IMG/VR virus record: IMGVR_UViG_3300028666_000022
Location: 275,899 to 339,898 of that record
Direction: 5' to 3' (one strand)
Length of the DNA: 64,000 nucleotides
Numbering within the stretch: position 1 is the first letter of the stretch; the number at the start of each line of letters is the position of its first letter. A model generated the notes under the pieces. The model saw nothing but the letters and a program-made list of their open reading frames with translations, did no database searches and had not been told where the DNA came from. Below are positions 1-64,000 of this stretch, piece after piece. The position numbers were made by a program, and so were the translations under genes.

Positions 1-231
1 CAATATAGATTAGGTAATAGATTCTGTTTATCTGATGTTATTGATGACGATGCAATAAGATATTGTAAAGAAATGATTAAATTATTTCAATTAGCAGATG
101 CATTTGTTATGGATATTTGTTTAACTGGTGATGAATGGAAAATAATTGAATGTGGTTGTATTAATTGTGCTGGATTTTATAAAGCAAATATACCTAAATT
201 AATTGATTCTTTAGAAAATTATTTTAATTAA
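1..231 (+). CDS. ATP-grasp domain protein (R2K/DUF4343-like), 5'-truncated by window edge
   Basis: Frame 1 manual translation QYRLG...ADAFVMDICLTGDEWKIIECGCINCAGFYKANIPKLIDSLENYFN*; the FVMD...KIIE-x-x-x-N-x-AGFY C-terminus fits ATP-grasp R2K proteins. Confidence 0.65.
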   Translation, partial: QYRLGNRFCLSDVIDDDAIRYCKEMIKLFQLADAFVMDICLTGDEWKIIECGCINCAGFYKANIPKLIDSLENYFN

Positions 232-237
232 CTATAA

Positions 238-314
238 AGGACATTATATGGGACAATATGTCCTAAATAACAAAAATCTTATTTATATCGGACATTTATA
301 AGACATGTCCGATA
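238..314. terminator. Two adjacent hairpins between convergent genes
   Basis: aggacat...atgtcct (~238-264) and atatcggacat...atgtccgatat (~284-314); both use a GGACA/TGTCC stem. Confidence 0.55.
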
Positions 315-317
315 TTT

Positions 318-875
318 TTATATAAAATCTCCTTGAGTTTCATTAAGAAAAGGAATAATATCTTCCTTGGCTGGAACACCAGTTATGTGCCTAAAATATT
401 TTTGGAATCCTCCAATAGTGTGACTTGTAGTATCTGTAACAAGATCAGCATCTTCTACTTCATAATATCTTTTCTTTTCTCCACTTAAATTATATTCAAT
501 TATATCACCCCTATCTATTTCTAAATTTTTTTCTTTTAATTCTTTTAAATAAACACCAAAATCAATTTTTCCACTATCCTGCCTCGTCACCCCTGCTGGT
601 ATATTTCCATAATATGCTTGCTCAGAGTTACTTACGTTTACCATTACATTTATTTGAACTGCTGACATATATTTCTTATCTTTAGGCTTCGCTTGTCCAT
701 ATAAACTATGTGTCTTGGTTTCAATTATATTAACTTTATGTATATATACATATTGAACATTATCTGTTTTTAAAAAATGTCTTCCATACTCAACCTCCAA
801 ATCAAACGATTCTTGAGTCATAAATAACCCAAATCTCTGAGTCTTCTGATCAACTACTTGTTTTTTCTTTTTCAT
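318..875 (-). CDS. Neck/head-closure protein (T4 gp14-like)
   Basis: HSLYGQ, GDIIEY..YYEV motifs; downstream of the gp13-like gene. Confidence 0.5.
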   Translation of the reverse strand: MKKKKQVVDQKTQRFGLFMTQESFDLEVEYGRHFLKTDNVQYVYIHKVNIIETKTHSLYGQAKPKDKKYMSAVQINVMVNVSNSEQAYYGNIPAGVTRQDSGKIDFGVYLKELKEKNLEIDRGDIIEYNLSGEKKRYYEVEDADLVTDTTSHTIGGFQKYFRHITGVPAKEDIIPFLNETQGDFI

Positions 876-1291
876 TAGTGCATTTCAATTTTATAATTAT
901 TAATATCTTCCTTTGGAAAATATTGTTTTAATTTACTTTTAATGTCATTAATAACATTATTTGGTAGATAATCATCCCAAAATGAAATAGTTTTAAAATC
1001 AATCCAAATCCTTCCCCAATAATTTGTTTTATTCTTTATCTTATAAAACATGGCTTCATCTTCAGGTAATTTTAAATTGAAATTCTGAATAATCGCATCA
1101 CCATGTGCTCCACCTTCTTTAGAAACAATTAAATTATCATCATAAACAGAAAAAGCATAAGTATTTGAATTCCTAAAATAATTTGTTTCACCATCAACAG
1201 TAAGATGCTCAACACCTTCACTAATACTGAATTTATTATCTATTCGTAAAGTATTCTCAAATAATATCCTCTTGTTGCTTTTGAAATTCAT
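875..1291 (-). CDS. Hypothetical late protein, possibly internal head protein
   Basis: Start likely 1291 (MNFKSNKRILFE) because the ORF-track start at 1306 overlaps the late motif; N-terminal LxE motif. Confidence 0.5.
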   Translation of the reverse strand: MNFKSNKRILFENTLRIDNKFSISEGVEHLTVDGETNYFRNSNTYAFSVYDDNLIVSKEGGAHGDAIIQNFNLKLPEDEAMFYKIKNKTNYWGRIWIDFKTISFWDDYLPNNVINDIKSKLKQYFPKEDINNYKIEMH

Positions 1292-1394
1292 GAAATGGAA
1301 TTTCATATAAATACTGAAAAAATAATTGTAAAATATTGATCTTTTTCGTAAATATTTAGTATTTATATTTGTAGTTCAAATAAACAACATTGAT

Positions 1395-1556
1395 ATGGGA
1401 TATTCAAAAGACAAAGACAGGACATTAGGCATAAGACTTGATGTAGATCTCAAAAAGAGATATTTAAAATTTATTAGTGATAATGGATATTCATTATCGA
1501 AAAGAATAAGAGTTTTATTGGAAAATGATATGAAAAATGAAAAAAACAGTATTTGA
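1395..1556 (+). CDS. Small ribbon-helix-helix-like protein (53 aa, not in ORF track)
   Basis: MGYSKDKDRTLGIRLDVDLKKRYLKFISDNGYSLSKRIRVLLENDMKNEKNSI*; beta strand plus two helices; TATATTTG at 1364-1371; overlaps next gene. Confidence 0.65.
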   Translation: MGYSKDKDRTLGIRLDVDLKKRYLKFISDNGYSLSKRIRVLLENDMKNEKNSI

Positions 1557-3009
1557 TGACATTAGTAGTTTTACTAAGGAAGAACTGAAAATCTGGTTTA
1601 ACACAGATAATATTGGTGGTCATAAATGTAGAGAAAATTTTATTTTTGAACATTATCCTGATTTACATAAAGAAATTCTTGAATATTCAAAAATAAACCC
1701 AGATGTCATTAATTGGAAAGAAAAACTATTTAATTATTTAAATAATTTAATTGAAAATCCTAAATGTAAAAATTGTGGAAAAACTTTACATATTAGTACA
1801 AAACATAAAAATTATCCAACATTTTGTTCAAAAGAATGTTATGATAAAAAACGAAATTTTAAACCAAAAAAAGAAAATATTGATATTAGTGCTTTTTCTA
1901 AAGAAGAATTAAAAGAATGGTTTTTATGTAATAATTATGGTGGGTATAAAACACGGGAAGATTGGCTTAAATTACACTATCCAATTCTTTTAGATAAAAT
2001 ATTAAAAAATACTAATGAAATTAATTTAAAATTAAAGGCAAAAATTTATTTATATATTTATGATTTAAAAGAAAGTCCGAAATGTCAAGAATGTGGAAAT
2101 AAATGTAATTTTAGGGATCATTTAACAGAAGGTTTTACTAAATATTGTTGCAATAAATGTTCTCTTAAACAAAGTAGAAAATATAATGGGAAAAATAAAG
2201 TGAATATAGAAAATTATGCATCATTCTCTGATTTTATTATTAAGAATTATAAAAATGGTATGAGTTCAAACGAATGTTACATAAAAGAATCTAATCCAAT
2301 TGAATATAATGAAATTATTAATCTACCAATTAACTTAAATAATATTCCTTGGAGAGAGAAATTATATAATTATACACATGGAATCATAGAAAGACCAATA
2401 TGTCCTGAATGTGGTAAACCAGTGAAATTTAAAAATTTTAATAAGGGTTATAGAAAATTTTGTTCAAAAAAATGTCAAATAGTTTTTATTAATAATATAA
2501 TAAGAAATAATTATAATATTATTATAGCTAAGAGAAAAGAAACTAATTTAAAAAAATATGGTGTTGAACATGCTGCGCAAAATAAAGAAATACAGGAAAA
2601 AATACAACAAACTATAATTGAAAAGTATGGAGAAATTTATGCAAAATATATTCCAAAATATAATATTAATTCAATAATATATTTAGATATTTTAGCTGAA
2701 AAATTAAATCTTCATATACAACATGCTTTAAATGGTGGGGAAAAAAGATTTATAAAATATTGGATTGATGGATATAGTGAAAAATATAATGTATGTATAG
2801 AATGGAATGAAAAATATCATTACACAAAAAAGAATATCGAAAAAGATATAAAAAGAAATAAATTTTTAGTTGAAAATTTTAGGTGTAAGATGATTTATAT
2901 TAAAGAAAAAGAATTTTTAAAAGATGTTGAGAAAAATATTGAGATATTATGTAATGAAATAAATGAATATATTAAAACTAAAACTGTTTTAGAACCCACT
3001 AAATACTGA
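1537..3009 (+). CDS. Free-standing homing-endonuclease-like protein (3 Zn-ribbon repeats, KYGV repeat, C-terminal PD-(D/E)XK-like nuclease)
   Basis: Three PxCxxCG...(F/Y)C-x-x-x-C units; KKYGVEHAAQ; WIDGYSEKYNVCIEWNEKYH; antisense within the neck-gene cluster. Confidence 0.7.
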   Translation: MKKTVFDDISSFTKEELKIWFNTDNIGGHKCRENFIFEHYPDLHKEILEYSKINPDVINWKEKLFNYLNNLIENPKCKNCGKTLHISTKHKNYPTFCSKECYDKKRNFKPKKENIDISAFSKEELKEWFLCNNYGGYKTREDWLKLHYPILLDKILKNTNEINLKLKAKIYLYIYDLKESPKCQECGNKCNFRDHLTEGFTKYCCNKCSLKQSRKYNGKNKVNIENYASFSDFIIKNYKNGMSSNECYIKESNPIEYNEIINLPINLNNIPWREKLYNYTHGIIERPICPECGKPVKFKNFNKGYRKFCSKKCQIVFINNIIRNNYNIIIAKRKETNLKKYGVEHAAQNKEIQEKIQQTIIEKYGEIYAKYIPKYNINSIIYLDILAEKLNLHIQHALNGGEKRFIKYWIDGYSEKYNVCIEWNEKYHYTKKNIEKDIKRNKFLVENFRCKMIYIKEKEFLKDVEKNIEILCNEINEYIKTKTVLEPTKY

Positions 3010-4117
3010 TAATTGGAAATTTGGGAGGCTGAAATTTCATAGTTTCATTAATATTGGACGCTATCTGTAATCTTTCTCCGGTTAAATTTACCTGAGCAAG
3101 TTTATCTAATTGTTCAAGTATTATTTTTTCTGTATCTTCTTTAAGTTTAAGTCCTTCATCTAACAAATGTCTATAGTCCATAGAAAGTGCGGCTTCTGAA
3201 GGGGAAAAAACTTTACCCTCAAAAAATCCTCTAACATTACCTAAAACAATTTTTACCTTGGCAATTAAAAAATTTCTTATTTGTTGACGAGCAACATCAT
3301 TTAATTTTCCCCATTCTAGTATCTTTGTAGGGGCATCTGAAGGTAATCTAACCACATCTGGATTATCTTCTAAACATTTGTCTCTGTTATCTGAATTTGT
3401 ATCATAATAAAAGTACCATATAAGATAACCGTTCCAATGTTTCCCCCATTTGCCAGCTATTTCATACCTATCGCCCGGCACAGGATATAAATGTAACATT
3501 TTTTCTCCTGTTTCTAAACCAGTAATTCTATACGTAAGTGTTGATTGCAACATACGTTTTTTCATCATATTGTCCTGACTCATCAAAAGCGTACTGTATA
3601 TGGGTTGTACTAAATTACCGGGACGAGAGAACATATTCGTGCCCGTTATTCCAGCACCCATTGAATTTAAAGCAAATGGATCAACAAGTCCTAAATCTGC
3701 AGATCCGGGTGTGGACCATAAAACCTCATTTACTTCTCTATTCTTAGGAATTATATAATGTTGTGTATGACCAGAAGTAATAATAAAATCACGTTTTAAT
3801 TCCCAACCTTTAGCTGCAGGAGCATTAGTACCCAGACCTACTTGTTTAGAGTAAGCATAGGTAAAAGATTCCATGTAGTGGTTAGATTTAGTTGTAAAAG
3901 CAGTAAGAAAATCACCAGAAAGATCCATTCCTTCAAGGTTAATCCAATTTTGTTGAATTAGCCAACTATTAACTAAAGAAGAATAATCTTCAACAACCAT
4001 TTCAAGATAAGAGATCATCATGTCATCGGTAAGTTCGAATGGTCTAAGAGGCCAACCCATTTCATGTTTGATTTGTGTAAATAATTTATTTCTATCTGGT
4101 GTTGTGATTAAAGCCAT
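2999..4117 (-). CDS. Neck/head-tail adaptor protein (T4 gp13-like)
   Basis: 372 aa; N-terminal IKHEMGWP..FELTDD and C-terminal LGNVRG...MDYRHLLDEG patterns; late motif upstream. Confidence 0.65.
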   Translation of the reverse strand: MALITTPDRNKLFTQIKHEMGWPLRPFELTDDMMISYLEMVVEDYSSLVNSWLIQQNWINLEGMDLSGDFLTAFTTKSNHYMESFTYAYSKQVGLGTNAPAAKGWELKRDFIITSGHTQHYIIPKNREVNEVLWSTPGSADLGLVDPFALNSMGAGITGTNMFSRPGNLVQPIYSTLLMSQDNMMKKRMLQSTLTYRITGLETGEKMLHLYPVPGDRYEIAGKWGKHWNGYLIWYFYYDTNSDNRDKCLEDNPDVVRLPSDAPTKILEWGKLNDVARQQIRNFLIAKVKIVLGNVRGFFEGKVFSPSEAALSMDYRHLLDEGLKLKEDTEKIILEQLDKLAQVNLTGERLQIASNINETMKFQPPKFPIISI

Positions 4118-4134
4118 ACAAGATTAATATTTAA

Positions 4135-4143
4135 TATAAATAC
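4135..4143 (-). promoter_or_regulatory. Putative late promoter GTATTTATA (representative; see findings for all copies)
   Basis: Same motif lies ~14-55 nt upstream of at least 15 mostly structural gene starts, always in coding orientation. Confidence 0.7.
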
Positions 4144-4195
4144 TTGATAAAATAATATATGATATGTTTAATTATAAAATTATTTTGTTTATGTT

Positions 4196-4227
4196 TGTAA
4201 CAAAATTAAATTATTTTCGTATATTTG
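4196..4227 (+). promoter_or_regulatory. ECF-like promoter TGTAAC-N16-CGTA overlapping host-type TATATTTG
   Basis: TGTAAC 4196-4201, CGTA 4218-4221; heads the plus-strand accessory block. Confidence 0.6.
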
Positions 4228-4255
4228 AATATTAAGAATTAAATAAAAAAATATT

Positions 4256-4546
4256 ATGAATAACGAACAAAACATAATTGATGTTAGTGATAATAAAATC
4301 ACAGTACCACAATTAATTGAAGAATGTAAAAAATACTATGCTCTACCGGGTAATAGAGTTGGTGGAAGTCTTCATATTGTATTAGATGATGATAATATTG
4401 GTGATAATCATATTAAGTATTGTATTGAATATGCTAAAAGTAAAAATGATATAGAAGGCATAAAACTTGGTGAATTAATATTAAAAGCAAGTAAAACACA
4501 GAGAAAGAAACTTGTTAATAATTATTCACATTATTGTTATTGTTAG
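4256..4546 (+). CDS. Hypothetical phage protein
   Basis: 96 aa ORF after promoter; GGSLHIVLDDDN motif. Confidence 0.6.
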   Translation: MNNEQNIIDVSDNKITVPQLIEECKKYYALPGNRVGGSLHIVLDDDNIGDNHIKYCIEYAKSKNDIEGIKLGELILKASKTQRKKLVNNYSHYCYC

Positions 4547-4582
4547 ATATTTGGTTTTATTTGTAAATAATATAATTAAAAT

Positions 4583-4614
4583 TTTAACAAATTTAAATTA
4601 TTGTCGTATATTTG
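4583..4614 (+). promoter_or_regulatory. ECF-like promoter variant TTTAAC-N16-CGTA overlapping TATATTTG
   Basis: Same architecture as 4196. Confidence 0.5.
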
Positions 4615-4657
4615 AATATTAATAATTTAAAAACATTAAAAATGAATTTATACAAAA

Positions 4658-5059
4658 ATGAATTTATACAAAATTGAATTTTTACATGCATCCCCAAAGG
4701 ACAGTGAAATTGGTATGAAATGTTTATTACTTGCTGAAAATGATGAACAAGTTTATGAGTGGTTAAAATCAGAACCAAAAATTGGAGAACGACATCTCTT
4801 TAATAACTGGAATGATAATGAAACTGAAAATGAAGAATTTAATATTTATGATGATAATTATGAAATCATTGAAAAAGAAAATTTTAAACAAAAAATAATT
4901 CGTTTGAAAGGTCAAATGAATGATGATGATTATGATTACTCGGATGCTTACTATGGTATAACATTATTCGGTTGGAGTATTTTAAAAGAAAATGTAACTA
5001 CTGATTATTCTGAATTAATTGAATTAGAAATTGTTTACCGTGTTTTGAATATTAAATAA
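4658..5059 (+). CDS. Hypothetical acidic protein
   Basis: 133 aa ORF; start region carries a 16-nt tandem duplication atgaatttatacaaaa (4642-4673). Confidence 0.6.
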   Translation: MNLYKIEFLHASPKDSEIGMKCLLLAENDEQVYEWLKSEPKIGERHLFNNWNDNETENEEFNIYDDNYEIIEKENFKQKIIRLKGQMNDDDYDYSDAYYGITLFGWSILKENVTTDYSELIELEIVYRVLNIK

Positions 5060-5064
5060 TTGAA

Positions 5065-5361
5065 ATGGAAAATTTAATCTGTAAGAAAGTTTCATTTGTA
5101 AATGAAGAACAAGCATTATTCTATATAAATAAGTTAAATAGAACATCAAAAAGAAATATAATACCACAGAGAGCATATTTATGTGAAAAATGTTTAACGT
5201 GGCATTTAACATCCATTATTAACAATAAAGATAAAATGCTTAATATACTTCAATCAAGAATTGATATTTATTTAAAGGATAATAATATGGATACTAAATT
5301 TAAATTGAGATTAATTGAAGAAAATGAATATATTAAAAAACAAATTTTAAGTTTATTTTAA
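5065..5361 (+). CDS. Hypothetical Zn-binding protein
   Basis: C...RAYLCEKCLTWHLTS motif. Confidence 0.6.
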   Translation: MENLICKKVSFVNEEQALFYINKLNRTSKRNIIPQRAYLCEKCLTWHLTSIINNKDKMLNILQSRIDIYLKDNNMDTKFKLRLIEENEYIKKQILSLF

Positions 5362-5372
5362 AATAAGTAATT

Positions 5373-5678
5373 ATGAACTGGATAAAATTTACAGATAAAT
5401 TACCAGAAGTAAATGTAGAAGTACTTTTATTTAATAGTGTAGTTAATAATACTTATGGTATTGGAGCAATTAGTGAAATAGATGAAGATGGTACATTTTG
5501 TATATATTCTAAACAATTATTATTTAATCAATGTAAAGAATATAAACCTACTCATTGGATGCCATTAATTGCACCTGACGCTAATAAGCAATATTGTGAA
5601 ATCTGTAATGAAGAAATTAGCGATAATAAATTACATGATTCTAATTTTATTTTAGATAATTATAGTGATCATATTTAA
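5373..5678 (+). CDS. DUF551-like phage protein
   Basis: MNWIKFTDKLPE...PTHWMPL. Confidence 0.65.
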   Translation: MNWIKFTDKLPEVNVEVLLFNSVVNNTYGIGAISEIDEDGTFCIYSKQLLFNQCKEYKPTHWMPLIAPDANKQYCEICNEEISDNKLHDSNFILDNYSDHI

Positions 5679-5688
5679 ACTAAATATT

Positions 5689-6099
5689 ATGACAAAAGAT
5701 GAGATTAATCAAATGGATAGTGAATATGCTAAAATCTTTCATGAAGAAACAGAAAAAGTAAGATTATTAAAACTTGAATGGAAAAATAAATTAAAGGGAC
5801 TAGTAAATATTAATAGTTTATTTAAATGGCTTGATGATCATGATTATTGGTTACCAATTGATATTGTTGAAATATATAATATAGATGAAAAACAAAGTGG
5901 TTATAGTAGTTATCAACATGTAAGAATAAAAGACGATAAAGATAAATTACTTTACATGATGCAAAATGAAGATGAAATTCGTGGAGTAACTCATTATTGT
6001 GTTTGGCAAACATGTGGAATGATGGGTGATGATTATTCGGGTTATCTTTTATTTCCATTAAAAAATGGTAAATATTTTAAAGTTAGTTATGCGTGTTAA
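5689..6099 (+). CDS. Hypothetical protein
   Basis: ATG at 5689 preferred over upstream GTG; in packed plus-strand block. Confidence 0.55.
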   Translation: MTKDEINQMDSEYAKIFHEETEKVRLLKLEWKNKLKGLVNINSLFKWLDDHDYWLPIDIVEIYNIDEKQSGYSSYQHVRIKDDKDKLLYMMQNEDEIRGVTHYCVWQTCGMMGDDYSGYLLFPLKNGKYFKVSYAC

Positions 6100-6124
6100 A
6101 TTAATTATTAAAACATTAAATATT

Positions 6125-6328
6125 ATGAGAATATATGAATTTATTGAAGGAATTAAAATCCTTGAAAAGTATGTGCCAGAAGATGAACTTCAATCATTTG
6201 GAGTTCAATTTGAACATGATCAAATTTATTTTGGGTCTGAATCATGGGTTACTGATGAAGACGATAGAAATAAATTAGTTGAATTAGGATGGTATGTTGA
6301 GGAAGATAGTTGGTGTGCTTTTTCTTAA
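6125..6328 (+). CDS. Hypothetical protein
   Basis: MRIYEF...FEHDQIYFG...LVELGW; start re-placed to 6125. Confidence 0.55.
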   Translation: MRIYEFIEGIKILEKYVPEDELQSFGVQFEHDQIYFGSESWVTDEDDRNKLVELGWYVEEDSWCAFS

Positions 6329-6357
6329 AAAGAATTTTATTTATATAATAAACAAAA

Positions 6358-6540
6358 ATGATGTATACTAAACAAGAATTTTACGGAACTCTCAGAATAA
6401 CAAATCCAATGACATTAGAGAAATGGAAGAAAAGTGGAAAATATCAAGAACTACTTAATGAAGGATATATTTATGCTATTGGTTGTGGAAGATTCAGAAA
6501 AGAAATATGTTTTTGTTATAAATGTCGTAAAATAAATTAA
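6358..6540 (+). CDS. Hypothetical small protein
   Basis: 60 aa ORF in packed block. Confidence 0.45.
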   Translation: MMYTKQEFYGTLRITNPMTLEKWKKSGKYQELLNEGYIYAIGCGRFRKEICFCYKCRKIN

Positions 6541-6548
6541 TTAATATT

Positions 6549-7181
6549 ATGAAAACCTTAAACAAAGTCTTTACTGAAGAACAGGTAAATGAAGTTTCAG
6601 AGAAAATACTTAAATCAAGTATTGAAAAAATCAATAATGATTTAAATAGTAGGTTTTATGATGAAATGAAAAGTTTTCTTTATGAACATTATCAAAATGT
6701 AAGTGATAGTATTCATAAAGAACTAATTAAAGAAATTACAGAAGAATTTATTAAAGATCCATTATTATATAAGTTTGCAGGACTTCGTCAAAAATTGTTT
6801 AATGAAAATAAAGATTTGCTTATAAAAACTTTAACTGACGAAGCAATTGAAAAAAATGTTGAAGATGTTATTTGGCAACATACTAATCAAAATTATCAAT
6901 TTGATTGGAAATGGAAGAATGCTATTATTAGGATAATTCTTGAAAACTGGAATAAATTAAAAGATGATGAAAGGATAAATAATGGATTATTAAGAGAAAT
7001 TGAACAATTAAAACATCGACTTAATAATATTAAAGAGGTTGATTTAGAAGTAACACAAACTGTAATACAAGATGCTTTATATGCAACAAATCATTATAGT
7101 ACTGATGATTGTGATAATTTAGCTATTGAAATACTAATGTATTTTAAAGATGCTGGATTTATGATTGTTAAGCAATTTTAA
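6549..7181 (+). CDS. Hypothetical helical protein
   Basis: 210 aa ORF. Confidence 0.55.
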   Translation: MKTLNKVFTEEQVNEVSEKILKSSIEKINNDLNSRFYDEMKSFLYEHYQNVSDSIHKELIKEITEEFIKDPLLYKFAGLRQKLFNENKDLLIKTLTDEAIEKNVEDVIWQHTNQNYQFDWKWKNAIIRIILENWNKLKDDERINNGLLREIEQLKHRLNNIKEVDLEVTQTVIQDALYATNHYSTDDCDNLAIEILMYFKDAGFMIVKQF

Positions 7182-7247
7182 AAAATTTAAAAATTTTTCT
7201 TGTAATTCAAAATATTTATAATTATCTTTACAATAAATAATGTTCTC

Positions 7248-7520
7248 ATGAAAAAGCTATTAAAAAAATTACTGAATTTAAGATTACGATTTGTAGTTGA
7301 TTGTAATTTTAATGATTTGTCTGAAAAAGAAAAGCAAAAATATTTTGACTGGGCTAATGAATTAATCACAGATGATGTATTATTTTGTACACGAGTTTGG
7401 TCAGCTTGGAATGTTGGAACTATGAGCGAAGATGATTTCTTTCCTGCCTATGAAGACGATGATTTCATTTATCGTATTGCTGAAGCATTATTTGAAAGTA
7501 GTAAAAATAAAATATTATGA
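7248..7520 (+). CDS. Hypothetical protein
   Basis: CTRVWSAWNVGTMSEDDF motif. Confidence 0.6.
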   Translation: MKKLLKKLLNLRLRFVVDCNFNDLSEKEKQKYFDWANELITDDVLFCTRVWSAWNVGTMSEDDFFPAYEDDDFIYRIAEALFESSKNKIL

Positions 7521-7798
7521 TTGAAGTTAAATTAATTAACAATAATTTTCAAAATGGTGAATTTTTACCAAAAAGAAAAATTATTGAAATACCAATTGTT
7601 ACTGAATTACAACAAGATTGTTATTTATTTAATTCTATGGATGCTCCATCTGAATTTAAAATAATGTTATTAAAAGAAGTTGCTAGTAAGATAGATGAAA
7701 TTATTATGAATGATGCTCCTAAACATATTGATAAACAATGGTTAATTAATAAATTAAATAGAATTAAAGTAATTGATTATGGAACTGAAAATAGTTAA
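7517..7798 (+). CDS. Hypothetical protein
   Basis: ATGA-coupled ORF. Confidence 0.5.
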   Translation: MIEVKLINNNFQNGEFLPKRKIIEIPIVTELQQDCYLFNSMDAPSEFKIMLLKEVASKIDEIIMNDAPKHIDKQWLINKLNRIKVIDYGTENS

Positions 7799-8015
7799 AA
7801 GACCATTACAAGATAGTAATACTAAATCAGAAGATTTAGAATTTATTGAACATAAAATTGAAAATAATCAATTAAAAGAGATAATACCAAGTTGGTGTGT
7901 TAAATCTTCTATCTATAGAGAAGGTGATGGAGGTATGAATATGTGGTTTAAGGAAATTGAACGAGTTAAACCAGATGTTATTTATATGAAATACACTCTT
8001 GGAAAGAAAAAATAG
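7779..8015 (+). CDS. Hypothetical protein
   Basis: MELKIV start; overlaps previous gene. Confidence 0.5.
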   Translation: MELKIVKRPLQDSNTKSEDLEFIEHKIENNQLKEIIPSWCVKSSIYREGDGGMNMWFKEIERVKPDVIYMKYTLGKKK

Positions 8016-8137
8016 TTAATGGTATGAATGAAAATGATTGGTTTGAAGATATTTTATATCGTGTAAGATATGACTTTAAAAAATTTTAAAATAACATTAT
8101 ATAAATTAAAGTTAAATAAAATTAATAAATAAAAATT

Positions 8138-8341
8138 ATGAATACATTAGAAACAAAAATCAGATTACTTCTAATTGAAAATATTGATGAAGTATTAAAT
8201 AATCCAATTTTGGGTGATTTTGATTGTTATTTTGGCGAAAATCAATCTGAAAGAATGGCTGATGCAGCATTATCTGTTTTATTGGCAACAAAAGAAGCAC
8301 AGGATTTAATTAAAAGGATGAGATTGAATTACGTTAAATAA
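8138..8341 (+). CDS. Hypothetical protein flanked by 16-nt direct repeats
   Basis: aaataacattatataa at 8089-8104 and 8336-8351. Confidence 0.5.
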   Translation: MNTLETKIRLLLIENIDEVLNNPILGDFDCYFGENQSERMADAALSVLLATKEAQDLIKRMRLNYVK

Positions 8342-8362
8342 CATTATATAATAACAAATTTA

Positions 8363-8818
8363 GTGCTTAAAATAGAATATGAAATCAAATTAAATAAATC
8401 AGGTAGACCATATATTGAGTTATCTAAAGATTATGAAGATAAGGCAGAGGATAAATTTTTGGTGCTTGAATTAAGTAGATATATTTTACAAAATGTTTAC
8501 AGTAATAAAAGTTCTGAATTCGATAAAATTACTTCAGAATATTTAGAAAATTGTCTGGGTTTATTAGGACAAGTTTCAGATGAGGTAGCAATACTGTTAC
8601 GTGAACAAATGGAAGTACTAGGAGAAACATCAATTATTATGAATAGAAATTATCATATTCAAGTTGATAGTATTAAAGAAAGAAATAAACTCAATTATAA
8701 TGGTATTATTTATAATGATAAAATTTTTGTAAGACAAGAAGGTTTAAAAGTTTTAGTACTTTCAGATATGAAAATATATGAACTCCAAGGTGGAATTGAT
8801 AATGAAAATTGGAAGTAA
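8363..8818 (+). CDS. Hypothetical protein
   Basis: 151 aa, GTG start. Confidence 0.55.
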   Translation: MLKIEYEIKLNKSGRPYIELSKDYEDKAEDKFLVLELSRYILQNVYSNKSSEFDKITSEYLENCLGLLGQVSDEVAILLREQMEVLGETSIIMNRNYHIQVDSIKERNKLNYNGIIYNDKIFVRQEGLKVLVLSDMKIYELQGGIDNENWK

Positions 8819-8823
8819 GTAAG

Positions 8824-8976
8824 ATGAAAAATGAGGAAATTTTTAGTTTATTATCAGATAAATTAAATTCTAATATGATTTATATTTTTTATGAGTCTAG
8901 TTCACATGAAATATTATTTAATGATTTTGACGATGCACTCAGTGATTTACAGAACATATATTTTGATATAACCTAA
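8824..8976 (+). CDS. Small acidic MKN-type protein (50 aa, not in ORF track)
   Basis: MKNEEIFSLLSDKLNSNMIYIFYESSSHEILFNDFDDALSDLQNIYFDIT*. Confidence 0.45.
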   Translation: MKNEEIFSLLSDKLNSNMIYIFYESSSHEILFNDFDDALSDLQNIYFDIT

Positions 8977-9110
8977 TTATTATGAAATAAAAATGAAAAA
9001 TGATTTAATTGAAAATAGGCTACATGAAAATCTCAAAAGAAATTTTAATTATTTATATTACATATTAAATATGTATAACATAAATTATCGACAAAAATAA
9101 AACAAGTTTT

Positions 9111-9404
9111 ATGTCCAAAGAAAAGAAATTAAGTCGTAATGATCCTAAAGTTTTTGAAACCCTAATAAACAAAGAATTAGAAAAATATGGTGTTAGTTAT
9201 GATTACATAAAAAATAATCAAGAATTTGATGGTGTACCTTGGTATCAATATTATATTTTTAATTCCCAAGAAGAATATGAAAAATGGAAATCTTTTTGTA
9301 AAGAATTTTTACAGAAAAAAGTAACACCGAAAATGACTAATAAGGAATTTAATAATTGGTGGCCTTCGTTTGATTTATGTTATGGCTTGAAACAAAATTT
9401 TTAA
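9111..9404 (+). CDS. Hypothetical protein
   Basis: 97 aa ORF. Confidence 0.55.
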   Translation: MSKEKKLSRNDPKVFETLINKELEKYGVSYDYIKNNQEFDGVPWYQYYIFNSQEEYEKWKSFCKEFLQKKVTPKMTNKEFNNWWPSFDLCYGLKQNF

Positions 9405-9430
9405 GAAGTTTTATTTTTAAAAATAATATA

Positions 9431-9727
9431 ATGAATAATTTAATTAATCTAAAAAATATTACTATGAAAGATGATATCATGTATTTAATTGATGTTGTGG
9501 ACAGCCTAAATGATTGTATTTGGGGAGAAGAAGGTGAGAATGAAGAAAATTTTGAACACATGTTCAGTCTTAGATATTCACCTATATTTCAAATGATTTA
9601 TTTTGATGACACACTATTGTGGCATTCTGAATTTGAAGATGAATATGAAGATTTAGAAGAATTTTGTAAAGATAGGCTTCGCGAAATAAATGAAAATTTA
9701 ATATCATTAAATGATTTATTGGAATAA
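9431..9727 (+). CDS. Acidic hypothetical protein, paralog of the next gene
   Basis: Shares IWGEEGENEENFE and YEDLEEF with 9740-10015; start 9431 or 9464. Confidence 0.6.
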   Translation: MNNLINLKNITMKDDIMYLIDVVDSLNDCIWGEEGENEENFEHMFSLRYSPIFQMIYFDDTLLWHSEFEDEYEDLEEFCKDRLREINENLISLNDLLE

Positions 9728-9739
9728 AACATAAATAAT

Positions 9740-10015
9740 ATGGAAAATTTAGTAGAAATAATAGATAACCTCAATACAAGTATTTGGGGAGAAGAAGGTG
9801 AGAATGAAGAAAACTTCGAATATAATTTCAATTATAGATATTATACTTCATTCGAATTGATATTTTTTGATGATATACTTTTGTGGAATTCAAATAATGA
9901 CGAAAGAGAATGGATAGAAGAACTTGATGATTACGAAGACTTAGAAGAATTTATAAAAAAAGAATATTGTAAATTGAGCGAAAAGATGTTAACTTTTAAA
10001 AATTTTATTAAATAA
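9740..10015 (+). CDS. Acidic hypothetical protein, tandem paralog
   Basis: Shares IWGEEGENEENFE and YEDLEEF with 9431-9727. Confidence 0.6.
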   Translation: MENLVEIIDNLNTSIWGEEGENEENFEYNFNYRYYTSFELIFFDDILLWNSNNDEREWIEELDDYEDLEEFIKKEYCKLSEKMLTFKNFIK

Positions 10016-10196
10016 TAAAAATTATGAAAATATTAGATCATATAATAATTAAGTGTATCTTTGCACTTATACTTGGTTATATATTCTTATCGTTTTGTAA
10101 TTGGAGTTTAAATATTGGCCATTGGAATGGGTTTTCTAGATTTTTGTTTGGTTGTGAGTTTATAGTGGTAATTTTGATATACATAGAAGATCTGAG

Positions 10197-10367
10197 ATGA
10201 AAGAAGCTAAACAAGGAGAATTTTCATTAGTTTATAATGAAACAGATAGGGCATTTGCCGTTGCTTTAACAAAAGAACAACACGAAATTTTACAAGCATT
10301 TCTTTGTGGAATCGGAGAAATTAGTGTTATATCAAAAATTGAAGTAAATTATAAAAGAATTGAATAA
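10197..10367 (+). CDS. Small hypothetical protein (56 aa, not in ORF track)
   Basis: MKEAKQGEFSLVYNETDRAFAVALTKEQHEILQAFL... Confidence 0.45.
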   Translation: MKEAKQGEFSLVYNETDRAFAVALTKEQHEILQAFLCGIGEISVISKIEVNYKRIE

Positions 10368-10390
10368 TGGGAGCATTAGAAGGAAGTAAA

Positions 10391-10564
10391 ATGAAAAATG
10401 AAAATGGTCTAAATTATTTAAGAAAAAATTTAAATATTATATTCGATAATAATAACAAATACCGTCATTTTGAAGATATTATAAGATTTTTAGATGATAA
10501 TCAGGTATTTGAACTTGACATTGAACTGAGTTTTGATTTAAATTATGTTTATGAAAAATATTGA
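10391..10564 (+). CDS. Small MKN-type acidic protein
   Basis: MKNENGLN...FELDIELSFDL. Confidence 0.4.
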   Translation: MKNENGLNYLRKNLNIIFDNNNKYRHFEDIIRFLDDNQVFELDIELSFDLNYVYEKY

Positions 10565-11072
10565 ATATTATTATGATGGTTTTGCTAATCGTTGGAGTAG
10601 TCAACTAAATGAAAATTTGTATGAAAATAATATAGTAAAATTATTAATAGTTTCAATATCAAAAGATTCTGTAATAGAGAATGATTGTTCTGATGGATAT
10701 TTAACGTTTATGTATAATCAATATTCTGAAATTAATTTACCAAATAATCATTGTTCAATTATTGGTAAATTTTCCGAATTATCTAATGAAGAATGTGTTC
10801 AATTAATTTATTCAAAACAAGCTTTAGATGATATAACCAATTATTGTAATTATGGAGATATTTTAGCATTTCGATCAGCTAAAGATTCTCTAAAATCATT
10901 ATTAATATCAAACGATTTGTGGCTTAAAGATTGGATAGTAAAACCAGAAACAATTTGGGAAGCTGAATCGGAATCTCAAGCAGGTGAAATAGCAGATTTA
11001 TTTTTAGATTATGAAGAAAAATTAAATAAGGCATCAGAAGATTTTTTAATAATAAAAATAAAAATATGTTAA
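10551..11072 (+). CDS. Hypothetical protein
   Basis: ~173 aa ORF. Confidence 0.55.
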   Translation: MKNIEYYYDGFANRWSSQLNENLYENNIVKLLIVSISKDSVIENDCSDGYLTFMYNQYSEINLPNNHCSIIGKFSELSNEECVQLIYSKQALDDITNYCNYGDILAFRSAKDSLKSLLISNDLWLKDWIVKPETIWEAESESQAGEIADLFLDYEEKLNKASEDFLIIKIKIC

Positions 11073-11251
11073 GATTCAAAGTAGGGGATATTGTTAAAAT
11101 ATCCACAGACGAACATAAACTTATTATTCCTAAGGGAGAAAAGGTTGAGATATTGGCAGTAGATGAAGAAAGTCTTACACCTTATTTCGTACAGTCATTA
11201 CAAGGTGATATTAAATTAGAAGTATGTAATCATAATTTACAATTTATTTAA
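11066..11251 (+). CDS. Small KOW/SH3-like protein
   Basis: FKVGDIVKI...G..VEI. Confidence 0.5.
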   Translation: MLRFKVGDIVKISTDEHKLIIPKGEKVEILAVDEESLTPYFVQSLQGDIKLEVCNHNLQFI

Positions 11252-11252
11252 A

Positions 11253-12026
11253 ATGAAAAAATTTAAACATAAAATCAGCAATAATATTGCCATTGAAACA
11301 AATTCTGGTAAGAATTACAGAGTTTCAAATCCTCAAAATTTCACTATTCCTAAATGGATTATCGAAAACAGTGAAGATTGGGAAGAAATCAAAGAAGAAA
11401 AAATTTTTGAAATTTTAGAATTTGGTGATGGAATAAATAGATTTTATAAAAAATCTGATGGAGTTTTTACGATTAATTTACAATATTTATATGGCGAAAG
11501 TGATTTACTAAATAATACCAATTATTTTATTACTAGAGTTAAAAGATTAAGAGATGATGTAATATTTGAACAAGGAAATAAAGTAAAATTCAATGGTGTT
11601 TGTTCTTATAAATTTTTTAAAATCGATAATTTTTATTTAAGAACACATGATAATATATTATTAGCTCGAAGCAAAGATAAATCAATTGTTGAAGACATAT
11701 TAAGGATTGAAAAATTAAGGGAGCCGTTGTTTATAAGCGAAGATGCTGTTGAAATTTTTGAAAATGATTTTCCTTGGATTTTACATAATAATGAAATATA
11801 TCAATGGGATGAAGGTAGAATGGAAATTGGGATATTCCCAACATATGATAAATCATTAAAATATTTCTCAACAAAAGAAGCTGCAGAAAAATATGTTGAT
11901 GATAATGAATTAAAGTTTAGTAAAAGACAAATATTAGATGCTTTTGAAAACAGTGGTGAAATTAGTACTTCTTCTTGGGGAATAGTATATACAAAACAAA
12001 TGATATTAAATAAATTAGGAATATGA
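11253..12026 (+). CDS. Hypothetical protein
   Basis: 257 aa; PLFISEDAVEIFE...KYFSTKEAAEKYV. Confidence 0.6.
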   Translation: MKKFKHKISNNIAIETNSGKNYRVSNPQNFTIPKWIIENSEDWEEIKEEKIFEILEFGDGINRFYKKSDGVFTINLQYLYGESDLLNNTNYFITRVKRLRDDVIFEQGNKVKFNGVCSYKFFKIDNFYLRTHDNILLARSKDKSIVEDILRIEKLREPLFISEDAVEIFENDFPWILHNNEIYQWDEGRMEIGIFPTYDKSLKYFSTKEAAEKYVDDNELKFSKRQILDAFENSGEISTSSWGIVYTKQMILNKLGI

Positions 12027-12283
12027 GTAAAATTTGTGAAAAAATAAAATATAAGACCGAAGGGCCTTATGGTAGTGTTGATGAAAAAACACTATATTGT
12101 GAAAGTAATGCTAGTATTGATGTTACTACATTTTTTTATGATGATGGAACACGAATATTTTCATTTGAAGATACATTAGATAATAATATTTTCGATAAAA
12201 TGATTGAAATTATTAAAAATTGGAAAGATAATCCTAATGTTGAAACCATGACAATAGAAGATTGTAATAAATGTGGAATATAA
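12023..12283 (+). CDS. Hypothetical protein
   Basis: ATGA-coupled ORF. Confidence 0.5.
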   Translation: MSKICEKIKYKTEGPYGSVDEKTLYCESNASIDVTTFFYDDGTRIFSFEDTLDNNIFDKMIEIIKNWKDNPNVETMTIEDCNKCGI

Positions 12284-12554
12284 AATATATGAAATTATGA
12301 ATAAATTAAAAAATTTCTATGAAAATTATTTAGAATATTATTTTTTCGTATTCAAAATATATTTAAAACTATTTTTAATATCAGCATCAGGATTTTTTAT
12401 TTTACAAGGAATAGCTTCATTTTTATTATTTTATGAACAAATATATTCAGAAGAAATAAATTTTAATAATTTAATGATTGGTCCTACTATTTTTGGAATT
12501 ATGATTTGTTTTATTTTTGGAATGCAAATACATCGTTATAATAAATTGAATTAA
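12273..12554 (+). CDS. Small 2-TM membrane protein
   Basis: Two hydrophobic segments. Confidence 0.5.
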   Translation: MEYKIYEIMNKLKNFYENYLEYYFFVFKIYLKLFLISASGFFILQGIASFLLFYEQIYSEEINFNNLMIGPTIFGIMICFIFGMQIHRYNKLN

Positions 12555-15121
12555 TGATACACAAACCCACCAAAGAACAAGAAAAAATATTTACTTATAT
12601 TGAAAAACGACCTGAAAATCTATTAATTGAAGCATACGCCGGAGCTGGGAAAAGTTCCACTGTTGTTGAAGCAGTTAGGTTATTACCTAAAGATAAGTCA
12701 ATAACATTTTTAGCTTTTAATAAACACATTCAAGAAGAATTAAAAACTAAATTACCTGAACATGTGAGGTGTTATACAACATATGGTTTAGGAAATGCAG
12801 CAATTAAAAGAAAATATGGTGATAAGATAGTGTTCGATGAATTCAAAGCAGACAAAATAATTCAAAAGAAAGCTAAAAATTGGGATTTAAATAACGAATT
12901 TAAAAATGAAGAGAAAATAAATTATTATCTAAATAATATAAAAAAATTAGTTAATCTCTGTAGATTAACATTAACAGTAAAGCCAGATTACATACCGTTT
13001 TTAGCTGAAAGACATGATATCAATAATTTAAGTAAACCAAAAGATATTAAAAGAGTTCTAAAAGTACTAGATGAAATGACTATAGATAGAACTTCTTATG
13101 ATTATACCGATATGGTTTATTTACCAGCAGTTGATAATTCAATTTGGATGTTTCCTCAAGATTATGTAATCGTGGATGAATGTTTACCAAAAGAAACATA
13201 TATTTTAACAACAGAAGGTAAAATACAAATAAATTTATTGTGTACTAATTATAATAAAAATATAAAAATACCTAATGTTATTACATATAATGAAACTATA
13301 AATAAATTTGAAGAAAAGAAAATAAATTGTGTTTGGTGTAATGGGATTAAGGATGTTTATTGTGTTAAATTAGGCACTAAAAGAAAATTGTATGCTACAG
13401 TTAATCATAAATTTTTAACATTAAATGGATGGAAAAGATTAGATGAACTAAAAATTGGAGATGCTATACTATCGAATTATCATAATCAACCATATCATTC
13501 GATATTAAATAATATACAAAAAGAAATTTTTGTTGGTTCAATTCTTGGTGATGGACATTTATATAGTTTAAGTAAAAATATAGGAAGAATTAGTGTTATT
13601 CATGGTGAAAAACAAAAGAAATATATTGAATGGAAAGGACAATTTTTTAATTCTAAAATAAATAAAATTGAAAAAAATGGTTATAGTCAAAAGGTTGCAT
13701 ATACTTTTCGAACATTAGGATATTATTTTGATTTAAATATCGAAGATAGTATAAAATCAATAACTCCACAATCATTAGCAATTGCTTGGATGGATGATGC
13801 TAATTTAAGTAAATTTGAAAATTGTTCAAAATTATATTCATTGGCTACAACAAAAAACTATGTCCAATTATTAAATAAAACAATATTTAATAATTGGAAT
13901 ATCGAATCTAGTGTTAGAACACAAAAAAGTTCATCAACAAAAAAAGAATATTATTATTTAGAATTTAATAAAAAAAATACCGAAAAAATATCTGAATTAA
14001 TTTCACCGTATATTCATGAATCAATGAAATATAAAATTTTAAAAAAACATTATAATAATATTAATAATGAAAATTGGAATATTATTGATGATAAATACTC
14101 AAATTTAGGTTGTATTGTTGTTACTGATGAATATAAATTTCATAAAACCGAAAAAACATATGACATGAGTGTTGAGGATAATCATAATTTTATTATTACT
14201 TCGAAAAAAGATAGTAAAAATAGAGGTGGAGCGAGTAATAATGGAATTGTTGCACATAATTGTCAGGATACTGGGTCAGCACAACAAAAAATAATTGAAA
14301 AAATATTAAAAAAAGATAAATTAACTGGTAAAATTTTAGGTAGATTAATCTCGGTGGGTGATAAATTTCAAAACATATATGCATTTAATGGTAGTAGTGA
14401 TAAATGTTTTGAATGGTTCAGAAATTTTCCTAATACAAAAGTTTTACCTCTTTCATATTCTTTTAGGTGCGCCAAAAACATCATTTTAAAAGCAAATGAA
14501 ATTGTACCAGATATTAAAGCATTGGATGATGCACCTGATGGTATTGTTAGAGATGGTGATGTATTAAGTGAAGCTCAGAGTGGTGATTTTGTTTTATGTA
14601 GAACAACAATGCCATTGGTTAAATTATTTTTTCAATTCTTATTACAACATAAAAAAGCAATTATTAAAGGCAGTGATATTGGAGTGCATCTTATTGAATT
14701 AATTGGTAAAATTAATAATATTAAACAATTAATTAGTTTTTGGGAAAAAGAATTAGATGATTATAGTAATGATTTAAAATCAAAAGGTATTTTAAATCCA
14801 GATGAACATAGTGGTTACATTGCTTTAGCTGATAAAGTTTCAACATTATTATTTCTAGCTAAACTTTCAAATAGTATCGAAGATCTTAAAGATAAAATAA
14901 GAACAATATTTAGTGATGAAATTGAGGGTATTGTGCTCAGTTCTATCCACAAAATCAAGGGGTTAGAGTCAAATAGAGTATTTATTGTTAGACCAGATTT
15001 ATTACCGTTAAAAACTGCAAGAGGATGGCAAAAAGATCAGGAAATGAATTTATCATATGTCTCAATAACGAGGGCCAAATTAGAATTAATTTATGATAGA
15101 GAATGGTCAGATTTAAAATAA
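12554..15121 (+). CDS. UvrD/Rep-family SF1 helicase containing an intein
   Basis: Walker A AYAGAGKS; Walker B VIVDE|CQD split by intein; VGDKFQNIYAF, SFRC, SSIHKIKGLE, YVSITRAK. Confidence 0.92.
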   Translation: MIHKPTKEQEKIFTYIEKRPENLLIEAYAGAGKSSTVVEAVRLLPKDKSITFLAFNKHIQEELKTKLPEHVRCYTTYGLGNAAIKRKYGDKIVFDEFKADKIIQKKAKNWDLNNEFKNEEKINYYLNNIKKLVNLCRLTLTVKPDYIPFLAERHDINNLSKPKDIKRVLKVLDEMTIDRTSYDYTDMVYLPAVDNSIWMFPQDYVIVDECLPKETYILTTEGKIQINLLCTNYNKNIKIPNVITYNETINKFEEKKINCVWCNGIKDVYCVKLGTKRKLYATVNHKFLTLNGWKRLDELKIGDAILSNYHNQPYHSILNNIQKEIFVGSILGDGHLYSLSKNIGRISVIHGEKQKKYIEWKGQFFNSKINKIEKNGYSQKVAYTFRTLGYYFDLNIEDSIKSITPQSLAIAWMDDANLSKFENCSKLYSLATTKNYVQLLNKTIFNNWNIESSVRTQKSSSTKKEYYYLEFNKKNTEKISELISPYIHESMKYKILKKHYNNINNENWNIIDDKYSNLGCIVVTDEYKFHKTEKTYDMSVEDNHNFIITSKKDSKNRGGASNNGIVAHNCQDTGSAQQKIIEKILKKDKLTGKILGRLISVGDKFQNIYAFNGSSDKCFEWFRNFPNTKVLPLSYSFRCAKNIILKANEIVPDIKALDDAPDGIVRDGDVLSEAQSGDFVLCRTTMPLVKLFFQFLLQHKKAIIKGSDIGVHLIELIGKINNIKQLISFWEKELDDYSNDLKSKGILNPDEHSGYIALADKVSTLLFLAKLSNSIEDLKDKIRTIFSDEIEGIVLSSIHKIKGLESNRVFIVRPDLLPLKTARGWQKDQEMNLSYVSITRAKLELIYDREWSDLK
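13181..14260 (+). mobile_element. Intein (360 aa) with LAGLIDADG endonuclease in the helicase Walker B motif
   Basis: Starts CLPKET, block B ATVNHKF, LAGLIDADG-like GSILGDG and AIAWMDD, ends GIVAHN|C. Confidence 0.92.
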
Positions 15122-15133
15122 AAATATAATATT

Positions 15134-15409
15134 ATGGACTTAAGTAAATTTACGGAATTAGAACTACTTGATTTAAGATTTCAAGTAAGTCAAGAATTAG
15201 AAAACTATACGTGTAGAGATAAAAAAGAAGTGTTTAAAATCTTTATTGAATTCGATGGAACTGAGTATTTTATAAAGAAAGAAAATGCATATAAACGTCT
15301 TAATGAATTAATTGAGATGGACATATTTTTCGATTCAGAAATAACTGTAGGTAAAAAGTTTTTAAATGATGCTGAAATTCAAAAGCATTGTAAAGATTAT
15401 GAAGAATAA
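15134..15409 (+). CDS. Hypothetical protein
   Basis: 91 aa ORF. Confidence 0.5.
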   Translation: MDLSKFTELELLDLRFQVSQELENYTCRDKKEVFKIFIEFDGTEYFIKKENAYKRLNELIEMDIFFDSEITVGKKFLNDAEIQKHCKDYEE

Positions 15410-15472
15410 TTATTGTATTATTAAATAATTTAAGATATATATACTGAATATTTGAATTTAAAATAAAATTTT

Positions 15473-16018
15473 ATGACATGTATTATTGGTTATATTGATA
15501 GAATTAATAATAAAGTAATACTTGGTGGGGATTCAGCAAGTATTACTAATAAACAAATTATGATAAGAAAAACACCCAAAGTATTTAAAAATGGTAATTT
15601 CATATTTGGTTCTTCAGGTAGTATTAGATTAAGTCAATTATTGGAAAATTCATTTAAACCACCTAAAATAGAAATAGATACTATTCTTGAGTATATGTGT
15701 ATAACATTCGTTAATGAAATAAGAAATTGTTTAAGAGAAGGTGGCATATTAAATATTAATAATAATATCGAAACAATGGAAAATGATATTATTGTTGGAT
15801 ATAAAAATAGATTATTTACAATATATTCAGATTTTACTGTTTTTGAAAATATAAATGATTTTATCTCAATTGGAAGTGGTTTAGAATATGCGTTAGGTTC
15901 ATTACATACTACAAAAGATGATAACATTACCATTGAAAATAAAATATTGTTAGCATTAGGAGCAGCATCTAAATATTGTACTGGAGTTTCTGAGCCATTT
16001 AACTTAATTAGTACTTAA
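15473..16018 (+). CDS. HslV-like Ntn-hydrolase (Thr peptidase)
   Basis: MTCIIG (Thr after Met removal), GGDS, KVF, SIGSGLEYALG. Confidence 0.8.
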   Translation: MTCIIGYIDRINNKVILGGDSASITNKQIMIRKTPKVFKNGNFIFGSSGSIRLSQLLENSFKPPKIEIDTILEYMCITFVNEIRNCLREGGILNINNNIETMENDIIVGYKNRLFTIYSDFTVFENINDFISIGSGLEYALGSLHTTKDDNITIENKILLALGAASKYCTGVSEPFNLIST

Positions 16019-16028
16019 AAATATAATC

Positions 16029-16322
16029 ATGAAGTGGATAGTTAATATAGAGAATAAACCAAATCAAAGAATTGTTGTGAATTTCAATCCTTTGGAAGAA
16101 CAATTAATTTTTAATGGTGAATATAAACCCAAGAATAGAGAATGGATTGTATTTAGTACTGAAAAATATTCAATGAAGCTTGATTTAGAAAAAATCCAAG
16201 AATTATTGTTTATAACATATGAGAATTTAAAAATACGCCTCGAACAATATGAGATTCTTAATGAAGGTTTTAAATTAATTAATTTAATTGAGATAAAAGA
16301 AGAGGAAGAAGAATTAGGATAA
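16029..16322 (+). CDS. Hypothetical protein
   Basis: 97 aa ORF. Confidence 0.55.
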   Translation: MKWIVNIENKPNQRIVVNFNPLEEQLIFNGEYKPKNREWIVFSTEKYSMKLDLEKIQELLFITYENLKIRLEQYEILNEGFKLINLIEIKEEEEELG

Positions 16323-16568
16323 TTTATAAAATTTATTCACTACTACAATATAATCGTTAACAAAAAAGAACTGAAAATTTTCAGTTCTATCTACAAGATG
16401 AGCGAAACGTATATTTTTGACATCAAAACTCATTTTATACATCGAAAATTTAGCTAAAAAATCTAATATTTCAAAAGCTAAATCTTCAATAATTATTTCA
16501 TCTTCTTTAACACCAGTTGATTTAAGATAGTTAATTTGATCACTAATTACTGTTTCAAAATTTTTCAT
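16314..16568 (-). CDS. Hypothetical protein
   Basis: 84 aa ORF. Confidence 0.5.
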   Translation of the reverse strand: MKNFETVISDQINYLKSTGVKEDEIIIEDLAFEILDFLAKFSMYKMSFDVKNIRFAHLVDRTENFQFFFVNDYIVVVNKFYKLS

Positions 16569-16624
16569 ATAATTAATTTAAAATAAGGTTAATTATAATA
16601 AAATGTTGATGAAACAAATATTAT

Positions 16625-17056
16625 TTAATCATCCTCGCCATCTTCTTTTGATTTTTTTGCTTTTAGTTCTTCGTTTTCTTTTATTAACATATCAACTTTT
16701 TCATCATAAATAGCTTTAACCATTTTATGTGTTTCTTTATTTGTTTGACTTAATATATTAAAAGCATCCTCACCAATTTTCTCTCCAACTTCCCTTCTAA
16801 TTTCTTTATGATCTTCAATATTCTCATCATGTTTTCTTTGAATTTCAGTTCTTATTTCCGCTTCAGTTTTTTCTCCAATTTTTTTTATTGAAGAAATATA
16901 AAAAATTAACAATGGAGTACCTAAACCAATTGCAAAAGAAGCAATTAATTTATTTGTTTCACTAGTAAATGTCATTAATATCGTAAATACAATATAACCT
17001 AATATTGTGGAGGTTATAAGTATTGCAAGAAATGATCTTATAAATATTTTTAACAT
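16625..17056 (-). CDS. 2-TM membrane protein with charged coiled-coil tail (holin-like topology)
   Basis: Two N-terminal hydrophobic helices, highly charged C-terminus; overlaps upstream gene. Confidence 0.6.
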   Translation of the reverse strand: MLKIFIRSFLAILITSTILGYIVFTILMTFTSETNKLIASFAIGLGTPLLIFYISSIKKIGEKTEAEIRTEIQRKHDENIEDHKEIRREVGEKIGEDAFNILSQTNKETHKMVKAIYDEKVDMLIKENEELKAKKSKEDGEDD

Positions 17057-17490
17057 AAAAATCTTATTAATAGCAAAAAGTATAATGTTATTGATATTGC
17101 AAATAAATATTTCAATTCAACTTTAGGAAAAAATCTAATTACAGTAAAATCAACTAAAATTATTAAAAATGACATTGAAAATAATTCAGTTAAATGCCTA
17201 TTTGAACATATTTTATTATATTCTCCAAGTGGATGACTTGCTAAAAGAAATTGAAATAATAAATATTCAAAAATAAACATCATAAATCCAATAACAGCTA
17301 ATTTATTTAATGAATCATTTAGATAATATACTAAATATCCAGAAACAGTTAATAACATCGTATATAACAACACATAAAAAAAGCAGTTCCAAAACACACT
17401 AGGAACTGCTCTAGTTATGTAAGTTTCTATTAATGCTCCGAATAGAAATATAATATAAATTATACTGTGTTTTTTTAATTCGTTAAGCAT
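17050..17490 (-). CDS. 4-5 TM integral membrane protein
   Basis: Almost entirely hydrophobic helices; starts 6 nt after the peptide gene stop. Confidence 0.65.
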   Translation of the reverse strand: MLNELKKHSIIYIIFLFGALIETYITRAVPSVFWNCFFYVLLYTMLLTVSGYLVYYLNDSLNKLAVIGFMMFIFEYLLFQFLLASHPLGEYNKICSNRHLTELFSMSFLIILVDFTVIRFFPKVELKYLFAISITLYFLLLIRFLC

Positions 17491-17496
17491 AGATAA

Positions 17497-17646
17497 CTAT
17501 TTTGTTGGTTGTGGCGGTGGTGGAGGTTGTACTATACCATCCTTATTTTTTGATTTTGGTGGTTGTGGCGGTGGTGGGGGTTGTACTATACCTGCTTGAG
17601 CCTTTAAACCAAATAAATTTAGAATATAATTCCAGATTTTTTTCAT
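17497..17646 (-). CDS. 49-aa proline-rich peptide precursor with duplicated core (not in ORF track)
   Basis: MKKIWNYILNLFGLKAQA-GIVQPPPPPQPPK-SKNKD-GIVQPPPPPQPTK*; late-type motif at 17702-17709. Confidence 0.75.
   Translation of the reverse strand: MKKIWNYILNLFGLKAQAGIVQPPPPPQPPKSKNKDGIVQPPPPPQPTK
17500..17592. repeat. 39-nt direct repeat x2 (period 54 nt) encoding the peptide cores
   Basis: 17500-17538 and 17554-17592 differ at 2 positions (one synonymous); GC-rich island in AT-rich DNA. Confidence 0.9.
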
Positions 17647-17888
17647 TATTAATTGTTTTTTAAATAAAGTTATTTTGTAATTATTGAGATTGTATTTTCT
17701 CTATAAATAAATAGTAAAAATAATCCTAAAGAGCAATGGTTAGATAAGATTTTTTTATAGAAATTAGATAATTATTTTAGTATGTTTAAAAACATTATAA
17801 AAAATTATAAAAATGTGGATTATTAGATAAGTGAAAGTGTGTTAATTACTTAAGATATGTTAGTGTATAATTATTTATGAATATGATT

Positions 17889-18296
17889 TTATTTATTTTT
17901 AATAATATATGCTGTGTTATTATTGTTTTTTTCGTCAGCATCATCACCTAGCGCACCACTTGTATTATTAAGTGTTTTTATTGTTAATTTTTCTCTGTTA
18001 ATGGCATCTATCGAACTACTTAACGAACCTATTGATGTGTTTATTTTACCAAGTTCTTGATAAAATAACGTATTTTGACTCTTCTGATCTTCAAACATCT
18101 GTCTATAATTGTTTTCAGTTAAATTTATTTTTGGAACTACAACTAATTGATAAAATCCATAAAAAATACCTAAAATAGTACCAATTGTAAGAAGAAAACT
18201 TTTTACAGTGAAAACAATCTGAGTATTAGCACTAATCTTAAATCCTCCCTCTTCTTGCACATCATCACTAGATTTTGCTATAATTTTCTTTTTCAT
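17889..18296 (-). CDS. Single-TM protein with coiled-coil
   Basis: FLLTIGTILGIFYGFYQLVVV followed by heptads. Confidence 0.55.
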   Translation of the reverse strand: MKKKIIAKSSDDVQEEGGFKISANTQIVFTVKSFLLTIGTILGIFYGFYQLVVVPKINLTENNYRQMFEDQKSQNTLFYQELGKINTSIGSLSSSIDAINREKLTIKTLNNTSGALGDDADEKNNNNTAYIIKNK

Positions 18297-18323
18297 TATT
18301 CCTCTTTTTATCTCAAATTATTT

Positions 18324-18785
18324 TTAATTGTTTGAATTATATACACAATTTTCCCATTTTATTGTCACTTTTATTGACTCCATTGAAGTCTCGTACCAAT
18401 ATATTACTGTTGGTGTTACATCAATAACAGCAGTGAATCCATTAGGGAATTGTTCGTTAGTTACTTCAACATTATCTATGAATACCCTTGCATTTGATAT
18501 CCATGTTTTTACTGTTTTATTATAATATGTTGATTTACTGATTAGAATTAATTCGTACCTGTATTTAGGTAATTCTGAAAGGGTTTTTTGTTTTTGTTTA
18601 AAATCTCGATGTGTTAATATTGTTTGTCTAGTTACATATGATGATATAGATACGTTGGTTTCATTCGAAATATCATGTCTCCATGTGCCATAATCTACAT
18701 ATATTTTCTTTTTACCATAAGACTGTGCCTCTGTAGAAAAACACGTAAATAATGTCGCTAAAATAAGAAATAATATAAATCTCAT
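18324..18785 (-). CDS. Secreted/periplasmic protein with Sec signal peptide
   Basis: MRFILFLILATLFTCFSTEA|QS; late motif at 18803-18811. Confidence 0.6.
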   Translation of the reverse strand: MRFILFLILATLFTCFSTEAQSYGKKKIYVDYGTWRHDISNETNVSISSYVTRQTILTHRDFKQKQKTLSELPKYRYELILISKSTYYNKTVKTWISNARVFIDNVEVTNEQFPNGFTAVIDVTPTVIYWYETSMESIKVTIKWENCVYNSNN

Positions 18786-18929
18786 GGCATTAATATTATA
18801 TCTATAAATACTTTCGTAACGATAAAGAATATTAAATTTTATAAAAAATTAGAGAAAATAGTTTTATATGATTAATTATTTGAAAATCCAAGAGATTGGA
18901 GTAAATTTAAAAAAGATTTTAGACTTTAC

Positions 18930-18960
18930 TTGTAATTCTGGTAAAAATAAATTATATTTG
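18930..18960 (+). promoter_or_regulatory. Bacteroidota sigmaA-type promoter (TTG-N20-TATATTTG)
   Basis: Matches the -33 TTG / -7 TAnnTTTG consensus. Confidence 0.6.
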
Positions 18961-18987
18961 TAGCATTATTTAATTAAAAACATAAAA

Positions 18988-19530
18988 ATGAAAAAACTTG
19001 AAATTAGTACAGAATTAAGAAATGAAATTCTTCTTAAACATAAGAATGGAATTTCGATGCGTAAATTGGAAAAAGAATATCCATATTCATTTGCATTTAT
19101 TCAGACGTTAATTAATTCTAGTGAACTGGAAGAAAAATTAAAAACAAATTATCCACAAAAAGAAGGATATTTAATATTTGCTGTTTGTAAAAAAACAAAA
19201 AAAGAATTTATTGACTATTGTAATGATTCAGGTATTATTACTAAGCATTTGTTTAAAACATACCCAAATGAAATTAAAGGAAGTAAATATACTAGAAAAT
19301 CAAAAGAATATGAAACAGGCAAATTTTGGTTTGATAAATATTTTACTTTTGAATATAGATTAATTCGTGTTCGTGAAACAAAAAAATGTTTTTATTGTGA
19401 TTGGACTACTCATGATTTAGATAATAAAGCAGGTACTTATCAAAGACATTTACAAAATGTTCATAATAAAACAATTTACGATTATCTTCGAGATAATTTC
19501 GAAGATATGTTTTATTTTAAAAATATGTAA
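18988..19530 (+). CDS. HTH + AVCKKT domain + C2H2-like Zn-finger protein
   Basis: GISMRKLEKEY helix-turn-helix; domain shared with both GIY-YIG proteins; CFYC...HLQNVH. Confidence 0.6.
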   Translation: MKKLEISTELRNEILLKHKNGISMRKLEKEYPYSFAFIQTLINSSELEEKLKTNYPQKEGYLIFAVCKKTKKEFIDYCNDSGIITKHLFKTYPNEIKGSKYTRKSKEYETGKFWFDKYFTFEYRLIRVRETKKCFYCDWTTHDLDNKAGTYQRHLQNVHNKTIYDYLRDNFEDMFYFKNM

Positions 19531-19534
19531 AAAC

Positions 19535-19897
19535 ATGAAAGTTTTAATCAATTTAATTATTGAAAATTTAACAGATGACTTATTAAAAAATAAATATAAG
19601 TCATCTGTTAATAAAAATAAATTTACTGGACATTGTTATGTTGCTACAGAAACATTATATCACTTACTTGATGATAATGAGAAAAAAAATTATATACCAG
19701 CAATATTAAAAATTAATAATGATACCCATTGGTTTTTAAAAAATAAAATAACTGGTGAAATATTTGATATAACAAAAAATCAATTTAATTATAGTTTAGA
19801 TTATAGTAAATCAATAAATAAAGCTTTTTTAACAAAAAATCCATCAAAAAGAACATTAATATTAATAAATAGAATATATGAAAAAATTAATTTATAA
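19535..19897 (+). CDS. YunG-like / papain-fold-like small protein
   Basis: GHCYVATE...HWFL...FDIT..QF gives a candidate Cys-His-Asp triad; start re-placed to MKVLIN. Confidence 0.5.
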   Translation: MKVLINLIIENLTDDLLKNKYKSSVNKNKFTGHCYVATETLYHLLDDNEKKNYIPAILKINNDTHWFLKNKITGEIFDITKNQFNYSLDYSKSINKAFLTKNPSKRTLILINRIYEKINL

Positions 19898-21788
19898 CAA
19901 AACAATACTATTATTTTTAGATACTAATGATATTGAAACATTAGAAAAGGGTGATTTAAAAAAAATAAAAGATGATTATCTGCTTATATATGATAATTGT
20001 GTTATTTTTAGTTATTTCGATATAAAATATCATAAAAATATAATTAAAGATAAAATAAATAAATTGAAGTTTATTAAGCAAACTAAAATAAATGCAAGAG
20101 AATGTAATATTGTAAAAATAGACAACGTTGAAAAAAATAAATTTTTGAATGAAAATCATCTTCAAGAAACCGATAGATCTCAAATATTTTATGGAGCATA
20201 TTATAATAATGAATTACTTGCTGTTATGACATTTGATAATTCAAGAAAAATGAATGGTGGTGTTGAAAAAGATGAAAATGAATATGATTTATCAAGATTT
20301 GCAATTAAAATGGGTTATATTATTGTTGGTGTATTTAATAAGATGCTAATGACATTTATTAATGATTATTCGCCAAATAAAATTATAACATTTGCTGATT
20401 TAGATTTGGTTAATAGAGAAAATAATATTTATTTACACAATAATTTTAAATTATGTAAAGTAATTAACCCTGATTTTAGAATATATTTAAAAAATAAAAA
20501 TAATATCTTTCATAAATTTACTTATGGTAATAAGTTTATGAAAGATGGTAAAATTTCTGACGAAAAGAAAGAAGATGTAAGAGAAAATATGATAAAATTA
20601 TGGAACTGTGGAAAAATAAAATATGAATTATTAATAATTAACAAAAAAATAATATATGGTTTTATTTACATAATAAAAAATAAAACTAATGGTAAAATAT
20701 ATATTGGTCAAACAACTAGAAGTTTTACTAGAAGATTATGGGAATATAGAAGCGCATATAAATATAATAATTTTCACAATCAATATCTTGCTAATGCATT
20801 CAATAAATATGGTTGGGATAATTTTGAAATTTCTGTTATAGATAATGCATTAACTGTTGAAGAATTAAATGAAAAAGAAATCAATTACATTAACAAATAT
20901 AATTCAAATAATAGAGAATTTGGATATAATTTAGAGGCAGGTGGTAATAATTCTCTTCCTAGTTCAGAAACACTTGAAAAAATGTCAATTTCGCATCAAG
21001 GTGTTGTTCAAAGTGATGAATGGGTTGAAAAGAGAATTGCTAAAGCTGGTACTGAAGATGCAAAGAAATATGGAAAAGCTAAAACAGAAGAAGAAAAATT
21101 AAAATTAAGTTTAACCTCAACTAAATTTTGGGAAGGAAAAACCAGAGACGAAGAAACTAGAAGAAAGATAAGTGAAACAAAAAAGAAAAATGGGTTATCG
21201 GAAAAACAAAAAGAATTATCATGTGTACGTGTTTGTAAAGTAAATTCAAAAACTAATGAGATTGTAGAAACATTTGAATCAGTATCGGAAACTGCTAGAC
21301 GTGAAAATACTAGTCAGGCAACTATCATTAGAAGATGTTCTGGTGAAACAAAAAATGTTGGCGATTATTTTTATTATTATGAATCAGATTTTTCGAATAA
21401 TATTGTAAGAGAATTTAAATCAACCGAACGCAAAAGTTTGAATAATTTTACTGAAGAAGAATTACATAAAATTTATAATGAACACATTAATGATGGAGTT
21501 TCAGTTAGAGAATTATGTACTAAATATAATCTAATTTATAGTACTCTTTCTAATTATATCAGTAAAAAAAGAAATCCACTTAATTTAGATTCTAAATATT
21601 GGGCTGTTTGTAAGAAAACCAATAAAAAATTTGAAGATTATTTAAATAAATCTGGAGTATTAACAAGACATATTCAAGAAATATATGCTGAAGAGAATTT
21701 AGAATCAAAATTTTCACGAAAGAAAATTGAATTAGAATCTGGACACTTTTGGTACGCTAGATTTTTTGATTTTATTGAAATTAAATAA
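19878..21788 (+). CDS. Mom/GNAT-like domain fused to GIY-YIG homing endonuclease with NUMOD-like and HTH modules
   Basis: FLNENHLQ...YDLSRFA...IITFAD...LWNCG; GFIYIIKNKTNGKIYIGQT; RDEETRRKISET; FESVSETAR. Confidence 0.75.
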   Translation: MKKLIYNKTILLFLDTNDIETLEKGDLKKIKDDYLLIYDNCVIFSYFDIKYHKNIIKDKINKLKFIKQTKINARECNIVKIDNVEKNKFLNENHLQETDRSQIFYGAYYNNELLAVMTFDNSRKMNGGVEKDENEYDLSRFAIKMGYIIVGVFNKMLMTFINDYSPNKIITFADLDLVNRENNIYLHNNFKLCKVINPDFRIYLKNKNNIFHKFTYGNKFMKDGKISDEKKEDVRENMIKLWNCGKIKYELLIINKKIIYGFIYIIKNKTNGKIYIGQTTRSFTRRLWEYRSAYKYNNFHNQYLANAFNKYGWDNFEISVIDNALTVEELNEKEINYINKYNSNNREFGYNLEAGGNNSLPSSETLEKMSISHQGVVQSDEWVEKRIAKAGTEDAKKYGKAKTEEEKLKLSLTSTKFWEGKTRDEETRRKISETKKKNGLSEKQKELSCVRVCKVNSKTNEIVETFESVSETARRENTSQATIIRRCSGETKNVGDYFYYYESDFSNNIVREFKSTERKSLNNFTEEELHKIYNEHINDGVSVRELCTKYNLIYSTLSNYISKKRNPLNLDSKYWAVCKKTNKKFEDYLNKSGVLTRHIQEIYAEENLESKFSRKKIELESGHFWYARFFDFIEIK

Positions 21789-21856
21789 ATTTAATATTGG
21801 GGTTTAATTAAATAAAATAAATACATGATTAAAGATTAACTAGTTTATATATGTGG

Positions 21857-23266
21857 TTACTTTTTAATCTCTATGAAGTCAAAAAACTTAGCATACCAGA
21901 AATGACCAGTTTCTAACTCAATTTTCTTTCTAAGGTATTTTGATTCTAAATTCTCTTCAGGATATGTTTCTTGAATATGTCTTGTCAATACTCCAGATTT
22001 ATTTAAATAATCTTCAAATTTTTTATTGGTTTTCTTGCAAACAGCAATATAATTAGAATCTAAGTCAAGTACATTTTCTTTTTTATTTTTCTTTTCAATA
22101 TATGATAATAATATTGAAAATCTTATTGAATATTTTTTAGATAATTCTCTTATTGATATAAGAGAATTCATGTGTTCATTATACATATCTAATAATTCAT
22201 TATCTGTAAATTCTTCTAATTTTTTAAATATATTAGATTTGAAATCTTTTAATTCGTTATTTAGAAAATCACATTCATAACACCAATAATATTCACCTTT
22301 ATTTTTTGATATACCTAAACATTTTCTTAATATTGCTTCATATGATAAATTATCTGAATTTAATCTACCAGCATCCGCTAATGATTTAAATTTTTCTACA
22401 ATTTCATTATTTTTATTAATTTTTAAAACTGGTTTAGATACTTTATTTATTCTTTTCTCAATCCATTCTTTATTTTGTTTAATATCTTTTCTTGCTAAAG
22501 ATAATTTTAATTTTGTTTCTAAACTAGCAAGAGAGTTTTTACCACCATTTTCAATATTATAACCAAATTCTCTAATATTTGATTTATATTTATTAATATA
22601 ATTGATTTCTTTTTCATTTAGTTCATCAATATTTGTTGCATAATCAATGATATTGAACTCAAAATTATTTAAATTATGTTTATTAAATGCATGATATAGT
22701 ATATGATCTTCATTATTTTTTGCTTTTAATATATGTTCATATAATCTGTCTTTCACTCTTATACTTTGACCGACATATTTCTTATTATTTAGTTTATTGA
22801 TTATTAGATAAATATGTCCGAATTCATCTAAAGTAATATCTAATTTAATATTTACATTAATATTATGTTTTTTCATTACCCAAATATTTGTTTTTTCTGA
22901 AGATGATGTTAAATTATTATTAAAATCATAATTATAACCAAATTCTTCAATATTTGATTTATAAATGTTAGTATGAACAATTTTTTTCAAATCTAACTCA
23001 CTAATATTTGATGCACTATCAATGATAGCAAACTCAAAATTATTAATCCCATATTCATTAAATGCATCACATATTGGATGATTTTCACCATTATTTGCTC
23101 TTCGTATATGTTCGCCAAATCTCTTTCTAACTTGAGTACTTTGTCCAACATATTTTTTATTGTTTATTTTATTTGTAAGTAAATAAATATGTCCAAATTC
23201 ATTCATGATTATATTTTTACTAACATTTACTATGATTTCATGTTTTTCAATTAACCAAGTTTCCAT
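21857..23266 (-). CDS. Homing endonuclease with two tandem GIY-YIG domains
   Basis: GHIYLLTNKINNKKYVGQS and GHIYLIINKLNNKKYVGQS; FKSLADAGR; shared C-terminal domain. Confidence 0.8.
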   Translation of the reverse strand: METWLIEKHEIIVNVSKNIIMNEFGHIYLLTNKINNKKYVGQSTQVRKRFGEHIRRANNGENHPICDAFNEYGINNFEFAIIDSASNISELDLKKIVHTNIYKSNIEEFGYNYDFNNNLTSSSEKTNIWVMKKHNINVNIKLDITLDEFGHIYLIINKLNNKKYVGQSIRVKDRLYEHILKAKNNEDHILYHAFNKHNLNNFEFNIIDYATNIDELNEKEINYINKYKSNIREFGYNIENGGKNSLASLETKLKLSLARKDIKQNKEWIEKRINKVSKPVLKINKNNEIVEKFKSLADAGRLNSDNLSYEAILRKCLGISKNKGEYYWCYECDFLNNELKDFKSNIFKKLEEFTDNELLDMYNEHMNSLISIRELSKKYSIRFSILLSYIEKKNKKENVLDLDSNYIAVCKKTNKKFEDYLNKSGVLTRHIQETYPEENLESKYLRKKIELETGHFWYAKFFDFIEIKK

Positions 23267-23320
23267 ATAAAATATTTTTAGTAAAATTACTAATTATTAT
23301 TTAATAATAAAAGAAATAAA

Positions 23321-23349
23321 ATAAAAAAGAGTGGAAAATTCCACTCTTT
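23321..23349 (-). terminator. Rho-independent terminator after major capsid gene
   Basis: aaagagtggaa-aa-ttccactcttt hairpin with U tract on minus strand. Confidence 0.8.
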
Positions 23350-23373
23350 AATTAAAGATTATATTTTTTTGTC

Positions 23374-25047
23374 TTATGATAAGTCACCAATACCAAAAGT
23401 AGTTAAACCATCGCAATATATACGGCCAAAATAACGATTTAACACCATTTTCTTAGCGTACCTAGTCATTATCCCGCGAATTGGGCTAAAATCAAACGGG
23501 TTATACATCACAGGTGTTAGCTGTAATGGCACGTACGGAGCATATATGTAACCGGTCTCAAGTATGCTAGTACCTTTATGTCCAATTAACACCGTATTAG
23601 CAGGTGAATATGGATCACGGTATACTATATAACGTCCACTTAAAGTACCAATTTTCTCAATACCCATGTTATACTTATCCTGTTCAGGACTTGCATTACT
23701 AACGTGGAAATATTCAAGGTCATCAAATACAGCACTAACTTCAGGAGAAACTACTATCCAAGAAGCACCACCACGAAGGGTTGCTTTATGAATCTGAGCA
23801 GAAATCTGATTGATTTTAGTAACTAGAGTTTGATTCCAGTCTTTCTGTGTTCCGTAATAAGCTGTAGATTGTCTACGTAAACCATTATAGTCCCAACGAC
23901 TTGTCCAAGCAGCACCTCTACGAAGATCACGAAGAATTTCACGGTCAATTTCAGCAGCCATTTGTTCAGATAACAAAGCAGTTAATTCAGCTTCGGCATC
24001 GATATTATGGAAAGCAGAAACGTCTTGTGCTAATTCAGGAGTCCACTGAGCACGCATTTTACGAGTTTCAACACTAACAGTAACTTGATCAAGTACGAAT
24101 GTTACTTCTGCCATTCTTGAATCTTCTTCAAGGTCAGAATAAACACTATAACGATACCTAAAAGTAGGAGTTGTAGCAGCACTCATTGCATTATAACCAT
24201 CAGTACCAGCATAAGTAAGATCAACAACAACAGTTAATTTTCCAGTAGCATCAACAATTGCTTGTCCGTACTTCTGTACTTTAACGTTGAAAGGAAGAGG
24301 ATTACCTGCAGTGATACCTTCTGTTGAAAATGGAGAAGGAGCAACAAAATTAACACTAGAAGAAATTTTCAAACTAGCTAAAAAAGATTCTGTATCCATA
24401 GGAACTCCAGTAGGACCAACTAATTTACCTTCATAAGTAGTAGAAAAACCACTAATAACTAAGGTTAATGATTTGTCAGCAGCAGTATAAGCATAAGGAC
24501 TTTGAGCACAAGTACCTGAAGTAATTGTAAGTTCACCTTTAGACCTATCAAATAATGAAGTACCTTCATCGTCATATGATTTAGCATAGAATGCATCATA
24601 TAAAGATTGGCTTTCAAACTGAGTTTTAGCTGAAGCAGCAGTAGAAGCAGCATTTGCATAAGCACCATCAGGTGAATAATTGTCAAATTGACTAGCAGTT
24701 GTTTGTTTCCTTGAGCTTGCTTTAGGATTGATGTAATATAACTTACCAATAGGTAAATTCAATGCTTGAACCGATACGATGTCATTAGCTAAAAGTTTAG
24801 CAAATACCCTACGTATTACAGGAAAAGCAACTGTTTCAAACTGACCACTAGATGCAGATTCAGTTGATTCATTAATCATGTGGCTTAGTTGGTTTTCGAA
24901 TAACTGTGCGCAGTTTTCTTTTACGTTACCTTCAAGGCCTTCTAACAAACCAATTTTTTCCCAACGGTTTGTAGTTATTTCTCTTTGTTCGCGAAGTTGT
25001 TTTAATCCAATATTGCCAACTTCGGCACTTTCCATTAAAAATCCCAT
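23374..25047 (-). CDS. Major capsid protein (T4 gp23-like)
   Basis: TRKMRAQWTPELAQD, DAEAELTALLSEQMAAEIDREI, GYIYAPYVPL, GIMTRYA. Confidence 0.95.
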   Translation of the reverse strand: MGFLMESAEVGNIGLKQLREQREITTNRWEKIGLLEGLEGNVKENCAQLFENQLSHMINESTESASSGQFETVAFPVIRRVFAKLLANDIVSVQALNLPIGKLYYINPKASSRKQTTASQFDNYSPDGAYANAASTAASAKTQFESQSLYDAFYAKSYDDEGTSLFDRSKGELTITSGTCAQSPYAYTAADKSLTLVISGFSTTYEGKLVGPTGVPMDTESFLASLKISSSVNFVAPSPFSTEGITAGNPLPFNVKVQKYGQAIVDATGKLTVVVDLTYAGTDGYNAMSAATTPTFRYRYSVYSDLEEDSRMAEVTFVLDQVTVSVETRKMRAQWTPELAQDVSAFHNIDAEAELTALLSEQMAAEIDREILRDLRRGAAWTSRWDYNGLRRQSTAYYGTQKDWNQTLVTKINQISAQIHKATLRGGASWIVVSPEVSAVFDDLEYFHVSNASPEQDKYNMGIEKIGTLSGRYIVYRDPYSPANTVLIGHKGTSILETGYIYAPYVPLQLTPVMYNPFDFSPIRGIMTRYAKKMVLNRYFGRIYCDGLTTFGIGDLS

Positions 25048-25064
25048 TTTATTAAAATTTATTT

Positions 25065-26612
25065 TTATGATTTAATTATTTTTTTACCTCCGTTTTCTAC
25101 GTATTCGATAATCTTTCTCATTCTATTCATATGATCATTATCGGCGTAGGCAGTTTTTTCAATTACTTCATCAAGTTTATGTTTTGAAGATGGTTGTATA
25201 GAGGTGCTTACTTTATCTTCAAGACTTTCAGAAATTGTTTTCCTATTTTCTTTCATTTCTGTTAGAAAAGATTTATACTTTTTCTGTGAATCGGTAATAC
25301 TATCAACTTGTTTAAATTCGTTGATAATTTTTATTTTATCCTCTTGGGTCAGAGCTAATTCTTCGTTTACCAAAAGATTATTGACGTGAGCCAAATTGGT
25401 ATTAAAGACAGCCATTTCCTTCAATTGATTGCGATATTTTTCAAGTGCGGTTTTATAATTTTCAAGCAAACCACTGACAGTACCTTTATAAGATTTAACT
25501 TCGTTTAATTTTTTTGTTAAGTTTTTATTTTCCTTAATTAAACCGTTAATTTTTTTCTGTGATTCTTGAACATATGGAGAATGATTTTTTTCACCCTGAC
25601 TCAAATAATCTTCACCCGGTAATTCTCTACCTGACATTTTTCTACGTGAACTATAAGACAATCCATGTGCTTCATCAACATCGTTTGCTTCGCCTTTTCC
25701 TAATACTGATTCAATATCAGCATCAGTAATTGGTTCTTCATCTATTAAATTACTATCGTATTCGCCTTTATGCATTTTATCCAAAGGAAAGTTACCACCA
25801 TGCATTTCGTCAACTGATTTTTCATCGATAAGATTAGAATCATATTCACCCTTATGCATTTTATCTAATGGGAAATTGCCACCATGCATTTCATCAACAT
25901 TTTCATTATCGAGAGATTTAATAACCTCATCGATTTTGTTTTTCATGTTAATTAATTCATTATATGCAATTCCTTTGTTTCCCTTTTCCATGTATGATGG
26001 TGAATTTGCGTTAATACCCTTAAGTTCTTCTTCAAGACCTTCCATTTCTGAAATTTCTTTTTCGATTGCTTCCATCGTGAGTACTTCGTCATTTTCATCA
26101 GCATTTTCTAATGCAGAACCTACACTCTTCATATCCAATTCTGTTATATCGAATTCTTCGGTTTGAAGTGGTTTTTTTAGTTTTTTATCGAAAGGTTTAC
26201 CATCACCAACTACTTCTTCAATAGCTTCTGGTTTTTTTACCTTTTTATCAAAGGGTTTACCTTCTCCGGCGGTTTCTTCAACCTTTTCCACTTTTTTTGC
26301 TTTTTCGTTGAAGGGTTTTCCTTCTCCAGCATTTTCTTCGACTTTCTTAGTCTCTTTTGTTTGATTCTTCATAACAGATTCTTCTTTATTTGTTTCAGCA
26401 TCATCTAAATCTTTAGATTCTTTATCTTTATCCAATTTTTTGTAGGATTCTTTTGCCGATTTATTTTTATTTATTTCTTCTTTTAGAATATTATTAAACT
26501 TTTCTGGAAATTCTTCTGCTAATTTTTTCTTAGCATTAGCTTCAGCAGCTTCAACTATTTCTTTATAATCAGTTAGAGCTTCCTTTAATATTGACTTTTT
26601 ATCTTCTTTCAT
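25065..26612 (-). CDS. Prohead scaffold/core protein (gp22-like)
   Basis: Acidic coiled-coil between protease and MCP; internal repeats; late motif 26649-26657. Confidence 0.75.
   Translation of the reverse strand: MKEDKKSILKEALTDYKEIVEAAEANAKKKLAEEFPEKFNNILKEEINKNKSAKESYKKLDKDKESKDLDDAETNKEESVMKNQTKETKKVEENAGEGKPFNEKAKKVEKVEETAGEGKPFDKKVKKPEAIEEVVGDGKPFDKKLKKPLQTEEFDITELDMKSVGSALENADENDEVLTMEAIEKEISEMEGLEEELKGINANSPSYMEKGNKGIAYNELINMKNKIDEVIKSLDNENVDEMHGGNFPLDKMHKGEYDSNLIDEKSVDEMHGGNFPLDKMHKGEYDSNLIDEEPITDADIESVLGKGEANDVDEAHGLSYSSRRKMSGRELPGEDYLSQGEKNHSPYVQESQKKINGLIKENKNLTKKLNEVKSYKGTVSGLLENYKTALEKYRNQLKEMAVFNTNLAHVNNLLVNEELALTQEDKIKIINEFKQVDSITDSQKKYKSFLTEMKENRKTISESLEDKVSTSIQPSSKHKLDEVIEKTAYADNDHMNRMRKIIEYVENGGKKIIKS
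25737..25898 (-). repeat. 26-aa exact protein repeat x2 in scaffold
   Basis: VDEMHGGNFPLDKMHKGEYDSNLIDE at 25821-25898 and 25737-25814, with synonymous differences. Confidence 0.9.
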
Positions 26613-26738
26613 TTTATTAAATTCTTGTAACTAATAATCTAATTTTTATATAAATACATCTGCTTTGCGAAAAAGTATAAAAAATAATAAAATTTCTTGT
26701 TTTATTAAAAATTTATACTTATATTCTCACCATTATTT

Positions 26739-28646
26739 TTATAGTAAAAACTTATCTATTGCAGATGATAATTTATTATCTTCTTCTTTTAAATAAACAC
26801 CATTTTTATTTACATAACTTTCTTCAAAACTAAAATTTCCTTTATTTGGAAATAAATATGCTCCGGGAGTACTTGGTGTAGAAACTAAATCAAATGCTAT
26901 TAATTCAAAATCATTTTGAACATAATTTTCACCTTGTATTTCTTTTAATGTTCCAACTCCCCTTGATGATATTCCAATTCTGATTTTGTTTTGTAGATAT
27001 AAAACTATTTTATCACCAATGACTGAAACAACACCATACTTAATATAACCGGGAGATACAATTATTTTTAATTGACCAAACAAAACATTTTCTTCTTTAC
27101 CTTTTCCCCACCACATTTTTGTTATTAAATGTGATATGTTTTGTAAGGAAACTACAGATGAATTACCAGTCCAATGTGCTTTACCATTTACTTTAACTAA
27201 GAAATTACCATTTTTAACTCTAACACAAGCAATGTTATCATTAAAATCAATTTCAGTAACTTTAATAAATCTTTTATCTAAATAAATGTGTTTAGTTTTT
27301 GATATGTTTAAATTATATTGTATTTGACTATTCTCTGCTTTAATCAATCTATTTGTTTCGAGAGTTTCATTAATATATTCAATTGTACCATCAGATAAAA
27401 CAACTTCTTTTTTTACTATTTTTTTATCGATAATATTTCTATCTTTGGGTTGATATGTTGTAATTGTACCACTACTACCAGTTTTAATTAAGATCTCATG
27501 TAAATCTTCAATTAGTTGTCTTGATGTTGAAAAAACAGATTTTTTATTATTTAGTTTTCCATTTTTTTCAACATAATCAATGTTCCTGCCATCACCCAAC
27601 CAGAACCAATGAAATAATATTTTTAATAAATCCGAAGATGCTTGTTTTAATTCTATTGGAATATATTTATTATGTGAATGTCCTAATATATATAGATAAT
27701 TATATAATCTAGCATCATTAATATGATATTGACATTTACCATCATCATGCTCGTCTTTCCAAAATTTAAATGGTAATTTTTTTAATAAATTTTCAATAAG
27801 AATCTTTTTTTCTTTATTTTTTTGTGTTATAATAACACTATAACCACTTAATTTATATTGATTTGATTTAGCACCAGTACTATGACCTTCAGCTAAATAT
27901 ATTCCCATAAAAGCAAACCAATCTTCTGATTTAATTTTTATTGGTGTAGTATAACGTTCAATTAAATCATGTTTTGAATTAAAACTTAACGTATTCTTAT
28001 CTACTCCTTCTAAAGTAAAATATTCATTATAATTACCTTGCCATTCAGCAGTTTTTAATATTTTATATTTTCCTGATGAAAGAACATTGTTTAGATTATT
28101 ATAAATATCTTTAGCATAATAATATTCTCTTTTGCCTTTAGAGTTTTCTATTAAAAATCTATGATTTTCTGTTACAGTTAAATCGATTGAATTACTTAAA
28201 AATTTATACATTTTACCTTGATATGGTGTATATATTTTTTTATCTATTTTTTGAATTTCAATTTGATTAGTTTCTGTATTAAGTGTTAATATTTCTTCAT
28301 TCTCTGAAATATCTTTAAACCATTTCCATCCATCTTTAGTGCATATTTTAGATTCTGAAGCATTCACGCAATCTGGATGATCAGCTTCATTTACAGCACA
28401 ATTAGTATCAATTAGTTTTTGATATTCTATAACTTGAGGAACTAAAACATCTTTTGGATAAATTCTACCATTTTTATTTTTCACACCCCATTTTTGAAGT
28501 ATGCAATCTATTAAGACTGGTTCATTAGGTTTAAGTTCAAAACCTTCTTTAATTAATTGTGGATTTAAGTCTGAAGTAATAAAACCTGAATCCGACTCAA
28601 TAAGAATTCCAAAACCCGTCTCATTTGCTTTTAATATATTGCCCAT
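26739..28646 (-). CDS. Prohead protease (T4 gp21-like) containing an intein
   Basis: KNKNGRIYP, EADHPD|SSVVSLQNISH, GISSRGVG, FDLVSTPSTPGA; ~232 aa after splicing. Confidence 0.92.
   Translation of the reverse strand: MGNILKANETGFGILIESDSGFITSDLNPQLIKEGFELKPNEPVLIDCILQKWGVKNKNGRIYPKDVLVPQVIEYQKLIDTNCAVNEADHPDCVNASESKICTKDGWKWFKDISENEEILTLNTETNQIEIQKIDKKIYTPYQGKMYKFLSNSIDLTVTENHRFLIENSKGKREYYYAKDIYNNLNNVLSSGKYKILKTAEWQGNYNEYFTLEGVDKNTLSFNSKHDLIERYTTPIKIKSEDWFAFMGIYLAEGHSTGAKSNQYKLSGYSVIITQKNKEKKILIENLLKKLPFKFWKDEHDDGKCQYHINDARLYNYLYILGHSHNKYIPIELKQASSDLLKILFHWFWLGDGRNIDYVEKNGKLNNKKSVFSTSRQLIEDLHEILIKTGSSGTITTYQPKDRNIIDKKIVKKEVVLSDGTIEYINETLETNRLIKAENSQIQYNLNISKTKHIYLDKRFIKVTEIDFNDNIACVRVKNGNFLVKVNGKAHWTGNSSVVSLQNISHLITKMWWGKGKEENVLFGQLKIIVSPGYIKYGVVSVIGDKIVLYLQNKIRIGISSRGVGTLKEIQGENYVQNDFELIAFDLVSTPSTPGAYLFPNKGNFSFEESYVNKNGVYLKEEDNKLSSAIDKFLL
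27162..28370 (-). mobile_element. Intein (403 aa, LAGLIDADG) in prohead protease
   Basis: Starts CVNASES, VTENHRF, GIYLAEG and WLGDG, ends HWTGN|S. Confidence 0.9.
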
Positions 28647-28740
28647 GTGAAAATATTTTAATATAAATAGTTTATAATATCAATTATTTTTCTTAAATTT
28701 AGGTTTCAGATAATAATGTATTTATGATAAATATTCTTGA

Positions 28741-31700
28741 ATGGCTGTAACAAATTTAAATTCAGATCAAGCTTCGATAACAGTTGGTAATGTAACTTTA
28801 GTTGATCCAAATAAAGTCAATGTTAATTTAAATGTTGTTAATGGTATTCCTCAATATCAGGACATGTATATTTTTGCTGAATTAACAGCAACAAAAAAAG
28901 GTAGAACAGTATTAGTTACAGGTGCTAATGGTATAACAAATAATAATACTTCAGATAAATCAGTTGTTGTAAATTTCATGGGTAATGATCAAAATCCCGA
29001 TTCACCTAATTATTTAAAATTCACCACAAATTGGTATGATGGAAGTGTTGGAAATAATACACAATATGAAGGTTTTGGTATTAGTAATATTAAAGTAGTT
29101 GTTAATTCATCGTTTGTTCCACAAATTAATATTCAATTTATTGATTTAAGGGGATTAGCATTTTTTAATCAATCTAATTCTCCATATAGAATACTTTTTG
29201 ATTTTCCACCACCAGTATTTCAATTAACATTAAAAGGATATTATGGTAAAGCGTTATCATATAAATTACATTTAGTTAAATATACTTCTGAATTTAGGGC
29301 AGAAAATGGAAATTACATTATTGATGCTCAATTTATTGCAATTACATATGCTCCATTAACAGATATTTTATTTAGATATGCAGTTAATTTCCCGTTGATC
29401 AATAATGATAGCGTCTCAATTAGTTCAAACACTGGATTAGAACCAAAAAATACTTATGAATTAATATTAAAATTAAAAAATTTATATTCTGAATTTAGTG
29501 AAAAAAAGAATACTAGTACAGATAATCAAACATATGAAAATATATTAAAACAAATTAGTAATATTGATGATGCAATTTCTTTATTGGGTGCATATAATAA
29601 TGATGAGGATTTGAAAAAAAATTCAGTTCCGGTTCTCATGATGAAAAATAGTCAATTTATTACTGAAGGTGGTGATGAATTAACTACGATTAAAAATCTT
29701 TCTGAATACGATAATTATATAAAGAGTTTATCTAAAGATGGAATACCAGATAATTTAGATCAAAGATTATATATTACTTATTTGGTTAGTAATAACGTTT
29801 CAATTCCAAATGATTTATTAGGTATTTCAGAAGGTGGTAGTACTGATTATAGAACCAATATTTTAATTGAAGCATTAGATACATATAGAAAAAATAAATT
29901 AATTGCTAAAACCAATAATGTTTTAGGTAAAACAATAAACGATAATGATATTCCACTTGCTAGTGAATTTAGAAGTAATACTAAAAATAATACTAGTGAT
30001 CCTGAAATAACAAATCTGTATGTTGGTTTAGATGTAACTAATTTTTATATTAAATTATATAAACAAAAAGCAAATTTATTAAAATTAAAATCAGATACAA
30101 TGTCAGTTATTAATCAAAAAATTAATAACATGGTTATTGGAAGCCTTGGTATGAAACCAACAATATATAATATATTTAAAATTATATTAAATGATGTTGA
30201 TACTTTTTTTAATATTTTAAGAACAACATCAAATAAAGCAGAAAATGATCATCATGTTAAATACGCTAATTTAATTGCTAATAGTAATACATATAAAGAT
30301 ATTATAAGTAAAATATATGCGTTTCCATTGATAATTAAACAGGAGATGATTTGTAATCAAATTAAAGAAAGTAGAATAGCACCTGTTGAATTAAGTGCTA
30401 GTTTACCTGAAGTATTTCCAGAATTAGATTTAATTAAAAACTTTATTGATACATTTACTACTCAGCAAAAAATTACTGAACTAGTAAATATGAGAGCAGA
30501 GCAAAATGCTGATGGTACATATAAATGGATTCCAATATCACCAGTAGATTCAAAACTTGCAACATCTGATTTAAATACTCCATATTATGGTGTTGATACT
30601 TCTGCAGGTGGTAATGCTTCTCAACCAATTAATTTGTCTAGTGATAGTAAATTGACACAAATATTTAAAATATTATTAAATAGATTTTATATTCTTTCAC
30701 AAAGTTCATTAACAAATGATTTTTATAATACTGGAAGAGGAAGTGAAACGTTAATTAGTATGTTTTCTGCTTCAGAATCAATCAATTTAGCTGCTTCAAT
30801 TACTAATACAAATAATACAAAATTATTATCAAATGCTGCAGAACAATTTGGTGGAAATGTTAATAATTTTTATAATTATATTAAAACAAATATTCCAGAT
30901 TACTATTCTTTTACACAAGATTCAAAAGAATCGATTAAAATATCAAATGGTAGTGATATTTATGTAGATAAAAAAAATAAAAATTATCAAGGATTTATAT
31001 TATCTTCAGAACAAATCGTTATCCAATCTAATGAAGGTGGAAATAGTAATAATCCAATAGATAAATTTCAAAAAGACAATAATTTAGGATTTTGGGATAA
31101 ATTATTAAATGGTGCTAGTCGTGAAAGTTTTTATAAATTTACACAAGAAAATGTTTTTTATATTAAAGATAGTAATCCAGATGGTAGTGATGGAAATAAT
31201 AACGTAAATGTTCAAACACGTTTTGCTAGTATTAACTCTGGATCTCATTTAATTGAAGGTGTTAAGACTTATGTTGGTGTTGATATTAATGTTGATACAT
31301 ATACTAAAGATAGAATAAGACTAAGTAATATATTTGCTGAAGTTAATGTATTTAAAAATAGAATCGATGATATTAATTTTTTATCAAAAAATGGTAATAA
31401 CGGTTTTAGAGAAATTGGGATAACTTCAGAAGTTCAAGCAAATGGTTTAATTTTATTTGGTGATATTATCAATATTTGGGTTAGTCAATTAAGTAATTTT
31501 GATACTCAAATATATGATACTATTATAAATGTTGATAGTTCTAAATTTAATTCAAGGTTAAGTGCGTTAATAATATTATCTAATTTTGGATATACATTAA
31601 GTCCATTTAATATATTTCCATTTGAATTAAATAAATTAATTTTTAATATACCTGCAGCAATTGAAATACCCAGTTATTTAGCTCCATATATGGGTGCATT

Positions 31701-33366
31701 GGTTGATATTAAAGCTGGTGATAATAATTATAACGATATTTATAATTTTTTTGTTAATGGTTCAGGTAGAAATTTAGATACTTCAGGTGTTTTTATATTT
31801 GCTGATATTTTTGACATTAATAATTATTTATCTGCTAATGATAAAAAAACATTCCAAGATTCATTCAATACTTTTTATAGAAATGGTGAATCAAATACAC
31901 CATTTAGAAATATTTTGAGTTTTTTAAATTTAATTTATCTTGAAGCACAAAAAAATAAAACAATTAAAAAGGATGTGTATCAAAATGGATTAGATCCTAC
32001 TAAAAATGGTAAATATTTTAATACAATACTACAGCCATTATTAATGAGAAATAATATAATAAATTTTAGTCAAATTACATTTGAACGTTCAATCGATAAT
32101 AATATTGGTTATGAATCAATTAGTGTTGTTAATGATGGTGCAGCAAATAAAAATGTTGATTTTGTAAATAAAAAAAATGTTAATGATAAGTTTTTTAAAA
32201 GTTTTTTTAGAAATTTATCTGTTGATATTAAATCAAAAGAAAATGAATTAACAAATAAAGAACAAGAAAATAAAAAACTAAGTGGTGATGATGATATTAC
32301 CACTCAAATGTATTATTCATTTAAAAATATAAATGATAAATGGCTTACTGGACCACTTAATAACAATTCTGGTTATCCATTTAATGATAATGTTAATAAA
32401 AATTTAATTGATTCTTTTGTTTTTGTTGATAGGGCAATGAATCCAGTTGGTGATACTGTAATTAATCCTGAAATATTAGTAAATATGCTTGATGATCCAA
32501 ACATTTCAGTATTTACTGTATTAACACAATTATTATCAAATAATGGATTTGAATTCTTTCCATTACAAAATTTTATGGATATTGATAATAATGATTGGGA
32601 AAATTCATTTAAAATTGATACGTCTGGAATTGTTAATCAAGCACCAACATTTGTTTGTATGTATATTGGTGGTTCAAGTAGTTATCCATCGGACATTGAA
32701 TCATCTGGTAATGAATTTAAAAATGATGGAATATTAGATTTAAGTAATCCCGGTGTTAATGACTTTTCAACAGAAGGATGTCAACAAAATCCTAGTGAAG
32801 ATAATCAAACACAACAAAATAATAACTTTCAATATAGAAAAGTTAGAGCATTTAGAGTAAGATTTGGCGAACAAAATCAATCTATGTTTACTAATATTAA
32901 AATTGATAGTAAAGAATATCCAGAAACTAACGAATCAATTCAAATATTATCAAGATTAGCTGGTGATAATAAATTAAATGCTCCCCCACCCAAAGGACAA
33001 AATTTATATAATTTATATGAAAATAGATCATATAAAGCAACTGTAAATGGATTGGGAAATATGATGATTCAACCAACACAATATTTTCAATTAGAAAATG
33101 CACCAATGTATAATGGTGCTTATATTATTTTAGGTGTTGAACATTTTGTAGAACCAAATAGAATGACAACTAGTTTTTATGGTACAAAAATATTAAAATA
33201 TCCAGTACCTAGAGTAAAACAAGCATCTGCAATATTAGGTTTTGAGGGTGGGAATAGTGATCAAACAGATGCTAATACATCCACAGATATTAATCCTGCT
33301 GCAAATGCTGATACTAATCCAGCACAAACACAATATAATTCAATGTATAGTTTTAAAATACAATAA
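28741..33366 (+). CDS. Large virion structural protein (baseplate hub-like)
   Basis: 1541 aa; late motif 28718-28726; C-terminal ATVNGLGNMMIQPTQYF...GAYIILGVEH resembles hub/late-control-D-type termini; adjacent to lysozyme. Confidence 0.55.
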   Translation: MAVTNLNSDQASITVGNVTLVDPNKVNVNLNVVNGIPQYQDMYIFAELTATKKGRTVLVTGANGITNNNTSDKSVVVNFMGNDQNPDSPNYLKFTTNWYDGSVGNNTQYEGFGISNIKVVVNSSFVPQINIQFIDLRGLAFFNQSNSPYRILFDFPPPVFQLTLKGYYGKALSYKLHLVKYTSEFRAENGNYIIDAQFIAITYAPLTDILFRYAVNFPLINNDSVSISSNTGLEPKNTYELILKLKNLYSEFSEKKNTSTDNQTYENILKQISNIDDAISLLGAYNNDEDLKKNSVPVLMMKNSQFITEGGDELTTIKNLSEYDNYIKSLSKDGIPDNLDQRLYITYLVSNNVSIPNDLLGISEGGSTDYRTNILIEALDTYRKNKLIAKTNNVLGKTINDNDIPLASEFRSNTKNNTSDPEITNLYVGLDVTNFYIKLYKQKANLLKLKSDTMSVINQKINNMVIGSLGMKPTIYNIFKIILNDVDTFFNILRTTSNKAENDHHVKYANLIANSNTYKDIISKIYAFPLIIKQEMICNQIKESRIAPVELSASLPEVFPELDLIKNFIDTFTTQQKITELVNMRAEQNADGTYKWIPISPVDSKLATSDLNTPYYGVDTSAGGNASQPINLSSDSKLTQIFKILLNRFYILSQSSLTNDFYNTGRGSETLISMFSASESINLAASITNTNNTKLLSNAAEQFGGNVNNFYNYIKTNIPDYYSFTQDSKESIKISNGSDIYVDKKNKNYQGFILSSEQIVIQSNEGGNSNNPIDKFQKDNNLGFWDKLLNGASRESFYKFTQENVFYIKDSNPDGSDGNNNVNVQTRFASINSGSHLIEGVKTYVGVDINVDTYTKDRIRLSNIFAEVNVFKNRIDDINFLSKNGNNGFREIGITSEVQANGLILFGDIINIWVSQLSNFDTQIYDTIINVDSSKFNSRLSALIILSNFGYTLSPFNIFPFELNKLIFNIPAAIEIPSYLAPYMGALVDIKAGDNNYNDIYNFFVNGSGRNLDTSGVFIFADIFDINNYLSANDKKTFQDSFNTFYRNGESNTPFRNILSFLNLIYLEAQKNKTIKKDVYQNGLDPTKNGKYFNTILQPLLMRNNIINFSQITFERSIDNNIGYESISVVNDGAANKNVDFVNKKNVNDKFFKSFFRNLSVDIKSKENELTNKEQENKKLSGDDDITTQMYYSFKNINDKWLTGPLNNNSGYPFNDNVNKNLIDSFVFVDRAMNPVGDTVINPEILVNMLDDPNISVFTVLTQLLSNNGFEFFPLQNFMDIDNNDWENSFKIDTSGIVNQAPTFVCMYIGGSSSYPSDIESSGNEFKNDGILDLSNPGVNDFSTEGCQQNPSEDNQTQQNNNFQYRKVRAFRVRFGEQNQSMFTNIKIDSKEYPETNESIQILSRLAGDNKLNAPPPKGQNLYNLYENRSYKATVNGLGNMMIQPTQYFQLENAPMYNGAYIILGVEHFVEPNRMTTSFYGTKILKYPVPRVKQASAILGFEGGNSDQTDANTSTDINPAANADTNPAQTQYNSMYSFKIQ

Positions 33367-33367
33367 A

Positions 33368-34330
33368 ATGGCAAATAATATTAACTCAATTATTCCTAAT
33401 TCAAAATACGAAAATTCAATAACTGCCGCTGGTGAAGAATTTATACATTTTATTTGTACGAGAGGTGGTCAAAATCTTTTAAGTGGAAAAAATAGTTATG
33501 CTTTACCATATACAAAACCATCTGTTAATAAAACTTGGACTTGTAACATATTTCACAATTTTAAAAAAATAACCACTGGAGATGATCTTGCAATTGCATT
33601 AATCGATTGGTTTAACAAATATGCTGAAATGTATGGACTTGATGCCAATGTTATTGCAGCACAAGCATATATTGAATCTAATTATGTTATGTGGAATTAT
33701 GCTGGCGGTAGTAGTTTACAAGGTCAAGATAGTACTGCTTCTGGTGTAAATCAATTTACCATGTTAACAATTTATGACATTATTATTAAAGGCACTTATG
33801 AGACAATAAAAATGACAGCAAATGAAATCACTACATTAACCAATGGTATGAATAATCCATTAGATATAAATTCATATAGTGTTAAAAGTGCCACATATGA
33901 AGATGCTTGGTTTAATAGACCAATTTTACATCAGAATGTTATTGATAATCCTGATATTATGATTAAAGCACAATGTAGATATATGAAAGCACTTGCTAAT
34001 AGATGTGCATCTTTAACTTCATCTTCTTTATTTTGCTATAGTAGAGGTAATTTTTATGCTGATACTTATACTAATACTATTCAAAAATGTAAACAACATT
34101 TTGTAAATAATGACAAATATCTTCAAGAAGGTCTGGATTATGTACTAAAAATATTTGGAGTGTTGGGTGATAAAAATAATGCATTAATAAAAAAGGGTGG
34201 TTACAAACCTGCTGGTTATTATTTTGGATATGATGATACTAAAGGAAATAGTGAAAAAAATTTAAAACTAAATCAAAATTTTGATAGTTATAATGCTAAT
34301 GTTAAAGAATCAGGAATGTATAAAATTTAA
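33368..34330 (+). CDS. Lytic transglycosylase (SLT-like), probably virion-associated
   Basis: YGLDANVIAAQAYIESNY and ASGVNQF motifs; ATG at 33368 just after previous stop. Confidence 0.7.
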   Translation: MANNINSIIPNSKYENSITAAGEEFIHFICTRGGQNLLSGKNSYALPYTKPSVNKTWTCNIFHNFKKITTGDDLAIALIDWFNKYAEMYGLDANVIAAQAYIESNYVMWNYAGGSSLQGQDSTASGVNQFTMLTIYDIIIKGTYETIKMTANEITTLTNGMNNPLDINSYSVKSATYEDAWFNRPILHQNVIDNPDIMIKAQCRYMKALANRCASLTSSSLFCYSRGNFYADTYTNTIQKCKQHFVNNDKYLQEGLDYVLKIFGVLGDKNNALIKKGGYKPAGYYFGYDDTKGNSEKNLKLNQNFDSYNANVKESGMYKI

Positions 34331-34375
34331 AAACTATTTATTGGCAGTTTTTATAATTACTGCCGAAATATAGTT

Positions 34376-35164
34376 TTATATTATTTCTTTCTTTAATTCA
34401 TGTAAACTAATAATATCGTCATTAATTGTATTTGAATTAAATTTCATTTCACGAATCTTCTGAATGGTTTTACTTATTTTATCTTTAATGTTTTCGTTAT
34501 TAACATTCTCTAAAATAACTAAACTATCTTTCTTATATGTTTCAAGAAGCTCTTGTTTTTCTTCATCGCTAGATTTAATGAGTGTTTTTAATAAATTTTT
34601 ATCTTCTTCATTAAGACTCTCATATTTGTCATTAAATTTACCAATAGCTAGTTCAATAACTTCTTCATTAATATCTTTAAATTCTTTATTCTCAACTAAA
34701 TTTTCTTTAGAAGATTTAATGTGATTTAAAACAATAGTAAATGATTCATGAATATCATCAACATCTACATTATCATAATCATTTAAAGATTCTTTAATTA
34801 AATTAGAAATTGAATTATATAGTTTAACTTTCTCAGAATTTGCAATTCGCGAATCGAGAATATTTTCAGTAATAAATTTATTTAATTTCTTATGTTCAAC
34901 ATCAATTTCAGTATTAGTATAAACCTCAAATAATTTAATGTTATTATCAATATAACGTGTAGCACTTAAATCATCATTAATATGTTTCTTCTCAATGTTA
35001 TTGAAAACCTTAAATTCTAATTGTAGGATTGGTGAATTTTTTATAACATCAAAAAAATCAGAGGTTATCTTCTTAGATTCTTCATTTAATTCATTACTAA
35101 AATAAGAATCATTCAATTTTTTCGAAACTAATAAATTAACTACCCCAATGTTAATGTTTTCCAT
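34376..35164 (-). CDS. Hypothetical head-associated protein
   Basis: Helical 262 aa downstream of portal; late motif variant 35178-35186. Confidence 0.55.
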   Translation of the reverse strand: MENINIGVVNLLVSKKLNDSYFSNELNEESKKITSDFFDVIKNSPILQLEFKVFNNIEKKHINDDLSATRYIDNNIKLFEVYTNTEIDVEHKKLNKFITENILDSRIANSEKVKLYNSISNLIKESLNDYDNVDVDDIHESFTIVLNHIKSSKENLVENKEFKDINEEVIELAIGKFNDKYESLNEEDKNLLKTLIKSSDEEKQELLETYKKDSLVILENVNNENIKDKISKTIQKIREMKFNSNTINDDIISLHELKKEII

Positions 35165-35186
35165 ATTAATAATTTATAATAAATAC

Positions 35187-35235
35187 TATAATTTATTGTA
35201 AAAATATTATAATTTATTGTAAAAATATTATAATT
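35187..35235. repeat. 21-nt tandem repeat (2.3 copies)
   Basis: tataatttattgtaaaaatat x2 plus partial; followed by inverted repeats to ~35313. Confidence 0.8.
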
Positions 35236-35317
35236 AATTTCGTCCGAAAAATAAGATACATTTCAGACGAAATATCATTATATTTGTCACAAACATATAC
35301 TAAATTTGTGAAATTAT

Positions 35318-38300
35318 TTACACTTCTAAGTCTTCTATATCCTCAAAATTAACATCTTGTACTTCATTGATGGTTTGTACTTTATTTATGCTTTCACCTT
35401 GTTTTAACATATCATCTATTTCATTAATCATATTCATTGCATTGGTATTTAGTTGAGTGTTTTTACTATCATTCTCTTTAATTATCTTCTTATGTTTAAC
35501 TTCTTTTTTCAGTTCTTTTCCATAAACAAGATTTTCTATTTGCTTATTATATTCTTCTTCAGTTAAAACAGCTTTCTTATTTACAAATCCTTCACCTTCT
35601 ACTGGTGGTAATTCTGATGGTGTTTGAAATGGTTGCCCTTCTTGTGGTTTTGGTGTTTCATTAGGATTTTGAGCATCACCTGCAGGAGCATTAGAAGGAT
35701 TGTTTGAACCACCTTGAGTAGTTTCACCACTTTGAGGTGTATTTCCTCCTAATGGTAATCCTTCTACTGGTTCTCCATATCTTTTATCTATATCTGTAAA
35801 TAAACCAGATTTTTTGATTATAACAGGAGAATCTTGAAGCTCTTGTATTATAACCCTTTCCATCTTCTGTTGCTTTAAGTCCTCTACAATTTCTCTATCA
35901 CTCATATTAAATATTTGACGTTTAGCTGTTGTATGTGACATTGGGGCAATACCATTTTCACTTCGAGTTAATTCACCATAGGTTTGTGCTTTTTCTCGCA
36001 TTAATTCTGATTTTAACAATTCCTGTTGTGTTGATGGATTTGTTAATGTTAATGTGAAATCTTTTAAATCATCTCCAGAATATCCTAATAAATATAGGTG
36101 TATCATAGCCATTTTATTCAGTTCTTGAATCATGGCCTGTTGAATGCGGTTCACTTTTTTTGAAAACCTTATATCAAATTGTGCTAAATTCTTACCACCT
36201 CCTGCAGCATCTTGAAATGAGAGGAACGGTTTTGGAATTCCAAGCCCGATCATTAAATTATCACGTAGATATTCTATATCATGGATGGAATCGAGATTAC
36301 TATTTTTAGTGAATATACCACAAGATAAAGCAAAATTATGATAATTATGATATTTTTCATTACCATCAATTGTTATTGTACCAGTGTCTTGTTTTTCTGA
36401 AAGATATTCAATTGATACTATTTTATGATTAAAATTTTTTTCTGTTATAAAACTTACAATTCTTTTTTTAATGTCAAACTTACAATAATTCCAATAATCT
36501 TTAATATTATTAAAATATATTAAATTATTAGGGTTACAATTTTTTATATCTAAATTTAGAAAATGAACTATATTTTTATCTTTTTTTGTTTTATCATTTA
36601 AATATTCAATAAAATTATTATAATTACTAGATTCAAAATCAATATATAATTGATCATAAAATTGATTTATTTTGCTTGAAAAATATTTTATAATTTCTTC
36701 GGAAAATTCATGTTTTATTAGAAAACCTTCATTATATAATTCATTTGAAATAATTTCCTCAAACCTAAATTGATGACATTTATTATGAAGAGGAATTAAA
36801 TTTTCTTTCATAAATGAATCTTCAATCTTTTCAAAAAGTTTTGAAGCTAATATATGGTGAACATCTAAATTTTTATTTTCTTTTTTTTCAAAACAAAACT
36901 GACAAATATTATTACAATCATTTCTAACTTCATTGAATATTTCTTGGTGTTTTTTATAATATCTTCTGTTTTTTCTAAAATTTGAAATATTGTTTTTATT
37001 AGTAAAATAATATTCTTTTTTACAAGTAAGGGAACAAAAGTTTTGATTTCTTCCATTTGATGGTTTATTAATTTCTTTTCCACAATTTTTACATTGTATT
37101 ATTATTCTTTCTAATTTTATCTTACTATTATAATAACAATCAATAGAGCAATATTTTCTTTTTATTTTTTTATTAAATTTCTTATTACAATACTCACATG
37201 TTTGTGAAATATTAATTATTCCTTTATAATTATAAATTTTATTACCATTATAATATAATGATCTTTTTTTAGAATAACATTCTCTTGAACATAGTGTTTG
37301 TTTATTAAAATATGAATAAGACCTATTATCACTAATAATATTTTCACAACAAGAACACTTTTTTAAAAAAGTTATACTATTTAAACCTCTTTTTTTAAAT
37401 TTAAAATTTTTTAATATTAAATTAAAATCAACATATTTATTTTCTTTATGATCATAAACATATTGTGTTTTATTATCAATAATCTTATTAAATGCCCACA
37501 TAGATTCACCAACACTTAAATCTTTAGCTTCTTTAGTACCATTGAATTTAGTAGGAAATTTATGATCGGGGGTACATGTAATTGATTCACCATTATCTAA
37601 TGTTAGTTTCAATACATCAGTATTTTTTCTAGTTACTCCTGCCCATGAAATAATTCCGGGTACAATTTCACCTGTTTCTGGATTTATTGAATATGACCAT
37701 AATTCTTTACCTTCTTCATATTCTTTAATTATTTCATTTAAAGCCAAACTCCTACCATCTAATAAATCTATTTTTGTATCTAAAGCAAGACAAGCACCCG
37801 GTAAAGTATCAATACCTGTTTGAGTATTTGCATTTCTTACTGGTAAAAAATAATCTTCATCATTCCCCAATAAATTAAAACGGTAATCAATTTGTCCATC
37901 GTTTGGTGCTACTTGTGCAGTTTTTTTGAATTTAGTAGCAACTTTATATATGTAATTCTCAATATCATCTTCGTCTATGTTTCCAACATCAATCTTAAAT
38001 ACTTTTTTCTCACCAGCACGAACAATACGATATGTTAACATAGCATCTTCTGCCATAATTAATTCTCGGAAAACCCTTCTACATTTATTTAGTACGCTAT
38101 TTCCGTAAGGCAAAAATTTATCGTCACCTAAAAGTCTAAAGTGTGCAATTTCAAAGGTATTAAATTCATCACCAGTCATTCTCTCTTTAAATCTAACTGT
38201 TGGTTTTCCATTTTGTATTCTTTCGAACCTTTCTATTTCATAATTTACTAATTGTTTTACATGTGTAATTCCTTTTTTTCTTTCTCCATAAATTAAAACA

Positions 38301-38806
38301 AAATTATCACCATATTTAATCGTGTTGCGTGTCCAAAAAGGTAAGTTAACGTTCACATTAACAATGTCATAGAAAAATTCTTCTAACAAATATTTAATCC
38401 TTTCTTTATTAGAATATATATTTAACATTTTACCATTGAGGCCAATTGTGGTGGCTTCCTCCATAAATAAATCTAATGCACTTGCAATAAGAGGGTAATA
38501 TTCCATTCCTTCATAGTCCATATAGGCCGGTAGGCGAGCTGCTTCATATTGCAATGCCTTTTGAAAACCTCTATCAGTAGTTCGAAAAAATTTATTTTGA
38601 AGTTCTTTTTTTTGTTCTATTTCCAGACCTTTTCTATGAATTTCTTCAGGAGAATTGCCTTTAATTATGATTCTACTTTCTTTAGATGGGGTACTACCAA
38701 CAGGAGATGTTGGAGAAGGCATTTGTTCATTATAACCAAAACCATCGGCATTAAATAATTGGGTTAAGTTCTGATATACTGTTAATTTATTTTCTTTCTC
38801 AGCCAT
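35318..38806 (-). CDS. Portal protein (T4 gp20-like) containing an intein
   Basis: AEDAMLTYRIVRA, FKIDVGN, EDYFLP, TLPGA|SNLDSIHDIEY; ~665 aa after splicing. Confidence 0.93.
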   Translation of the reverse strand: MAEKENKLTVYQNLTQLFNADGFGYNEQMPSPTSPVGSTPSKESRIIIKGNSPEEIHRKGLEIEQKKELQNKFFRTTDRGFQKALQYEAARLPAYMDYEGMEYYPLIASALDLFMEEATTIGLNGKMLNIYSNKERIKYLLEEFFYDIVNVNVNLPFWTRNTIKYGDNFVLIYGERKKGITHVKQLVNYEIERFERIQNGKPTVRFKERMTGDEFNTFEIAHFRLLGDDKFLPYGNSVLNKCRRVFRELIMAEDAMLTYRIVRAGEKKVFKIDVGNIDEDDIENYIYKVATKFKKTAQVAPNDGQIDYRFNLLGNDEDYFLPVRNANTQTGIDTLPGACLALDTKIDLLDGRSLALNEIIKEYEEGKELWSYSINPETGEIVPGIISWAGVTRKNTDVLKLTLDNGESITCTPDHKFPTKFNGTKEAKDLSVGESMWAFNKIIDNKTQYVYDHKENKYVDFNLILKNFKFKKRGLNSITFLKKCSCCENIISDNRSYSYFNKQTLCSRECYSKKRSLYYNGNKIYNYKGIINISQTCEYCNKKFNKKIKRKYCSIDCYYNSKIKLERIIIQCKNCGKEINKPSNGRNQNFCSLTCKKEYYFTNKNNISNFRKNRRYYKKHQEIFNEVRNDCNNICQFCFEKKENKNLDVHHILASKLFEKIEDSFMKENLIPLHNKCHQFRFEEIISNELYNEGFLIKHEFSEEIIKYFSSKINQFYDQLYIDFESSNYNNFIEYLNDKTKKDKNIVHFLNLDIKNCNPNNLIYFNNIKDYWNYCKFDIKKRIVSFITEKNFNHKIVSIEYLSEKQDTGTITIDGNEKYHNYHNFALSCGIFTKNSNLDSIHDIEYLRDNLMIGLGIPKPFLSFQDAAGGGKNLAQFDIRFSKKVNRIQQAMIQELNKMAMIHLYLLGYSGDDLKDFTLTLTNPSTQQELLKSELMREKAQTYGELTRSENGIAPMSHTTAKRQIFNMSDREIVEDLKQQKMERVIIQELQDSPVIIKKSGLFTDIDKRYGEPVEGLPLGGNTPQSGETTQGGSNNPSNAPAGDAQNPNETPKPQEGQPFQTPSELPPVEGEGFVNKKAVLTEEEYNKQIENLVYGKELKKEVKHKKIIKENDSKNTQLNTNAMNMINEIDDMLKQGESINKVQTINEVQDVNFEDIEDLEV
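36302..37792 (-). mobile_element. Intein (497 aa) with HNH endonuclease and Cys4 repeats in portal
   Basis: Starts CLALDT, TCTPDHKF, CQFC...DVHHI...NLIPLHNKCH, ends GIFTKN|S. Confidence 0.9.
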
Positions 38807-38885
38807 TTCTATAAATTTTTATAATTTATTATAAATACTAAAATTTTTGTCAAAAATCAATACTTTTATAATAAATACAATAAAT

Positions 38886-38915
38886 AAAAAAACCACTAAA
38901 ATTAATTAGTGGTTT
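38886..38915 (-). terminator. Rho-independent terminator
   Basis: aaaccactaa-aattaa-ttagtggttt; near-identical to the hairpin at 49923. Confidence 0.75.
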
Positions 38916-38942
38916 AGTATTAAAGAATTCATGATTAAATAA

Positions 38943-40526
38943 TTATGTTGATTTAAACACAAATTTCATATCACCACAATCATAAAGTTTGTTGTAACCC
39001 AAATCTTTCATAATTTCATCTGTGGTTTTATTTTCATTTGGTTTTTGTTTACTTAAAATAAATTCATTAATATTATGCTTATTATAACTTATATAAGTAT
39101 GTCTATCTACAAAATAAAAATTAGGTTCTGTATTTTCAATAATTTTAAATCCTAATTCTTCATATAATTTACCATTATAATATCTCCTATCCACAAATGT
39201 TATAATTTCATTCGGATTATAATTACTGATAAAATATTCAAGTAGTTTATTTGCTCCACCAATAATTATTGTATTTAATTTATTACTAAATCTCAATAAT
39301 TCATAATTATTACCAGCTATTTTATTGAAACTCATAATCGAAACTAATTCATCATTACAAAATAATCCAATTTTAATCTCAGAATTTATTTTGCCAAGAA
39401 AATGATTATTTTCTAAAAAATCTAAATACAAACCATCATCAATTTCTTTTATAAGAATATCATTTGTTTTATTATTTGTATCAATGTTATAATCAAAAAT
39501 ATTTAAACTTTCCATTAATATTGATTCAATTATTTCATTTTTCATTATCCATTCATTTTCAAATATTTGTATTAGATGAATATTTTGTTCATTACTTAAA
39601 TTCGTTTTATTTGAATGATAATGAATGTCTTTGAATTTATCCGAATGCCAATAAATTCCATTGAATTCAACTCCAACTCTATTACTTTCAACATAAATAT
39701 CAATTTCTTGAGTGCCAATCTTAATTTTCTTGGTTTTAAGACCTAATTCATTTTCAATGAATTCACGTATTTCAATTTCCTTTATTGAGGAATTTTTATT
39801 TATCGGATAACATATTGTACAAATATTATCAATTTTAACATTAGTTCTGCCATATACATTATCTTTTTTAATTATAAATTCATTATGAACAGGACAATAA
39901 TTTTTTATTTTCACATAAACATCATCAATAATTTCAATATTTTCTTTAGAAATATTCAATTTTTTAGCAAATGAATTTAACGTGGTATTATTATGTCGAG
40001 TATTCATTATTTTTTTAAAATCATCACTATAACAATATTGAGTAACACCAAATTTTTTTAAATTAGTTTTTATTTTTTTGTCTAAAATAATCTTAGATTT
40101 AGATGGATTATCTACACCGTATTTTAATAAACAAGTTTCTTTTGATTTATCTCTAATTGCTTTAGATTGCATTGTATATGGTACACCATAATTCTTTAAT
40201 GAGGTTTTTATTTTCTTTTCTTTAATTAAAGAACTACCACTAATACATTTATTACAACAAAAATCCAAATATTTATTTAATTGATTATAAAATTTTACAT
40301 CATTATTACAATTTTCGTTTTTACATTTTGGTTGTATTGTAATATTATAAATATAATTATATAACTTTTGTCGCCAAATAAAATCATTATTCGGAAAATA
40401 TTTTTCATTATATTCGGTAATTACTAAAAATTCATTAGGTAAATATTTCTTAAATGTTAATTCTCTTGTTTTTTGACCCATAGAATTATCAATACTTAAA
40501 TAAGCAATTAGTTCTTCTCTATTCAT
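38943..40526 (-). CDS. Hef-like homing endonuclease: Zn-ribbon, KYGV repeats, PD-(D/E)XK-like nuclease, Mom/GNAT-like C-terminal domain
   Basis: EIDIYVESNRVGVEFNGIYWHS; FLENNH...YELLRF...ITFVDRR...LYDCG; TATTTTTG at 40549-40556 on minus strand. Confidence 0.75.
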   Translation of the reverse strand: MNREELIAYLSIDNSMGQKTRELTFKKYLPNEFLVITEYNEKYFPNNDFIWRQKLYNYIYNITIQPKCKNENCNNDVKFYNQLNKYLDFCCNKCISGSSLIKEKKIKTSLKNYGVPYTMQSKAIRDKSKETCLLKYGVDNPSKSKIILDKKIKTNLKKFGVTQYCYSDDFKKIMNTRHNNTTLNSFAKKLNISKENIEIIDDVYVKIKNYCPVHNEFIIKKDNVYGRTNVKIDNICTICYPINKNSSIKEIEIREFIENELGLKTKKIKIGTQEIDIYVESNRVGVEFNGIYWHSDKFKDIHYHSNKTNLSNEQNIHLIQIFENEWIMKNEIIESILMESLNIFDYNIDTNNKTNDILIKEIDDGLYLDFLENNHFLGKINSEIKIGLFCNDELVSIMSFNKIAGNNYELLRFSNKLNTIIIGGANKLLEYFISNYNPNEIITFVDRRYYNGKLYEELGFKIIENTEPNFYFVDRHTYISYNKHNINEFILSKQKPNENKTTDEIMKDLGYNKLYDCGDMKFVFKST

Positions 40527-40577
40527 TTCTAAAATAAATTATTGTATACAAAAATATAAATAATTTTTCGAATATGC

Positions 40578-40607
40578 TTGGTTTTTAAATTTTTTATCAT
40601 ATCTTTG
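40578..40607 (+). promoter_or_regulatory. Bacteroidota sigmaA-type promoter (TTG-N19-TATCTTTG)
   Basis: Consensus match heading the second accessory block. Confidence 0.6.
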
Positions 40608-40631
40608 TTCCTAAATTTAGAACATGATATT

Positions 40632-41162
40632 ATGGAAAAGAAAACAAATTTGAAAGAAATTATCGAATATATATTAGAAAAATTAAATAAATCTAATTAT
40701 ATTGATCCTGCAGAACATCTATATGATGCAATAAAAGGAATTAGTAGACATTTAAATGATGATAATCTGAATGATTATATACATGATTTTTTATGGGGAT
40801 TGGAATCAGATACTGTTATTGATATTGATGGTATAGTTAAAGAATGTTCTGATTTATTACGAAAATTTTATGTAATGAAAACAACTAAAAATAAACAACC
40901 ATCAAAAGTAGAACGAAGCGAGATTTATTATAAAATACTCGCTATTATTAAGAAACTAAAATTAGTTGAAACAGACAGTGATGATTATGATCATCCAAGT
41001 ATTGCTTGTGAATTAGAAAAATTATTTATTTCTGAAAAAAATTTAAATAATTTTGAATCATTTAAAGATCATATGCTTTCTGCGAGAGCTACATTATATC
41101 CAGATAAAACATATGAAGAAGTTGTTGCTCTTTTAGATACAATGAAAAACCCTTTTAATTAA
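40632..41162 (+). CDS. Hypothetical protein
   Basis: Start re-placed to MEKKTN because the upstream TTG falls within the promoter. Confidence 0.55.
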   Translation: MEKKTNLKEIIEYILEKLNKSNYIDPAEHLYDAIKGISRHLNDDNLNDYIHDFLWGLESDTVIDIDGIVKECSDLLRKFYVMKTTKNKQPSKVERSEIYYKILAIIKKLKLVETDSDDYDHPSIACELEKLFISEKNLNNFESFKDHMLSARATLYPDKTYEEVVALLDTMKNPFN

Positions 41163-41170
41163 TATTTATT

Positions 41171-41308
41171 ATGAAAAACATTACTGATGATCAGAAAGAA
41201 ATATTAATTACTTTTATTAAATGGTATTGGAAGGAAGTTGAAGGTAAACCCTATGATATTAATTCAGAAGAAGTTGTGAATTATTTTATTGATGATGTAA
41301 TTAATTGA
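41171..41308 (+). CDS. Small hypothetical protein (45 aa, not in ORF track)
   Basis: MKNITDDQKEILITFIKWYWKEVEG... Confidence 0.45.
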   Translation: MKNITDDQKEILITFIKWYWKEVEGKPYDINSEEVVNYFIDDVIN

Positions 41309-41312
41309 TATT

Positions 41313-41621
41313 ATGATAACAAAAGAAGAATATTTAATAGCAAAACATATTGTTCAAGAATATGAAAAAGAAATTAAAAATCATTCAATTGGTGTTATTT
41401 CTTTAGATGCTGAAGATTTTATGCTTTGGAAAGAAGATATAAAATTATTTGGTGATGGTTTGGAAACTAGAAAAAGATTTAAGATTGGTAATATTACATA
41501 TTTTTGTATTTCAAATCTTAATGATTTATGTTCAGTAAGATTTGATGAAGTTATTGAAACAAATTATGCTAAAGAGAATGAAATCTATGAAGATATTAAA
41601 ACATATATTAACATAAATTAA
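41313..41621 (+). CDS. Hypothetical protein
   Basis: MITKEEYLIAKHIVQEYE N-terminus. Confidence 0.55.
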   Translation: MITKEEYLIAKHIVQEYEKEIKNHSIGVISLDAEDFMLWKEDIKLFGDGLETRKRFKIGNITYFCISNLNDLCSVRFDEVIETNYAKENEIYEDIKTYININ

Positions 41622-41627
41622 AAGTGA

Positions 41628-42305
41628 ATGAACATAATTATAAATAAAGAAGAAAGAGATTACTTAGAAAAATCAGTCTTAAGAAGATTTACTATTGGAT
41701 CACAATTATATGGAACAAACAATTCAGAATCAGATACTGATATTCTTTCAATTTATGAAACATCTGAATTAGAATTAATGTCAGGTTTACCTAATTTTCA
41801 TCAATTTCAGTGGAAAGATACTGAAAATAATATTGATTGGTTATATACATCAGAATTACAATTTTGGAAAAACTTTTATTCTGGTGATTCGATCATAAAT
41901 GCTGATATTGTTTTATTTACTGATTTAATTAAAGATGATTTAAAATTATCATATTGTAGGACATATAAGGTAATTAAAGCATATATTGGATTTGCTAAAA
42001 GAGATTTGAAACATATTAATAAAGATAAAAGTAAATTATTTCATGCTAATAGAGGATTATATTGTGCTCAAGAACTTTTAGAAGGAAGATTACCATTATT
42101 ATCAGAAATACAAAAATTAGCTTTAAAAGATGGTTATTTCCAAGAAAATTTAGGAGATTTAATATATACCGAAAATTTATTAAGAACAAAACTTAATAAA
42201 TTATATGATGATAATAAAATAGTAACATATTATATTGAAAAATGTGGTAATATGCTATTTGATAAAATGTTTGAAGCAAATAATATTAAAGAATTTAAAT
42301 ACTAA
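41628..42305 (+). CDS. Pol-beta superfamily nucleotidyltransferase (RlaP/Nuc-transf-like)
   Basis: IGSQLYGTNNSESDTD; helical C-terminus AYIGFA..KLFHA.R. Confidence 0.8.
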   Translation: MNIIINKEERDYLEKSVLRRFTIGSQLYGTNNSESDTDILSIYETSELELMSGLPNFHQFQWKDTENNIDWLYTSELQFWKNFYSGDSIINADIVLFTDLIKDDLKLSYCRTYKVIKAYIGFAKRDLKHINKDKSKLFHANRGLYCAQELLEGRLPLLSEIQKLALKDGYFQENLGDLIYTENLLRTKLNKLYDDNKIVTYYIEKCGNMLFDKMFEANNIKEFKY

Positions 42306-42494
42306 TGAAAATAAATTACGATATATTATATAATAAATATGTTAAGAATTGTAAAAAGAATCCTAAATCATTTAGTGATTTCATTAGAATATATACTAAA
42401 ATAATTTTTCATCGACAAATAATAAGGCCACAAATAATTTGGTGGCAAGAAACATATAAAATAATGAATACAAAATATTATAAAAATTATTAAT

Positions 42495-42725
42495 ATGACA
42501 AATGAAAAGATTGAAAGTTTTAAACTCAACGAAGAGGACAACACAATCGAAGTTGTTAAAAGAGTACCTAGTAATAAGATGTATGCTGTTTATCCACCAA
42601 AACCAGCACCAGATTATGTATGGAAAGAAATTTACGGTATTATAGACAATAAGATTCAATTAATCAAAAAAATTGATGGAAAACATATTCCAGCAAAATA
42701 TAATGATGAACAAATTATTTTTTAA
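42495..42725 (+). CDS. Hypothetical protein
   Basis: 76 aa ORF. Confidence 0.5.
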   Translation: MTNEKIESFKLNEEDNTIEVVKRVPSNKMYAVYPPKPAPDYVWKEIYGIIDNKIQLIKKIDGKHIPAKYNDEQIIF

Positions 42726-42729
42726 AATT

Positions 42730-42755
42730 TGTAACAAAATAAAATTATTTACGTA
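42730..42755 (+). promoter_or_regulatory. ECF-like promoter TGTAAC-N16-CGTA
   Basis: Exact spacing match; upstream of the Pnkp-containing run. Confidence 0.6.
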
Positions 42756-42769
42756 AATATTAATCATAT

Positions 42770-43003
42770 ATGGAACAATTAATTTATATAATAAACAATA
42801 GTAATTATGTATTAATTGAATTATTAGTTACTGATAGAAATAAAATTAAATGTGAAAAACTCATAGAAAAATACGAAATAATAGTACAAGGAATGAAAAA
42901 ATTTGATGATGGTGGTTGGTTTGGAGTTAAACACTTAATTTTGAATGTACTTGTGCCAGAAAAAGATATTTTAAATTTTCAAAATGAACTTAATTTATGT
43001 TAA
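42770..43003 (+). CDS. Hypothetical protein
   Basis: 77 aa ORF. Confidence 0.5.
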   Translation: MEQLIYIINNSNYVLIELLVTDRNKIKCEKLIEKYEIIVQGMKKFDDGGWFGVKHLILNVLVPEKDILNFQNELNLC

Positions 43004-43272
43004 ATAGTGAATATTATCCACTACTAAATACAAATAAAACCATTAAAGAATGGTGGAATGATTTAAATTGGGGTGAAAGAGTTGATATAGGTGGTGTTGC
43101 AATTCATTTTACTTTAATGACTGCAAATTATAGATGGAATAGTAATTTTAATTATGAAGATTTAACTAAATCTCAAAAGAAAATAGTTAAAACTATATAT
43201 TCTAATAGAAATAGTAAATGGTCAATGTTTAATTTTGAATATGAAAATATTCTTGGTATGTTAAAATTTTAA
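42997..43272 (+). CDS. Hypothetical protein
   Basis: 91 aa ORF. Confidence 0.5.
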   Translation: MLNSEYYPLLNTNKTIKEWWNDLNWGERVDIGGVAIHFTLMTANYRWNSNFNYEDLTKSQKKIVKTIYSNRNSKWSMFNFEYENILGMLKF

Positions 43273-43287
43273 TTTAAGTAAATTATT

Positions 43288-44127
43288 ATGTTAAAAGTAA
43301 TATTACTAAAAGGATTGCCGGGTAGTGGAAAATCAACATTTGCCAGAGAATTGATTTCTAAATATCCAAATTCATATAAACGTATAAATAAGGATGATTT
43401 AAGATCGATGTTAGATAATGGTAAACATTCTGATGATAGTGAAAAATTTATTAATCAAGTTCGAGATGCTTTAATTCTAATGGCTTTAGAAAAAGGAAAA
43501 CATGTAATTGTTGATGATACTAATCTTGCTCCAAAACATGAGGAAAGAATAAAGCAATTGATAAAAGGTAAAGCTGAATTAGAAATAAAAGATTTTACTG
43601 ACGTTCCTTTAGAGACGTGTATTAAAAATGATTTAAAACGAGTAGCTAGTGTTGGTGAAAAGGTAATTCGTGATATGTACAAGCAATTTATATTAAAAAC
43701 TGAAACATATAGTGAAAACCCTGATTTAACTAAAGCAATTATTGTTGATATTGATGGAACATTAGCAAAAATGAAAGATAGATCTCCTTTTGATTGGAGT
43801 AAGGTTAAAGAAGATAGTTGCAATGAAACTATTAAGAAAATAGTAAATAATTATAGTGAAACCGTAATTATTGTTTCAGGTAGGGATGGTATTTGTAAAG
43901 AAGATACGATCGAATGGCTTAAAACTAATGACATTAAATTCAATCATATATTAATGAGAGATGTTGGCAACAATGAAAAAGATAGTATTATTAAACGTAG
44001 ATTATTTGACGAAAATATCAGAGGTAAATATTTTATTGAGTATGTACTAGATGATAGAAATCAAGTAGTTGAGATGTGGAGGAATATGGGATTAACATGT
44101 CTCCAAGTTAATGAAGGAAATTTTTAA
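43288..44127 (+). CDS. pseT: Polynucleotide 5'-kinase/3'-phosphatase (T4 PseT-like)
   Basis: GLPGSGKST, RINKDDLR kinase; DIDGTLA, SGR, DDRNQVV HAD phosphatase. Confidence 0.92.
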   Translation: MLKVILLKGLPGSGKSTFARELISKYPNSYKRINKDDLRSMLDNGKHSDDSEKFINQVRDALILMALEKGKHVIVDDTNLAPKHEERIKQLIKGKAELEIKDFTDVPLETCIKNDLKRVASVGEKVIRDMYKQFILKTETYSENPDLTKAIIVDIDGTLAKMKDRSPFDWSKVKEDSCNETIKKIVNNYSETVIIVSGRDGICKEDTIEWLKTNDIKFNHILMRDVGNNEKDSIIKRRLFDENIRGKYFIEYVLDDRNQVVEMWRNMGLTCLQVNEGNF

Positions 44128-44139
44128 TGAAAATATATT

Positions 44140-44688
44140 ATGAAAAATTATTTTACTGCAGATTTACACATTGGGCATCATAATATTATTAGTTATGATG
44201 GAAGACCTTTTAATACTATTGTAGAACACGATCAAACAATTGTTAATAACTGGAATAGCATTGTAAAAAAAGAAGATAATGTTTATTTTCTTGGTGATTT
44301 CTCTTTGGGTTACAAGAAAGCTAAAGATTATGATAAATCTATTATGTTATCCTTAAATGGAAATAAATTTTTCATAAAAGGTAATCATGATCACGATCAA
44401 ACTGTGAAGTCGTATAAAGAAACTGGAACATATTTAGGTCAACTAGCTGAAATTAATATTGATGGTCAAATAATAACTTTATGTCATTACGCAATGTTAG
44501 TTTGGAATAAATCACATAGGGGAGCATGGCAACTACATGGACACTCACACCATTCTTTACCAATAGATAATACTTCTTTGAGATTAGATGTTGGAATTAA
44601 TGGTACTAATTACTTTCCACTTTCTTTTCAAGAAATTAGAGAAATTTTAAAAAAGAGAGAATATAAACCCATTGATGATCATCAATAA
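44140..44688 (+). CDS. Calcineurin-like metallophosphoesterase
   Basis: ADLHIGH, LGD, GNHD, HGHSH. Confidence 0.9.
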   Translation: MKNYFTADLHIGHHNIISYDGRPFNTIVEHDQTIVNNWNSIVKKEDNVYFLGDFSLGYKKAKDYDKSIMLSLNGNKFFIKGNHDHDQTVKSYKETGTYLGQLAEINIDGQIITLCHYAMLVWNKSHRGAWQLHGHSHHSLPIDNTSLRLDVGINGTNYFPLSFQEIREILKKREYKPIDDHQ

Positions 44689-44702
44689 AACACAATAATA
44701 TC

Positions 44703-44936
44703 ATGGAAAAAGTATATGAATTCAAATATAATTATAGTTGTTGTGAAAGTGCTGCATATACAATTAGTATACATAAAACTAGAAAGGGTGCTGAAATGGC
44801 AATGGAATTTCATAAAAATGAAACAAAAATAAATTGGTTAAAAGATAAAATTAAAAACTTAAATGAATTTAATGATGAATATCCTTGGGATTTTGATATG
44901 TCTTGGGGAATAAAAGAAACTGAATTACTTGATTAA
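44703..44936 (+). CDS. Hypothetical protein
   Basis: 77 aa ORF. Confidence 0.5.
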   Translation: MEKVYEFKYNYSCCESAAYTISIHKTRKGAEMAMEFHKNETKINWLKDKIKNLNEFNDEYPWDFDMSWGIKETELLD

Positions 44937-44948
44937 TGATAAAATATT

Positions 44949-45257
44949 ATGGAAATAAATATTTATGGTTTAAAATGTGACTATTGTGATTATAGGGATG
45001 ATAGTGTTAAATTTTCTGAATACGAAGAAAATATTGGAAAACCATGTCCTAATTGCGGTAATAATTTACTAACTGAAAAAGAATATAAAACTTGTTTAAG
45101 ATTTTATAAATTCGTGGATATTTGTAATGTACTTAATAATATATTTAAGTGGATCAATCCTTTTCATTATTGGAGATTAATTTTTGGTGATAATAGAGAA
45201 GAAAATAAATTAACTATGAAATTTAAAAATCGTAAAATAGTAGATCATGAACAATAA
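44949..45257 (+). CDS. Zn-ribbon protein
   Basis: CDYC...CPNCG. Confidence 0.55.
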   Translation: MEINIYGLKCDYCDYRDDSVKFSEYEENIGKPCPNCGNNLLTEKEYKTCLRFYKFVDICNVLNNIFKWINPFHYWRLIFGDNREENKLTMKFKNRKIVDHEQ

Positions 45258-45528
45258 TATCTATAATAAAATAATAGATTTAATTTTTCATTCAGTAATT
45301 TCTGAAGGTGGTGATGGAGATGCTGTTTGGTTATCCAAACATACTTCAATAACAGAATTATTTGAGTTAATCAATACATATAATTTGAAAAATAATACTG
45401 GTTGGGATATAATTAAACATGAAAATTATTTAGAATGGGGTATAGATCAAGAATTTGTTCTCATAACTAATGATATAGAATTTTTTGATTCTCAACCAAG
45501 TTGGATAACAATGATAATTAATTATTAA
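45247..45528 (+). CDS. Hypothetical protein
   Basis: 93 aa ORF. Confidence 0.5.
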   Translation: MNNNIYNKIIDLIFHSVISEGGDGDAVWLSKHTSITELFELINTYNLKNNTGWDIIKHENYLEWGIDQEFVLITNDIEFFDSQPSWITMIINY

Positions 45529-45541
45529 TAATTCAAAAATT

Positions 45542-45709
45542 ATGAAAAATTTATTTATTAATGATGAGTATTGTGAATGGAAATGTTGTGATTTTGGAAC
45601 TATGGGATTTCATGACTATGAATATGTAACAACTTGTGGTATGAATTATGATTGTGATAAAACAAAAAAAGAAAATTTTTGTCCAAATTGTGGTGGGAAA
45701 ATAAAATAA
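45542..45709 (+). CDS. Small Cys-rich protein (55 aa, not in ORF track)
   Basis: CEWK...TTCG...FCPNCGGKIK*. Confidence 0.55.
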   Translation: MKNLFINDEYCEWKCCDFGTMGFHDYEYVTTCGMNYDCDKTKKENFCPNCGGKIK

Positions 45710-45723
45710 TAATTTTTGAAATT

Positions 45724-45912
45724 ATGATAAAATATCCAAGAATAAGTAAACTTATGGTTTTACATTCTGCAGCAGGTTATTATGTTGGTAGGTTATATGA
45801 ATATTCTGAAGATGAATGTGGACCATATTCAAGAGAAAGTACTTATTTTAAAACTGAAAAGGCAGCCATAAAAGCATTAGCAAATAACGATTATGTTGAA
45901 AATTTTAATTAA
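45724..45912 (+). CDS. Hypothetical phage protein
   Basis: VLHSAAGYYVG...PYSRESTYF; start re-placed to 45724. Confidence 0.55.
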   Translation: MIKYPRISKLMVLHSAAGYYVGRLYEYSEDECGPYSRESTYFKTEKAAIKALANNDYVENFN

Positions 45913-45920
45913 AATTTATT

Positions 45921-46178
45921 ATGAAAATATATGCAAATTTTAGGCAAGAAGTAAATGTAAGTCCAAAAGAGTTTATTGAAGAACTGATTAATTTTGAAAT
46001 TGGTTGGAGAAGTTGGATTTTTATGAAAGACGATAAATATTATGTTGGTTCTGAAGAAAGTGCGGGTTGTCATTCATTTGATAGTAAAGAAGAAATTTCA
46101 AAAGAAAAGTATGAATATGTAGAATCATTGAAAAACGTATTAAAATATCTTGAATTAAATAATAAAATATATAAATAA
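45921..46178 (+). CDS. Hypothetical protein
   Basis: 85 aa ORF. Confidence 0.5.
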   Translation: MKIYANFRQEVNVSPKEFIEELINFEIGWRSWIFMKDDKYYVGSEESAGCHSFDSKEEISKEKYEYVESLKNVLKYLELNNKIYK

Positions 46179-46179
46179 T

Positions 46180-47091
46180 ATGGAATTTGAAAACCTAGGT
46201 GATTATTGTAAATTCTTAGAAAAGAATTTCTCATTAGAAATAATGATACCCACATTACCTGTTATCATTCGCCTTGACGGTAATAATTTTCATAATTACA
46301 CTAAGGGTTTAAATCGACCATTTGATGAAAACCTAACCGATTTAATGGTTAATACAGTAAAATATTTAGTACAGGAAACAAATGCAGTAATTGGATATAC
46401 TCAGTCTGATGAAATTACATTGATATTATATTCAGATGATAGAAAATCATCAATTTATAATGATGGTAAAAAGCAAAAAATATTATCTAAACTAACAGGT
46501 AAATGTGTTTTATATTTTAATGAAAGAAGTAAGTATTATCTACCTGAACATAATAAAGTAGCTAATTTTGATTGTAGAATATATCAAACACCTACATTAC
46601 AAGATGCTTGTGCTCAATTATTGTGGAGAGAAAATAATGCAACACGAAATTCTATATTAATGTTGGCAGATTCTTTATTTGGACACACAAAATGTTTTAA
46701 ACTTAAAACAAATGAGTTACAAGATAAGATGATGTTAGAAAAACTTATAAATTGGAATGATTTAGAAACAAAATTTAAACGAGGAACTTATGTTAAACGT
46801 ATTAAAACATCTAAACCATTTAGTAAAGAAGAATTAAGTACTTTACCTAAGAATCATAATGCACATAAAAATCCTGATCTTATTATAGAAAGAAATGTTA
46901 TTTCTGTTGTAGAATTACCTATTTTTAGTAAAATAACTAATAAAGTGGACGTTGTGTTTCATAATGCTGAACCAAAATTAGATTCAAATAGTATTGATTT
47001 TAGCAACATGAAAGAATTAACCGAAAATGAAACTGAAATTTTAAATAAAACGTATAAAAGATTACTTAGTGATAAACCAACTAAATTATAA
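46180..47091 (+). CDS. thg1: tRNA(His) guanylyltransferase / Thg1-like 3'-5' polymerase
   Basis: IIRLDGNNFH, RPFD, YTQSDEI, FDCR, WRENNATRNS. Confidence 0.9.
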   Translation: MEFENLGDYCKFLEKNFSLEIMIPTLPVIIRLDGNNFHNYTKGLNRPFDENLTDLMVNTVKYLVQETNAVIGYTQSDEITLILYSDDRKSSIYNDGKKQKILSKLTGKCVLYFNERSKYYLPEHNKVANFDCRIYQTPTLQDACAQLLWRENNATRNSILMLADSLFGHTKCFKLKTNELQDKMMLEKLINWNDLETKFKRGTYVKRIKTSKPFSKEELSTLPKNHNAHKNPDLIIERNVISVVELPIFSKITNKVDVVFHNAEPKLDSNSIDFSNMKELTENETEILNKTYKRLLSDKPTKL

Positions 47092-47096
47092 ATAAT

Positions 47097-47546
47097 ATGT
47101 ATCCAAATAAATGTTTTTATGTTATAAATGGATTTCTTCCGCCACATGAAGGAAATGTAATGGGAGGATATGGATTTTCAATTGGTTTGAAAGTTGAATT
47201 TGCTAAAAAATGTTTAAATTATAAAATTACTAATAAAAATATAGAAAATTTAAATAATTATGGTTTAGAACGAATAAATAGAATATTTGGTCATGAAGAT
47301 AGAAAACCATTTTATTTTCATGATGTTGATGACGAATGGACAATCTTATTAAGATGGGTGCAAGTTCCCGGTAATGCTTGTGACTTGGGTGATGGTGGTT
47401 TAGAACCTAAAGATATTTTGAAAATGAATGACGATGATTTCATTGAATTTGAACCACATAATGTCGATAGTATGAAACAAGCATATGCATTATTGTCGTT
47501 ATGGTTAAAATGGTATGATTGTGCATTTTCTTTTGTAATTGATTAA
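47097..47546 (+). CDS. Hypothetical protein
   Basis: VPGNACDL, PHNVDS motifs. Confidence 0.55.
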   Translation: MYPNKCFYVINGFLPPHEGNVMGGYGFSIGLKVEFAKKCLNYKITNKNIENLNNYGLERINRIFGHEDRKPFYFHDVDDEWTILLRWVQVPGNACDLGDGGLEPKDILKMNDDDFIEFEPHNVDSMKQAYALLSLWLKWYDCAFSFVID

Positions 47547-47617
47547 TTATGGAAAATTTTATAAAAAAACATTTGGGAATAAATACACCACAATGAGTAA
47601 TAGATAATTGTAAAAAA

Positions 47618-47803
47618 ATGTTAAATGAATGGAATGATATGAAATATTTTCATGATAAATATTGGAAATGCCCACATTGTGAATCAATATTTAAAGAATT
47701 TGAAGCAATAATGGATATGAATAGTACTGAAAGATGTCCAAAATGTAATACTGCACTTGGTGGTTGTCCAGATTATTGTCCCGATAACAATGAAACTGAA
47801 TAA
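47618..47803 (+). CDS. Small Zn-ribbon protein
   Basis: CPHC...CPKC. Confidence 0.5.
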   Translation: MLNEWNDMKYFHDKYWKCPHCESIFKEFEAIMDMNSTERCPKCNTALGGCPDYCPDNNETE

Positions 47804-47833
47804 AATTAATGGTTTCATATTATGTCCAGATTA

Positions 47834-49876
47834 TTAACTCCCTTTTAATCCTTTAAATAACCATGAATTAGCTATATATGGATTTAATGATGAATTACTA
47901 TTAGGTGAAATCATTGGCCTGTTCTTAACATCACTTTTTTTACCAATTTCATCAATATCGTTTATTGTTAATATTGCGTTTAACATTTTTTCAGTTACCC
48001 CTTTACTTTCTTTATATTTTTTCATGTCAAAATTAAGTACATAAAGACCAATAGATAGACCCATGATTGAATCATCATGAAAGCTACGTTTATGATCTGC
48101 AACACGATTTCCAGCAACAGTAATGAATGTTTTTAACTCATTTAATAATCTTATTGATCTAATTACAACATTATCTAAATTTATTGAACTTTGTAATTCA
48201 AGAAGCACAGAAGCTCTATTATTCCCAATAAAAAATCCCGGAATTAAATCAACAATACTTATATTACCATCTCCCATTGCTTTTCTTCCTGTTTTAATAT
48301 AACCACTTAACCTATCTCTGGTTGGTTTATGATTAATTTCAGCATAATGAATATTTTCATAACCAATTTCAATTAGCTTTTCAACTGTTTGTGCTCCAAG
48401 ACCTCCTGTTACATCAATAACAGCATAAGCATCATTATATGTTTTTCCATAGTGATATGCAACCTCGGCCAACATTTGTGGTGTTAATTTTCCATAATAT
48501 TCTGCAACTTGTTCGGTCTTATGTCTCTTTTGTTTGAATTTTTTTACTTTTCCATTTATTGTTTTTACTTTATCCTCAATAATTTCAATTGTTTTTAAAA
48601 TATTTATTGTCGAACTATCTTCTCCATGTCCTGATGATACATCAATCGACATTATATATTCTTCACCCTGTTGTGGATCTTCCCATATCCACATGTTTTT
48701 ATCTAAATACTCTTGTCTTATTGGTGTTTTCACCTCATTTTCTTGTATCCTTTTTAGAAATTCTTCTGAAATAAAATTATCTCCTGAACCCAAAAACGAA
48801 CAAAGCACCTCCTGCGCAATAACCTTCATGTTACCGTTAGCATCACGAACTTGTTCTTCAAACCAAGGTGAGCTAGCTTCCCACCCGTCATCCATTAGTT
48901 TTATTCTATGTTCTTTTGTCCAATTCTCATCAACAAATTTTATTTCATTTTGTTTACCTTTATTTTTTAACCAACATAATTCTTTATTATAGCGAGGATC
49001 ATTAAACCACCATAATTCAACCGCCTTAAAATTATTTTCACCTTTTCTAGCACCATCAAAAGTCTTATAGAATACGGGATCTAATGAATTTGGGGTTGAA
49101 ACCATAATTGCACTACCACCAGTATTTAATGTTGGTTTTGCTGATGTCCAAAACTTATCGTTTTTGTCAACCCATGCTACCTCGTCCCAGAACAATAAAG
49201 TTGGCGAATACCCACGAAGTCCTTTAGATGAAAAGGCTCCAAGAGTTGAACCATTATCATATCTTTTTAATTTTTGAGTATCTTTATATTTTTCGTTTGT
49301 TTCTTTTCCAGTTTTTGGCCTTAACCATTCTGGACAACCATCAATAAAATTAACTACATCATTCATTACTTCATCACGTGCAGTATCAAGTTTATCTGCA
49401 ACAATTGCAACACTTCTGTTTTTATTGAACATAACATACCAAGAAATGAATCCTGAAGTACACGTTGAAATTCCTGCTTGTCTATATTTGTTTGCAACAA
49501 CAAACCTATTATCTAAGTATGTATTAATTAATTCTTTTTGAAAATCAAATAATTTAAATGGAACAATAAGACCAGCAGTTCCTTGAGTTTGATCAAAAAT
49601 AGTTAAATAGGTTTCAATAAAATATATTGGATTAGTAGCACAACGAATTATTTCATCCATTTGTTCAGAAATATTTAATTCGCTCGCTCTTTTTGTTACA
49701 CCATTTTTAGTAACAATAATAGCTTCAATTTTTCTTGATTTTTTTCTAGCTTCTTCAGCTAATCTTCTGGCTTCTTCTTTTTCTCGTTCTTTTTGAGCAT
49801 TATGGGGTACAACTGGAATATGTTCAGGAAATAATGATTCATTATCTTCGTCATCTAATATGTTTTTTTTAGCCAT
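47834..49876 (-). CDS. terL: Terminase large subunit (T4 gp17-like)
   Basis: KYRQAGIST Walker A, LFWDE Walker B, VSTPN, IDVSSG..DSS and HDDSIM nuclease motifs; no intein. Confidence 0.93.
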   Translation of the reverse strand: MAKKNILDDEDNESLFPEHIPVVPHNAQKEREKEEARRLAEEARKKSRKIEAIIVTKNGVTKRASELNISEQMDEIIRCATNPIYFIETYLTIFDQTQGTAGLIVPFKLFDFQKELINTYLDNRFVVANKYRQAGISTCTSGFISWYVMFNKNRSVAIVADKLDTARDEVMNDVVNFIDGCPEWLRPKTGKETNEKYKDTQKLKRYDNGSTLGAFSSKGLRGYSPTLLFWDEVAWVDKNDKFWTSAKPTLNTGGSAIMVSTPNSLDPVFYKTFDGARKGENNFKAVELWWFNDPRYNKELCWLKNKGKQNEIKFVDENWTKEHRIKLMDDGWEASSPWFEEQVRDANGNMKVIAQEVLCSFLGSGDNFISEEFLKRIQENEVKTPIRQEYLDKNMWIWEDPQQGEEYIMSIDVSSGHGEDSSTINILKTIEIIEDKVKTINGKVKKFKQKRHKTEQVAEYYGKLTPQMLAEVAYHYGKTYNDAYAVIDVTGGLGAQTVEKLIEIGYENIHYAEINHKPTRDRLSGYIKTGRKAMGDGNISIVDLIPGFFIGNNRASVLLELQSSINLDNVVIRSIRLLNELKTFITVAGNRVADHKRSFHDDSIMGLSIGLYVLNFDMKKYKESKGVTEKMLNAILTINDIDEIGKKSDVKNRPMISPNSNSSLNPYIANSWLFKGLKGS

Positions 49877-49918
49877 TTATAATAAATTATATTTTATTAT
49901 AAATACTAAAAATATAAT

Positions 49919-49948
49919 AAAAAAGCCACTAAAATTAATTAGTAGCTT
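49919..49948 (-). terminator. Rho-independent terminator
   Basis: aagccactaa-aattaa-ttagtagctt with U tract on minus strand. Confidence 0.7.
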
Positions 49949-49965
49949 AAAATAAACTTATTTAC

Positions 49966-50043
49966 AAAACCGCAAAGTCCGGTACATTTCTTGATGCATC
50001 GGACTTCGAAACTTATCATCCAAATATGGTAAGATTAGCACAC
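49966..50043. other. Two-stem structured intergenic element of unknown function
   Basis: aagtccggtacat...atgcatcggactt and cttatca...tggtaag stems; GC-richer than background. Confidence 0.4.
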
Positions 50044-50049
50044 ATATTT

Positions 50050-50529
50050 TTATCCTAATTTAATTGATGAACTTTCAATAAATTCATTGTTTTTTAATAT
50101 AATTTTTCTTGCATATAATAGATCTTTAATCCTAGCTAGAGTCATTCCATAGTGGAAAACCAATAAAGGAACATCTTCACCTTCCATCATTTTTTCATAC
50201 TGATTAAAACCATTATCATCATCACTAATTAGCTCTGTCTCATAGGCTAGTGCATTTATAGTATGATACCCGAAAATATATGGATTGATAACGTCTTCCA
50301 TTAAGCATTGTAGATTAAATGATTTCGTTTTTAAACTAATCACAGCATCATAATAATCCTCTGTTGGTGGTAAAGCATTATCACAAGCAGGAGCAAGATT
50401 CCAACACCATGTTTCAACATCTATATTTGTTTCATCTTTAGAAAAGATAAATTCATATAATCCCTCATCTTTAATATTATATCCAACTTTCAATACAAAT
50501 ATCAGTTTAAGATCCTTATCGTTTTCCAT
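50050..50529 (-). CDS. Hypothetical late protein upstream of terminase
   Basis: 159 aa; late motif 50543-50551. Confidence 0.6.
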   Translation of the reverse strand: MENDKDLKLIFVLKVGYNIKDEGLYEFIFSKDETNIDVETWCWNLAPACDNALPPTEDYYDAVISLKTKSFNLQCLMEDVINPYIFGYHTINALAYETELISDDDNGFNQYEKMMEGEDVPLLVFHYGMTLARIKDLLYARKIILKNNEFIESSSIKLG

Positions 50530-50567
50530 TTTTATAATTTATTATAAATACTTATAATAGTAAAAGA

Positions 50568-50720
50568 TTAGCGTAATTCATCAAGAAACATAAAATCAAA
50601 CTCTATATTATATGTATTTAATAATGTATTAGTTAATTCTAACCATAAAGTTTCATTAATATGTTTTATTTTAGAAAATTCATTAAATCGTAAATCATTA
50701 TACATTTCAATATTTTTCAT
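50568..50720 (-). CDS. MKN-type mini-protein A (50 aa)
   Basis: MKNIEMYNDLRFNEF...LWLEL...LDELR*. Confidence 0.55.
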   Translation of the reverse strand: MKNIEMYNDLRFNEFSKIKHINETLWLELTNTLLNTYNIEFDFMFLDELR

Positions 50721-50881
50721 AATAATTCATTATTTAATACGCTTAATTCAAAGTCTAATTCATTGCGTAATTCAGTAAATAACATATGATTTATTAAATT
50801 ATATAAAATTAATTCAAAATTATCATCTATATTTAGAAATATGCCAATTTGTAATTCTTTAGTTGTTTCAATATTTTTCAT
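50717..50881 (-). CDS. MKN-type mini-protein B (54 aa)
   Basis: MKNIETTKEL...ELRNELDFELSVLNNELL*; ATGA overlaps at both ends. Confidence 0.6.
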   Translation of the reverse strand: MKNIETTKELQIGIFLNIDDNFELILYNLINHMLFTELRNELDFELSVLNNELL

Positions 50882-51129
50882 AATAATTCGTTAAATAAAT
50901 TTGAATCTATTTCGCCTAATTCGAGATATTTTTCTATATCAATAGTATTTAATATTTCAAAATCTGATAATTCAAATAATATTTTTTTATTAAATTCGCT
51001 AAAAAATTCAAGAAATAATTTTTTATCTAAAATTTTTTCTAAATCATTATTAAACGAATTAAATAAATTATTTCTAATCATAGAAAATAAAATAGGTGAT
51101 ATATCATCATGAAGATCAATATTTTTCAT
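50878..51129 (-). CDS. MKN-type mini-protein C (83 aa)
   Basis: MKNIDLHDD...LFNELL*. Confidence 0.6.
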   Translation of the reverse strand: MKNIDLHDDISPILFSMIRNNLFNSFNNDLEKILDKKLFLEFFSEFNKKILFELSDFEILNTIDIEKYLELGEIDSNLFNELL

Positions 51130-51142
51130 TTAAATTTATTGG

Positions 51143-51304
51143 TTATTTATTATTTAATTCACTATATAAACTTATATCTAAATTTCTCATTTCAAGATAT
51201 ATACTTATATCTCTAAAATCTTGTAATGCTTCACTATATAATTTATTATAAAACATGTCATATAGTTTAGTGTCTAAAACATCTTCTCTTTCAATATTTT
51301 TCAT
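51143..51304 (-). CDS. MKN-type mini-protein D (53 aa)
   Basis: MKNIEREDVL...LYSELNNK*. Confidence 0.55.
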   Translation of the reverse strand: MKNIEREDVLDTKLYDMFYNKLYSEALQDFRDISIYLEMRNLDISLYSELNNK

Positions 51305-51307
51305 AAA

Positions 51308-51475
51308 TTATATGTCTAAAATATTTCTCAATTCAACACCTAATTCTAAACATAGTTCAGAATGGGATTCAAAAAATATTTTATCGTTTATTTCATCATA
51401 TAAATCATTAGTTAATATATTTCGAAAGGGAGTAATTATTACTTGTTTTGATAATCTATTTAATTCATTTTTCAT
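51308..51475 (-). CDS. MKN-type mini-protein E (55 aa)
   Basis: MKNELNRL...ELCLELGVELRNILDI*. Confidence 0.55.
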   Translation of the reverse strand: MKNELNRLSKQVIITPFRNILTNDLYDEINDKIFFESHSELCLELGVELRNILDI

Positions 51476-51897
51476 TAATTTACCTCCATTTCAAAGCCAT
51501 TAATTTCTTTTATTTTATTTAAAACAATATCTAGGCATATTTCATATTGTTTTAGTGTTATCTTTTCATGTTTTCTAAAAATCATATAAATAAATTGAAA
51601 TATTATTGATACTCCAACAAAACTTAATGATAAAATCAAACTATGTATTATGATTGTAAATATACTAAAAAAAATTAGTATATAACTAAGGTTTTGAAAT
51701 AAATTTTTCCATGAAAAAATAACATTTAGATAATCATCAAAATAATTTATTAATAATTTTCTATATTCTAACCAATTTGAATTTTTAAAATCATTTTTGG
51801 TGTCTTGTGCAATGAAAAAAAGATTTATTTCATTTTCTTTTGAACCACCAATATAGGTTCTAAAATATTTATATTTATTGAATGTTCGATTAATCAT
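51475..51897 (-). CDS. 2-TM membrane protein
   Basis: Two hydrophobic helices; first gene after ECF-like promoter. Confidence 0.55.
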   Translation of the reverse strand: MINRTFNKYKYFRTYIGGSKENEINLFFIAQDTKNDFKNSNWLEYRKLLINYFDDYLNVIFSWKNLFQNLSYILIFFSIFTIIIHSLILSLSFVGVSIIFQFIYMIFRKHEKITLKQYEICLDIVLNKIKEINGFEMEVN

Positions 51898-51945
51898 GAT
51901 ATTTAAATTAAACTTATTATAAAAACCATTTTATCACATTAATAA

Positions 51946-51971
51946 TACGAATATTTAAATATTTTGTTACA
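51946..51971 (-). promoter_or_regulatory. ECF-like promoter TGTAAC-N16-CGTA
   Basis: gttaca 51966-51971 and tacg 51946-51949 on plus strand. Confidence 0.6.
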
Positions 51972-51999
51972 TAAAAAAGCCTGAAATTAATCAGGCTTT
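51972..51999 (-). terminator. Rho-independent terminator
   Basis: aaagcctga-aattaa-tcaggcttt. Confidence 0.75.
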
Positions 52000-52030
52000 A
52001 AAATATTTGTTTAAATCTTGTAACTACTTG

Positions 52031-54502
52031 TTATACACCACCTAAACCAAAACTCCCATTAGTTCCTCCTGCCCCAAAATTTGATTTTGTTGTTTTATCT
52101 TTCAATGATTGTGGAGCATAAGTAACTGTTTTATTATCTGGAGCAAGTCTTAATGTACCTCCACCTAATTCAACATATTTTTTCAATATGTCATATTTAA
52201 CATTAATTGGAGTTGTTTTAGCTGCTCTACCAATTATACCCATTTGAGGATTGATTAAAATCGTATTAAAAGCTGAATTAAATAATTTATCTACTTCTGC
52301 AGCATTGTTAGGGTCTAATTTAGAAAATTTTTCTTTTACACTAAATCCGAAAACTTCATTAATTTTTTCAGATTTTTTTGATTTTGCAACATTTTCATAT
52401 TGTTTAAATTGTTTGTCGATTATTTCATCAAGTTTTTTTAATGTTTTAGATTTTGTACTTTCATTAATAACTGATTTTTTACCATTTACTTTTTCTTCAA
52501 GTCTTGCACGAATATATTTTCTTACTCTAGTTTCTGATTCATCCATATTTTCATCAACTTCGTTTTGATCTTCAGAAGGAGATATTGTAACATTAGTTGC
52601 TCCATCACCTGCCCCTCCTGTAACTGTAACATTACCTTGGGTATATGCTTTTGTTGATGTCTTCGTAGATGTTTTTGACGCAGTAGATGTTTTAGCAACA
52701 TCACCTTTCTTTTCTTTAGTTGATCCAGATGATGGTTTATCTTCATTTTCATTCATAGCAATATTAACAACTTTGTTTTGTGCATCAACATTTATATCAA
52801 CACCAGTTGTAGAAGTTGGTTCAATTGTATTAACACCTAAATTTTGTGCATCTGGAGCAAATCCTGATTCTGGTGTTTCTTCACTAGTTTCAATTTCTTC
52901 TTCATCTTCTTTAATCATATTTGGTTGAACTTCAACATTTGCAGCATCTACCATTCCAGCTTCTGCAACTGCTGATTTAAATTTACTTAAGTCTGCCGTA
53001 CCCTTAGAACCAACCTGATTTTTTATTGTGGTTAAAATACTATTGATATTAATTGGTTGTTCACCAGCCTTTGTTGCGGCAATATTTAATTTGTTTAATG
53101 TTTGTCCTAATTCAGCAGCTAATTTTTCTAATTCTTTAACTGCAGTATCTTTAACACCTTTTTGATAATTTTGTGTTATTTCAGTACCTAATTGTTGTAA
53201 ACCTGATGTTACACTATTAACTTTACTTGAAACAGCATTTGAAATGCCTTGTGCAGCACCTTTAACTGCTCCACCAATCTTATTTCCTAACATTTTCCCA
53301 ACGTTACCAACACCACCCCAATTAAGTTCGTTGATTTTATCTAATTTATCTTCATAAGAAGCTTCATTCATTGATTGAGTGTATGGTGTTAATTTTTCTG
53401 CATATTCATCATGACCATAATCATTTTTTAATGAATCAATAATTTCGGGAGTAATGAAAATAGCAACAGTTTCCAAATCACCATCATTCATTCCATCATT
53501 ATGTGCATTAGCATAACCACTTACAAGATTACCCATTTCTTCATCACCACATTCGGCAATACTTTCTTTTGTGTATCCTCTTGATTCTGCATATTGTGTA
53601 AATCCACCACACTCGGCACATAATTCTTTACTTTCTTCAACTTCTTCTGCTGGCATACTAGATTCTAAATCATTAATATCTTCTTGACCAACAACTTTAA
53701 GTATTTTATTAGCCATTGCTTTTCTATCTTCAATTTCAATTTCTGGAAATTTATCTTTGAATGAAGCTAAAAATGAATTTACATATGATTTAACTTGAGA
53801 ATCAGTCATTTTTGTTTTTCTGATTTTATCTGTTAATTTACCAACAGATTTTTCGATTTCTTTATTAGGTTCATCAACTTCAACACCTGCATCTGCTGGA
53901 ACTTCTTCAGTTGATTCTTCTCCTTCTGGATTTTCTTCACCAGTTTCTAGTTCAGGTTTTTCTTCTGGGACTTCAGATGTTTCTGGTTCTTCGGCAGGTA
54001 CTTCTTCACCAGTTTCTGTTGGTAGTTCCTCTGTTGAAGGTTCTTCGATTTCTGGTGTTTCTTCAGCACTTGCTGCTGCATCTAAATCACCGATTTTTTC
54101 ACTAGCAGCAGCAATTTCTTTTCCTGCAACATCTTCTGTTAACACCATTTTACTACCAGTTTTATTTGGTTTTAAACCAACTGCTTCATTAATGGTATGA
54201 AACATCATATTTCTTTGTTTATCTGCTTCAGATAAAGATGTATATTGATATGAAGTAATATTTTCTAATCCACCAATATAGGCAAAATCAGATACATTAG
54301 GATCTTGTTTAGTACCAGCTTTTTTAATATAATAATTATGATTTTCTTTTATAATACCATAAGCAACACCATCAGCAGCTCTTTTATAATCAATAAGATT
54401 ACCTAATGTACGTGTTAATGATTCTTTAACTGAGGTTTTATTTACATTACCTAAATTTCTTAATCTTTCGTAATATGCCTCTTGCGATGTATGTTTTTTC
54501 AT
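52031..54502 (-). CDS. Large acidic protein, probable internal head/prohead-core protein
   Basis: 823 aa; E/P-rich linkers; many (I/L/V/M)xE sites; late motif 54545-54553. Confidence 0.55.
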   Translation of the reverse strand: MKKHTSQEAYYERLRNLGNVNKTSVKESLTRTLGNLIDYKRAADGVAYGIIKENHNYYIKKAGTKQDPNVSDFAYIGGLENITSYQYTSLSEADKQRNMMFHTINEAVGLKPNKTGSKMVLTEDVAGKEIAAASEKIGDLDAAASAEETPEIEEPSTEELPTETGEEVPAEEPETSEVPEEKPELETGEENPEGEESTEEVPADAGVEVDEPNKEIEKSVGKLTDKIRKTKMTDSQVKSYVNSFLASFKDKFPEIEIEDRKAMANKILKVVGQEDINDLESSMPAEEVEESKELCAECGGFTQYAESRGYTKESIAECGDEEMGNLVSGYANAHNDGMNDGDLETVAIFITPEIIDSLKNDYGHDEYAEKLTPYTQSMNEASYEDKLDKINELNWGGVGNVGKMLGNKIGGAVKGAAQGISNAVSSKVNSVTSGLQQLGTEITQNYQKGVKDTAVKELEKLAAELGQTLNKLNIAATKAGEQPININSILTTIKNQVGSKGTADLSKFKSAVAEAGMVDAANVEVQPNMIKEDEEEIETSEETPESGFAPDAQNLGVNTIEPTSTTGVDINVDAQNKVVNIAMNENEDKPSSGSTKEKKGDVAKTSTASKTSTKTSTKAYTQGNVTVTGGAGDGATNVTISPSEDQNEVDENMDESETRVRKYIRARLEEKVNGKKSVINESTKSKTLKKLDEIIDKQFKQYENVAKSKKSEKINEVFGFSVKEKFSKLDPNNAAEVDKLFNSAFNTILINPQMGIIGRAAKTTPINVKYDILKKYVELGGGTLRLAPDNKTVTYAPQSLKDKTTKSNFGAGGTNGSFGLGGV

Positions 54503-54580
54503 TTTTATGTTTTTAAGATATACGTTATTTACTTTATATTTTTTTATAAATACTTAATTTTTATATAAAATCTATTTCTT

Positions 54581-54829
54581 TTATAATATTTCATATTTTT
54601 CATTAATTATATTATGCTTAACAAGCATTTCAGAAATTTTGGGTGTTAGTAAACCTTTTGTATTATATGTATCAATAATTGTTTGGTTAGCTTTCTTAAT
54701 TGAAATATTCTCATTTAAAAATTTACTGTTTTTGTATAATTTCTCTAATATTTCATAGAAAATCTTTTCAGATTTTTTGTTTTCTACGAATTCTTTTAAT
54801 TGAGATTCTTTTAATATGAATTTTTTCAT
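54581..54829 (-). CDS. Small probable head protein
   Basis: MKKFILKESQLKEFVE leader. Confidence 0.5.
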   Translation of the reverse strand: MKKFILKESQLKEFVENKKSEKIFYEILEKLYKNSKFLNENISIKKANQTIIDTYNTKGLLTPKISEMLVKHNIINEKYEIL

Positions 54830-54842
54830 GTATAATAAGGTA

Positions 54843-55655
54843 TTATTTATTTTCGAATTCTTTTAGAGTTAATTCTTTAGTTAAATACTCATTTTTCATA
54901 TTAATGAGTTTTTCCATATATCCAGTGTTTCTTAATATTTTAAAAACAATATTTTCTGTTGAAAATTCACCAGATTTATCTAAACCAGTTTGTCTATATT
55001 TTTTTATTTTATTTTTTAATTGCTCATATTTTTTTATGAAATTCTCATCGCTTTTATTAGTTTCAAGTTCATCAATAGAGTTTATTAAATCAGCAGCTTT
55101 TAGTTGAACATTAGCCATATCAATATTTATAATTTTTTTGATTGGTTTTCTAATCCACTCGTTTTTTATTAGTGAATATATTCCTGAAGAATGATGAGGT
55201 TCATTAACATCTTGAAAATATAATTCAACATCATGACCTTTTACTTGTATTGGTAATTTATCTGCCCATAATTGTTTTTTTAATTTAAAGAAATCGCCAA
55301 CAAAATCCTTATTTTCAGAAATTTGATTAAAATCTAAAATAATGTGTACGTCTAAATCAGAATTTTCATTATAATTATAATTAGCTAAGCTTCCTGTTAA
55401 TACAATATCACTAAATTTAAGATTTTCAATATCAGAGAATTCAATAAATCTTTTGGCATTTTTTAATAAAATTTTTCTTATTTCTGGTTTCATTTTATCT
55501 TCGGATTCCCAAATAAGTGGATTTAATACATCATTCATTTTAATTGATGACACATCAACAGCATCTGGTTCAATTACTTCCTTTAGAATATCAGAAATAT
55601 GATTTTTTTTCCAAAATTTAGAAGACCATTTTCTTGGATTATTATTTTCAACCAT
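54843..55655 (-). CDS. Pol-beta superfamily nucleotidyltransferase under the late motif
   Basis: LTGSLANYNYNENSDLDVH and VELY motifs; late motif 55675-55683. Confidence 0.8.
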   Translation of the reverse strand: MVENNNPRKWSSKFWKKNHISDILKEVIEPDAVDVSSIKMNDVLNPLIWESEDKMKPEIRKILLKNAKRFIEFSDIENLKFSDIVLTGSLANYNYNENSDLDVHIILDFNQISENKDFVGDFFKLKKQLWADKLPIQVKGHDVELYFQDVNEPHHSSGIYSLIKNEWIRKPIKKIINIDMANVQLKAADLINSIDELETNKSDENFIKKYEQLKNKIKKYRQTGLDKSGEFSTENIVFKILRNTGYMEKLINMKNEYLTKELTLKEFENK

Positions 55656-55775
55656 GTTAAATTTTAATGTTTTATATAAATACTATTGATGTGTTAATGA
55701 AATAAATTTTTATTTAACATAAATAGTTTATGATTATTGTTAATAATTAGTATTTATGTTAAATTAATACCTAAA

Positions 55776-57488
55776 ATGAGTTTTGATTGTTCGAATACTA
55801 TAATTACCGATCATTTAGCTATAAATATTGATTTAAACGATAGCAATTCATGGAATTACAATACTGGATTTACTGTAACTAGTTTAAGTAAATGGAATGA
55901 ATCAAAATCTGATGATTTAGTACTTCCTGATTTTGGTTTAACCGCTTATGATAATGGTAGATTGAATAATATGACTAGTGGTTTAACATTAACTAGAAAT
56001 AATAATCAATTAAATCTTTATCGAGTTGGTAATAATAATGCTAGTGGTCAAACATCATTTAGTGGATATACGATAACACAATTTACTGGTACTTCATTAG
56101 GTAATTATTTTTATTTGAATGGTGGATATTTACAAGGATTCTTTAAATTAGAAGGATATGACTATGAAGTTTTTCCACCTAGATATAATAAAGGAATTAC
56201 AATCGAAACATTAGTTGAAATATTATCCAATTCTGAAGGTATATTTTTCTTAATAGGAACTAGAGCTGAAGATAAATATAATTCTTATTTTAGTGGTGAA
56301 ACTACAATTACTGGTCAAACTTTATTTAAAGATAGTTTAATAAAAATTAATAACCCTAATTATAAATATCGTTTTTCTGGTATAACAACATCTGAAAATC
56401 ATTATCTTGATTCATTTAATGAAAAAATAATAACCGAACAAGCATTTCGTAGACCAGAAAATAAAAATGTTATTGTAGATGCTAATGTTTTTCAAGTTGA
56501 TAATATAAAAAATAATATTATTTCATTTGAAATAACCAGTGATAAGCGAATATCATATAAATATATTGATGAAAATGGCTTATTGGTACAAAATTTTTCT
56601 CCTAACATAATTACAAAAATTGGGTGGACAATGATTGATATTGTTTTTACTCCATATGATGAAATTAATAATTTTGATTCAAAAACATATTCTTGTTATC
56701 CAAATAGATTAGGTAATTTAATTTTTTATATTAATGGTAGATTATTTTGGAAGATTGAAAATTTTAATGAATGGTATTCAAAGCCACTTCAAAACAATAG
56801 AGAAAAACAATTGGGTGTACCATTTAACATAAGTTGGGGTGGTGGTTCTTTTGGTTTACAAAATTCTTGGCATTTTAATGGTAATAAAATAAATTTATTG
56901 GTTCAAGATACTAGAAAAAATAATTTATTAATTCAAAAATATTTCAATAATTCATATATTGGAAATATTCAAAAATTGAGAATATATGATATTGCATTAA
57001 CACCAGATAAAATATTACATAACACACTTAATTTAATTAAAAATAATAAAAATTATAACATTTTAGTTAATAAAGGTGGAAGATTAATAAATCAAATACT
57101 TAGTAATAGTAATATTACACAACAAACAAGTGGTTCTGATATAAGAAAATCAATTAAATATAGAAATACTGATAACACATATAAGAATTTATTCGATATG
57201 TTAGATATTAAAGTTGTTGTAAAATCTAAATCTAATCAAAATGTTGAATTAATTAAATTTAAAAAAATTGCTGAAATAGGATGGCTTGCATTAATTTTTG
57301 TTGATGATTTTACATATGATTTTATTGTACCAGATATAATAACAGGAAGTCATGCAAATGAAGTTCTATATGCAGAAATTAAATTTCAATGGACAGATTC
57401 AGATGATATTGATAATACTTTTGACAGAATATTTATTGTTAATTTAACCACATCGGCATTATTAGACAATACAATTAAAAATTATTAA
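55776..57488 (+). CDS. Virion protein with LamG/ConA-like features
   Basis: FYINGRL, YIGNIQKLRIYDIALT; late motif 55750-55758; ATG 55776. Confidence 0.55.
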   Translation: MSFDCSNTIITDHLAINIDLNDSNSWNYNTGFTVTSLSKWNESKSDDLVLPDFGLTAYDNGRLNNMTSGLTLTRNNNQLNLYRVGNNNASGQTSFSGYTITQFTGTSLGNYFYLNGGYLQGFFKLEGYDYEVFPPRYNKGITIETLVEILSNSEGIFFLIGTRAEDKYNSYFSGETTITGQTLFKDSLIKINNPNYKYRFSGITTSENHYLDSFNEKIITEQAFRRPENKNVIVDANVFQVDNIKNNIISFEITSDKRISYKYIDENGLLVQNFSPNIITKIGWTMIDIVFTPYDEINNFDSKTYSCYPNRLGNLIFYINGRLFWKIENFNEWYSKPLQNNREKQLGVPFNISWGGGSFGLQNSWHFNGNKINLLVQDTRKNNLLIQKYFNNSYIGNIQKLRIYDIALTPDKILHNTLNLIKNNKNYNILVNKGGRLINQILSNSNITQQTSGSDIRKSIKYRNTDNTYKNLFDMLDIKVVVKSKSNQNVELIKFKKIAEIGWLALIFVDDFTYDFIVPDIITGSHANEVLYAEIKFQWTDSDDIDNTFDRIFIVNLTTSALLDNTIKNY

Positions 57489-57491
57489 TAA

Positions 57492-60400
57492 ATGAGTTTA
57501 AGTTGTTCAACAATTATAATTACAGAAGGTAATATATCTAACAATATTGAATATATTGAAAGAGTTACTGATGGTATTGTTATTCATGATCCTGCTGGAG
57601 AAACTGTTATTATTCAAGATTTTGATTCAATTTCGCCATCACCAATTCCTCATTATACAGCAGAAAATGTTGCAAATAAAAAATGTAATTTATTAAATCC
57701 TAATAATACAACATATCCAACAACACTTGCGATTAGTAATGCAGTTTCATTTATTACTGGAATTACATCAAATTCATTAACGGGTGTTACTAATTTAGGA
57801 TTAGGTACTGGAATTTATTATTCGAAAATAAATAATAATGTTCATTTAAAATCACTAGTTGGATTAGGTAATATTAGTATCACTTCAAATAACAATGAAA
57901 TTTTTTTAAGTGGTTTTACAACAAATATTGCTTGGGGTAATATTAGTGGTTTTATTTCTGGTCAAACGGATTTATATAATTGTTTAAATACAAAATTAAA
58001 AATAATCGATTTTAATGTCTATAGTGGAACAACATTAAGTTTAATTAACACTAAATTAAACACTAATGTTTTCAATGCTTTTACTGGAATAACAATACCA
58101 AATAATTATTATAACAAGACTCAGATTAATAATTATACTGGTAATACCTTAAGTAATATTAATACAAGAATATTAAAAACTGATTTTAATACCTTTACAG
58201 GTACTACTTTACCCTCTAACTATTATAATAAAACTCAGATTAATGATTATTCTGGCAATACGTTGACAAATATTAATACTAAAGTACCTAAATTAATTGC
58301 TTCAACAGGACAGATTATTTACAAAAATAGTATACAATTGACAGGCTGTAGTAATATGGTATATTGTGATACAAAAAAGAGTTATATATTAAGTAGAGGT
58401 TCAAGTGCAATAGGTGGTGATTCTGGTGTATTTGGTGGATGTAATAATAATGCAAATGCTGTTTGTTCTATTATATTAGGTGGTCAATGTAATTATATTG
58501 ATTCAACTAGTTTACGTTCAGCTATAATTGGTGGACAAAACATTAGTTTAAGTGGAAGTACATATGATGATACGCTTGCAGTTAATTGTTTAGCACTAAT
58601 ATGTACGCCAAGTGGTTCTGGTAATATATTAGCTTTAGATAATATCACTAAAAAAATATGTGTTGTTAGTTCAACTACTTTTGGTAGTATTACTGGAGCA
58701 ACAAATGGATTAAATAAAAATAATGAAAATATTAGTTTAGGTGGATTATTAACTAATGACACTACAATTAGTGGTAATTCTACATACGGTTTAAGTTTGA
58801 ATAATTTAAGTAATTTTAATGTTAATTATTGTAATTCAATAATAACAGATACTAATGAAACACCAAGAGGATTAAAATATGCTGCAGATTATAGTAATAC
58901 ATATTTAAATAGATCGATTGTTGATGCTGCTTATGTAACTGGTAAAACAAACACAAAATTAGATAAGACTACTTTTAGTACATATACAGGCACAACAGTA
59001 CCTGCAAATTATTATAATAAGACTCAAATCAATAGTTATACTGGTAGCACATTAACCAATATTAATACAAGATTAATAAAAACAGATTTTAACACATATA
59101 CTGGAAGTACTAATACTTTGATTGGTACAAAATTAAACACGAGCGTTTTTAATACTTTTACGGGTACTACAGTACCGAATGATTATTACAATAAAACCCA
59201 AATAAATACATACTCAGCTAGTACTTTAACAAATATTAACACAAGGTTATTAACCACAACCTTTAATACTTTTAGTGGTACTACTTTACCTGTGATTTAT
59301 TATAATAAAACTCAAATTAATAGTTATACTGGAAGCACTAATACTTTGATTGATACAAAATTAGATAAAACTATTTTTAGTAATTATACAGGAACAACAA
59401 TACCAAATACATATTACAATAAGACTCAAATTAATAATTATAGTGGTAACACAGCTACTTCAATTAGTAATAAGTTAAACACCACTACCTTTAATACATT
59501 TACAGGAACTACCTTACCTGCAAATTATTATAATAAGACTCAAATCAATAGTTATACTGGTAGTACCTTAACTAATATTAATTCAAGATTATTAAAAACA
59601 GATTTTAATACCTTTACGGGAACAACATTACCTAATAATTATTATAACAAAACTCAGATTAATAATTATTCGGGTAATACAAATACTCTAATAGGTGCAA
59701 AAGTTAGTACAACAACATATAATACATATACTGGCACAACAGTTCCAGCAAACTATTATAACAAGAGTCAAATTAATAGTTATAGTGCAAGTACATTAAC
59801 CAATATAAATAGTAAGTTAGGAACAATATCTGGTGCAACAGGTAGAGTTGCAATATATAATACAAATAGTCAGATATGTGGAAACAGTAATTTTATTTAT
59901 AATGGTACTACATTAACTCTTGGTACAAATTCTACTGGAAATAATCAAATTATTAATGCTACACAGGGTACTGAACAAGCACCAGCATTAACAATTGGAA
60001 ATTGGACACTTGGTACGGGTTGGCAATATTTAACCACACCTAATAGGTTAGACAAAAATGCTGCTGGAACTGGTATTATAACACAACTTAGTGGTGCAAC
60101 AATTACACCGGGTACCACTTATAAAGTAACTATTATTGTTACTGCTATTACTGGAAGTACAGCAACATATAGTTTAGGTGGAATATCTGGTCAACCATTA
60201 ATTGCTGCTCAAACATATTCTGAATTAATAACAGCAAATACTAATGGAAAATTAATCATTACCCCAGTTGCAACTGCACTGAGAATGACAATTTCTTTGA
60301 TTAGTATAACACCCATATCAAACGGCAATCTGTCGGTTGACGGCAATATAACTCAGCATGGTAATGGTGTTTTAACTAACTCAAACTTAACTCCAAGTGT

Positions 60401-61874
60401 TGCAGGACAAATACCATTTTATACAGGTGTTGGCAATCAAACAACAAATAGTCCAAGGTTTGCACTTTCACCAAATGGAGGAATTAATTTTATTGATGTT
60501 GTTCCAACCATTTCTCTTAGTGCTACTAATAATAATTCATCCTATAGTTTTGGAATTAGACAATTAACCAGTACAAATGCCTTTTTTTTAACTTATTATG
60601 GTACTGGATTTGGAACTACTGCAAAAAGAGGTGCTGTTGAACTTTGGAATTATCAAAATGGATACATGGCATTTGCAAATAATAATGTTGAATTAATGAG
60701 ATTAACATCTGGTGGTAACTTAGGTATTGGAACAACAATTCCTACCAAAGATTTATCATTTGGTGGTAACGTAGTAAGAACAATTTGGACAGAAAGAAAT
60801 ACAAATGCTGCAACAGCAGGACAAAATTTAACATTATCTGTTGGTGGAGCATTTTCTGGTGGAACTGATTTAGCTGGTGGAAATTTAATTCTTTCTTCAG
60901 GAATTGCGACAGGTGCTGGTAATTCAAGTATTATATTTCAAACAGCTAATGCTGGTACATGTGGTACTGTAGATAGAACACCCACAACCAGTATGACAAT
61001 AACAAATGGAATTGTTGGTATAGGCATGGCTCCAATAGTTTCTGGTGGTGGTAGTGGTTACAATCTGTACTTAAGTACTGGTATAATGTTTGATGTTGGT
61101 CAGAATTTCAGAGCAGACCAAAATGGAATACATATGTCATCAGCAATAGGTCATCCATTAGTAATTGATACTGTATTAAATAATAATAATATAAATATAC
61201 AACCACAAGGTGCAGGTAATATAAATTTATTGCAAGCAACTGGTACTGGACAAGTTGCTATTGATGGACAAAATGCTAGAATATTTGGAATGCTTAGAAA
61301 TACAACTACCAATACTGCAGGATTAAATCTTACAATAAATGCGGGTGGGGCAACTAATGCAGCAACTAATAAAAATGGCGGAATATTATACAATACACCG
61401 GGAATATCAACAGGTAGTGGTACAACAAGTATTGTACTCCAATCATTAAATCGTGCTTCAACAACAGGAACTGCTGATAATGCAACTGAAGATAGGTTTA
61501 TTATACCATCAGTAAAAAATTTAATAAATAACACGGTAGTTAGATTATTTGATGTGACACTACCAACACTTACAAATGCTGGTGGTACAATTAATTATAC
61601 CATATTTTCTACCGATGGCGCAAATATACAATCAATTACTGGTAGGATTGTTTATGATGCAGTAAATTTATCTGGTGTTTATACTACACAATTTACACCA
61701 ACAAATAATACTGCTGCAGTTACAACTGGAACATTAGTACCTACTTGGAGTATAGTATCTGGAACTAATAAAATTACTATAAATATTAGTGTTGCTAGTT
61801 CATTAACACCAACAACATTACAAATTAGATATACATTAAAAAATACTAGTAATCAAACAATAACTCAATTATAA
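57492..61874 (+). CDS. Tail fibre-like protein
   Basis: 1460 aa, T/N/G-rich; 38-aa repeats; GGxxN repeats; ELMRLTSGGNLGIGTT fibre motif. Confidence 0.75.
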   Translation: MSLSCSTIIITEGNISNNIEYIERVTDGIVIHDPAGETVIIQDFDSISPSPIPHYTAENVANKKCNLLNPNNTTYPTTLAISNAVSFITGITSNSLTGVTNLGLGTGIYYSKINNNVHLKSLVGLGNISITSNNNEIFLSGFTTNIAWGNISGFISGQTDLYNCLNTKLKIIDFNVYSGTTLSLINTKLNTNVFNAFTGITIPNNYYNKTQINNYTGNTLSNINTRILKTDFNTFTGTTLPSNYYNKTQINDYSGNTLTNINTKVPKLIASTGQIIYKNSIQLTGCSNMVYCDTKKSYILSRGSSAIGGDSGVFGGCNNNANAVCSIILGGQCNYIDSTSLRSAIIGGQNISLSGSTYDDTLAVNCLALICTPSGSGNILALDNITKKICVVSSTTFGSITGATNGLNKNNENISLGGLLTNDTTISGNSTYGLSLNNLSNFNVNYCNSIITDTNETPRGLKYAADYSNTYLNRSIVDAAYVTGKTNTKLDKTTFSTYTGTTVPANYYNKTQINSYTGSTLTNINTRLIKTDFNTYTGSTNTLIGTKLNTSVFNTFTGTTVPNDYYNKTQINTYSASTLTNINTRLLTTTFNTFSGTTLPVIYYNKTQINSYTGSTNTLIDTKLDKTIFSNYTGTTIPNTYYNKTQINNYSGNTATSISNKLNTTTFNTFTGTTLPANYYNKTQINSYTGSTLTNINSRLLKTDFNTFTGTTLPNNYYNKTQINNYSGNTNTLIGAKVSTTTYNTYTGTTVPANYYNKSQINSYSASTLTNINSKLGTISGATGRVAIYNTNSQICGNSNFIYNGTTLTLGTNSTGNNQIINATQGTEQAPALTIGNWTLGTGWQYLTTPNRLDKNAAGTGIITQLSGATITPGTTYKVTIIVTAITGSTATYSLGGISGQPLIAAQTYSELITANTNGKLIITPVATALRMTISLISITPISNGNLSVDGNITQHGNGVLTNSNLTPSVAGQIPFYTGVGNQTTNSPRFALSPNGGINFIDVVPTISLSATNNNSSYSFGIRQLTSTNAFFLTYYGTGFGTTAKRGAVELWNYQNGYMAFANNNVELMRLTSGGNLGIGTTIPTKDLSFGGNVVRTIWTERNTNAATAGQNLTLSVGGAFSGGTDLAGGNLILSSGIATGAGNSSIIFQTANAGTCGTVDRTPTTSMTITNGIVGIGMAPIVSGGGSGYNLYLSTGIMFDVGQNFRADQNGIHMSSAIGHPLVIDTVLNNNNINIQPQGAGNINLLQATGTGQVAIDGQNARIFGMLRNTTTNTAGLNLTINAGGATNAATNKNGGILYNTPGISTGSGTTSIVLQSLNRASTTGTADNATEDRFIIPSVKNLINNTVVRLFDVTLPTLTNAGGTINYTIFSTDGANIQSITGRIVYDAVNLSGVYTTQFTPTNNTAAVTTGTLVPTWSIVSGTNKITINISVASSLTPTTLQIRYTLKNTSNQTITQL
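58080..59820 (+). repeat. Nine PxxYYNK(T/S)QINxY repeats, mostly 38-aa/114-nt period
   Basis: Two copies near 58095-58260 and seven between ~59000 and 59820. Confidence 0.85.
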
Positions 61875-61888
61875 AATAACATATAAAT

Positions 61889-62518
61889 ATGGCAATAATA
61901 AAAGCAATAAAATATAAAGGATTTAATCCTTATTGGTGGGATATATTAGATACTAGAGTTGACTATATTAATAATGCAACATATGTAACATTATGTGTTT
62001 ATGCGAGTTCAAATTCATGTCTTCAAAATAAAAAATCATATATTGATGGAATATTTTTTTCGGATTCTATACCGGGTGTTGATTTAACTAGAGAACAAAC
62101 AATGAATTTGATTATATCTCAAAATTCTAATTCATTTTTTACTGGTGCAGTTAATACTGATGGAAGTTATTCTTTAGAAAATGTTCAAAGTATAATATAT
62201 GAACAAATTTCAAATGAACGAAATACAGGATTTGTTAGATTTGCAGAATGTATTGATTTTAGATATTTTATGAGAAATAATATTATAATACTTAATTTAA
62301 TTATACATTATGCTCCAGACGGAATTAATGTCGATTCAAATTTAGATGTTGAAATAACATGGGTTGTGGACGACTATTATAAAATACCAAATACAACCAT
62401 TGGTGAAGCCAGTTATTTTATCGGAATGGTTATGCAAGGGACATCAATATTTGATGTTATTCGTGCTGGAATTCATTACGGTGATTCTGATGGTAGTATT
62501 GATAGTAAATTATATTAA
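61889..62518 (+). CDS. Tail-fibre-associated hypothetical protein
   Basis: 209 aa immediately after fibre gene. Confidence 0.5.
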   Translation: MAIIKAIKYKGFNPYWWDILDTRVDYINNATYVTLCVYASSNSCLQNKKSYIDGIFFSDSIPGVDLTREQTMNLIISQNSNSFFTGAVNTDGSYSLENVQSIIYEQISNERNTGFVRFAECIDFRYFMRNNIIILNLIIHYAPDGINVDSNLDVEITWVVDDYYKIPNTTIGEASYFIGMVMQGTSIFDVIRAGIHYGDSDGSIDSKLY

Positions 62519-62535
62519 AATAAAAACATATTAAA

Positions 62536-63048
62536 ATGAAATTACGAACAATTACATTAGATAAATTACAAACAGGAGATGTTCTTTGTTTTGAAAAAAA
62601 TAGTGGAATATCTCGTGCAAATCAAATTATAACACGTTCTCATATTGGACATACTGGAATATATATAAATAATGGTGAGAAATTAGTTTACGAATCCTTA
62701 TCAAATGGATTTCATCCAAGACCAATTCAAGAAAGTATCGATAAACACACAGTTTCTGTTTATATCCAACGTCCATTATTTAATTTTAGCTCGAATGAAT
62801 TAGAACGAGAATGTAAAAAGAAAATAGGTACTAAATACTATTTTATGGGATTATTTTATCAATTAAAACACAATGTTTGGGGTGGTTGGGATGGTACTCA
62901 GGATTTATCACATGGAGCAATTTGTTCTAGTATTGTAAATTGTATTTTTAACATACTTACTGAACGTTTCTTAACGTGGTATAAAGATACTCCAGCAGAT
63001 ATTTGGGAAAATAGAGTTGATTTTGAAAGTTTTGAATTATTATTATAA
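62536..63048 (+). CDS. Permuted papain-like NlpC/P60 enzyme (YiiX/YebB-like)
   Basis: LQTGDVL, GHTGIY (His first), AICSSIV (Cys late), TPADI. Confidence 0.75.
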   Translation: MKLRTITLDKLQTGDVLCFEKNSGISRANQIITRSHIGHTGIYINNGEKLVYESLSNGFHPRPIQESIDKHTVSVYIQRPLFNFSSNELERECKKKIGTKYYFMGLFYQLKHNVWGGWDGTQDLSHGAICSSIVNCIFNILTERFLTWYKDTPADIWENRVDFESFELLL

Positions 63049-63053
63049 TTTAA

Positions 63054-63161
63054 ATAAATACTGGTTGTTATGGAAATTCAGCAAACTCAGTACCTCTAGC
63101 TGGATCATTTATGAATGGATATATTTATGATGTTAAAGCAAGAACTGGTCTAGTTTTTTAA
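63054..63161 (+). pseudogene. Start-less remnant resembling a LamG-type C-terminus
   Basis: TGCYGNSANSVPLAGSFMNGYIYDVKARTGLVF*; no plausible start; coding-like composition. Confidence 0.4.
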
Positions 63162-63277
63162 CAACTAATGATTTACTTAATTTATATAATACTGAAAAAG
63201 TACATATTTATTACAATAATATTAATGATCAATTAAAATAAATTTAATTAATACTGTGTTGAACATATTATTCCTTA

Positions 63278-63865
63278 TTAACAATAAGGAATATTTTTTA
63301 TATTATCTCTTTTTAATTTATCGGTTGAAGTAGTTTTATTTGAAATAAAACTTTCAGTATAATTTCTAATAAAAAGTTCTTTGATTTTAATTGGTGCTTT
63401 TTTGAAAGCAATAAAATCAATTTCGTCACCATCATTACTTAATAATGTAACATCAATATCGCTCCAATTGATATAATCATAATATGATTCGGTTTGAGGT
63501 TCATTATTATAATCTCCACTATAATTTTTTTCTGTAATATTAATGCCAACATTATTTCCATTAAAATCAACAATAAATTTAATTGGTTCTTTATTGAGAT
63601 CAAACACATATTCAAAATCTAATTGATATTTTATATTTAAATTAGATGCCTCATTTCCTTCTTCCCAATCACCACTAATTTGTGCCTCAGCAATTTTAGT
63701 TTTTAAATTATTTTTATTTAAAAGTGAATCACAAATGAATTGTTTTTGAAAATCTTCGTTTTGTAACAATGAATTAATTTCCTCTTCTTTTAAATATTTT
63801 TCATTACCAAGAAAATCAAAATTAGATATTTCTTCATTAATTATATTAATAATATTTTTTTTCAT
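63278..63865 (-). CDS. Hypothetical late protein, probable head protein
   Basis: MKKNIINIINEEI leader; late motif 63879-63887; ECF-like TGTAAC-N17-CGTA at 63910-63936. Confidence 0.55.
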   Translation of the reverse strand: MKKNIINIINEEISNFDFLGNEKYLKEEEINSLLQNEDFQKQFICDSLLNKNNLKTKIAEAQISGDWEEGNEASNLNIKYQLDFEYVFDLNKEPIKFIVDFNGNNVGINITEKNYSGDYNNEPQTESYYDYINWSDIDVTLLSNDGDEIDFIAFKKAPIKIKELFIRNYTESFISNKTTSTDKLKRDNIKNIPYC

Positions 63866-64000
63866 TTTAATTGTTTAATATAAATACTTAAACAACGTAC
63901 AATTATTAATACGATTAATTAATCATTTTTGTTACAAATTTATTTAAAATCTTCAACAAAGATTTCAATATTATTATAATTACGAAAACTATATATTTTC

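What the first reader, a model, noticed from the sequence alone, without database searches (positions are those of the whole stretch)
1306..63887. Putative late promoter is the reverse complement of the T4 late promoter
Seen: the plus strand carries (T/A)ATAAATA(C/G/A) just upstream of minus-strand genes at 1306, 4135, 17702, 18803, 26649, 28662, 35178, 38830, 49898, 50543, 54545, 55675 and 63879. GTATTTATG lies upstream of plus-strand structural genes at 28718 and 55750. The coding-strand consensus is therefore GTATTTAT(A/G/T), ~14-55 nt before the start. Established: T4 gp55 recognises TATAAATA on the non-template strand. Inference: this lineage has a late sigma with different specificity, or the motif binds an activator or acts at RNA level. 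It also marks which hypothetical genes are late.
Basis: partly seen in the sequence, partly recalled or inferred. Interest (0 to 1): 0.6.

Follow-up and report, generated by a model that had tools for sequence, protein, structure and literature searches.

The report
Late-gene promoter of giant phages
A strictly conserved 14-base signal, (G/C)TATTTAT-A-NN-AAA, sits just upstream of the virion genes of this 340-kb phage and all its uncultured relatives. It is most likely their late promoter: built like the phage T4 late promoter, but with a different sequence, and in a phage with no detectable T4 late sigma factor.

Summary
The window is the last 64 kb of a complete 339,898-bp, 25 % GC phage genome with a T4-type portal, terminase, prohead protease, capsid and tail sheath.

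- **Motif:** on the coding strand, a-[G/C]TATTTAT-a-nn-w-A-A lies in front of about 55 genes. The spacing from T8 to the ATG peaks at 14-17 nt.
- **Enrichment:** GTATTTATA occurs 36 times in the 60-nt upstream windows, against 1.3 expected. The opposite orientation is at background, and T4's TATAAATA is depleted.
- **Conservation:** the core is invariant in more than 150 related contigs (23-41 % GC), while the flanks drift. There is no -35 element.
- **Genes served:** every identifiable downstream gene but one (a glycosyltransferase-like gene) is a morphogenesis gene. One site in five directly follows a terminator-like hairpin.
- **Factors:** no gp55, gp45 or phage RNA polymerase was found. 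Two ECF-type sigma genes are conserved across the clade.
- **Other promoter classes:** TGTAAC-N14-CGTATA (ECF-like) and a host-like TAnnTTTG mark other genes.

"Reverse complement of the T4 promoter" is literally true but probably not meaningful. TATAAATA is nearly palindromic, so in the same orientation the two boxes differ at only 2 of 8 positions.

Best reading: a T4-style single-box late promoter with new specificity, read by host polymerase plus a phage factor. That factor may be the second ECF-like sigma, but this is unproven. No RNA data could be obtained.

The parts
1301..1314 (-). L (late) promoter box GTATTTATATGAAA. The annotated ATG (1304-1306) lies inside the box, so the likely true start is the in-frame ATG at 1289-1291.
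4130..4143 (-). L box, 12 nt before the ATG of the 372-aa gene 2999-4117
26644..26657 (-). L box, 31 nt before the 515-aa gene 25065-26612, which heads the operon containing the major capsid protein (23374-25047). The orthologous promoter is invariant in 61 distinct relatives, with an extra CTTTTT element 12 nt upstream.
28657..28670 (-). L box (C at position 1), 10 nt before the prohead protease gene 26739-28646
28718..28731 (+). L box, 9 nt before the 1541-aa gene 28741-33366 (divergent partner of the protease promoter)
35173..35186 (-). L box, 8 nt before the 262-aa gene 34376-35164
38825..38838 (-). L box, 18 nt before the portal gene 35318-38806
38865..38878 (-). Second L box, 58 nt before the portal gene, directly after a terminator-like hairpin.
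49893..49906 (-). L box, 16 nt before the large terminase gene 47834-49876. It lies 16 nt after the terminator hairpin at 49948-49923.
50538..50551 (-). L box, 8 nt before the 159-aa gene 50050-50529
54540..54553 (-). L box, 37 nt before the 823-aa gene 52031-54502
55670..55683 (-). L box, 14 nt before the 270-aa gene 54843-55655
55713..55726 (-). Second L box (C at position 1), 57 nt before gene 54843-55655.
55750..55763 (+). L box, 12 nt before the ATG at 55776 of the gene ending at 57488
63874..63887 (-). L box, 8 nt before the 195-aa gene 63278-63865. An M-class promoter (63909-63936) lies just upstream.
18803..18811 (-). Partial site: GTATTTATA without the downstream AAA, 18 nt before gene 18324-18785. 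Function uncertain.
17707..17714 (-). Only a 49-aa ORF follows, 60 nt downstream. Probably not functional.

Best explanation
The motif is the late promoter of this phage lineage. It is a single 8-bp TATA-like box, [G/C]TATTTAT(A), on the non-template strand. It has no -35 element and is followed 4 nt later by a conserved purine (A13, usually AAA at 12-14), which I infer to be the transcription start.

Host RNA polymerase, redirected by a phage-encoded specificity factor, would start there. The resulting late mRNAs for virion proteins would have very short leaders (about 10-13 nt, occasionally none), which suits a Shine-Dalgarno-independent, Bacteroidota-type host.

The architecture is that of the T4 late promoter, but the sequence specificity is different and the T4 factors are not detectable. 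The best candidate for the factor is the second of two clade-conserved ECF-type sigma genes (G000 117722-118270, co-transcribed with the primase gene).

- **Shown:** the motif, its orientation, its conservation, the gene class it precedes, and the failure of the searches run here to detect gp55, gp45 or a phage polymerase.
- **Inferred:** that it is a promoter, where transcription starts, and which protein reads it.
For: **Enrichment and direction**
- GTATTTATA occurs 36 times against 1.3 expected in upstream windows. The reverse orientation is at background.
- The window has 15 extended matches against 2.4 expected.
- In 13 complete genomes of the clade there are 29-84 matches each, against 4-24 for the same pattern read backwards.

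**Strictness**
- The only tolerated core change is G to C at position 1. Position 13 is a purine in 348 of 351 sites.

**Conservation**
- 314 forward against 76 reverse sites in 80 capsid-gene loci at 23-41 % GC.
- 361 forward against 21 reverse sites in 74 sigma-2 loci, down to 29 % sigma identity.
- It is again the top de novo k-mer in a 40.5 % GC relative, with no -35 signal there.
- At the orthologous capsid-operon promoter the box is invariant in 61 distinct sequences while the flanks vary.

**Gene class**
- The box precedes the portal, large terminase, prohead protease, capsid operon and tail sheath. The other promoter class precedes small early-region genes.

**Transcription-unit starts**
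- 10 of 51 sites follow a terminator-like hairpin within 70 nt, against 15 of 510 control windows (example).

**Start site**
- A minor class has its ATG at positions 13-15 of the motif, and an ATG closer than that is rare (2 sites) apart from ATGs lying inside the box itself.

**Factors**
- No gp55 was found.
- No gp45 or beta clamp was found.
- No T7-like or two-barrel RNA polymerase was found.
- There are two ECF-type sigmas. Sigma-2 is present in 12 of 12 complete relatives.

**Method control and literature**
- The same method recovers 12 coding-strand TATAAATA boxes in the T4 late region.
- T4 late promoters are described as an 8-bp TATA box about one helical turn from the start, AT-rich downstream, with no -35 (PMC2988020; PMC7892883).
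Against: - There are no transcript 5' ends.
- Both phage sigmas have a region 4, and in sigma-2 it is the best-conserved part. That is unexpected for a factor reading promoters with no -35 element.
- The ECF-like M promoters (TGTAAC...CGTATA) could be the target of either sigma.
- Both sigma genes sit behind host-like TAnnTTTG boxes, so no cascade logic assigns sigma-2 to the late class.
- The narrow motif-to-ATG spacing could also mean a role in translation.
Confidence: 0.72

Rival explanations
1. The box is an RNA-level signal in the 5' leader. It could be a translation-initiation enhancer for SD-less late mRNAs, or a processing site that creates short leaders. Transcription would then start elsewhere.
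For: - The spacing to the ATG is tight (peak at 14-17 nt).
- Only 11 of 510 genes have an SD-like motif, so some other initiation signal must exist.
- An A-rich stretch follows the box.
Against: - Many sites lie 8-22 nt after a terminator hairpin, with no other conserved element that could serve as the promoter.
- The box is unchanged at sites 35-70 nt from the ATG, including the invariant capsid-operon promoter at 35-37 nt.
- Some genes have their ATG at positions 13-15, which leaves the box outside any plausible mRNA.
- A strict 8-bp box followed by a purine 4 nt later is promoter-like.
Confidence: 0.1
2. The box is the binding site of a phage late activator or repressor (a DNA-binding protein), not the element read by sigma. 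The true core promoter would be degenerate, AT-rich and read by the host sigma.
For: - The sigma candidates cannot be assigned.
- Sigma-2 keeps a conserved region 4, yet the sites have no -35.
- The capsid-operon promoter carries an additional invariant CTTTTT element.
Against: - The box is asymmetric and strictly directional.
- It keeps a fixed 4-nt distance to a conserved purine.
- It sits where a -10 element would sit.
- No host-type TAnnTTTG box accompanies it.
- Typical activator sites are dyad-symmetric and lie upstream of -35.
Confidence: 0.1
3. A T4-like factor recognises TATAAATA(C) on the template strand, so the promoter really is used "backwards". Alternatively, the box drives antisense or divergent transcription.
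For: - GTATTTATA is exactly the template-strand sequence of the T4 P23 promoter.
- At the two divergent pairs (28657/28718 and 55670/55750), either orientation could serve a gene.
Against: - At co-directional genes such as the portal and terminase, a T4-oriented box would fire into the antisense strand of the upstream gene.
- The forward:reverse ratio is 36:2 in this genome and 361:21 in relatives.
- No gp55 homologue is present.
- The extra conserved positions (S1, A13, A14) lie on the gene-proximal side.
Confidence: 0.03
4. The pattern is a chance product of a 25 % GC genome, or a remnant of a dispersed repeat.
For: The bare 8-mer TATAAATA on both strands of the window is not significantly enriched (45 against 33.8).
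Against: - Shuffle and backward-pattern controls rule out chance.
- The box is the top de novo k-mer in a 40.5 % GC relative.
- The flanks share no similarity beyond about 15 nt.
Confidence: 0.01

Closest known systems
Phage T4 late promoter (TATAAATA) read by gp55, with gp33 and the gp45 sliding clamp
   Same: - A single 8-bp TATA-like box on the non-template strand at the -10 position.
- An A/T-rich downstream segment and no -35 element.
- About 50-70 copies per genome.
- It precedes the portal, terminase, protease, capsid and sheath genes of a phage with T4-type morphogenesis genes.
- The two boxes share 6 of 8 positions in the same orientation.
   Different: - The central two positions are TT, not AA. 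T4's own box is depleted here.
- There is an added G/C at position 1 and a near-invariant purine (A) 4 nt downstream, usually followed by a second A.
- The box-to-ATG distance is about 10 nt shorter than in T4 (13-16 nt against 21-28 nt), and there is no SD.
- No gp55 or gp45 is detectable.
T4-superfamily rhizobiophages (PhiM9, P10VF, Atu_ph04) that lack gp33, and in Atu_ph04 also gp55, and encode RpoE/ECF-like sigma factors
   Same: - A T4-type virion module combined with loss of the canonical late-transcription factors and the presence of ECF-type sigma genes.
- The only cultured-phage match to sigma-2 is the Atu_ph04 ECF sigma (23 % identity).
- The compensation hypothesis is stated in PMC6630229.
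   Different: - No late promoter consensus is given for those phages in the passages read.
- The host phylum differs (Alphaproteobacteria).
- The similarity to sigma-2 is marginal.
ECF (group 4) sigma promoters: a -35 element containing AAC plus a -10 element containing CGT
   Same: - The phage's other promoter class, TGTAAC-N14-CGTATA, fits this pattern.
- Both phage sigmas are ECF-type.
- The late box shares the GTAT core with the M-class -10 element.
   Different: The late box has no -35 partner in either the 25 % or the 40 % GC genome.
Bacteroidota housekeeping promoter (-33 TTTG / -7 TAnnTTTG)
   Same: - A host-type TAnnTTTG is enriched on the coding strand (54 against 31).
- It precedes both sigma genes and the primase gene, which points to a Bacteroidota host and SD-less translation.
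   Different: TATTTATA does not satisfy TAnnTTTG: there is no TTTG, and positions 6 and 8 differ. The late class is a distinct motif.
Sigma cascades of large lytic phages, such as Bacillus phage SPO1 gp28 followed by gp33/34 (from my own knowledge of the literature)
   Same: Successive phage-encoded sigma factors would give host polymerase new promoter specificities for middle and late genes. Three promoter classes are seen here.
   Different: SPO1 late promoters are bipartite (-35 and -10), whereas this late class is a single box.

Membership tests
T4-type late promoter (gp55/gp33/gp45 system) | TATAAATA on the non-template strand upstream of late genes | tested here: not met
   Coding-strand TATAAATA occurs 9 times against 22.4 expected, whereas TATTTATA occurs 48 times against 15.7. 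The same method finds 12 TATAAATA boxes in the T4 late region.
T4-type late promoter (gp55/gp33/gp45 system) | A single -10-position box with no conserved -35 element | tested here: met
   Information content is about 0 from -44 to -1, in both the 25 % and the 40.5 % GC genomes.
T4-type late promoter (gp55/gp33/gp45 system) | A gp55 late sigma is encoded | tested here: not met
   T4 gp55 protein, phrog_234 and phrog_12791 gave no hit at E <= 10. phmmer --max gave a best E of 0.18. hhalign of both sigma alignments against gp55 gave a probability below 1 %.
T4-type late promoter (gp55/gp33/gp45 system) | A gp45 sliding clamp (activator) and gp44/62 clamp loader are encoded | tested here: not met
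   T4 gp45, gp44 and gp62 protein searches and PF09116 found nothing significant. No bacterial beta clamp (PF00712) was found either.
T4-type late promoter (gp55/gp33/gp45 system) | A gp33 co-activator is encoded | not tested
   No gp33 query sequence was fetched. It is a small, fast-evolving protein.
T4-type late promoter (gp55/gp33/gp45 system) | Precedes virion and late genes | tested here: met
   The box precedes the portal, large terminase, prohead protease, capsid operon and tail sheath.
T4-type late promoter (gp55/gp33/gp45 system) | Late transcripts start about 6 nt downstream of the box | not testable with these tools
The only indirect evidence is the conserved purine at position 13 and the genes with an ATG at positions 13-15.
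ECF (group 4) sigma-dependent promoter | Bipartite: a -35 element with AAC and a -10 element with CGT, at fixed spacing | tested here: not met
   The late box has no -35 element. The separate M class does meet this feature.
ECF (group 4) sigma-dependent promoter | A cognate ECF sigma is encoded nearby or in the genome | tested here: met
   Two proteins have Sigma70_r2 and r4, with TIGR02937 scores of 104 and 61 bits. Both are conserved in relatives.
Bacteroidota sigma-A promoter | A -7 box TAnnTTTG, with or without a -33 TTTG | tested here: not met
   The core TATTTATA lacks TTTG, and single-mismatch variants towards it are not enriched. TAnnTTTG forms a separate class.

The most novel reading that the evidence does not exclude
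A cosmopolitan, uncultured clade of 300-370-kb phages of Bacteroidota kept the T4 virion module but replaced the gp55/gp33/gp45 late-transcription machinery. In its place, a two-domain ECF-like sigma (sigma-2, co-transcribed with the primase) reads a -35-less 8-bp TATA box, [G/C]TATTTAT. This launches late mRNAs that are leaderless or carry 10-13-nt leaders. It would be an independent solution to T4-style single-box late transcription, and the first -35-independent promoter class for a group-4 sigma in this phylum.
Probability: 0.3. Interest if true: 0.65.

Novelty: new variant of a known kind. Interest (0 to 1): 0.5.

Why it matters
- **Annotation:** the box is a ready-made, sequence-only marker that sorts about 55-85 hypothetical genes per genome into the late (virion) class, in a large clade of uncultured giant phages (more than 150 contigs in IMG/VR).
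- **Evolution of regulation:** T4-type morphogenesis genes can be driven by a late-transcription system with a different box and no detectable gp55 or gp45.
- **Testable biochemistry:** it yields a defined promoter-factor pairing problem, with two ECF-like sigmas and two phage promoter classes.
- **Tools:** strict, short, orthogonal promoters that work with Bacteroidota polymerase would also be useful genetic parts for that phylum.

Tried and rejected
- **Literature search by motif string.** Searches for GTATTTATA and TATTTATA returned only unrelated papers, plus the T4 P23 template-strand oligo.
- **"Moraphage" paper (PMC12619734).** It describes Bacteroidota jumbo phages of up to 307 kb, apparently a different lineage. 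It gives no promoter data.
- **Nearest cultured phage by terminase.** Flavobacterium phage immuto is only 28.7 % identical. It has a family-A polymerase and no annotated sigma, and shows no strand-biased box (11 against 8 in 100 kb). It is uninformative.
- **Assigning a sigma to the late class** failed in three ways:
  - Cascade logic: both sigma genes sit behind host-like boxes.
  - The prediction that sigma-2 would have a relaxed region 4: it is in fact the most conserved part.
  - Covariation of the M-class -35 flank with sigma sequence: the flank varies within genomes, so there is no usable signal.
- **Profile comparison with gp55.** Neither sigma alignment shows specific kinship with gp55.
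- **E. coli sigma-70 consensus scan.** No enrichment (178 against 168).

Full report
**What the window is.** The window is bases 275,899-339,898 of a complete virus record of 339,898 bp with direct terminal repeats, at 25.1 % GC. It carries T4-type morphogenesis genes:
- a portal (35318-38806, -; Portal_T4 plus an HNH intein);
- a large terminase (47834-49876, -);
- a prohead protease (26739-28646, -; with an intein);
- a major capsid protein (23374-25047, -);
- a tail sheath elsewhere in the genome.

The nearest cultured phage by terminase is a Flavobacterium phage, at only 28.7 % identity. Three things point to a Bacteroidota host. Only 11 of 510 genes have a Shine-Dalgarno-like motif. The Bacteroidota -7 box TAnnTTTG is enriched on the coding strand (54 against 31 expected). 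One of the phage's sigma factors is closest to Bacteroides/Prevotella crAss-like phage sigmas and to the Bacteroidetes ECF model TIGR02985.

**The observation.** Aligning every GTATTTAT in the genome showed a longer and stricter signal on the coding strand: a-[G/C]TATTTAT-a-n-n-w-A-A.
- The window has 15 matches to STATTTAT-N3-WAA against 2.4 expected. No shuffle out of 100 reached 15, and all 15 lie upstream of a gene in the gene's orientation.
- Genome-wide, the 60 nt upstream of 510 ORFs contain GTATTTATA 36 times, against 1.3 +/- 1.2 in 500 dinucleotide shuffles. The opposite orientation is at background (2 against 1.5). T4's own TATAAATA on the coding strand is under-represented (9 against 22.4).
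- 17702 does not fit. It has T at position 1, and a neighbouring CTATTTAT lacks the downstream AA.
- 18803 has only the 9-mer.
- At 1306 the ORF's first ATG is part of the box, and an in-frame ATG 15 nt later fits the normal spacing.
- Two further sites (38865-38878 and 55713-55726) had been missed.

**How strict and how conserved.** I pooled this genome with 80 related loci. No single-base variant of the 8-mer core is enriched in the forward orientation except C for G at position 1 (CTATTTAT with the downstream AA: 124 forward, 6 reverse). Position 13 is A in 329 and G in 19 of 351 sites.

The capsid gene finds at least 156 related contigs in IMG/VR. The best 80 are 75-86 % identical, and many come from 300-365-kb genomes with GC from 23 to 41 %. 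In their flanks the core occurs 314 times forward and 76 times reverse of a gene start.

In a complete relative with 40.5 % GC, where AT-rich words are rare by chance, TATTTATA and GTATTTAT are again the top de novo upstream words. There, 30 of 39 genomic TATTTATA copies lie within 70 nt upstream of a gene in the forward orientation. The 45 nt upstream of the box carry no information, so there is no -35 element.

In 13 complete genomes the extended pattern occurs 29-84 times, against 4-24 for the same pattern read backwards. At the orthologous promoter of the capsid operon, 61 distinct sequences keep the box and the downstream AA unchanged while the flanks drift. In 74 loci around the sigma-2 gene, down to 29 % protein identity, the count is 361 forward against 21 reverse.

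**What it precedes, and what else is there.** The box precedes the portal, terminase, prohead protease, capsid operon, tail sheath and many large unannotated genes. These are concentrated at 104-205, 229-262 and 300-340 kb.

A second motif class, TGTAAC-N14-CGTATAwT, precedes small genes. It is concentrated at 16-62 kb and has the look of an ECF-sigma promoter. It is conserved in most relatives. A third class is the host-like TAnnTTTG, which precedes both sigma genes and the primase gene. The three classes fit an early/middle/late programme.

Ten of 51 late boxes follow a terminator-like hairpin and T-run within 70 nt, against 15 of 510 control windows. One example is the hairpin at 49948-49923, followed 16 nt later by the terminase box. 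These sites therefore look like the starts of new transcription units.

**Where transcription probably starts (inference).** The distance from T8 of the box to the ATG peaks at 14-17 nt, with a second peak at 35-37 nt from the capsid-operon promoter. A small class has the ATG at positions 13-15 of the motif, and at least four of these have no alternative in-frame start. An ATG closer than that is rare (2 sites), apart from ATGs lying inside the box itself. Together with the 99 % purine at position 13, this suggests initiation at A13 (or A14). That would give leaders of about 10-13 nt, or none.

The same procedure on the T4 late region recovers 12 coding-strand TATAAATA boxes, mostly 21-28 nt from the ATG with an SD in between. 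So the geometry here is T4-like minus the SD segment.

**Who reads it.**
- No gp55 was found with the T4 protein, with two PHROG profiles, or with phmmer at maximum sensitivity.
- No gp45, gp44/62 or bacterial beta clamp was found.
- There is no T7-like polymerase, no RNA polymerase beta-subunit (Rpb2) domain, and no DxDGD motif in any ORF of 300 aa or more. Host polymerase must therefore be used.
- Two genes encode two-domain ECF-type sigmas: sigma-1 at 32945-33481 (+) and sigma-2 at 117722-118270 (-). They are 27 % identical to each other.
- Sigma-2 overlaps the end of the primase gene and is present in all 12 complete relatives examined, at 37-61 % identity.
- Neither sigma is specifically related to gp55.

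Two phage-specific promoter classes and two phage sigmas suggest a one-to-one mapping, but I could not assign them. Both genes have host-type promoters. Sigma-2's region 4 is its best-conserved segment, which is odd for a factor that reads -35-less promoters. The M-class flank varies within genomes. An undetected gp55-like factor, or a modified host sigma, remains possible.

**On "reverse complement of the T4 promoter".** GTATTTATA is indeed the template strand of T4 P23. But TATAAATA is nearly its own reverse complement. Read in the same direction, TATTTATA differs from it only at positions 4 and 5. At co-directional genes a T4-oriented box would fire into the antisense strand of the upstream gene. 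The extra conserved positions (S1, A13, A14) have no T4 counterpart.

The sound comparison is architectural. Like T4 late promoters, this is an 8-bp TATA box about one helical turn from the start, A/T-rich downstream, with no -35 and about 50 or more copies per genome (PMC2988020). It has a different specificity and lacks the T4 factors.

There is a published precedent for T4-superfamily phages that lack gp33 or gp55 and carry RpoE-like sigmas: PhiM9, P10VF and Atu_ph04 (PMC6630229). The Atu_ph04 sigma is the only cultured-phage match to sigma-2.

**Verdict.** The motif is real, directional, clade-invariant and tied to virion genes. It is best explained as a late promoter of the T4 architectural type with new sequence specificity (confidence about 0.7). 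The identity of the recognition factor is open, with sigma-2 at about 0.3-0.4.

I found no published description of this box in four full-text searches. I rate it a new variant of a known kind, of moderate interest.

Noticed in passing
window 4196-4222 (+), 42730-42756 (+), 51945-51971 (-), 63909-63936 (-); genome-wide about 45 sites, mostly G000 16-62 kb: A second, bipartite promoter class, TGTAAC-N14-CGTATAwT, with ECF-like -35 and -10 elements. It is forward-only (TGTAAC 28 against 6 expected; CGTATA 29 against 4) and precedes small early-region genes. It is conserved in 9 of 12 relatives, with 25-59 copies each.
   Followed up: partly
window 35318-38806 (-), 26739-28646 (-), 12554-15121 (+): The portal, prohead protease and a UvrD-like helicase each appear to be interrupted by an intein. 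The portal's contains an HNH domain and the helicase's a LAGLIDADG domain.
   Followed up: no
window 1537-3009 (+), 19878-21788 (+), 21857-23266 (-), 38943-40526 (-): There are several large free-standing GIY-YIG/HNH homing-endonuclease genes, interleaved with the structural genes.
   Followed up: no
window 26612-26700 (-) and orthologous sites in L004-L083: The capsid-operon late promoter has an extra invariant CTTTTT element 12 nt upstream of the box. It also has a conserved leader, ATAGTATTAGAT-ACGA, in most of 61 relatives. These may be a promoter-strength element and a leader-level control specific to this operon.
   Followed up: partly
G000 32500-32945 (L001) and downstream of many M promoters: The leader motif (AT)AAACCAA recurs about 7 nt after host-like TAnnTTTG and M-class -10 boxes (14 forward, 0 reverse for ATAAACCAA). 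It may be a conserved initial transcribed or translation-initiation sequence.
   Followed up: no
G000 117722-119303; L084-L095: The sigma-2 gene overlaps the 3' end of the primase gene in nearly all of 12 relatives. In most of them the primase ATG lies only about 5-7 nt after a TAT(A/C)TTTG box, which suggests a leaderless early mRNA.
   Followed up: partly
whole genome G000: Only 11 of 510 ORFs have GGAG, GAGG or AGGA at -20 to -4, so translation initiation is essentially SD-independent.
   Followed up: partly
window 875-1306 (-): The first ATG of this ORF lies inside the late box. The in-frame ATG at 1289-1291 is the likelier start. The same situation occurs at a few sites in relatives (box followed directly by ATG).
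   Followed up: yes
window 57492-61874 (+): This 1460-aa ORF has only a short match to the ribonucleotide reductase N-terminal domain (residues 561-590). It may be an intein-split or fused RNR, or a chance match.
   Followed up: no

What the first reader, a model, noticed from the sequence alone, without database searches (positions are those of the whole stretch)
16625..17709. Unannotated peptide + membrane protein + holin-like cassette: candidate phage peptide-signalling or lysis-control system
Seen: a 49-aa ORF missed by the ORF track (17497-17646, minus). It has an 18-aa basic/hydrophobic leader ending in A-Q-A, then two near-identical cores GIVQPPPPPQP(P/T)K separated by SKNKD. The cores are a 39-nt repeat with one synonymous change, consistent with coding constraint. 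A 4-5 TM protein with no soluble enzymatic domain starts 6 nt after the peptide stop and overlaps a 2-TM protein with a charged coiled-coil tail. A late-type motif lies upstream (17702-17709). Established: AxA is the signal peptidase I consensus; peptide genes next to receptor genes are typical of quorum-sensing cassettes (Agr, arbitrium), and T4 lysis inhibition regulates a holin. Inference: an exported multicore Pro-rich peptide is sensed by the multi-TM protein, which gates the holin-like partner. That would be a late, membrane-level communication circuit unlike the cytoplasmic TPR receptor of arbitrium. The leader's hydrophobic stretch is short, so export is not certain.
Basis: partly seen in the sequence, partly recalled or inferred. 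Interest (0 to 1): 0.85.

Follow-up and report, generated by a model that had tools for sequence, protein, structure and literature searches.

The report
Proline-rich peptide plus two-membrane-protein phage module
A tiny proline-rich, positively charged peptide gene sits in front of two membrane-protein genes, and the same trio recurs in two other, unrelated phage-like sequences, so it is a real but uncharacterised module that more likely helps burst the cell than sends signals.

Summary
The 49-aa ORF, its duplicated GIVQPPPPPQP(P/T)K core, the 146-aa multi-TM protein and the 143-aa 2-TM protein are all present as described. The only two homologues of the 143-aa protein found in several billion proteins lie in the same layout of small Pro-rich ORF, multi-TM protein and 2-TM/long-helix protein. 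One is a crAss-like phage contig (L005) and the other a 1.2-kb metagenome contig (L006).

The export and signalling reading is not supported. The L005 peptide has no leader, because its polyPro run starts at residue 5. The helix matching the window's "leader" sits at the C-terminus in L006. No AxA site, Cys or receptor-type domain is conserved. The "late motif" at 17702-17709 is a chance-level octamer. The phage's real late-type motif is GTATTTATA, and its nearest copy is at 18803-18811.

In L005 the trio overlaps an M23 peptidase gene among late structural genes. My best reading (about 0.4) is a late, translationally coupled, holin-type lysis module with a cytoplasmically made cationic Pro-rich accessory peptide. 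Rivals are an EF-P-dependent polyPro translational throttle and a non-lysis membrane function. The family has three known members and matches nothing in Pfam, PHROGs, NCBIfam, PADLOC or PDB.

The parts
17497..17646 (-). 49-aa cationic (+6), 27% Pro, Cys-free peptide gene. It has an N-terminal interfacial/amphipathic helix (residues 1-18) followed by two copies of the core GIVQPPPPPQP(P/T)K. Its stop is TAG.
   Evidence: Syntenic Pro-rich +6 ORFs occur in L005 (9488-9580) and L006 (88-210). The sense frame is conserved with different Pro codons, while the antisense frames are not conserved.
17553..17592 (-). First copy of the 40-nt core-encoding direct repeat, a GC-rich island in a 25% GC genome.
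   Evidence: family D1, 95% identity.
17499..17538 (-). Second copy of the 40-nt core-encoding direct repeat.
17050..17490 (-). 146-aa integral membrane protein with 4-5 TM helices and a predicted N-in topology. It has no soluble domain and starts 6 nt after the peptide stop, in the same frame.
   Evidence: AF2 with 3 sequences, pLDDT 69, helices 2-27, 36-56, 60-85, 97-120, 126-145. Homologues are L005 9561-10007 (34% identity) and L006 207-587 (26%). No family or fold match was found.
16625..17056 (-). 143-aa protein with an N-terminal 2-TM hairpin (N-in, C-in by the positive-inside rule) that continues into a helix of about 85 residues, charged and probably cytoplasmic and coiled-coil forming. 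It carries the invariant motif QKExHKMxKAIYDE[KR] and overlaps the 146-aa gene by 7 nt.
   Evidence: AF2 pLDDT 79, helices 2-30 and 33-140. Homologues are P0002 (E 4.9e-12) and P0003 (E 1.1e-5).
17702..17710 (-). It is a degenerate copy lacking the G and is not distinguishable from chance.
18803..18811 (-). GTATTTATA late-promoter-like site upstream of the 153-aa gene. It is the nearest credible late-type site from which the cassette could be co-transcribed (inference).
   Evidence: score 18.7, rank 12. No terminator-like site lies between it and the cassette.
18324..18785 (-). 153-aa protein with a strong N-terminal signal peptide. It is an upstream same-strand neighbour of unknown function and its membership of the module is uncertain.
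   Evidence: No family hits.
17889..18296 (-). 135-aa single-pass (type II-like) membrane protein. It is an upstream same-strand neighbour and its membership is uncertain.
   Evidence: No family hits.
16314..16568 (-). 84-aa acidic soluble ORF immediately downstream on the same strand. It occupies the position that the M23 peptidase holds in L005 but is unrelated to it. Function unknown.
   Evidence: A terminator-like hairpin at 16388-16367 lies inside it.

Best explanation
The three genes form one conserved, translationally coupled late module that acts on the host cytoplasmic membrane. It has moved horizontally between a 340-kb T4-like jumbo phage (this window) and a crAss-like phage.

Most likely it is a holin-type lysis-control module. 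The 2-TM protein with a long charged cytoplasmic helix and the 4-5-TM protein would together form or time the membrane lesion that lets a cell-wall hydrolase act. The small peptide would be made in the cytoplasm, not Sec-exported. It would work as a cationic, Pro-rich accessory subunit at the membrane, either tuning the two membrane proteins or attacking the envelope once lysis starts, as the phiKT disruptin does.

Shown: the genes, their conservation as a trio, their tight overlaps, the predicted topologies, the adjacency to an M23 peptidase in L005, and the non-conservation of the leader. Inferred: late expression, the role in lysis, and what the peptide does.
For: 1. The trio is conserved. 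The only homologues of the 143-aa protein among 1.84 billion representatives both lie in the order small Pro-rich ORF, multi-TM protein, 2-TM/long-helix protein.
2. The peptide is coding. The core VQPPPPPQPTK matches VIPPPPPPPTK in L005 (0 of 5000 composition-preserving shuffles reach the score). The codons differ, CCA/CCG/CCC in the window against CCT in L005, and the antisense translations are unrelated. All three peptides have net charge +6 and no Cys. The only run of five or more prolines in 13.8 kb of L005 is at the syntenic spot.
3. The genes are coupled. Between the two membrane-protein genes there is a 7-nt overlap in both the window (16625-17056 against 17050-17490) and L005 (10001-10480 against 9561-10007). 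Between the peptide and the multi-TM gene there is a 6-nt gap in the window, a 20-nt overlap in L005 and an ATGA overlap in L006.
4. There is a lysis link. In L005 the 159-aa gene overlaps a 158-aa Peptidase_M23 gene by 20 nt (Pfam E 6.2e-11, above cut-off; PHROG endolysin E 6.3e-7). That operon starts after a hairpin and lies among crAss capsid, ring and tail-fibre genes. A review states that crAss-like lysis genes lie within the late structural unit (PMC10136315).
5. The architecture fits the usual holin criteria, taken from my own knowledge of the holin literature: small size, at least one TMD, a highly charged hydrophilic C-terminus, and mosaic distribution between unrelated phages.
6. A lead from elsewhere. 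A similar 29-aa polyPro, Lys-rich ORF overlaps the start of the endolysin gene in a canonical lysis cassette with Rz/Rz1 in L019.
7. A small cationic peptide in a lysis cassette has precedent in phiKT gp28 (10.1101/515445).
Against: No endolysin gene is adjacent in the window, and none was found among the roughly 50 window ORFs scanned.

The L005 M23 domain has Trp in place of the first zinc-ligand His, SWGID instead of HxxxD. It may therefore be a non-catalytic LytM-type domain or a virion protein rather than an endolysin.

Neither membrane protein matches any holin family in Pfam, PHROGs or NCBIfam or any fold in BFVD or PDB.

The family has only three members, and one of them sits on a 1.2-kb contig, so the association with lysis rests on a single locus. 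L019 is a single unreplicated case from a pattern search that also returned many spurious hits.

Late expression of the cassette is inferred only. Its own upstream motif is at chance level.
Confidence: 0.4

Rival explanations
1. The polyPro ORF is mainly a translational throttle. Runs of 5-7 prolines stall ribosomes unless EF-P acts, so the first ORF of the operon would meter how many ribosomes reach the coupled membrane-protein genes. That would tie the amount, and hence the timing, of the toxic membrane proteins to the host's translation capacity. The peptide itself would be a by-product. This is compatible with the lysis reading.
For: PolyPro runs of P5 (twice) and P7 are the only such runs in the window and in L005. 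They sit in the first ORF of a tightly coupled gene set. In L005 the ORF follows a terminator-like hairpin and opens the operon. EF-P dependence of polyPro translation, and its use in leader and coupling control, are established (PMC5021804 and PMC11611912, as listed). The duplication in the window doubles the stall sites.
Against: L006 has only PIPPKP and no polyPro run. The distance from the Pro run to the downstream start varies, at about 30, 41 and 85 nt. The mRNA shows no structure beyond shuffled controls (z -0.21) and no Rfam match. Non-Pro features are conserved, namely PT(G)K, net charge +6 and the WN[YF][IL]xxLF helix shared with L006 at shuffle p about 0.002-0.009. That points to a function of the peptide itself.
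Confidence: 0.15
2. The trio is a membrane module unrelated to lysis. Candidates are superinfection exclusion or immunity, an ion or small-molecule channel, or envelope remodelling during late infection. Its adjacency to M23 in L005 would then reflect a virion or tail enzyme neighbour.
For: The window has no adjacent lysin. In the window the same-strand neighbours are a secreted protein and a single-pass membrane protein of unknown function. The L005 M23 domain lacks one zinc ligand and lies directly before tail-fibre genes. No holin family matches.
Against: The 20-nt overlap with the M23 gene argues for co-expression. The small size and charged tail are typical of holins. No PADLOC defence model matches. 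No positive evidence exists for any specific alternative.
Confidence: 0.25
3. The peptide is exported through its AQA leader and cut into two Pro-rich cores. These are sensed from outside by the multi-TM protein, which gates the holin-like partner, giving a late membrane-level communication circuit.
For: A Pro-rich peptide gene is conserved next to the multi-TM gene. The window peptide has a basic N-terminus, a moderately hydrophobic stretch and an AQA motif. The cores are duplicated, as in multi-copy propeptides.
Against: L005 has no leader at all. L006 carries the matching helix at its C-terminus. AQA and the duplication are not conserved. Leader hydropathy is below the signal/TM range, with no 19-residue window above 1.6. 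The multi-TM protein has only short loops and no conserved His/Cys or receptor domain. The phages involved are lytic types, T4-like and crAss-like, in which lysis releases everything anyway.
Confidence: 0.05
4. The TAG stop of the peptide ORF is read through at some rate. The peptide and 146-aa ORFs are in frame, 2 codons apart. Read-through would give a 197-aa isoform of the membrane protein with a cationic Pro-rich N-terminal extension, comparable in logic to dual-start holin/antiholin pairs.
For: TAG ends only 3 of 61 ORFs here, and this one is in frame with a 148-codon continuation. The other two TAGs are followed by 6-7 codons only. Stop-codon read-through in late and lysis genes is reported for crAss-like phages (PMC10136315).
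Against: No genome-wide TAG recoding is seen and the window has no suppressor tRNA. In L005 and L006 the two ORFs are in different frames and overlap, so a fusion is not a conserved feature.
Confidence: 0.05
5. The 49-aa ORF is not a gene. On this view the GC-rich repeat is a non-coding element, or it encodes the 53-aa hydrophobic ORF on the opposite strand (17502-17663, +).
For: The ORF is short and has no Shine-Dalgarno sequence. The antisense ORF is open and hydrophobic. The two repeat copies differ at only two positions, too few for a codon-level test.
Against: The sense-frame Pro run is conserved at the syntenic position with different codons, while the antisense translations are unrelated (a Val/Ala-rich hydrophobic stretch against poly-Arg). 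The antisense ORF needs a TTG start and runs against the local gene direction. No RNA family or structure signal was found. Most genes in this window also lack a Shine-Dalgarno sequence.
Confidence: 0.03

Closest known systems
Class II-type holins with a long charged C-terminal tail, and two-gene holin/partner cassettes next to an endolysin (general holin criteria, from my own knowledge)
   Same: The proteins are small membrane proteins. The 143-aa family has two TMDs with predicted N-in/C-in topology and a highly charged hydrophilic C-terminus. The genes overlap. In L005 they sit directly before a cell-wall peptidase gene. The family is shared between unrelated phages.
   Different: No sequence or profile match to any holin family. 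The cytoplasmic helix of about 85 residues is unusually long. The partner has 4-5 TMDs. The window has no adjacent endolysin. Hole formation is untested.
phiKT gp28 'disruptin', a phage-encoded cationic peptide that disrupts the outer membrane in lysis (10.1101/515445)
   Same: It is a small (30-56 aa), strongly cationic, Cys-free peptide without a lipoprotein signal, encoded with lysis-type genes. The window peptide has an amphipathic N-terminal segment (hydrophobic moment 0.51).
   Different: gp28 is described as an amphipathic helical, LL-37-like peptide. The peptides here are defined by a Pro-rich core, and the L005 peptide has no amphipathic helix. Sequence similarity to gp28 was not tested and function is untested.
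Lambda Rz1-type o-spanins (Pro-rich small lysis proteins)
   Same: Small size, high proline content and association with lysis genes of phages that probably infect diderm hosts.
   Different: o-Spanins are outer-membrane lipoproteins with a lipobox Cys, and none of the three peptides has a Cys. The coiled-coil partner here is predicted to be cytoplasmic, not periplasmic.
AgrD/AgrB and arbitrium AimP/AimR peptide signalling
   Same: A small peptide gene lies next to a possible partner gene. AgrD also has an N-terminal amphipathic helix and is handled by a multi-TM protein.
   Different: No AgrB or TPR/AimR domain. No conserved His/Cys in the multi-TM family. No Cys in the peptide for a thiolactone. 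The leader is not conserved. The phages are of lytic types.
Sec/YidC-monitoring arrest peptides (SecM, MifM, VemP, RAPP class; PMC7897499, PMC10987492) and EF-P-dependent polyPro control
   Same: A short upstream ORF with a hydrophobic N-terminus (window only) and a proline-based stall-prone motif lies immediately before a membrane-protein gene.
   Different: The downstream gene is not Sec or YidC. No RBS-masking mRNA structure was found. The position of the Pro run and the presence of the hydrophobic segment are not conserved.

Membership tests
Arbitrium-type phage peptide signalling (AimP/AimR) | Propeptide with an N-terminal Sec signal, conserved among homologues | tested here: not met
   L005 has no leader. 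The matching helix is C-terminal in L006. The window leader has sub-threshold hydropathy. SignalP itself was not available.
Arbitrium-type phage peptide signalling (AimP/AimR) | Cytoplasmic TPR receptor/regulator encoded next to the peptide gene | tested here: not met
   The neighbours are membrane proteins with no TPR or HTH domain.
Agr-type system (AgrD/AgrB) | AgrB-family multi-TM peptidase with conserved catalytic His and Cys | tested here: not met
   No Pfam hit to AgrB. The invariant columns of alignment A1 contain no His or Cys.
Agr-type system (AgrD/AgrB) | Cys (or Ser) in the peptide core for ring formation | tested here: not met
   None of the three peptides has a Cys.
Holin (functional class) | Small protein with at least one TMD and a charged hydrophilic C-terminus | tested here: met
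   The 143-aa family has a 2-TM hairpin plus a charged helix (22 K/R and 26 D/E across the whole protein).
Holin (functional class) | Gene adjacent to an endolysin gene | tested here: inconclusive
   Met in L005, which has an overlapping M23 peptidase, although that domain lacks one zinc ligand. Not met in the window. Unknown in L006.
Holin (functional class) | Membership of a described holin sequence family | tested here: not met
   No hit in Pfam, PHROGs or NCBIfam.
Holin (functional class) | Timed lethal permeabilisation of the cytoplasmic membrane | not testable with these tools
   Needs expression and complementation assays.
Two-component spanin (Rz/Rz1 type) | o-Spanin: lipoprotein signal with a lipobox Cys | tested here: not met
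   No Cys in any of the three peptides.
Two-component spanin (Rz/Rz1 type) | i-Spanin: single N-terminal TMD with a periplasmic coiled coil | tested here: not met
   The 143-aa family has two TMDs. The N-terminus carries +2 to +3 charge in all three, which predicts N-in and C-in. This is prediction only.
Disruptin (phiKT gp28-like) | Small cationic peptide without a signal sequence, encoded with lysis genes | tested here: met
   The peptides are 30-49 aa with net charge +6. L005 provides the lysis-type context. The definition is taken from 10.1101/515445.
Disruptin (phiKT gp28-like) | Predicted amphipathic helical structure over most of the peptide | tested here: inconclusive
   The window N-terminus has a hydrophobic moment of 0.51. 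L005 has none. The conserved part is a Pro-rich segment.
Disruptin (phiKT gp28-like) | Complements a spanin defect or disrupts the outer membrane | not testable with these tools
   Needs a genetic assay.
Sec/YidC monitoring arrest peptides | Encoded upstream of a sec or yidC gene, with mRNA structure masking the downstream start | tested here: not met
   The downstream gene is an orphan membrane protein. The fold z-score is -0.21.
T4 lysis-inhibition set (T, RI, RIII) | Sequence relationship to T4 t, rI or rIII | tested here: not met
   No PHROG or Pfam hit for any of the six cluster proteins.

The most novel reading that the evidence does not exclude
The trio is a previously unrecognised three-component lysis system of phages that probably infect Bacteroidota. 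In it a ribosomally made polyproline/cationic peptide does double duty. Its EF-P-dependent translation meters production of a two-protein holin, so the lysis clock reads host translation capacity. The released peptide then attacks the outer membrane in place of a spanin.
Probability: 0.12. Interest if true: 0.8.

Novelty: new variant of a known kind. Interest (0 to 1): 0.55.

Why it matters
Lysis genes of crAss-like and other phages thought to infect Bacteroidota are poorly defined, and about 15% of phages lack a recognisable spanin (10.1101/515445). A conserved trio of small Pro-rich cationic peptide, 4-5-TM protein and 2-TM/long-helix protein, shared by a jumbo T4-like phage and a crAss-like phage, gives a concrete and testable candidate for missing lysis functions.

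It also gives a rare example of a conserved gene under 50 codons that gene callers can miss. If the polyPro run acts as a translational throttle, it would link lysis timing to the host factor EF-P.

If the module has nothing to do with lysis, it remains a new family of phage membrane proteins with an obligate micro-peptide partner.

Tried and rejected
Searches for relatives that found nothing beyond the three loci:
- Megablast of 6 kb around the cassette against INPHARED gave no match.
- Single-protein scans of IMG/VR returned only the source contig, as did the GIVQPPPPPQP DNA pattern.
- The word-indexed search with the 146-aa protein found nothing.
- Profile searches with A1 and A2 against 5.8 billion proteins found only the three loci and a 74-aa fragment (P0006) identical to part of the window's own 146-aa protein.
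- P0003 against GTDB genomes and IMG/VR found nothing.
- tblastn of P0002 against INPHARED found nothing.

Family and fold searches that found nothing significant: PHROGs, Pfam, PADLOC and NCBIfam; PDB sequence profiles; Foldseek against BFVD and PDB, all E above 0.09. The ESM Atlas gave only generic helical-bundle and coiled-coil look-alikes under 0.9. A sub-threshold NheB hit for P0002 (19 bits against a cut-off of 500) was not pursued.

Ideas rejected:
- T4-type TATAAATA as a late promoter for the cassette.
- An RNA element.
- TAG recoding of the genome.
- o-Spanin identity, because there is no Cys.

TAnnTTTG, the Bacteroidota -7 box, is not enriched in the window (111 found against 138 expected). 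Host assignment therefore rests only on indirect hints.

Only L019 looked comparable. Its small ORF is not present upstream of homologous endolysins in phages pAN and AH2, and L019 has no close relative in INPHARED.
Full report
**What is in the sequence.** On the minus strand, an ATG ORF of 49 codons occupies 17497-17646. Its product starts with an 18-residue basic/hydrophobic segment ending AQA. Two copies of GIVQPPPPPQP(P/T)K follow, separated by SKNKD. The two copies are encoded by a 40-nt direct repeat (17499-17538 and 17553-17592) that is 95% identical, with one synonymous and one Pro/Thr difference. After the TAG stop and 6 nt comes a 146-aa ORF (17050-17490). It overlaps a 143-aa ORF (16625-17056) by 7 nt. 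Hydropathy gives four to five TM-like segments in the 146-aa protein. It gives two in the 143-aa protein, whose remaining 85 residues or so are highly charged. The Pro runs are not chance. In six-frame translation of the whole window (25% GC, 2.7% Pro), the only runs of five or more prolines are these two. Of 184 small ATG ORFs, this is the only one with at least 15% Pro and net charge of +5 or more.

**Genome context.** The window is the last 64 kb of a 339,898-bp IMG/VR contig. The contig is a distant T4-like jumbo phage. It carries a gp23-type major head protein, a portal, a prohead protease and a large terminase. The best capsid matches are uncultured huge phages, a Microcystis phage and Flavobacterium phages, at 32-43% identity. 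The window is riddled with homing endonucleases and an intein. The host is unknown. Start codons mostly lack Shine-Dalgarno sequences, and the cassette's closest relative sits in a crAss-like phage. Both facts hint at Bacteroidota, but the TAnnTTTG box is not enriched, so this is inference only. The cassette lies in a short minus-strand block between plus-strand early-type genes. The block reads: 153-aa secreted protein, 135-aa single-pass membrane protein, a 240-nt gap, then the peptide, the 146-aa, 143-aa and 84-aa ORFs.

**The 'late motif'.** TATAAATA is not clearly enriched in the window (45 found against 33.8 expected, reached by 5 of 100 shuffles). Read on the coding strand, the motif that precedes the capsid, portal, protease, terminase and other late genes is GTATTTATA followed by A/T-rich sequence. 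It has 11 copies against 4.06 expected, and 10 of the 11 lie within about 10-45 nt of a minus-strand gene start. The site upstream of the peptide reads TTATTTATA. That sequence occurs at chance frequency (17 against 14.2) and ranks 751st with a negative score on a matrix built from the true sites. The nearest credible site is at 18803-18811, before the 153-aa gene. No terminator-like hairpin lies between it and the cassette, so co-transcription as a late unit is possible but unproven. The mRNA around the small ORF folds no better than shuffled sequence (z -0.21), and no Rfam family matches.

**Relatives.** The module is very rare. Close-relative scans returned only the source contig. An exhaustive phmmer search of the 143-aa protein against 1.84 billion representatives found two homologues. 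They are P0002 (159 aa, 35% identity over the full length, E 4.9e-12) and P0003 (175 aa, E 1.1e-5). Profile searches added none.

**Both homologues sit in the same three-gene layout**. L005 is a 19.5-kb crAss-like contig with crAss capsid and ring proteins. After a terminator-like hairpin it carries a 30-aa ORF starting M-P-V-I, then seven prolines, then T-K and a Lys-rich tail. Next come a 148-aa multi-TM protein (34% identical to the window's), the 159-aa P0002, a 158-aa Peptidase_M23 and then tail-fibre genes. L006 is 1.2 kb. It carries a 40-aa ORF with PIDDPIPPKPTGK followed by a hydrophobic, basic helix. Then come a 126-aa multi-TM protein (26% identity) and P0003.

**What the three loci share and do not share.**
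- Peptide properties: all three are Cys-free with net charge +6 and 15-27% Pro.
- Core similarity: VQPPPPPQPTK (window) against VIPPPPPPPTK (L005) is far beyond composition-matched shuffles (0 of 5000). The L006 Pro segment fits P-x-P-P-x-P-T only weakly (p about 0.07-0.09).
- Codon evidence for coding: the Pro codons differ, mostly CCA in the window and CCT in L005. The antisense translations are unrelated. This is what a protein-coding constraint on the sense frame predicts.
- The helix: the window's N-terminal 'leader' matches the C-terminal helix of L006, IWNYILNLFGLK against LWNFLKILFAKK (p about 0.002-0.009). L005 has no such segment.
- Consequence: the helix is an optional module of the mature peptide and can sit at either end. 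It is not a conserved cleavable signal, and the AQA site and the duplication are private to the window.
- Gene junctions are tight everywhere: a 6-nt gap, a 20-nt overlap and an ATGA overlap for peptide to multi-TM gene, and an identical 7-nt overlap between the two membrane-protein genes in the window and L005.
- In the window only, the peptide and 146-aa ORFs are in frame across a TAG, a stop used by 3 of 61 ORFs.

**Structure and family.** AF2 with the three-sequence alignments gives five long helices for the 146-aa protein (pLDDT 69). For the 143-aa protein it gives a helical hairpin continuing into one helix spanning residues 33-140 (pLDDT 79). N-terminal positive charge (+2 to +3 in all three homologues) predicts N-in and C-in, so the long helix with its invariant QKExHKMxKAIYDE[KR] motif should be cytoplasmic. 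Nothing significant matched in PHROGs, Pfam, PADLOC, NCBIfam, PDB sequences, BFVD or PDB folds. The language-model atlas gave only generic leads.

**Link to lysis.** The one informative context is L005. There the 159-aa gene overlaps by 20 nt a small M23 peptidase gene (Pfam E 6.2e-11; PHROG endolysin E 6.3e-7) with no signal sequence. A review states that crAss-like lysis genes lie inside the late structural transcription unit (PMC10136315). There is a caveat. Aligned with LytM, the L005 domain has Trp where the first zinc-ligand His should be, while HxH and the HL motif are kept. It could therefore be a degenerate LytM-type domain.

No lysin was found next to the cassette in the window, or among the other window ORFs scanned. 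T4-like phages do scatter their lysis genes (my own knowledge).

There is a further lead. A degenerate DNA scan for P5-[QP]-P-[TP]-K in IMG/VR returned, among many spurious hits, L019. There a 29-aa ORF with a short Ile-rich start, eight prolines and a Lys-rich tail overlaps the start of a lysozyme-like endolysin gene. A multi-TM protein and an Rz/Rz1-like pair follow it. The endolysin family is confirmed by Burkholderia phage AH2 gp42. The small ORF is absent upstream of that endolysin's homologues in two annotated phages. L019 has no close relatives to test, so this remains a single anecdote.

**Interpretation.** The evidence establishes a real micro-gene and a conserved, coupled trio of membrane-directed products shared by two unrelated phage lineages. 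I commit to a holin-type lysis-control module with a cytoplasmically made cationic Pro-rich accessory peptide, at confidence about 0.4. Within that reading, the peptide's role as a regulator of the membrane pair or as a disruptin-like envelope attacker (10.1101/515445) is open.

A non-exclusive rival is an EF-P-dependent polyPro throttle on the coupled downstream genes (0.15). It is weakened by L006, by the variable position of the Pro run and by the absence of mRNA structure. A membrane function unrelated to lysis remains quite possible (0.25). TAG read-through (0.05) and a non-coding repeat (0.03) are minor.

**Limits.** The family has three members, and one sits on a 1.2-kb contig. No signal-peptide predictor and no multimer prediction were available. 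There are no expression data. The host is unknown. Topologies are predictions.

Noticed in passing
window 1306-1314, 4135-4143, 18803-18811, 26649-26657, 38830-38838, 49898-49906, 50543-50551, 54545-54553, 55675-55683, 63879-63887 (all minus strand): GTATTTATA followed by A/T-rich sequence lies 10-45 nt upstream of capsid, portal, protease, terminase and other minus-strand genes (11 copies against 4.06 expected). It is a candidate late promoter for this T4-like phage and differs from T4's TATAAATA when read on the coding strand.
   Followed up: partly
window 17491-17499: The peptide ORF ends in TAG, a stop used by 3 of 61 ORFs, and is in frame with the 146-aa ORF two codons later. Read-through would give a 197-aa fusion. 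No genome-wide TAG recoding was seen, the window has no tRNA genes, and the arrangement is not conserved in L005 or L006.
   Followed up: yes
window 12554-15121; 35318-38806; 1537-3009; 19878-21788; 21857-23266; 38943-40526: There is a dense load of selfish elements. An intein with a LAGLIDADG endonuclease sits inside a UvrD-like helicase, an HNH-type insert sits in the portal gene, and several free-standing GIY-YIG/HNH homing endonuclease genes are present.
   Followed up: no
window 41628-47091: An RNA-repair-like cluster is present: a nucleotidyltransferase, polynucleotide kinase (E 1e-92), a phosphoesterase and a Thg1-like tRNA-His guanylyltransferase (E 5e-67).
   Followed up: no
window 15473-16018: An HslV-family peptidase-like gene (PHROG E 2.4e-20) lies just left of the cassette block.
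   Followed up: no
window 26739-28646: The 635-aa prohead-protease ORF also gives a weak hit to a thymidylate-synthase PHROG over residues 94-241 (E 2.7e-7). This may be an inserted or fused segment.
   Followed up: no
window 4190-4230 and 4580-4620: A near-identical block (..TCGTATATTTGAATATTAA..) is repeated upstream of the plus-strand genes at 4256 and 4658. It contains a TAnnTTTG box and may be an early promoter using a Bacteroidota-type -7 element. TAnnTTTG as such is not enriched in the window.
   Followed up: partly
L005 10461-10937: The M23 peptidase next to the homologous cassette has SWGID in place of the HxxxD zinc-binding motif. HxH is retained. It may be a degenerate LytM-type domain.
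   Followed up: partly
L019 9-98, 95-580, 577-993, 780-1508, 1165-1473: In a 63% GC viral contig, a 29-aa polyPro/Lys-rich ORF overlaps (ATGA) the start of a lysozyme-like endolysin gene. A multi-TM protein and an Rz/Rz1-like spanin pair follow. It resembles the L005 peptide in size and layout.
   Followed up: partly
L051, L103, L030, L021, L062 (positions as listed): A separate set of 65-75-aa ORFs has a 9-11-proline run near the N-terminus and a shared C-terminal LLG motif. In the contigs where a downstream gene was picked up (L051, L103) it is a portal-like gene of about 545 aa in a podovirus-like contig. This looks like an unrelated small polyPro protein family.
   Followed up: no
L006 539-1066: P0003 as called overlaps the preceding gene by 49 nt. 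Starting at its Met16 instead would give the ATGA overlap typical of the other junctions and a length of 160 aa, so the annotated start is probably too far upstream.
   Followed up: partly
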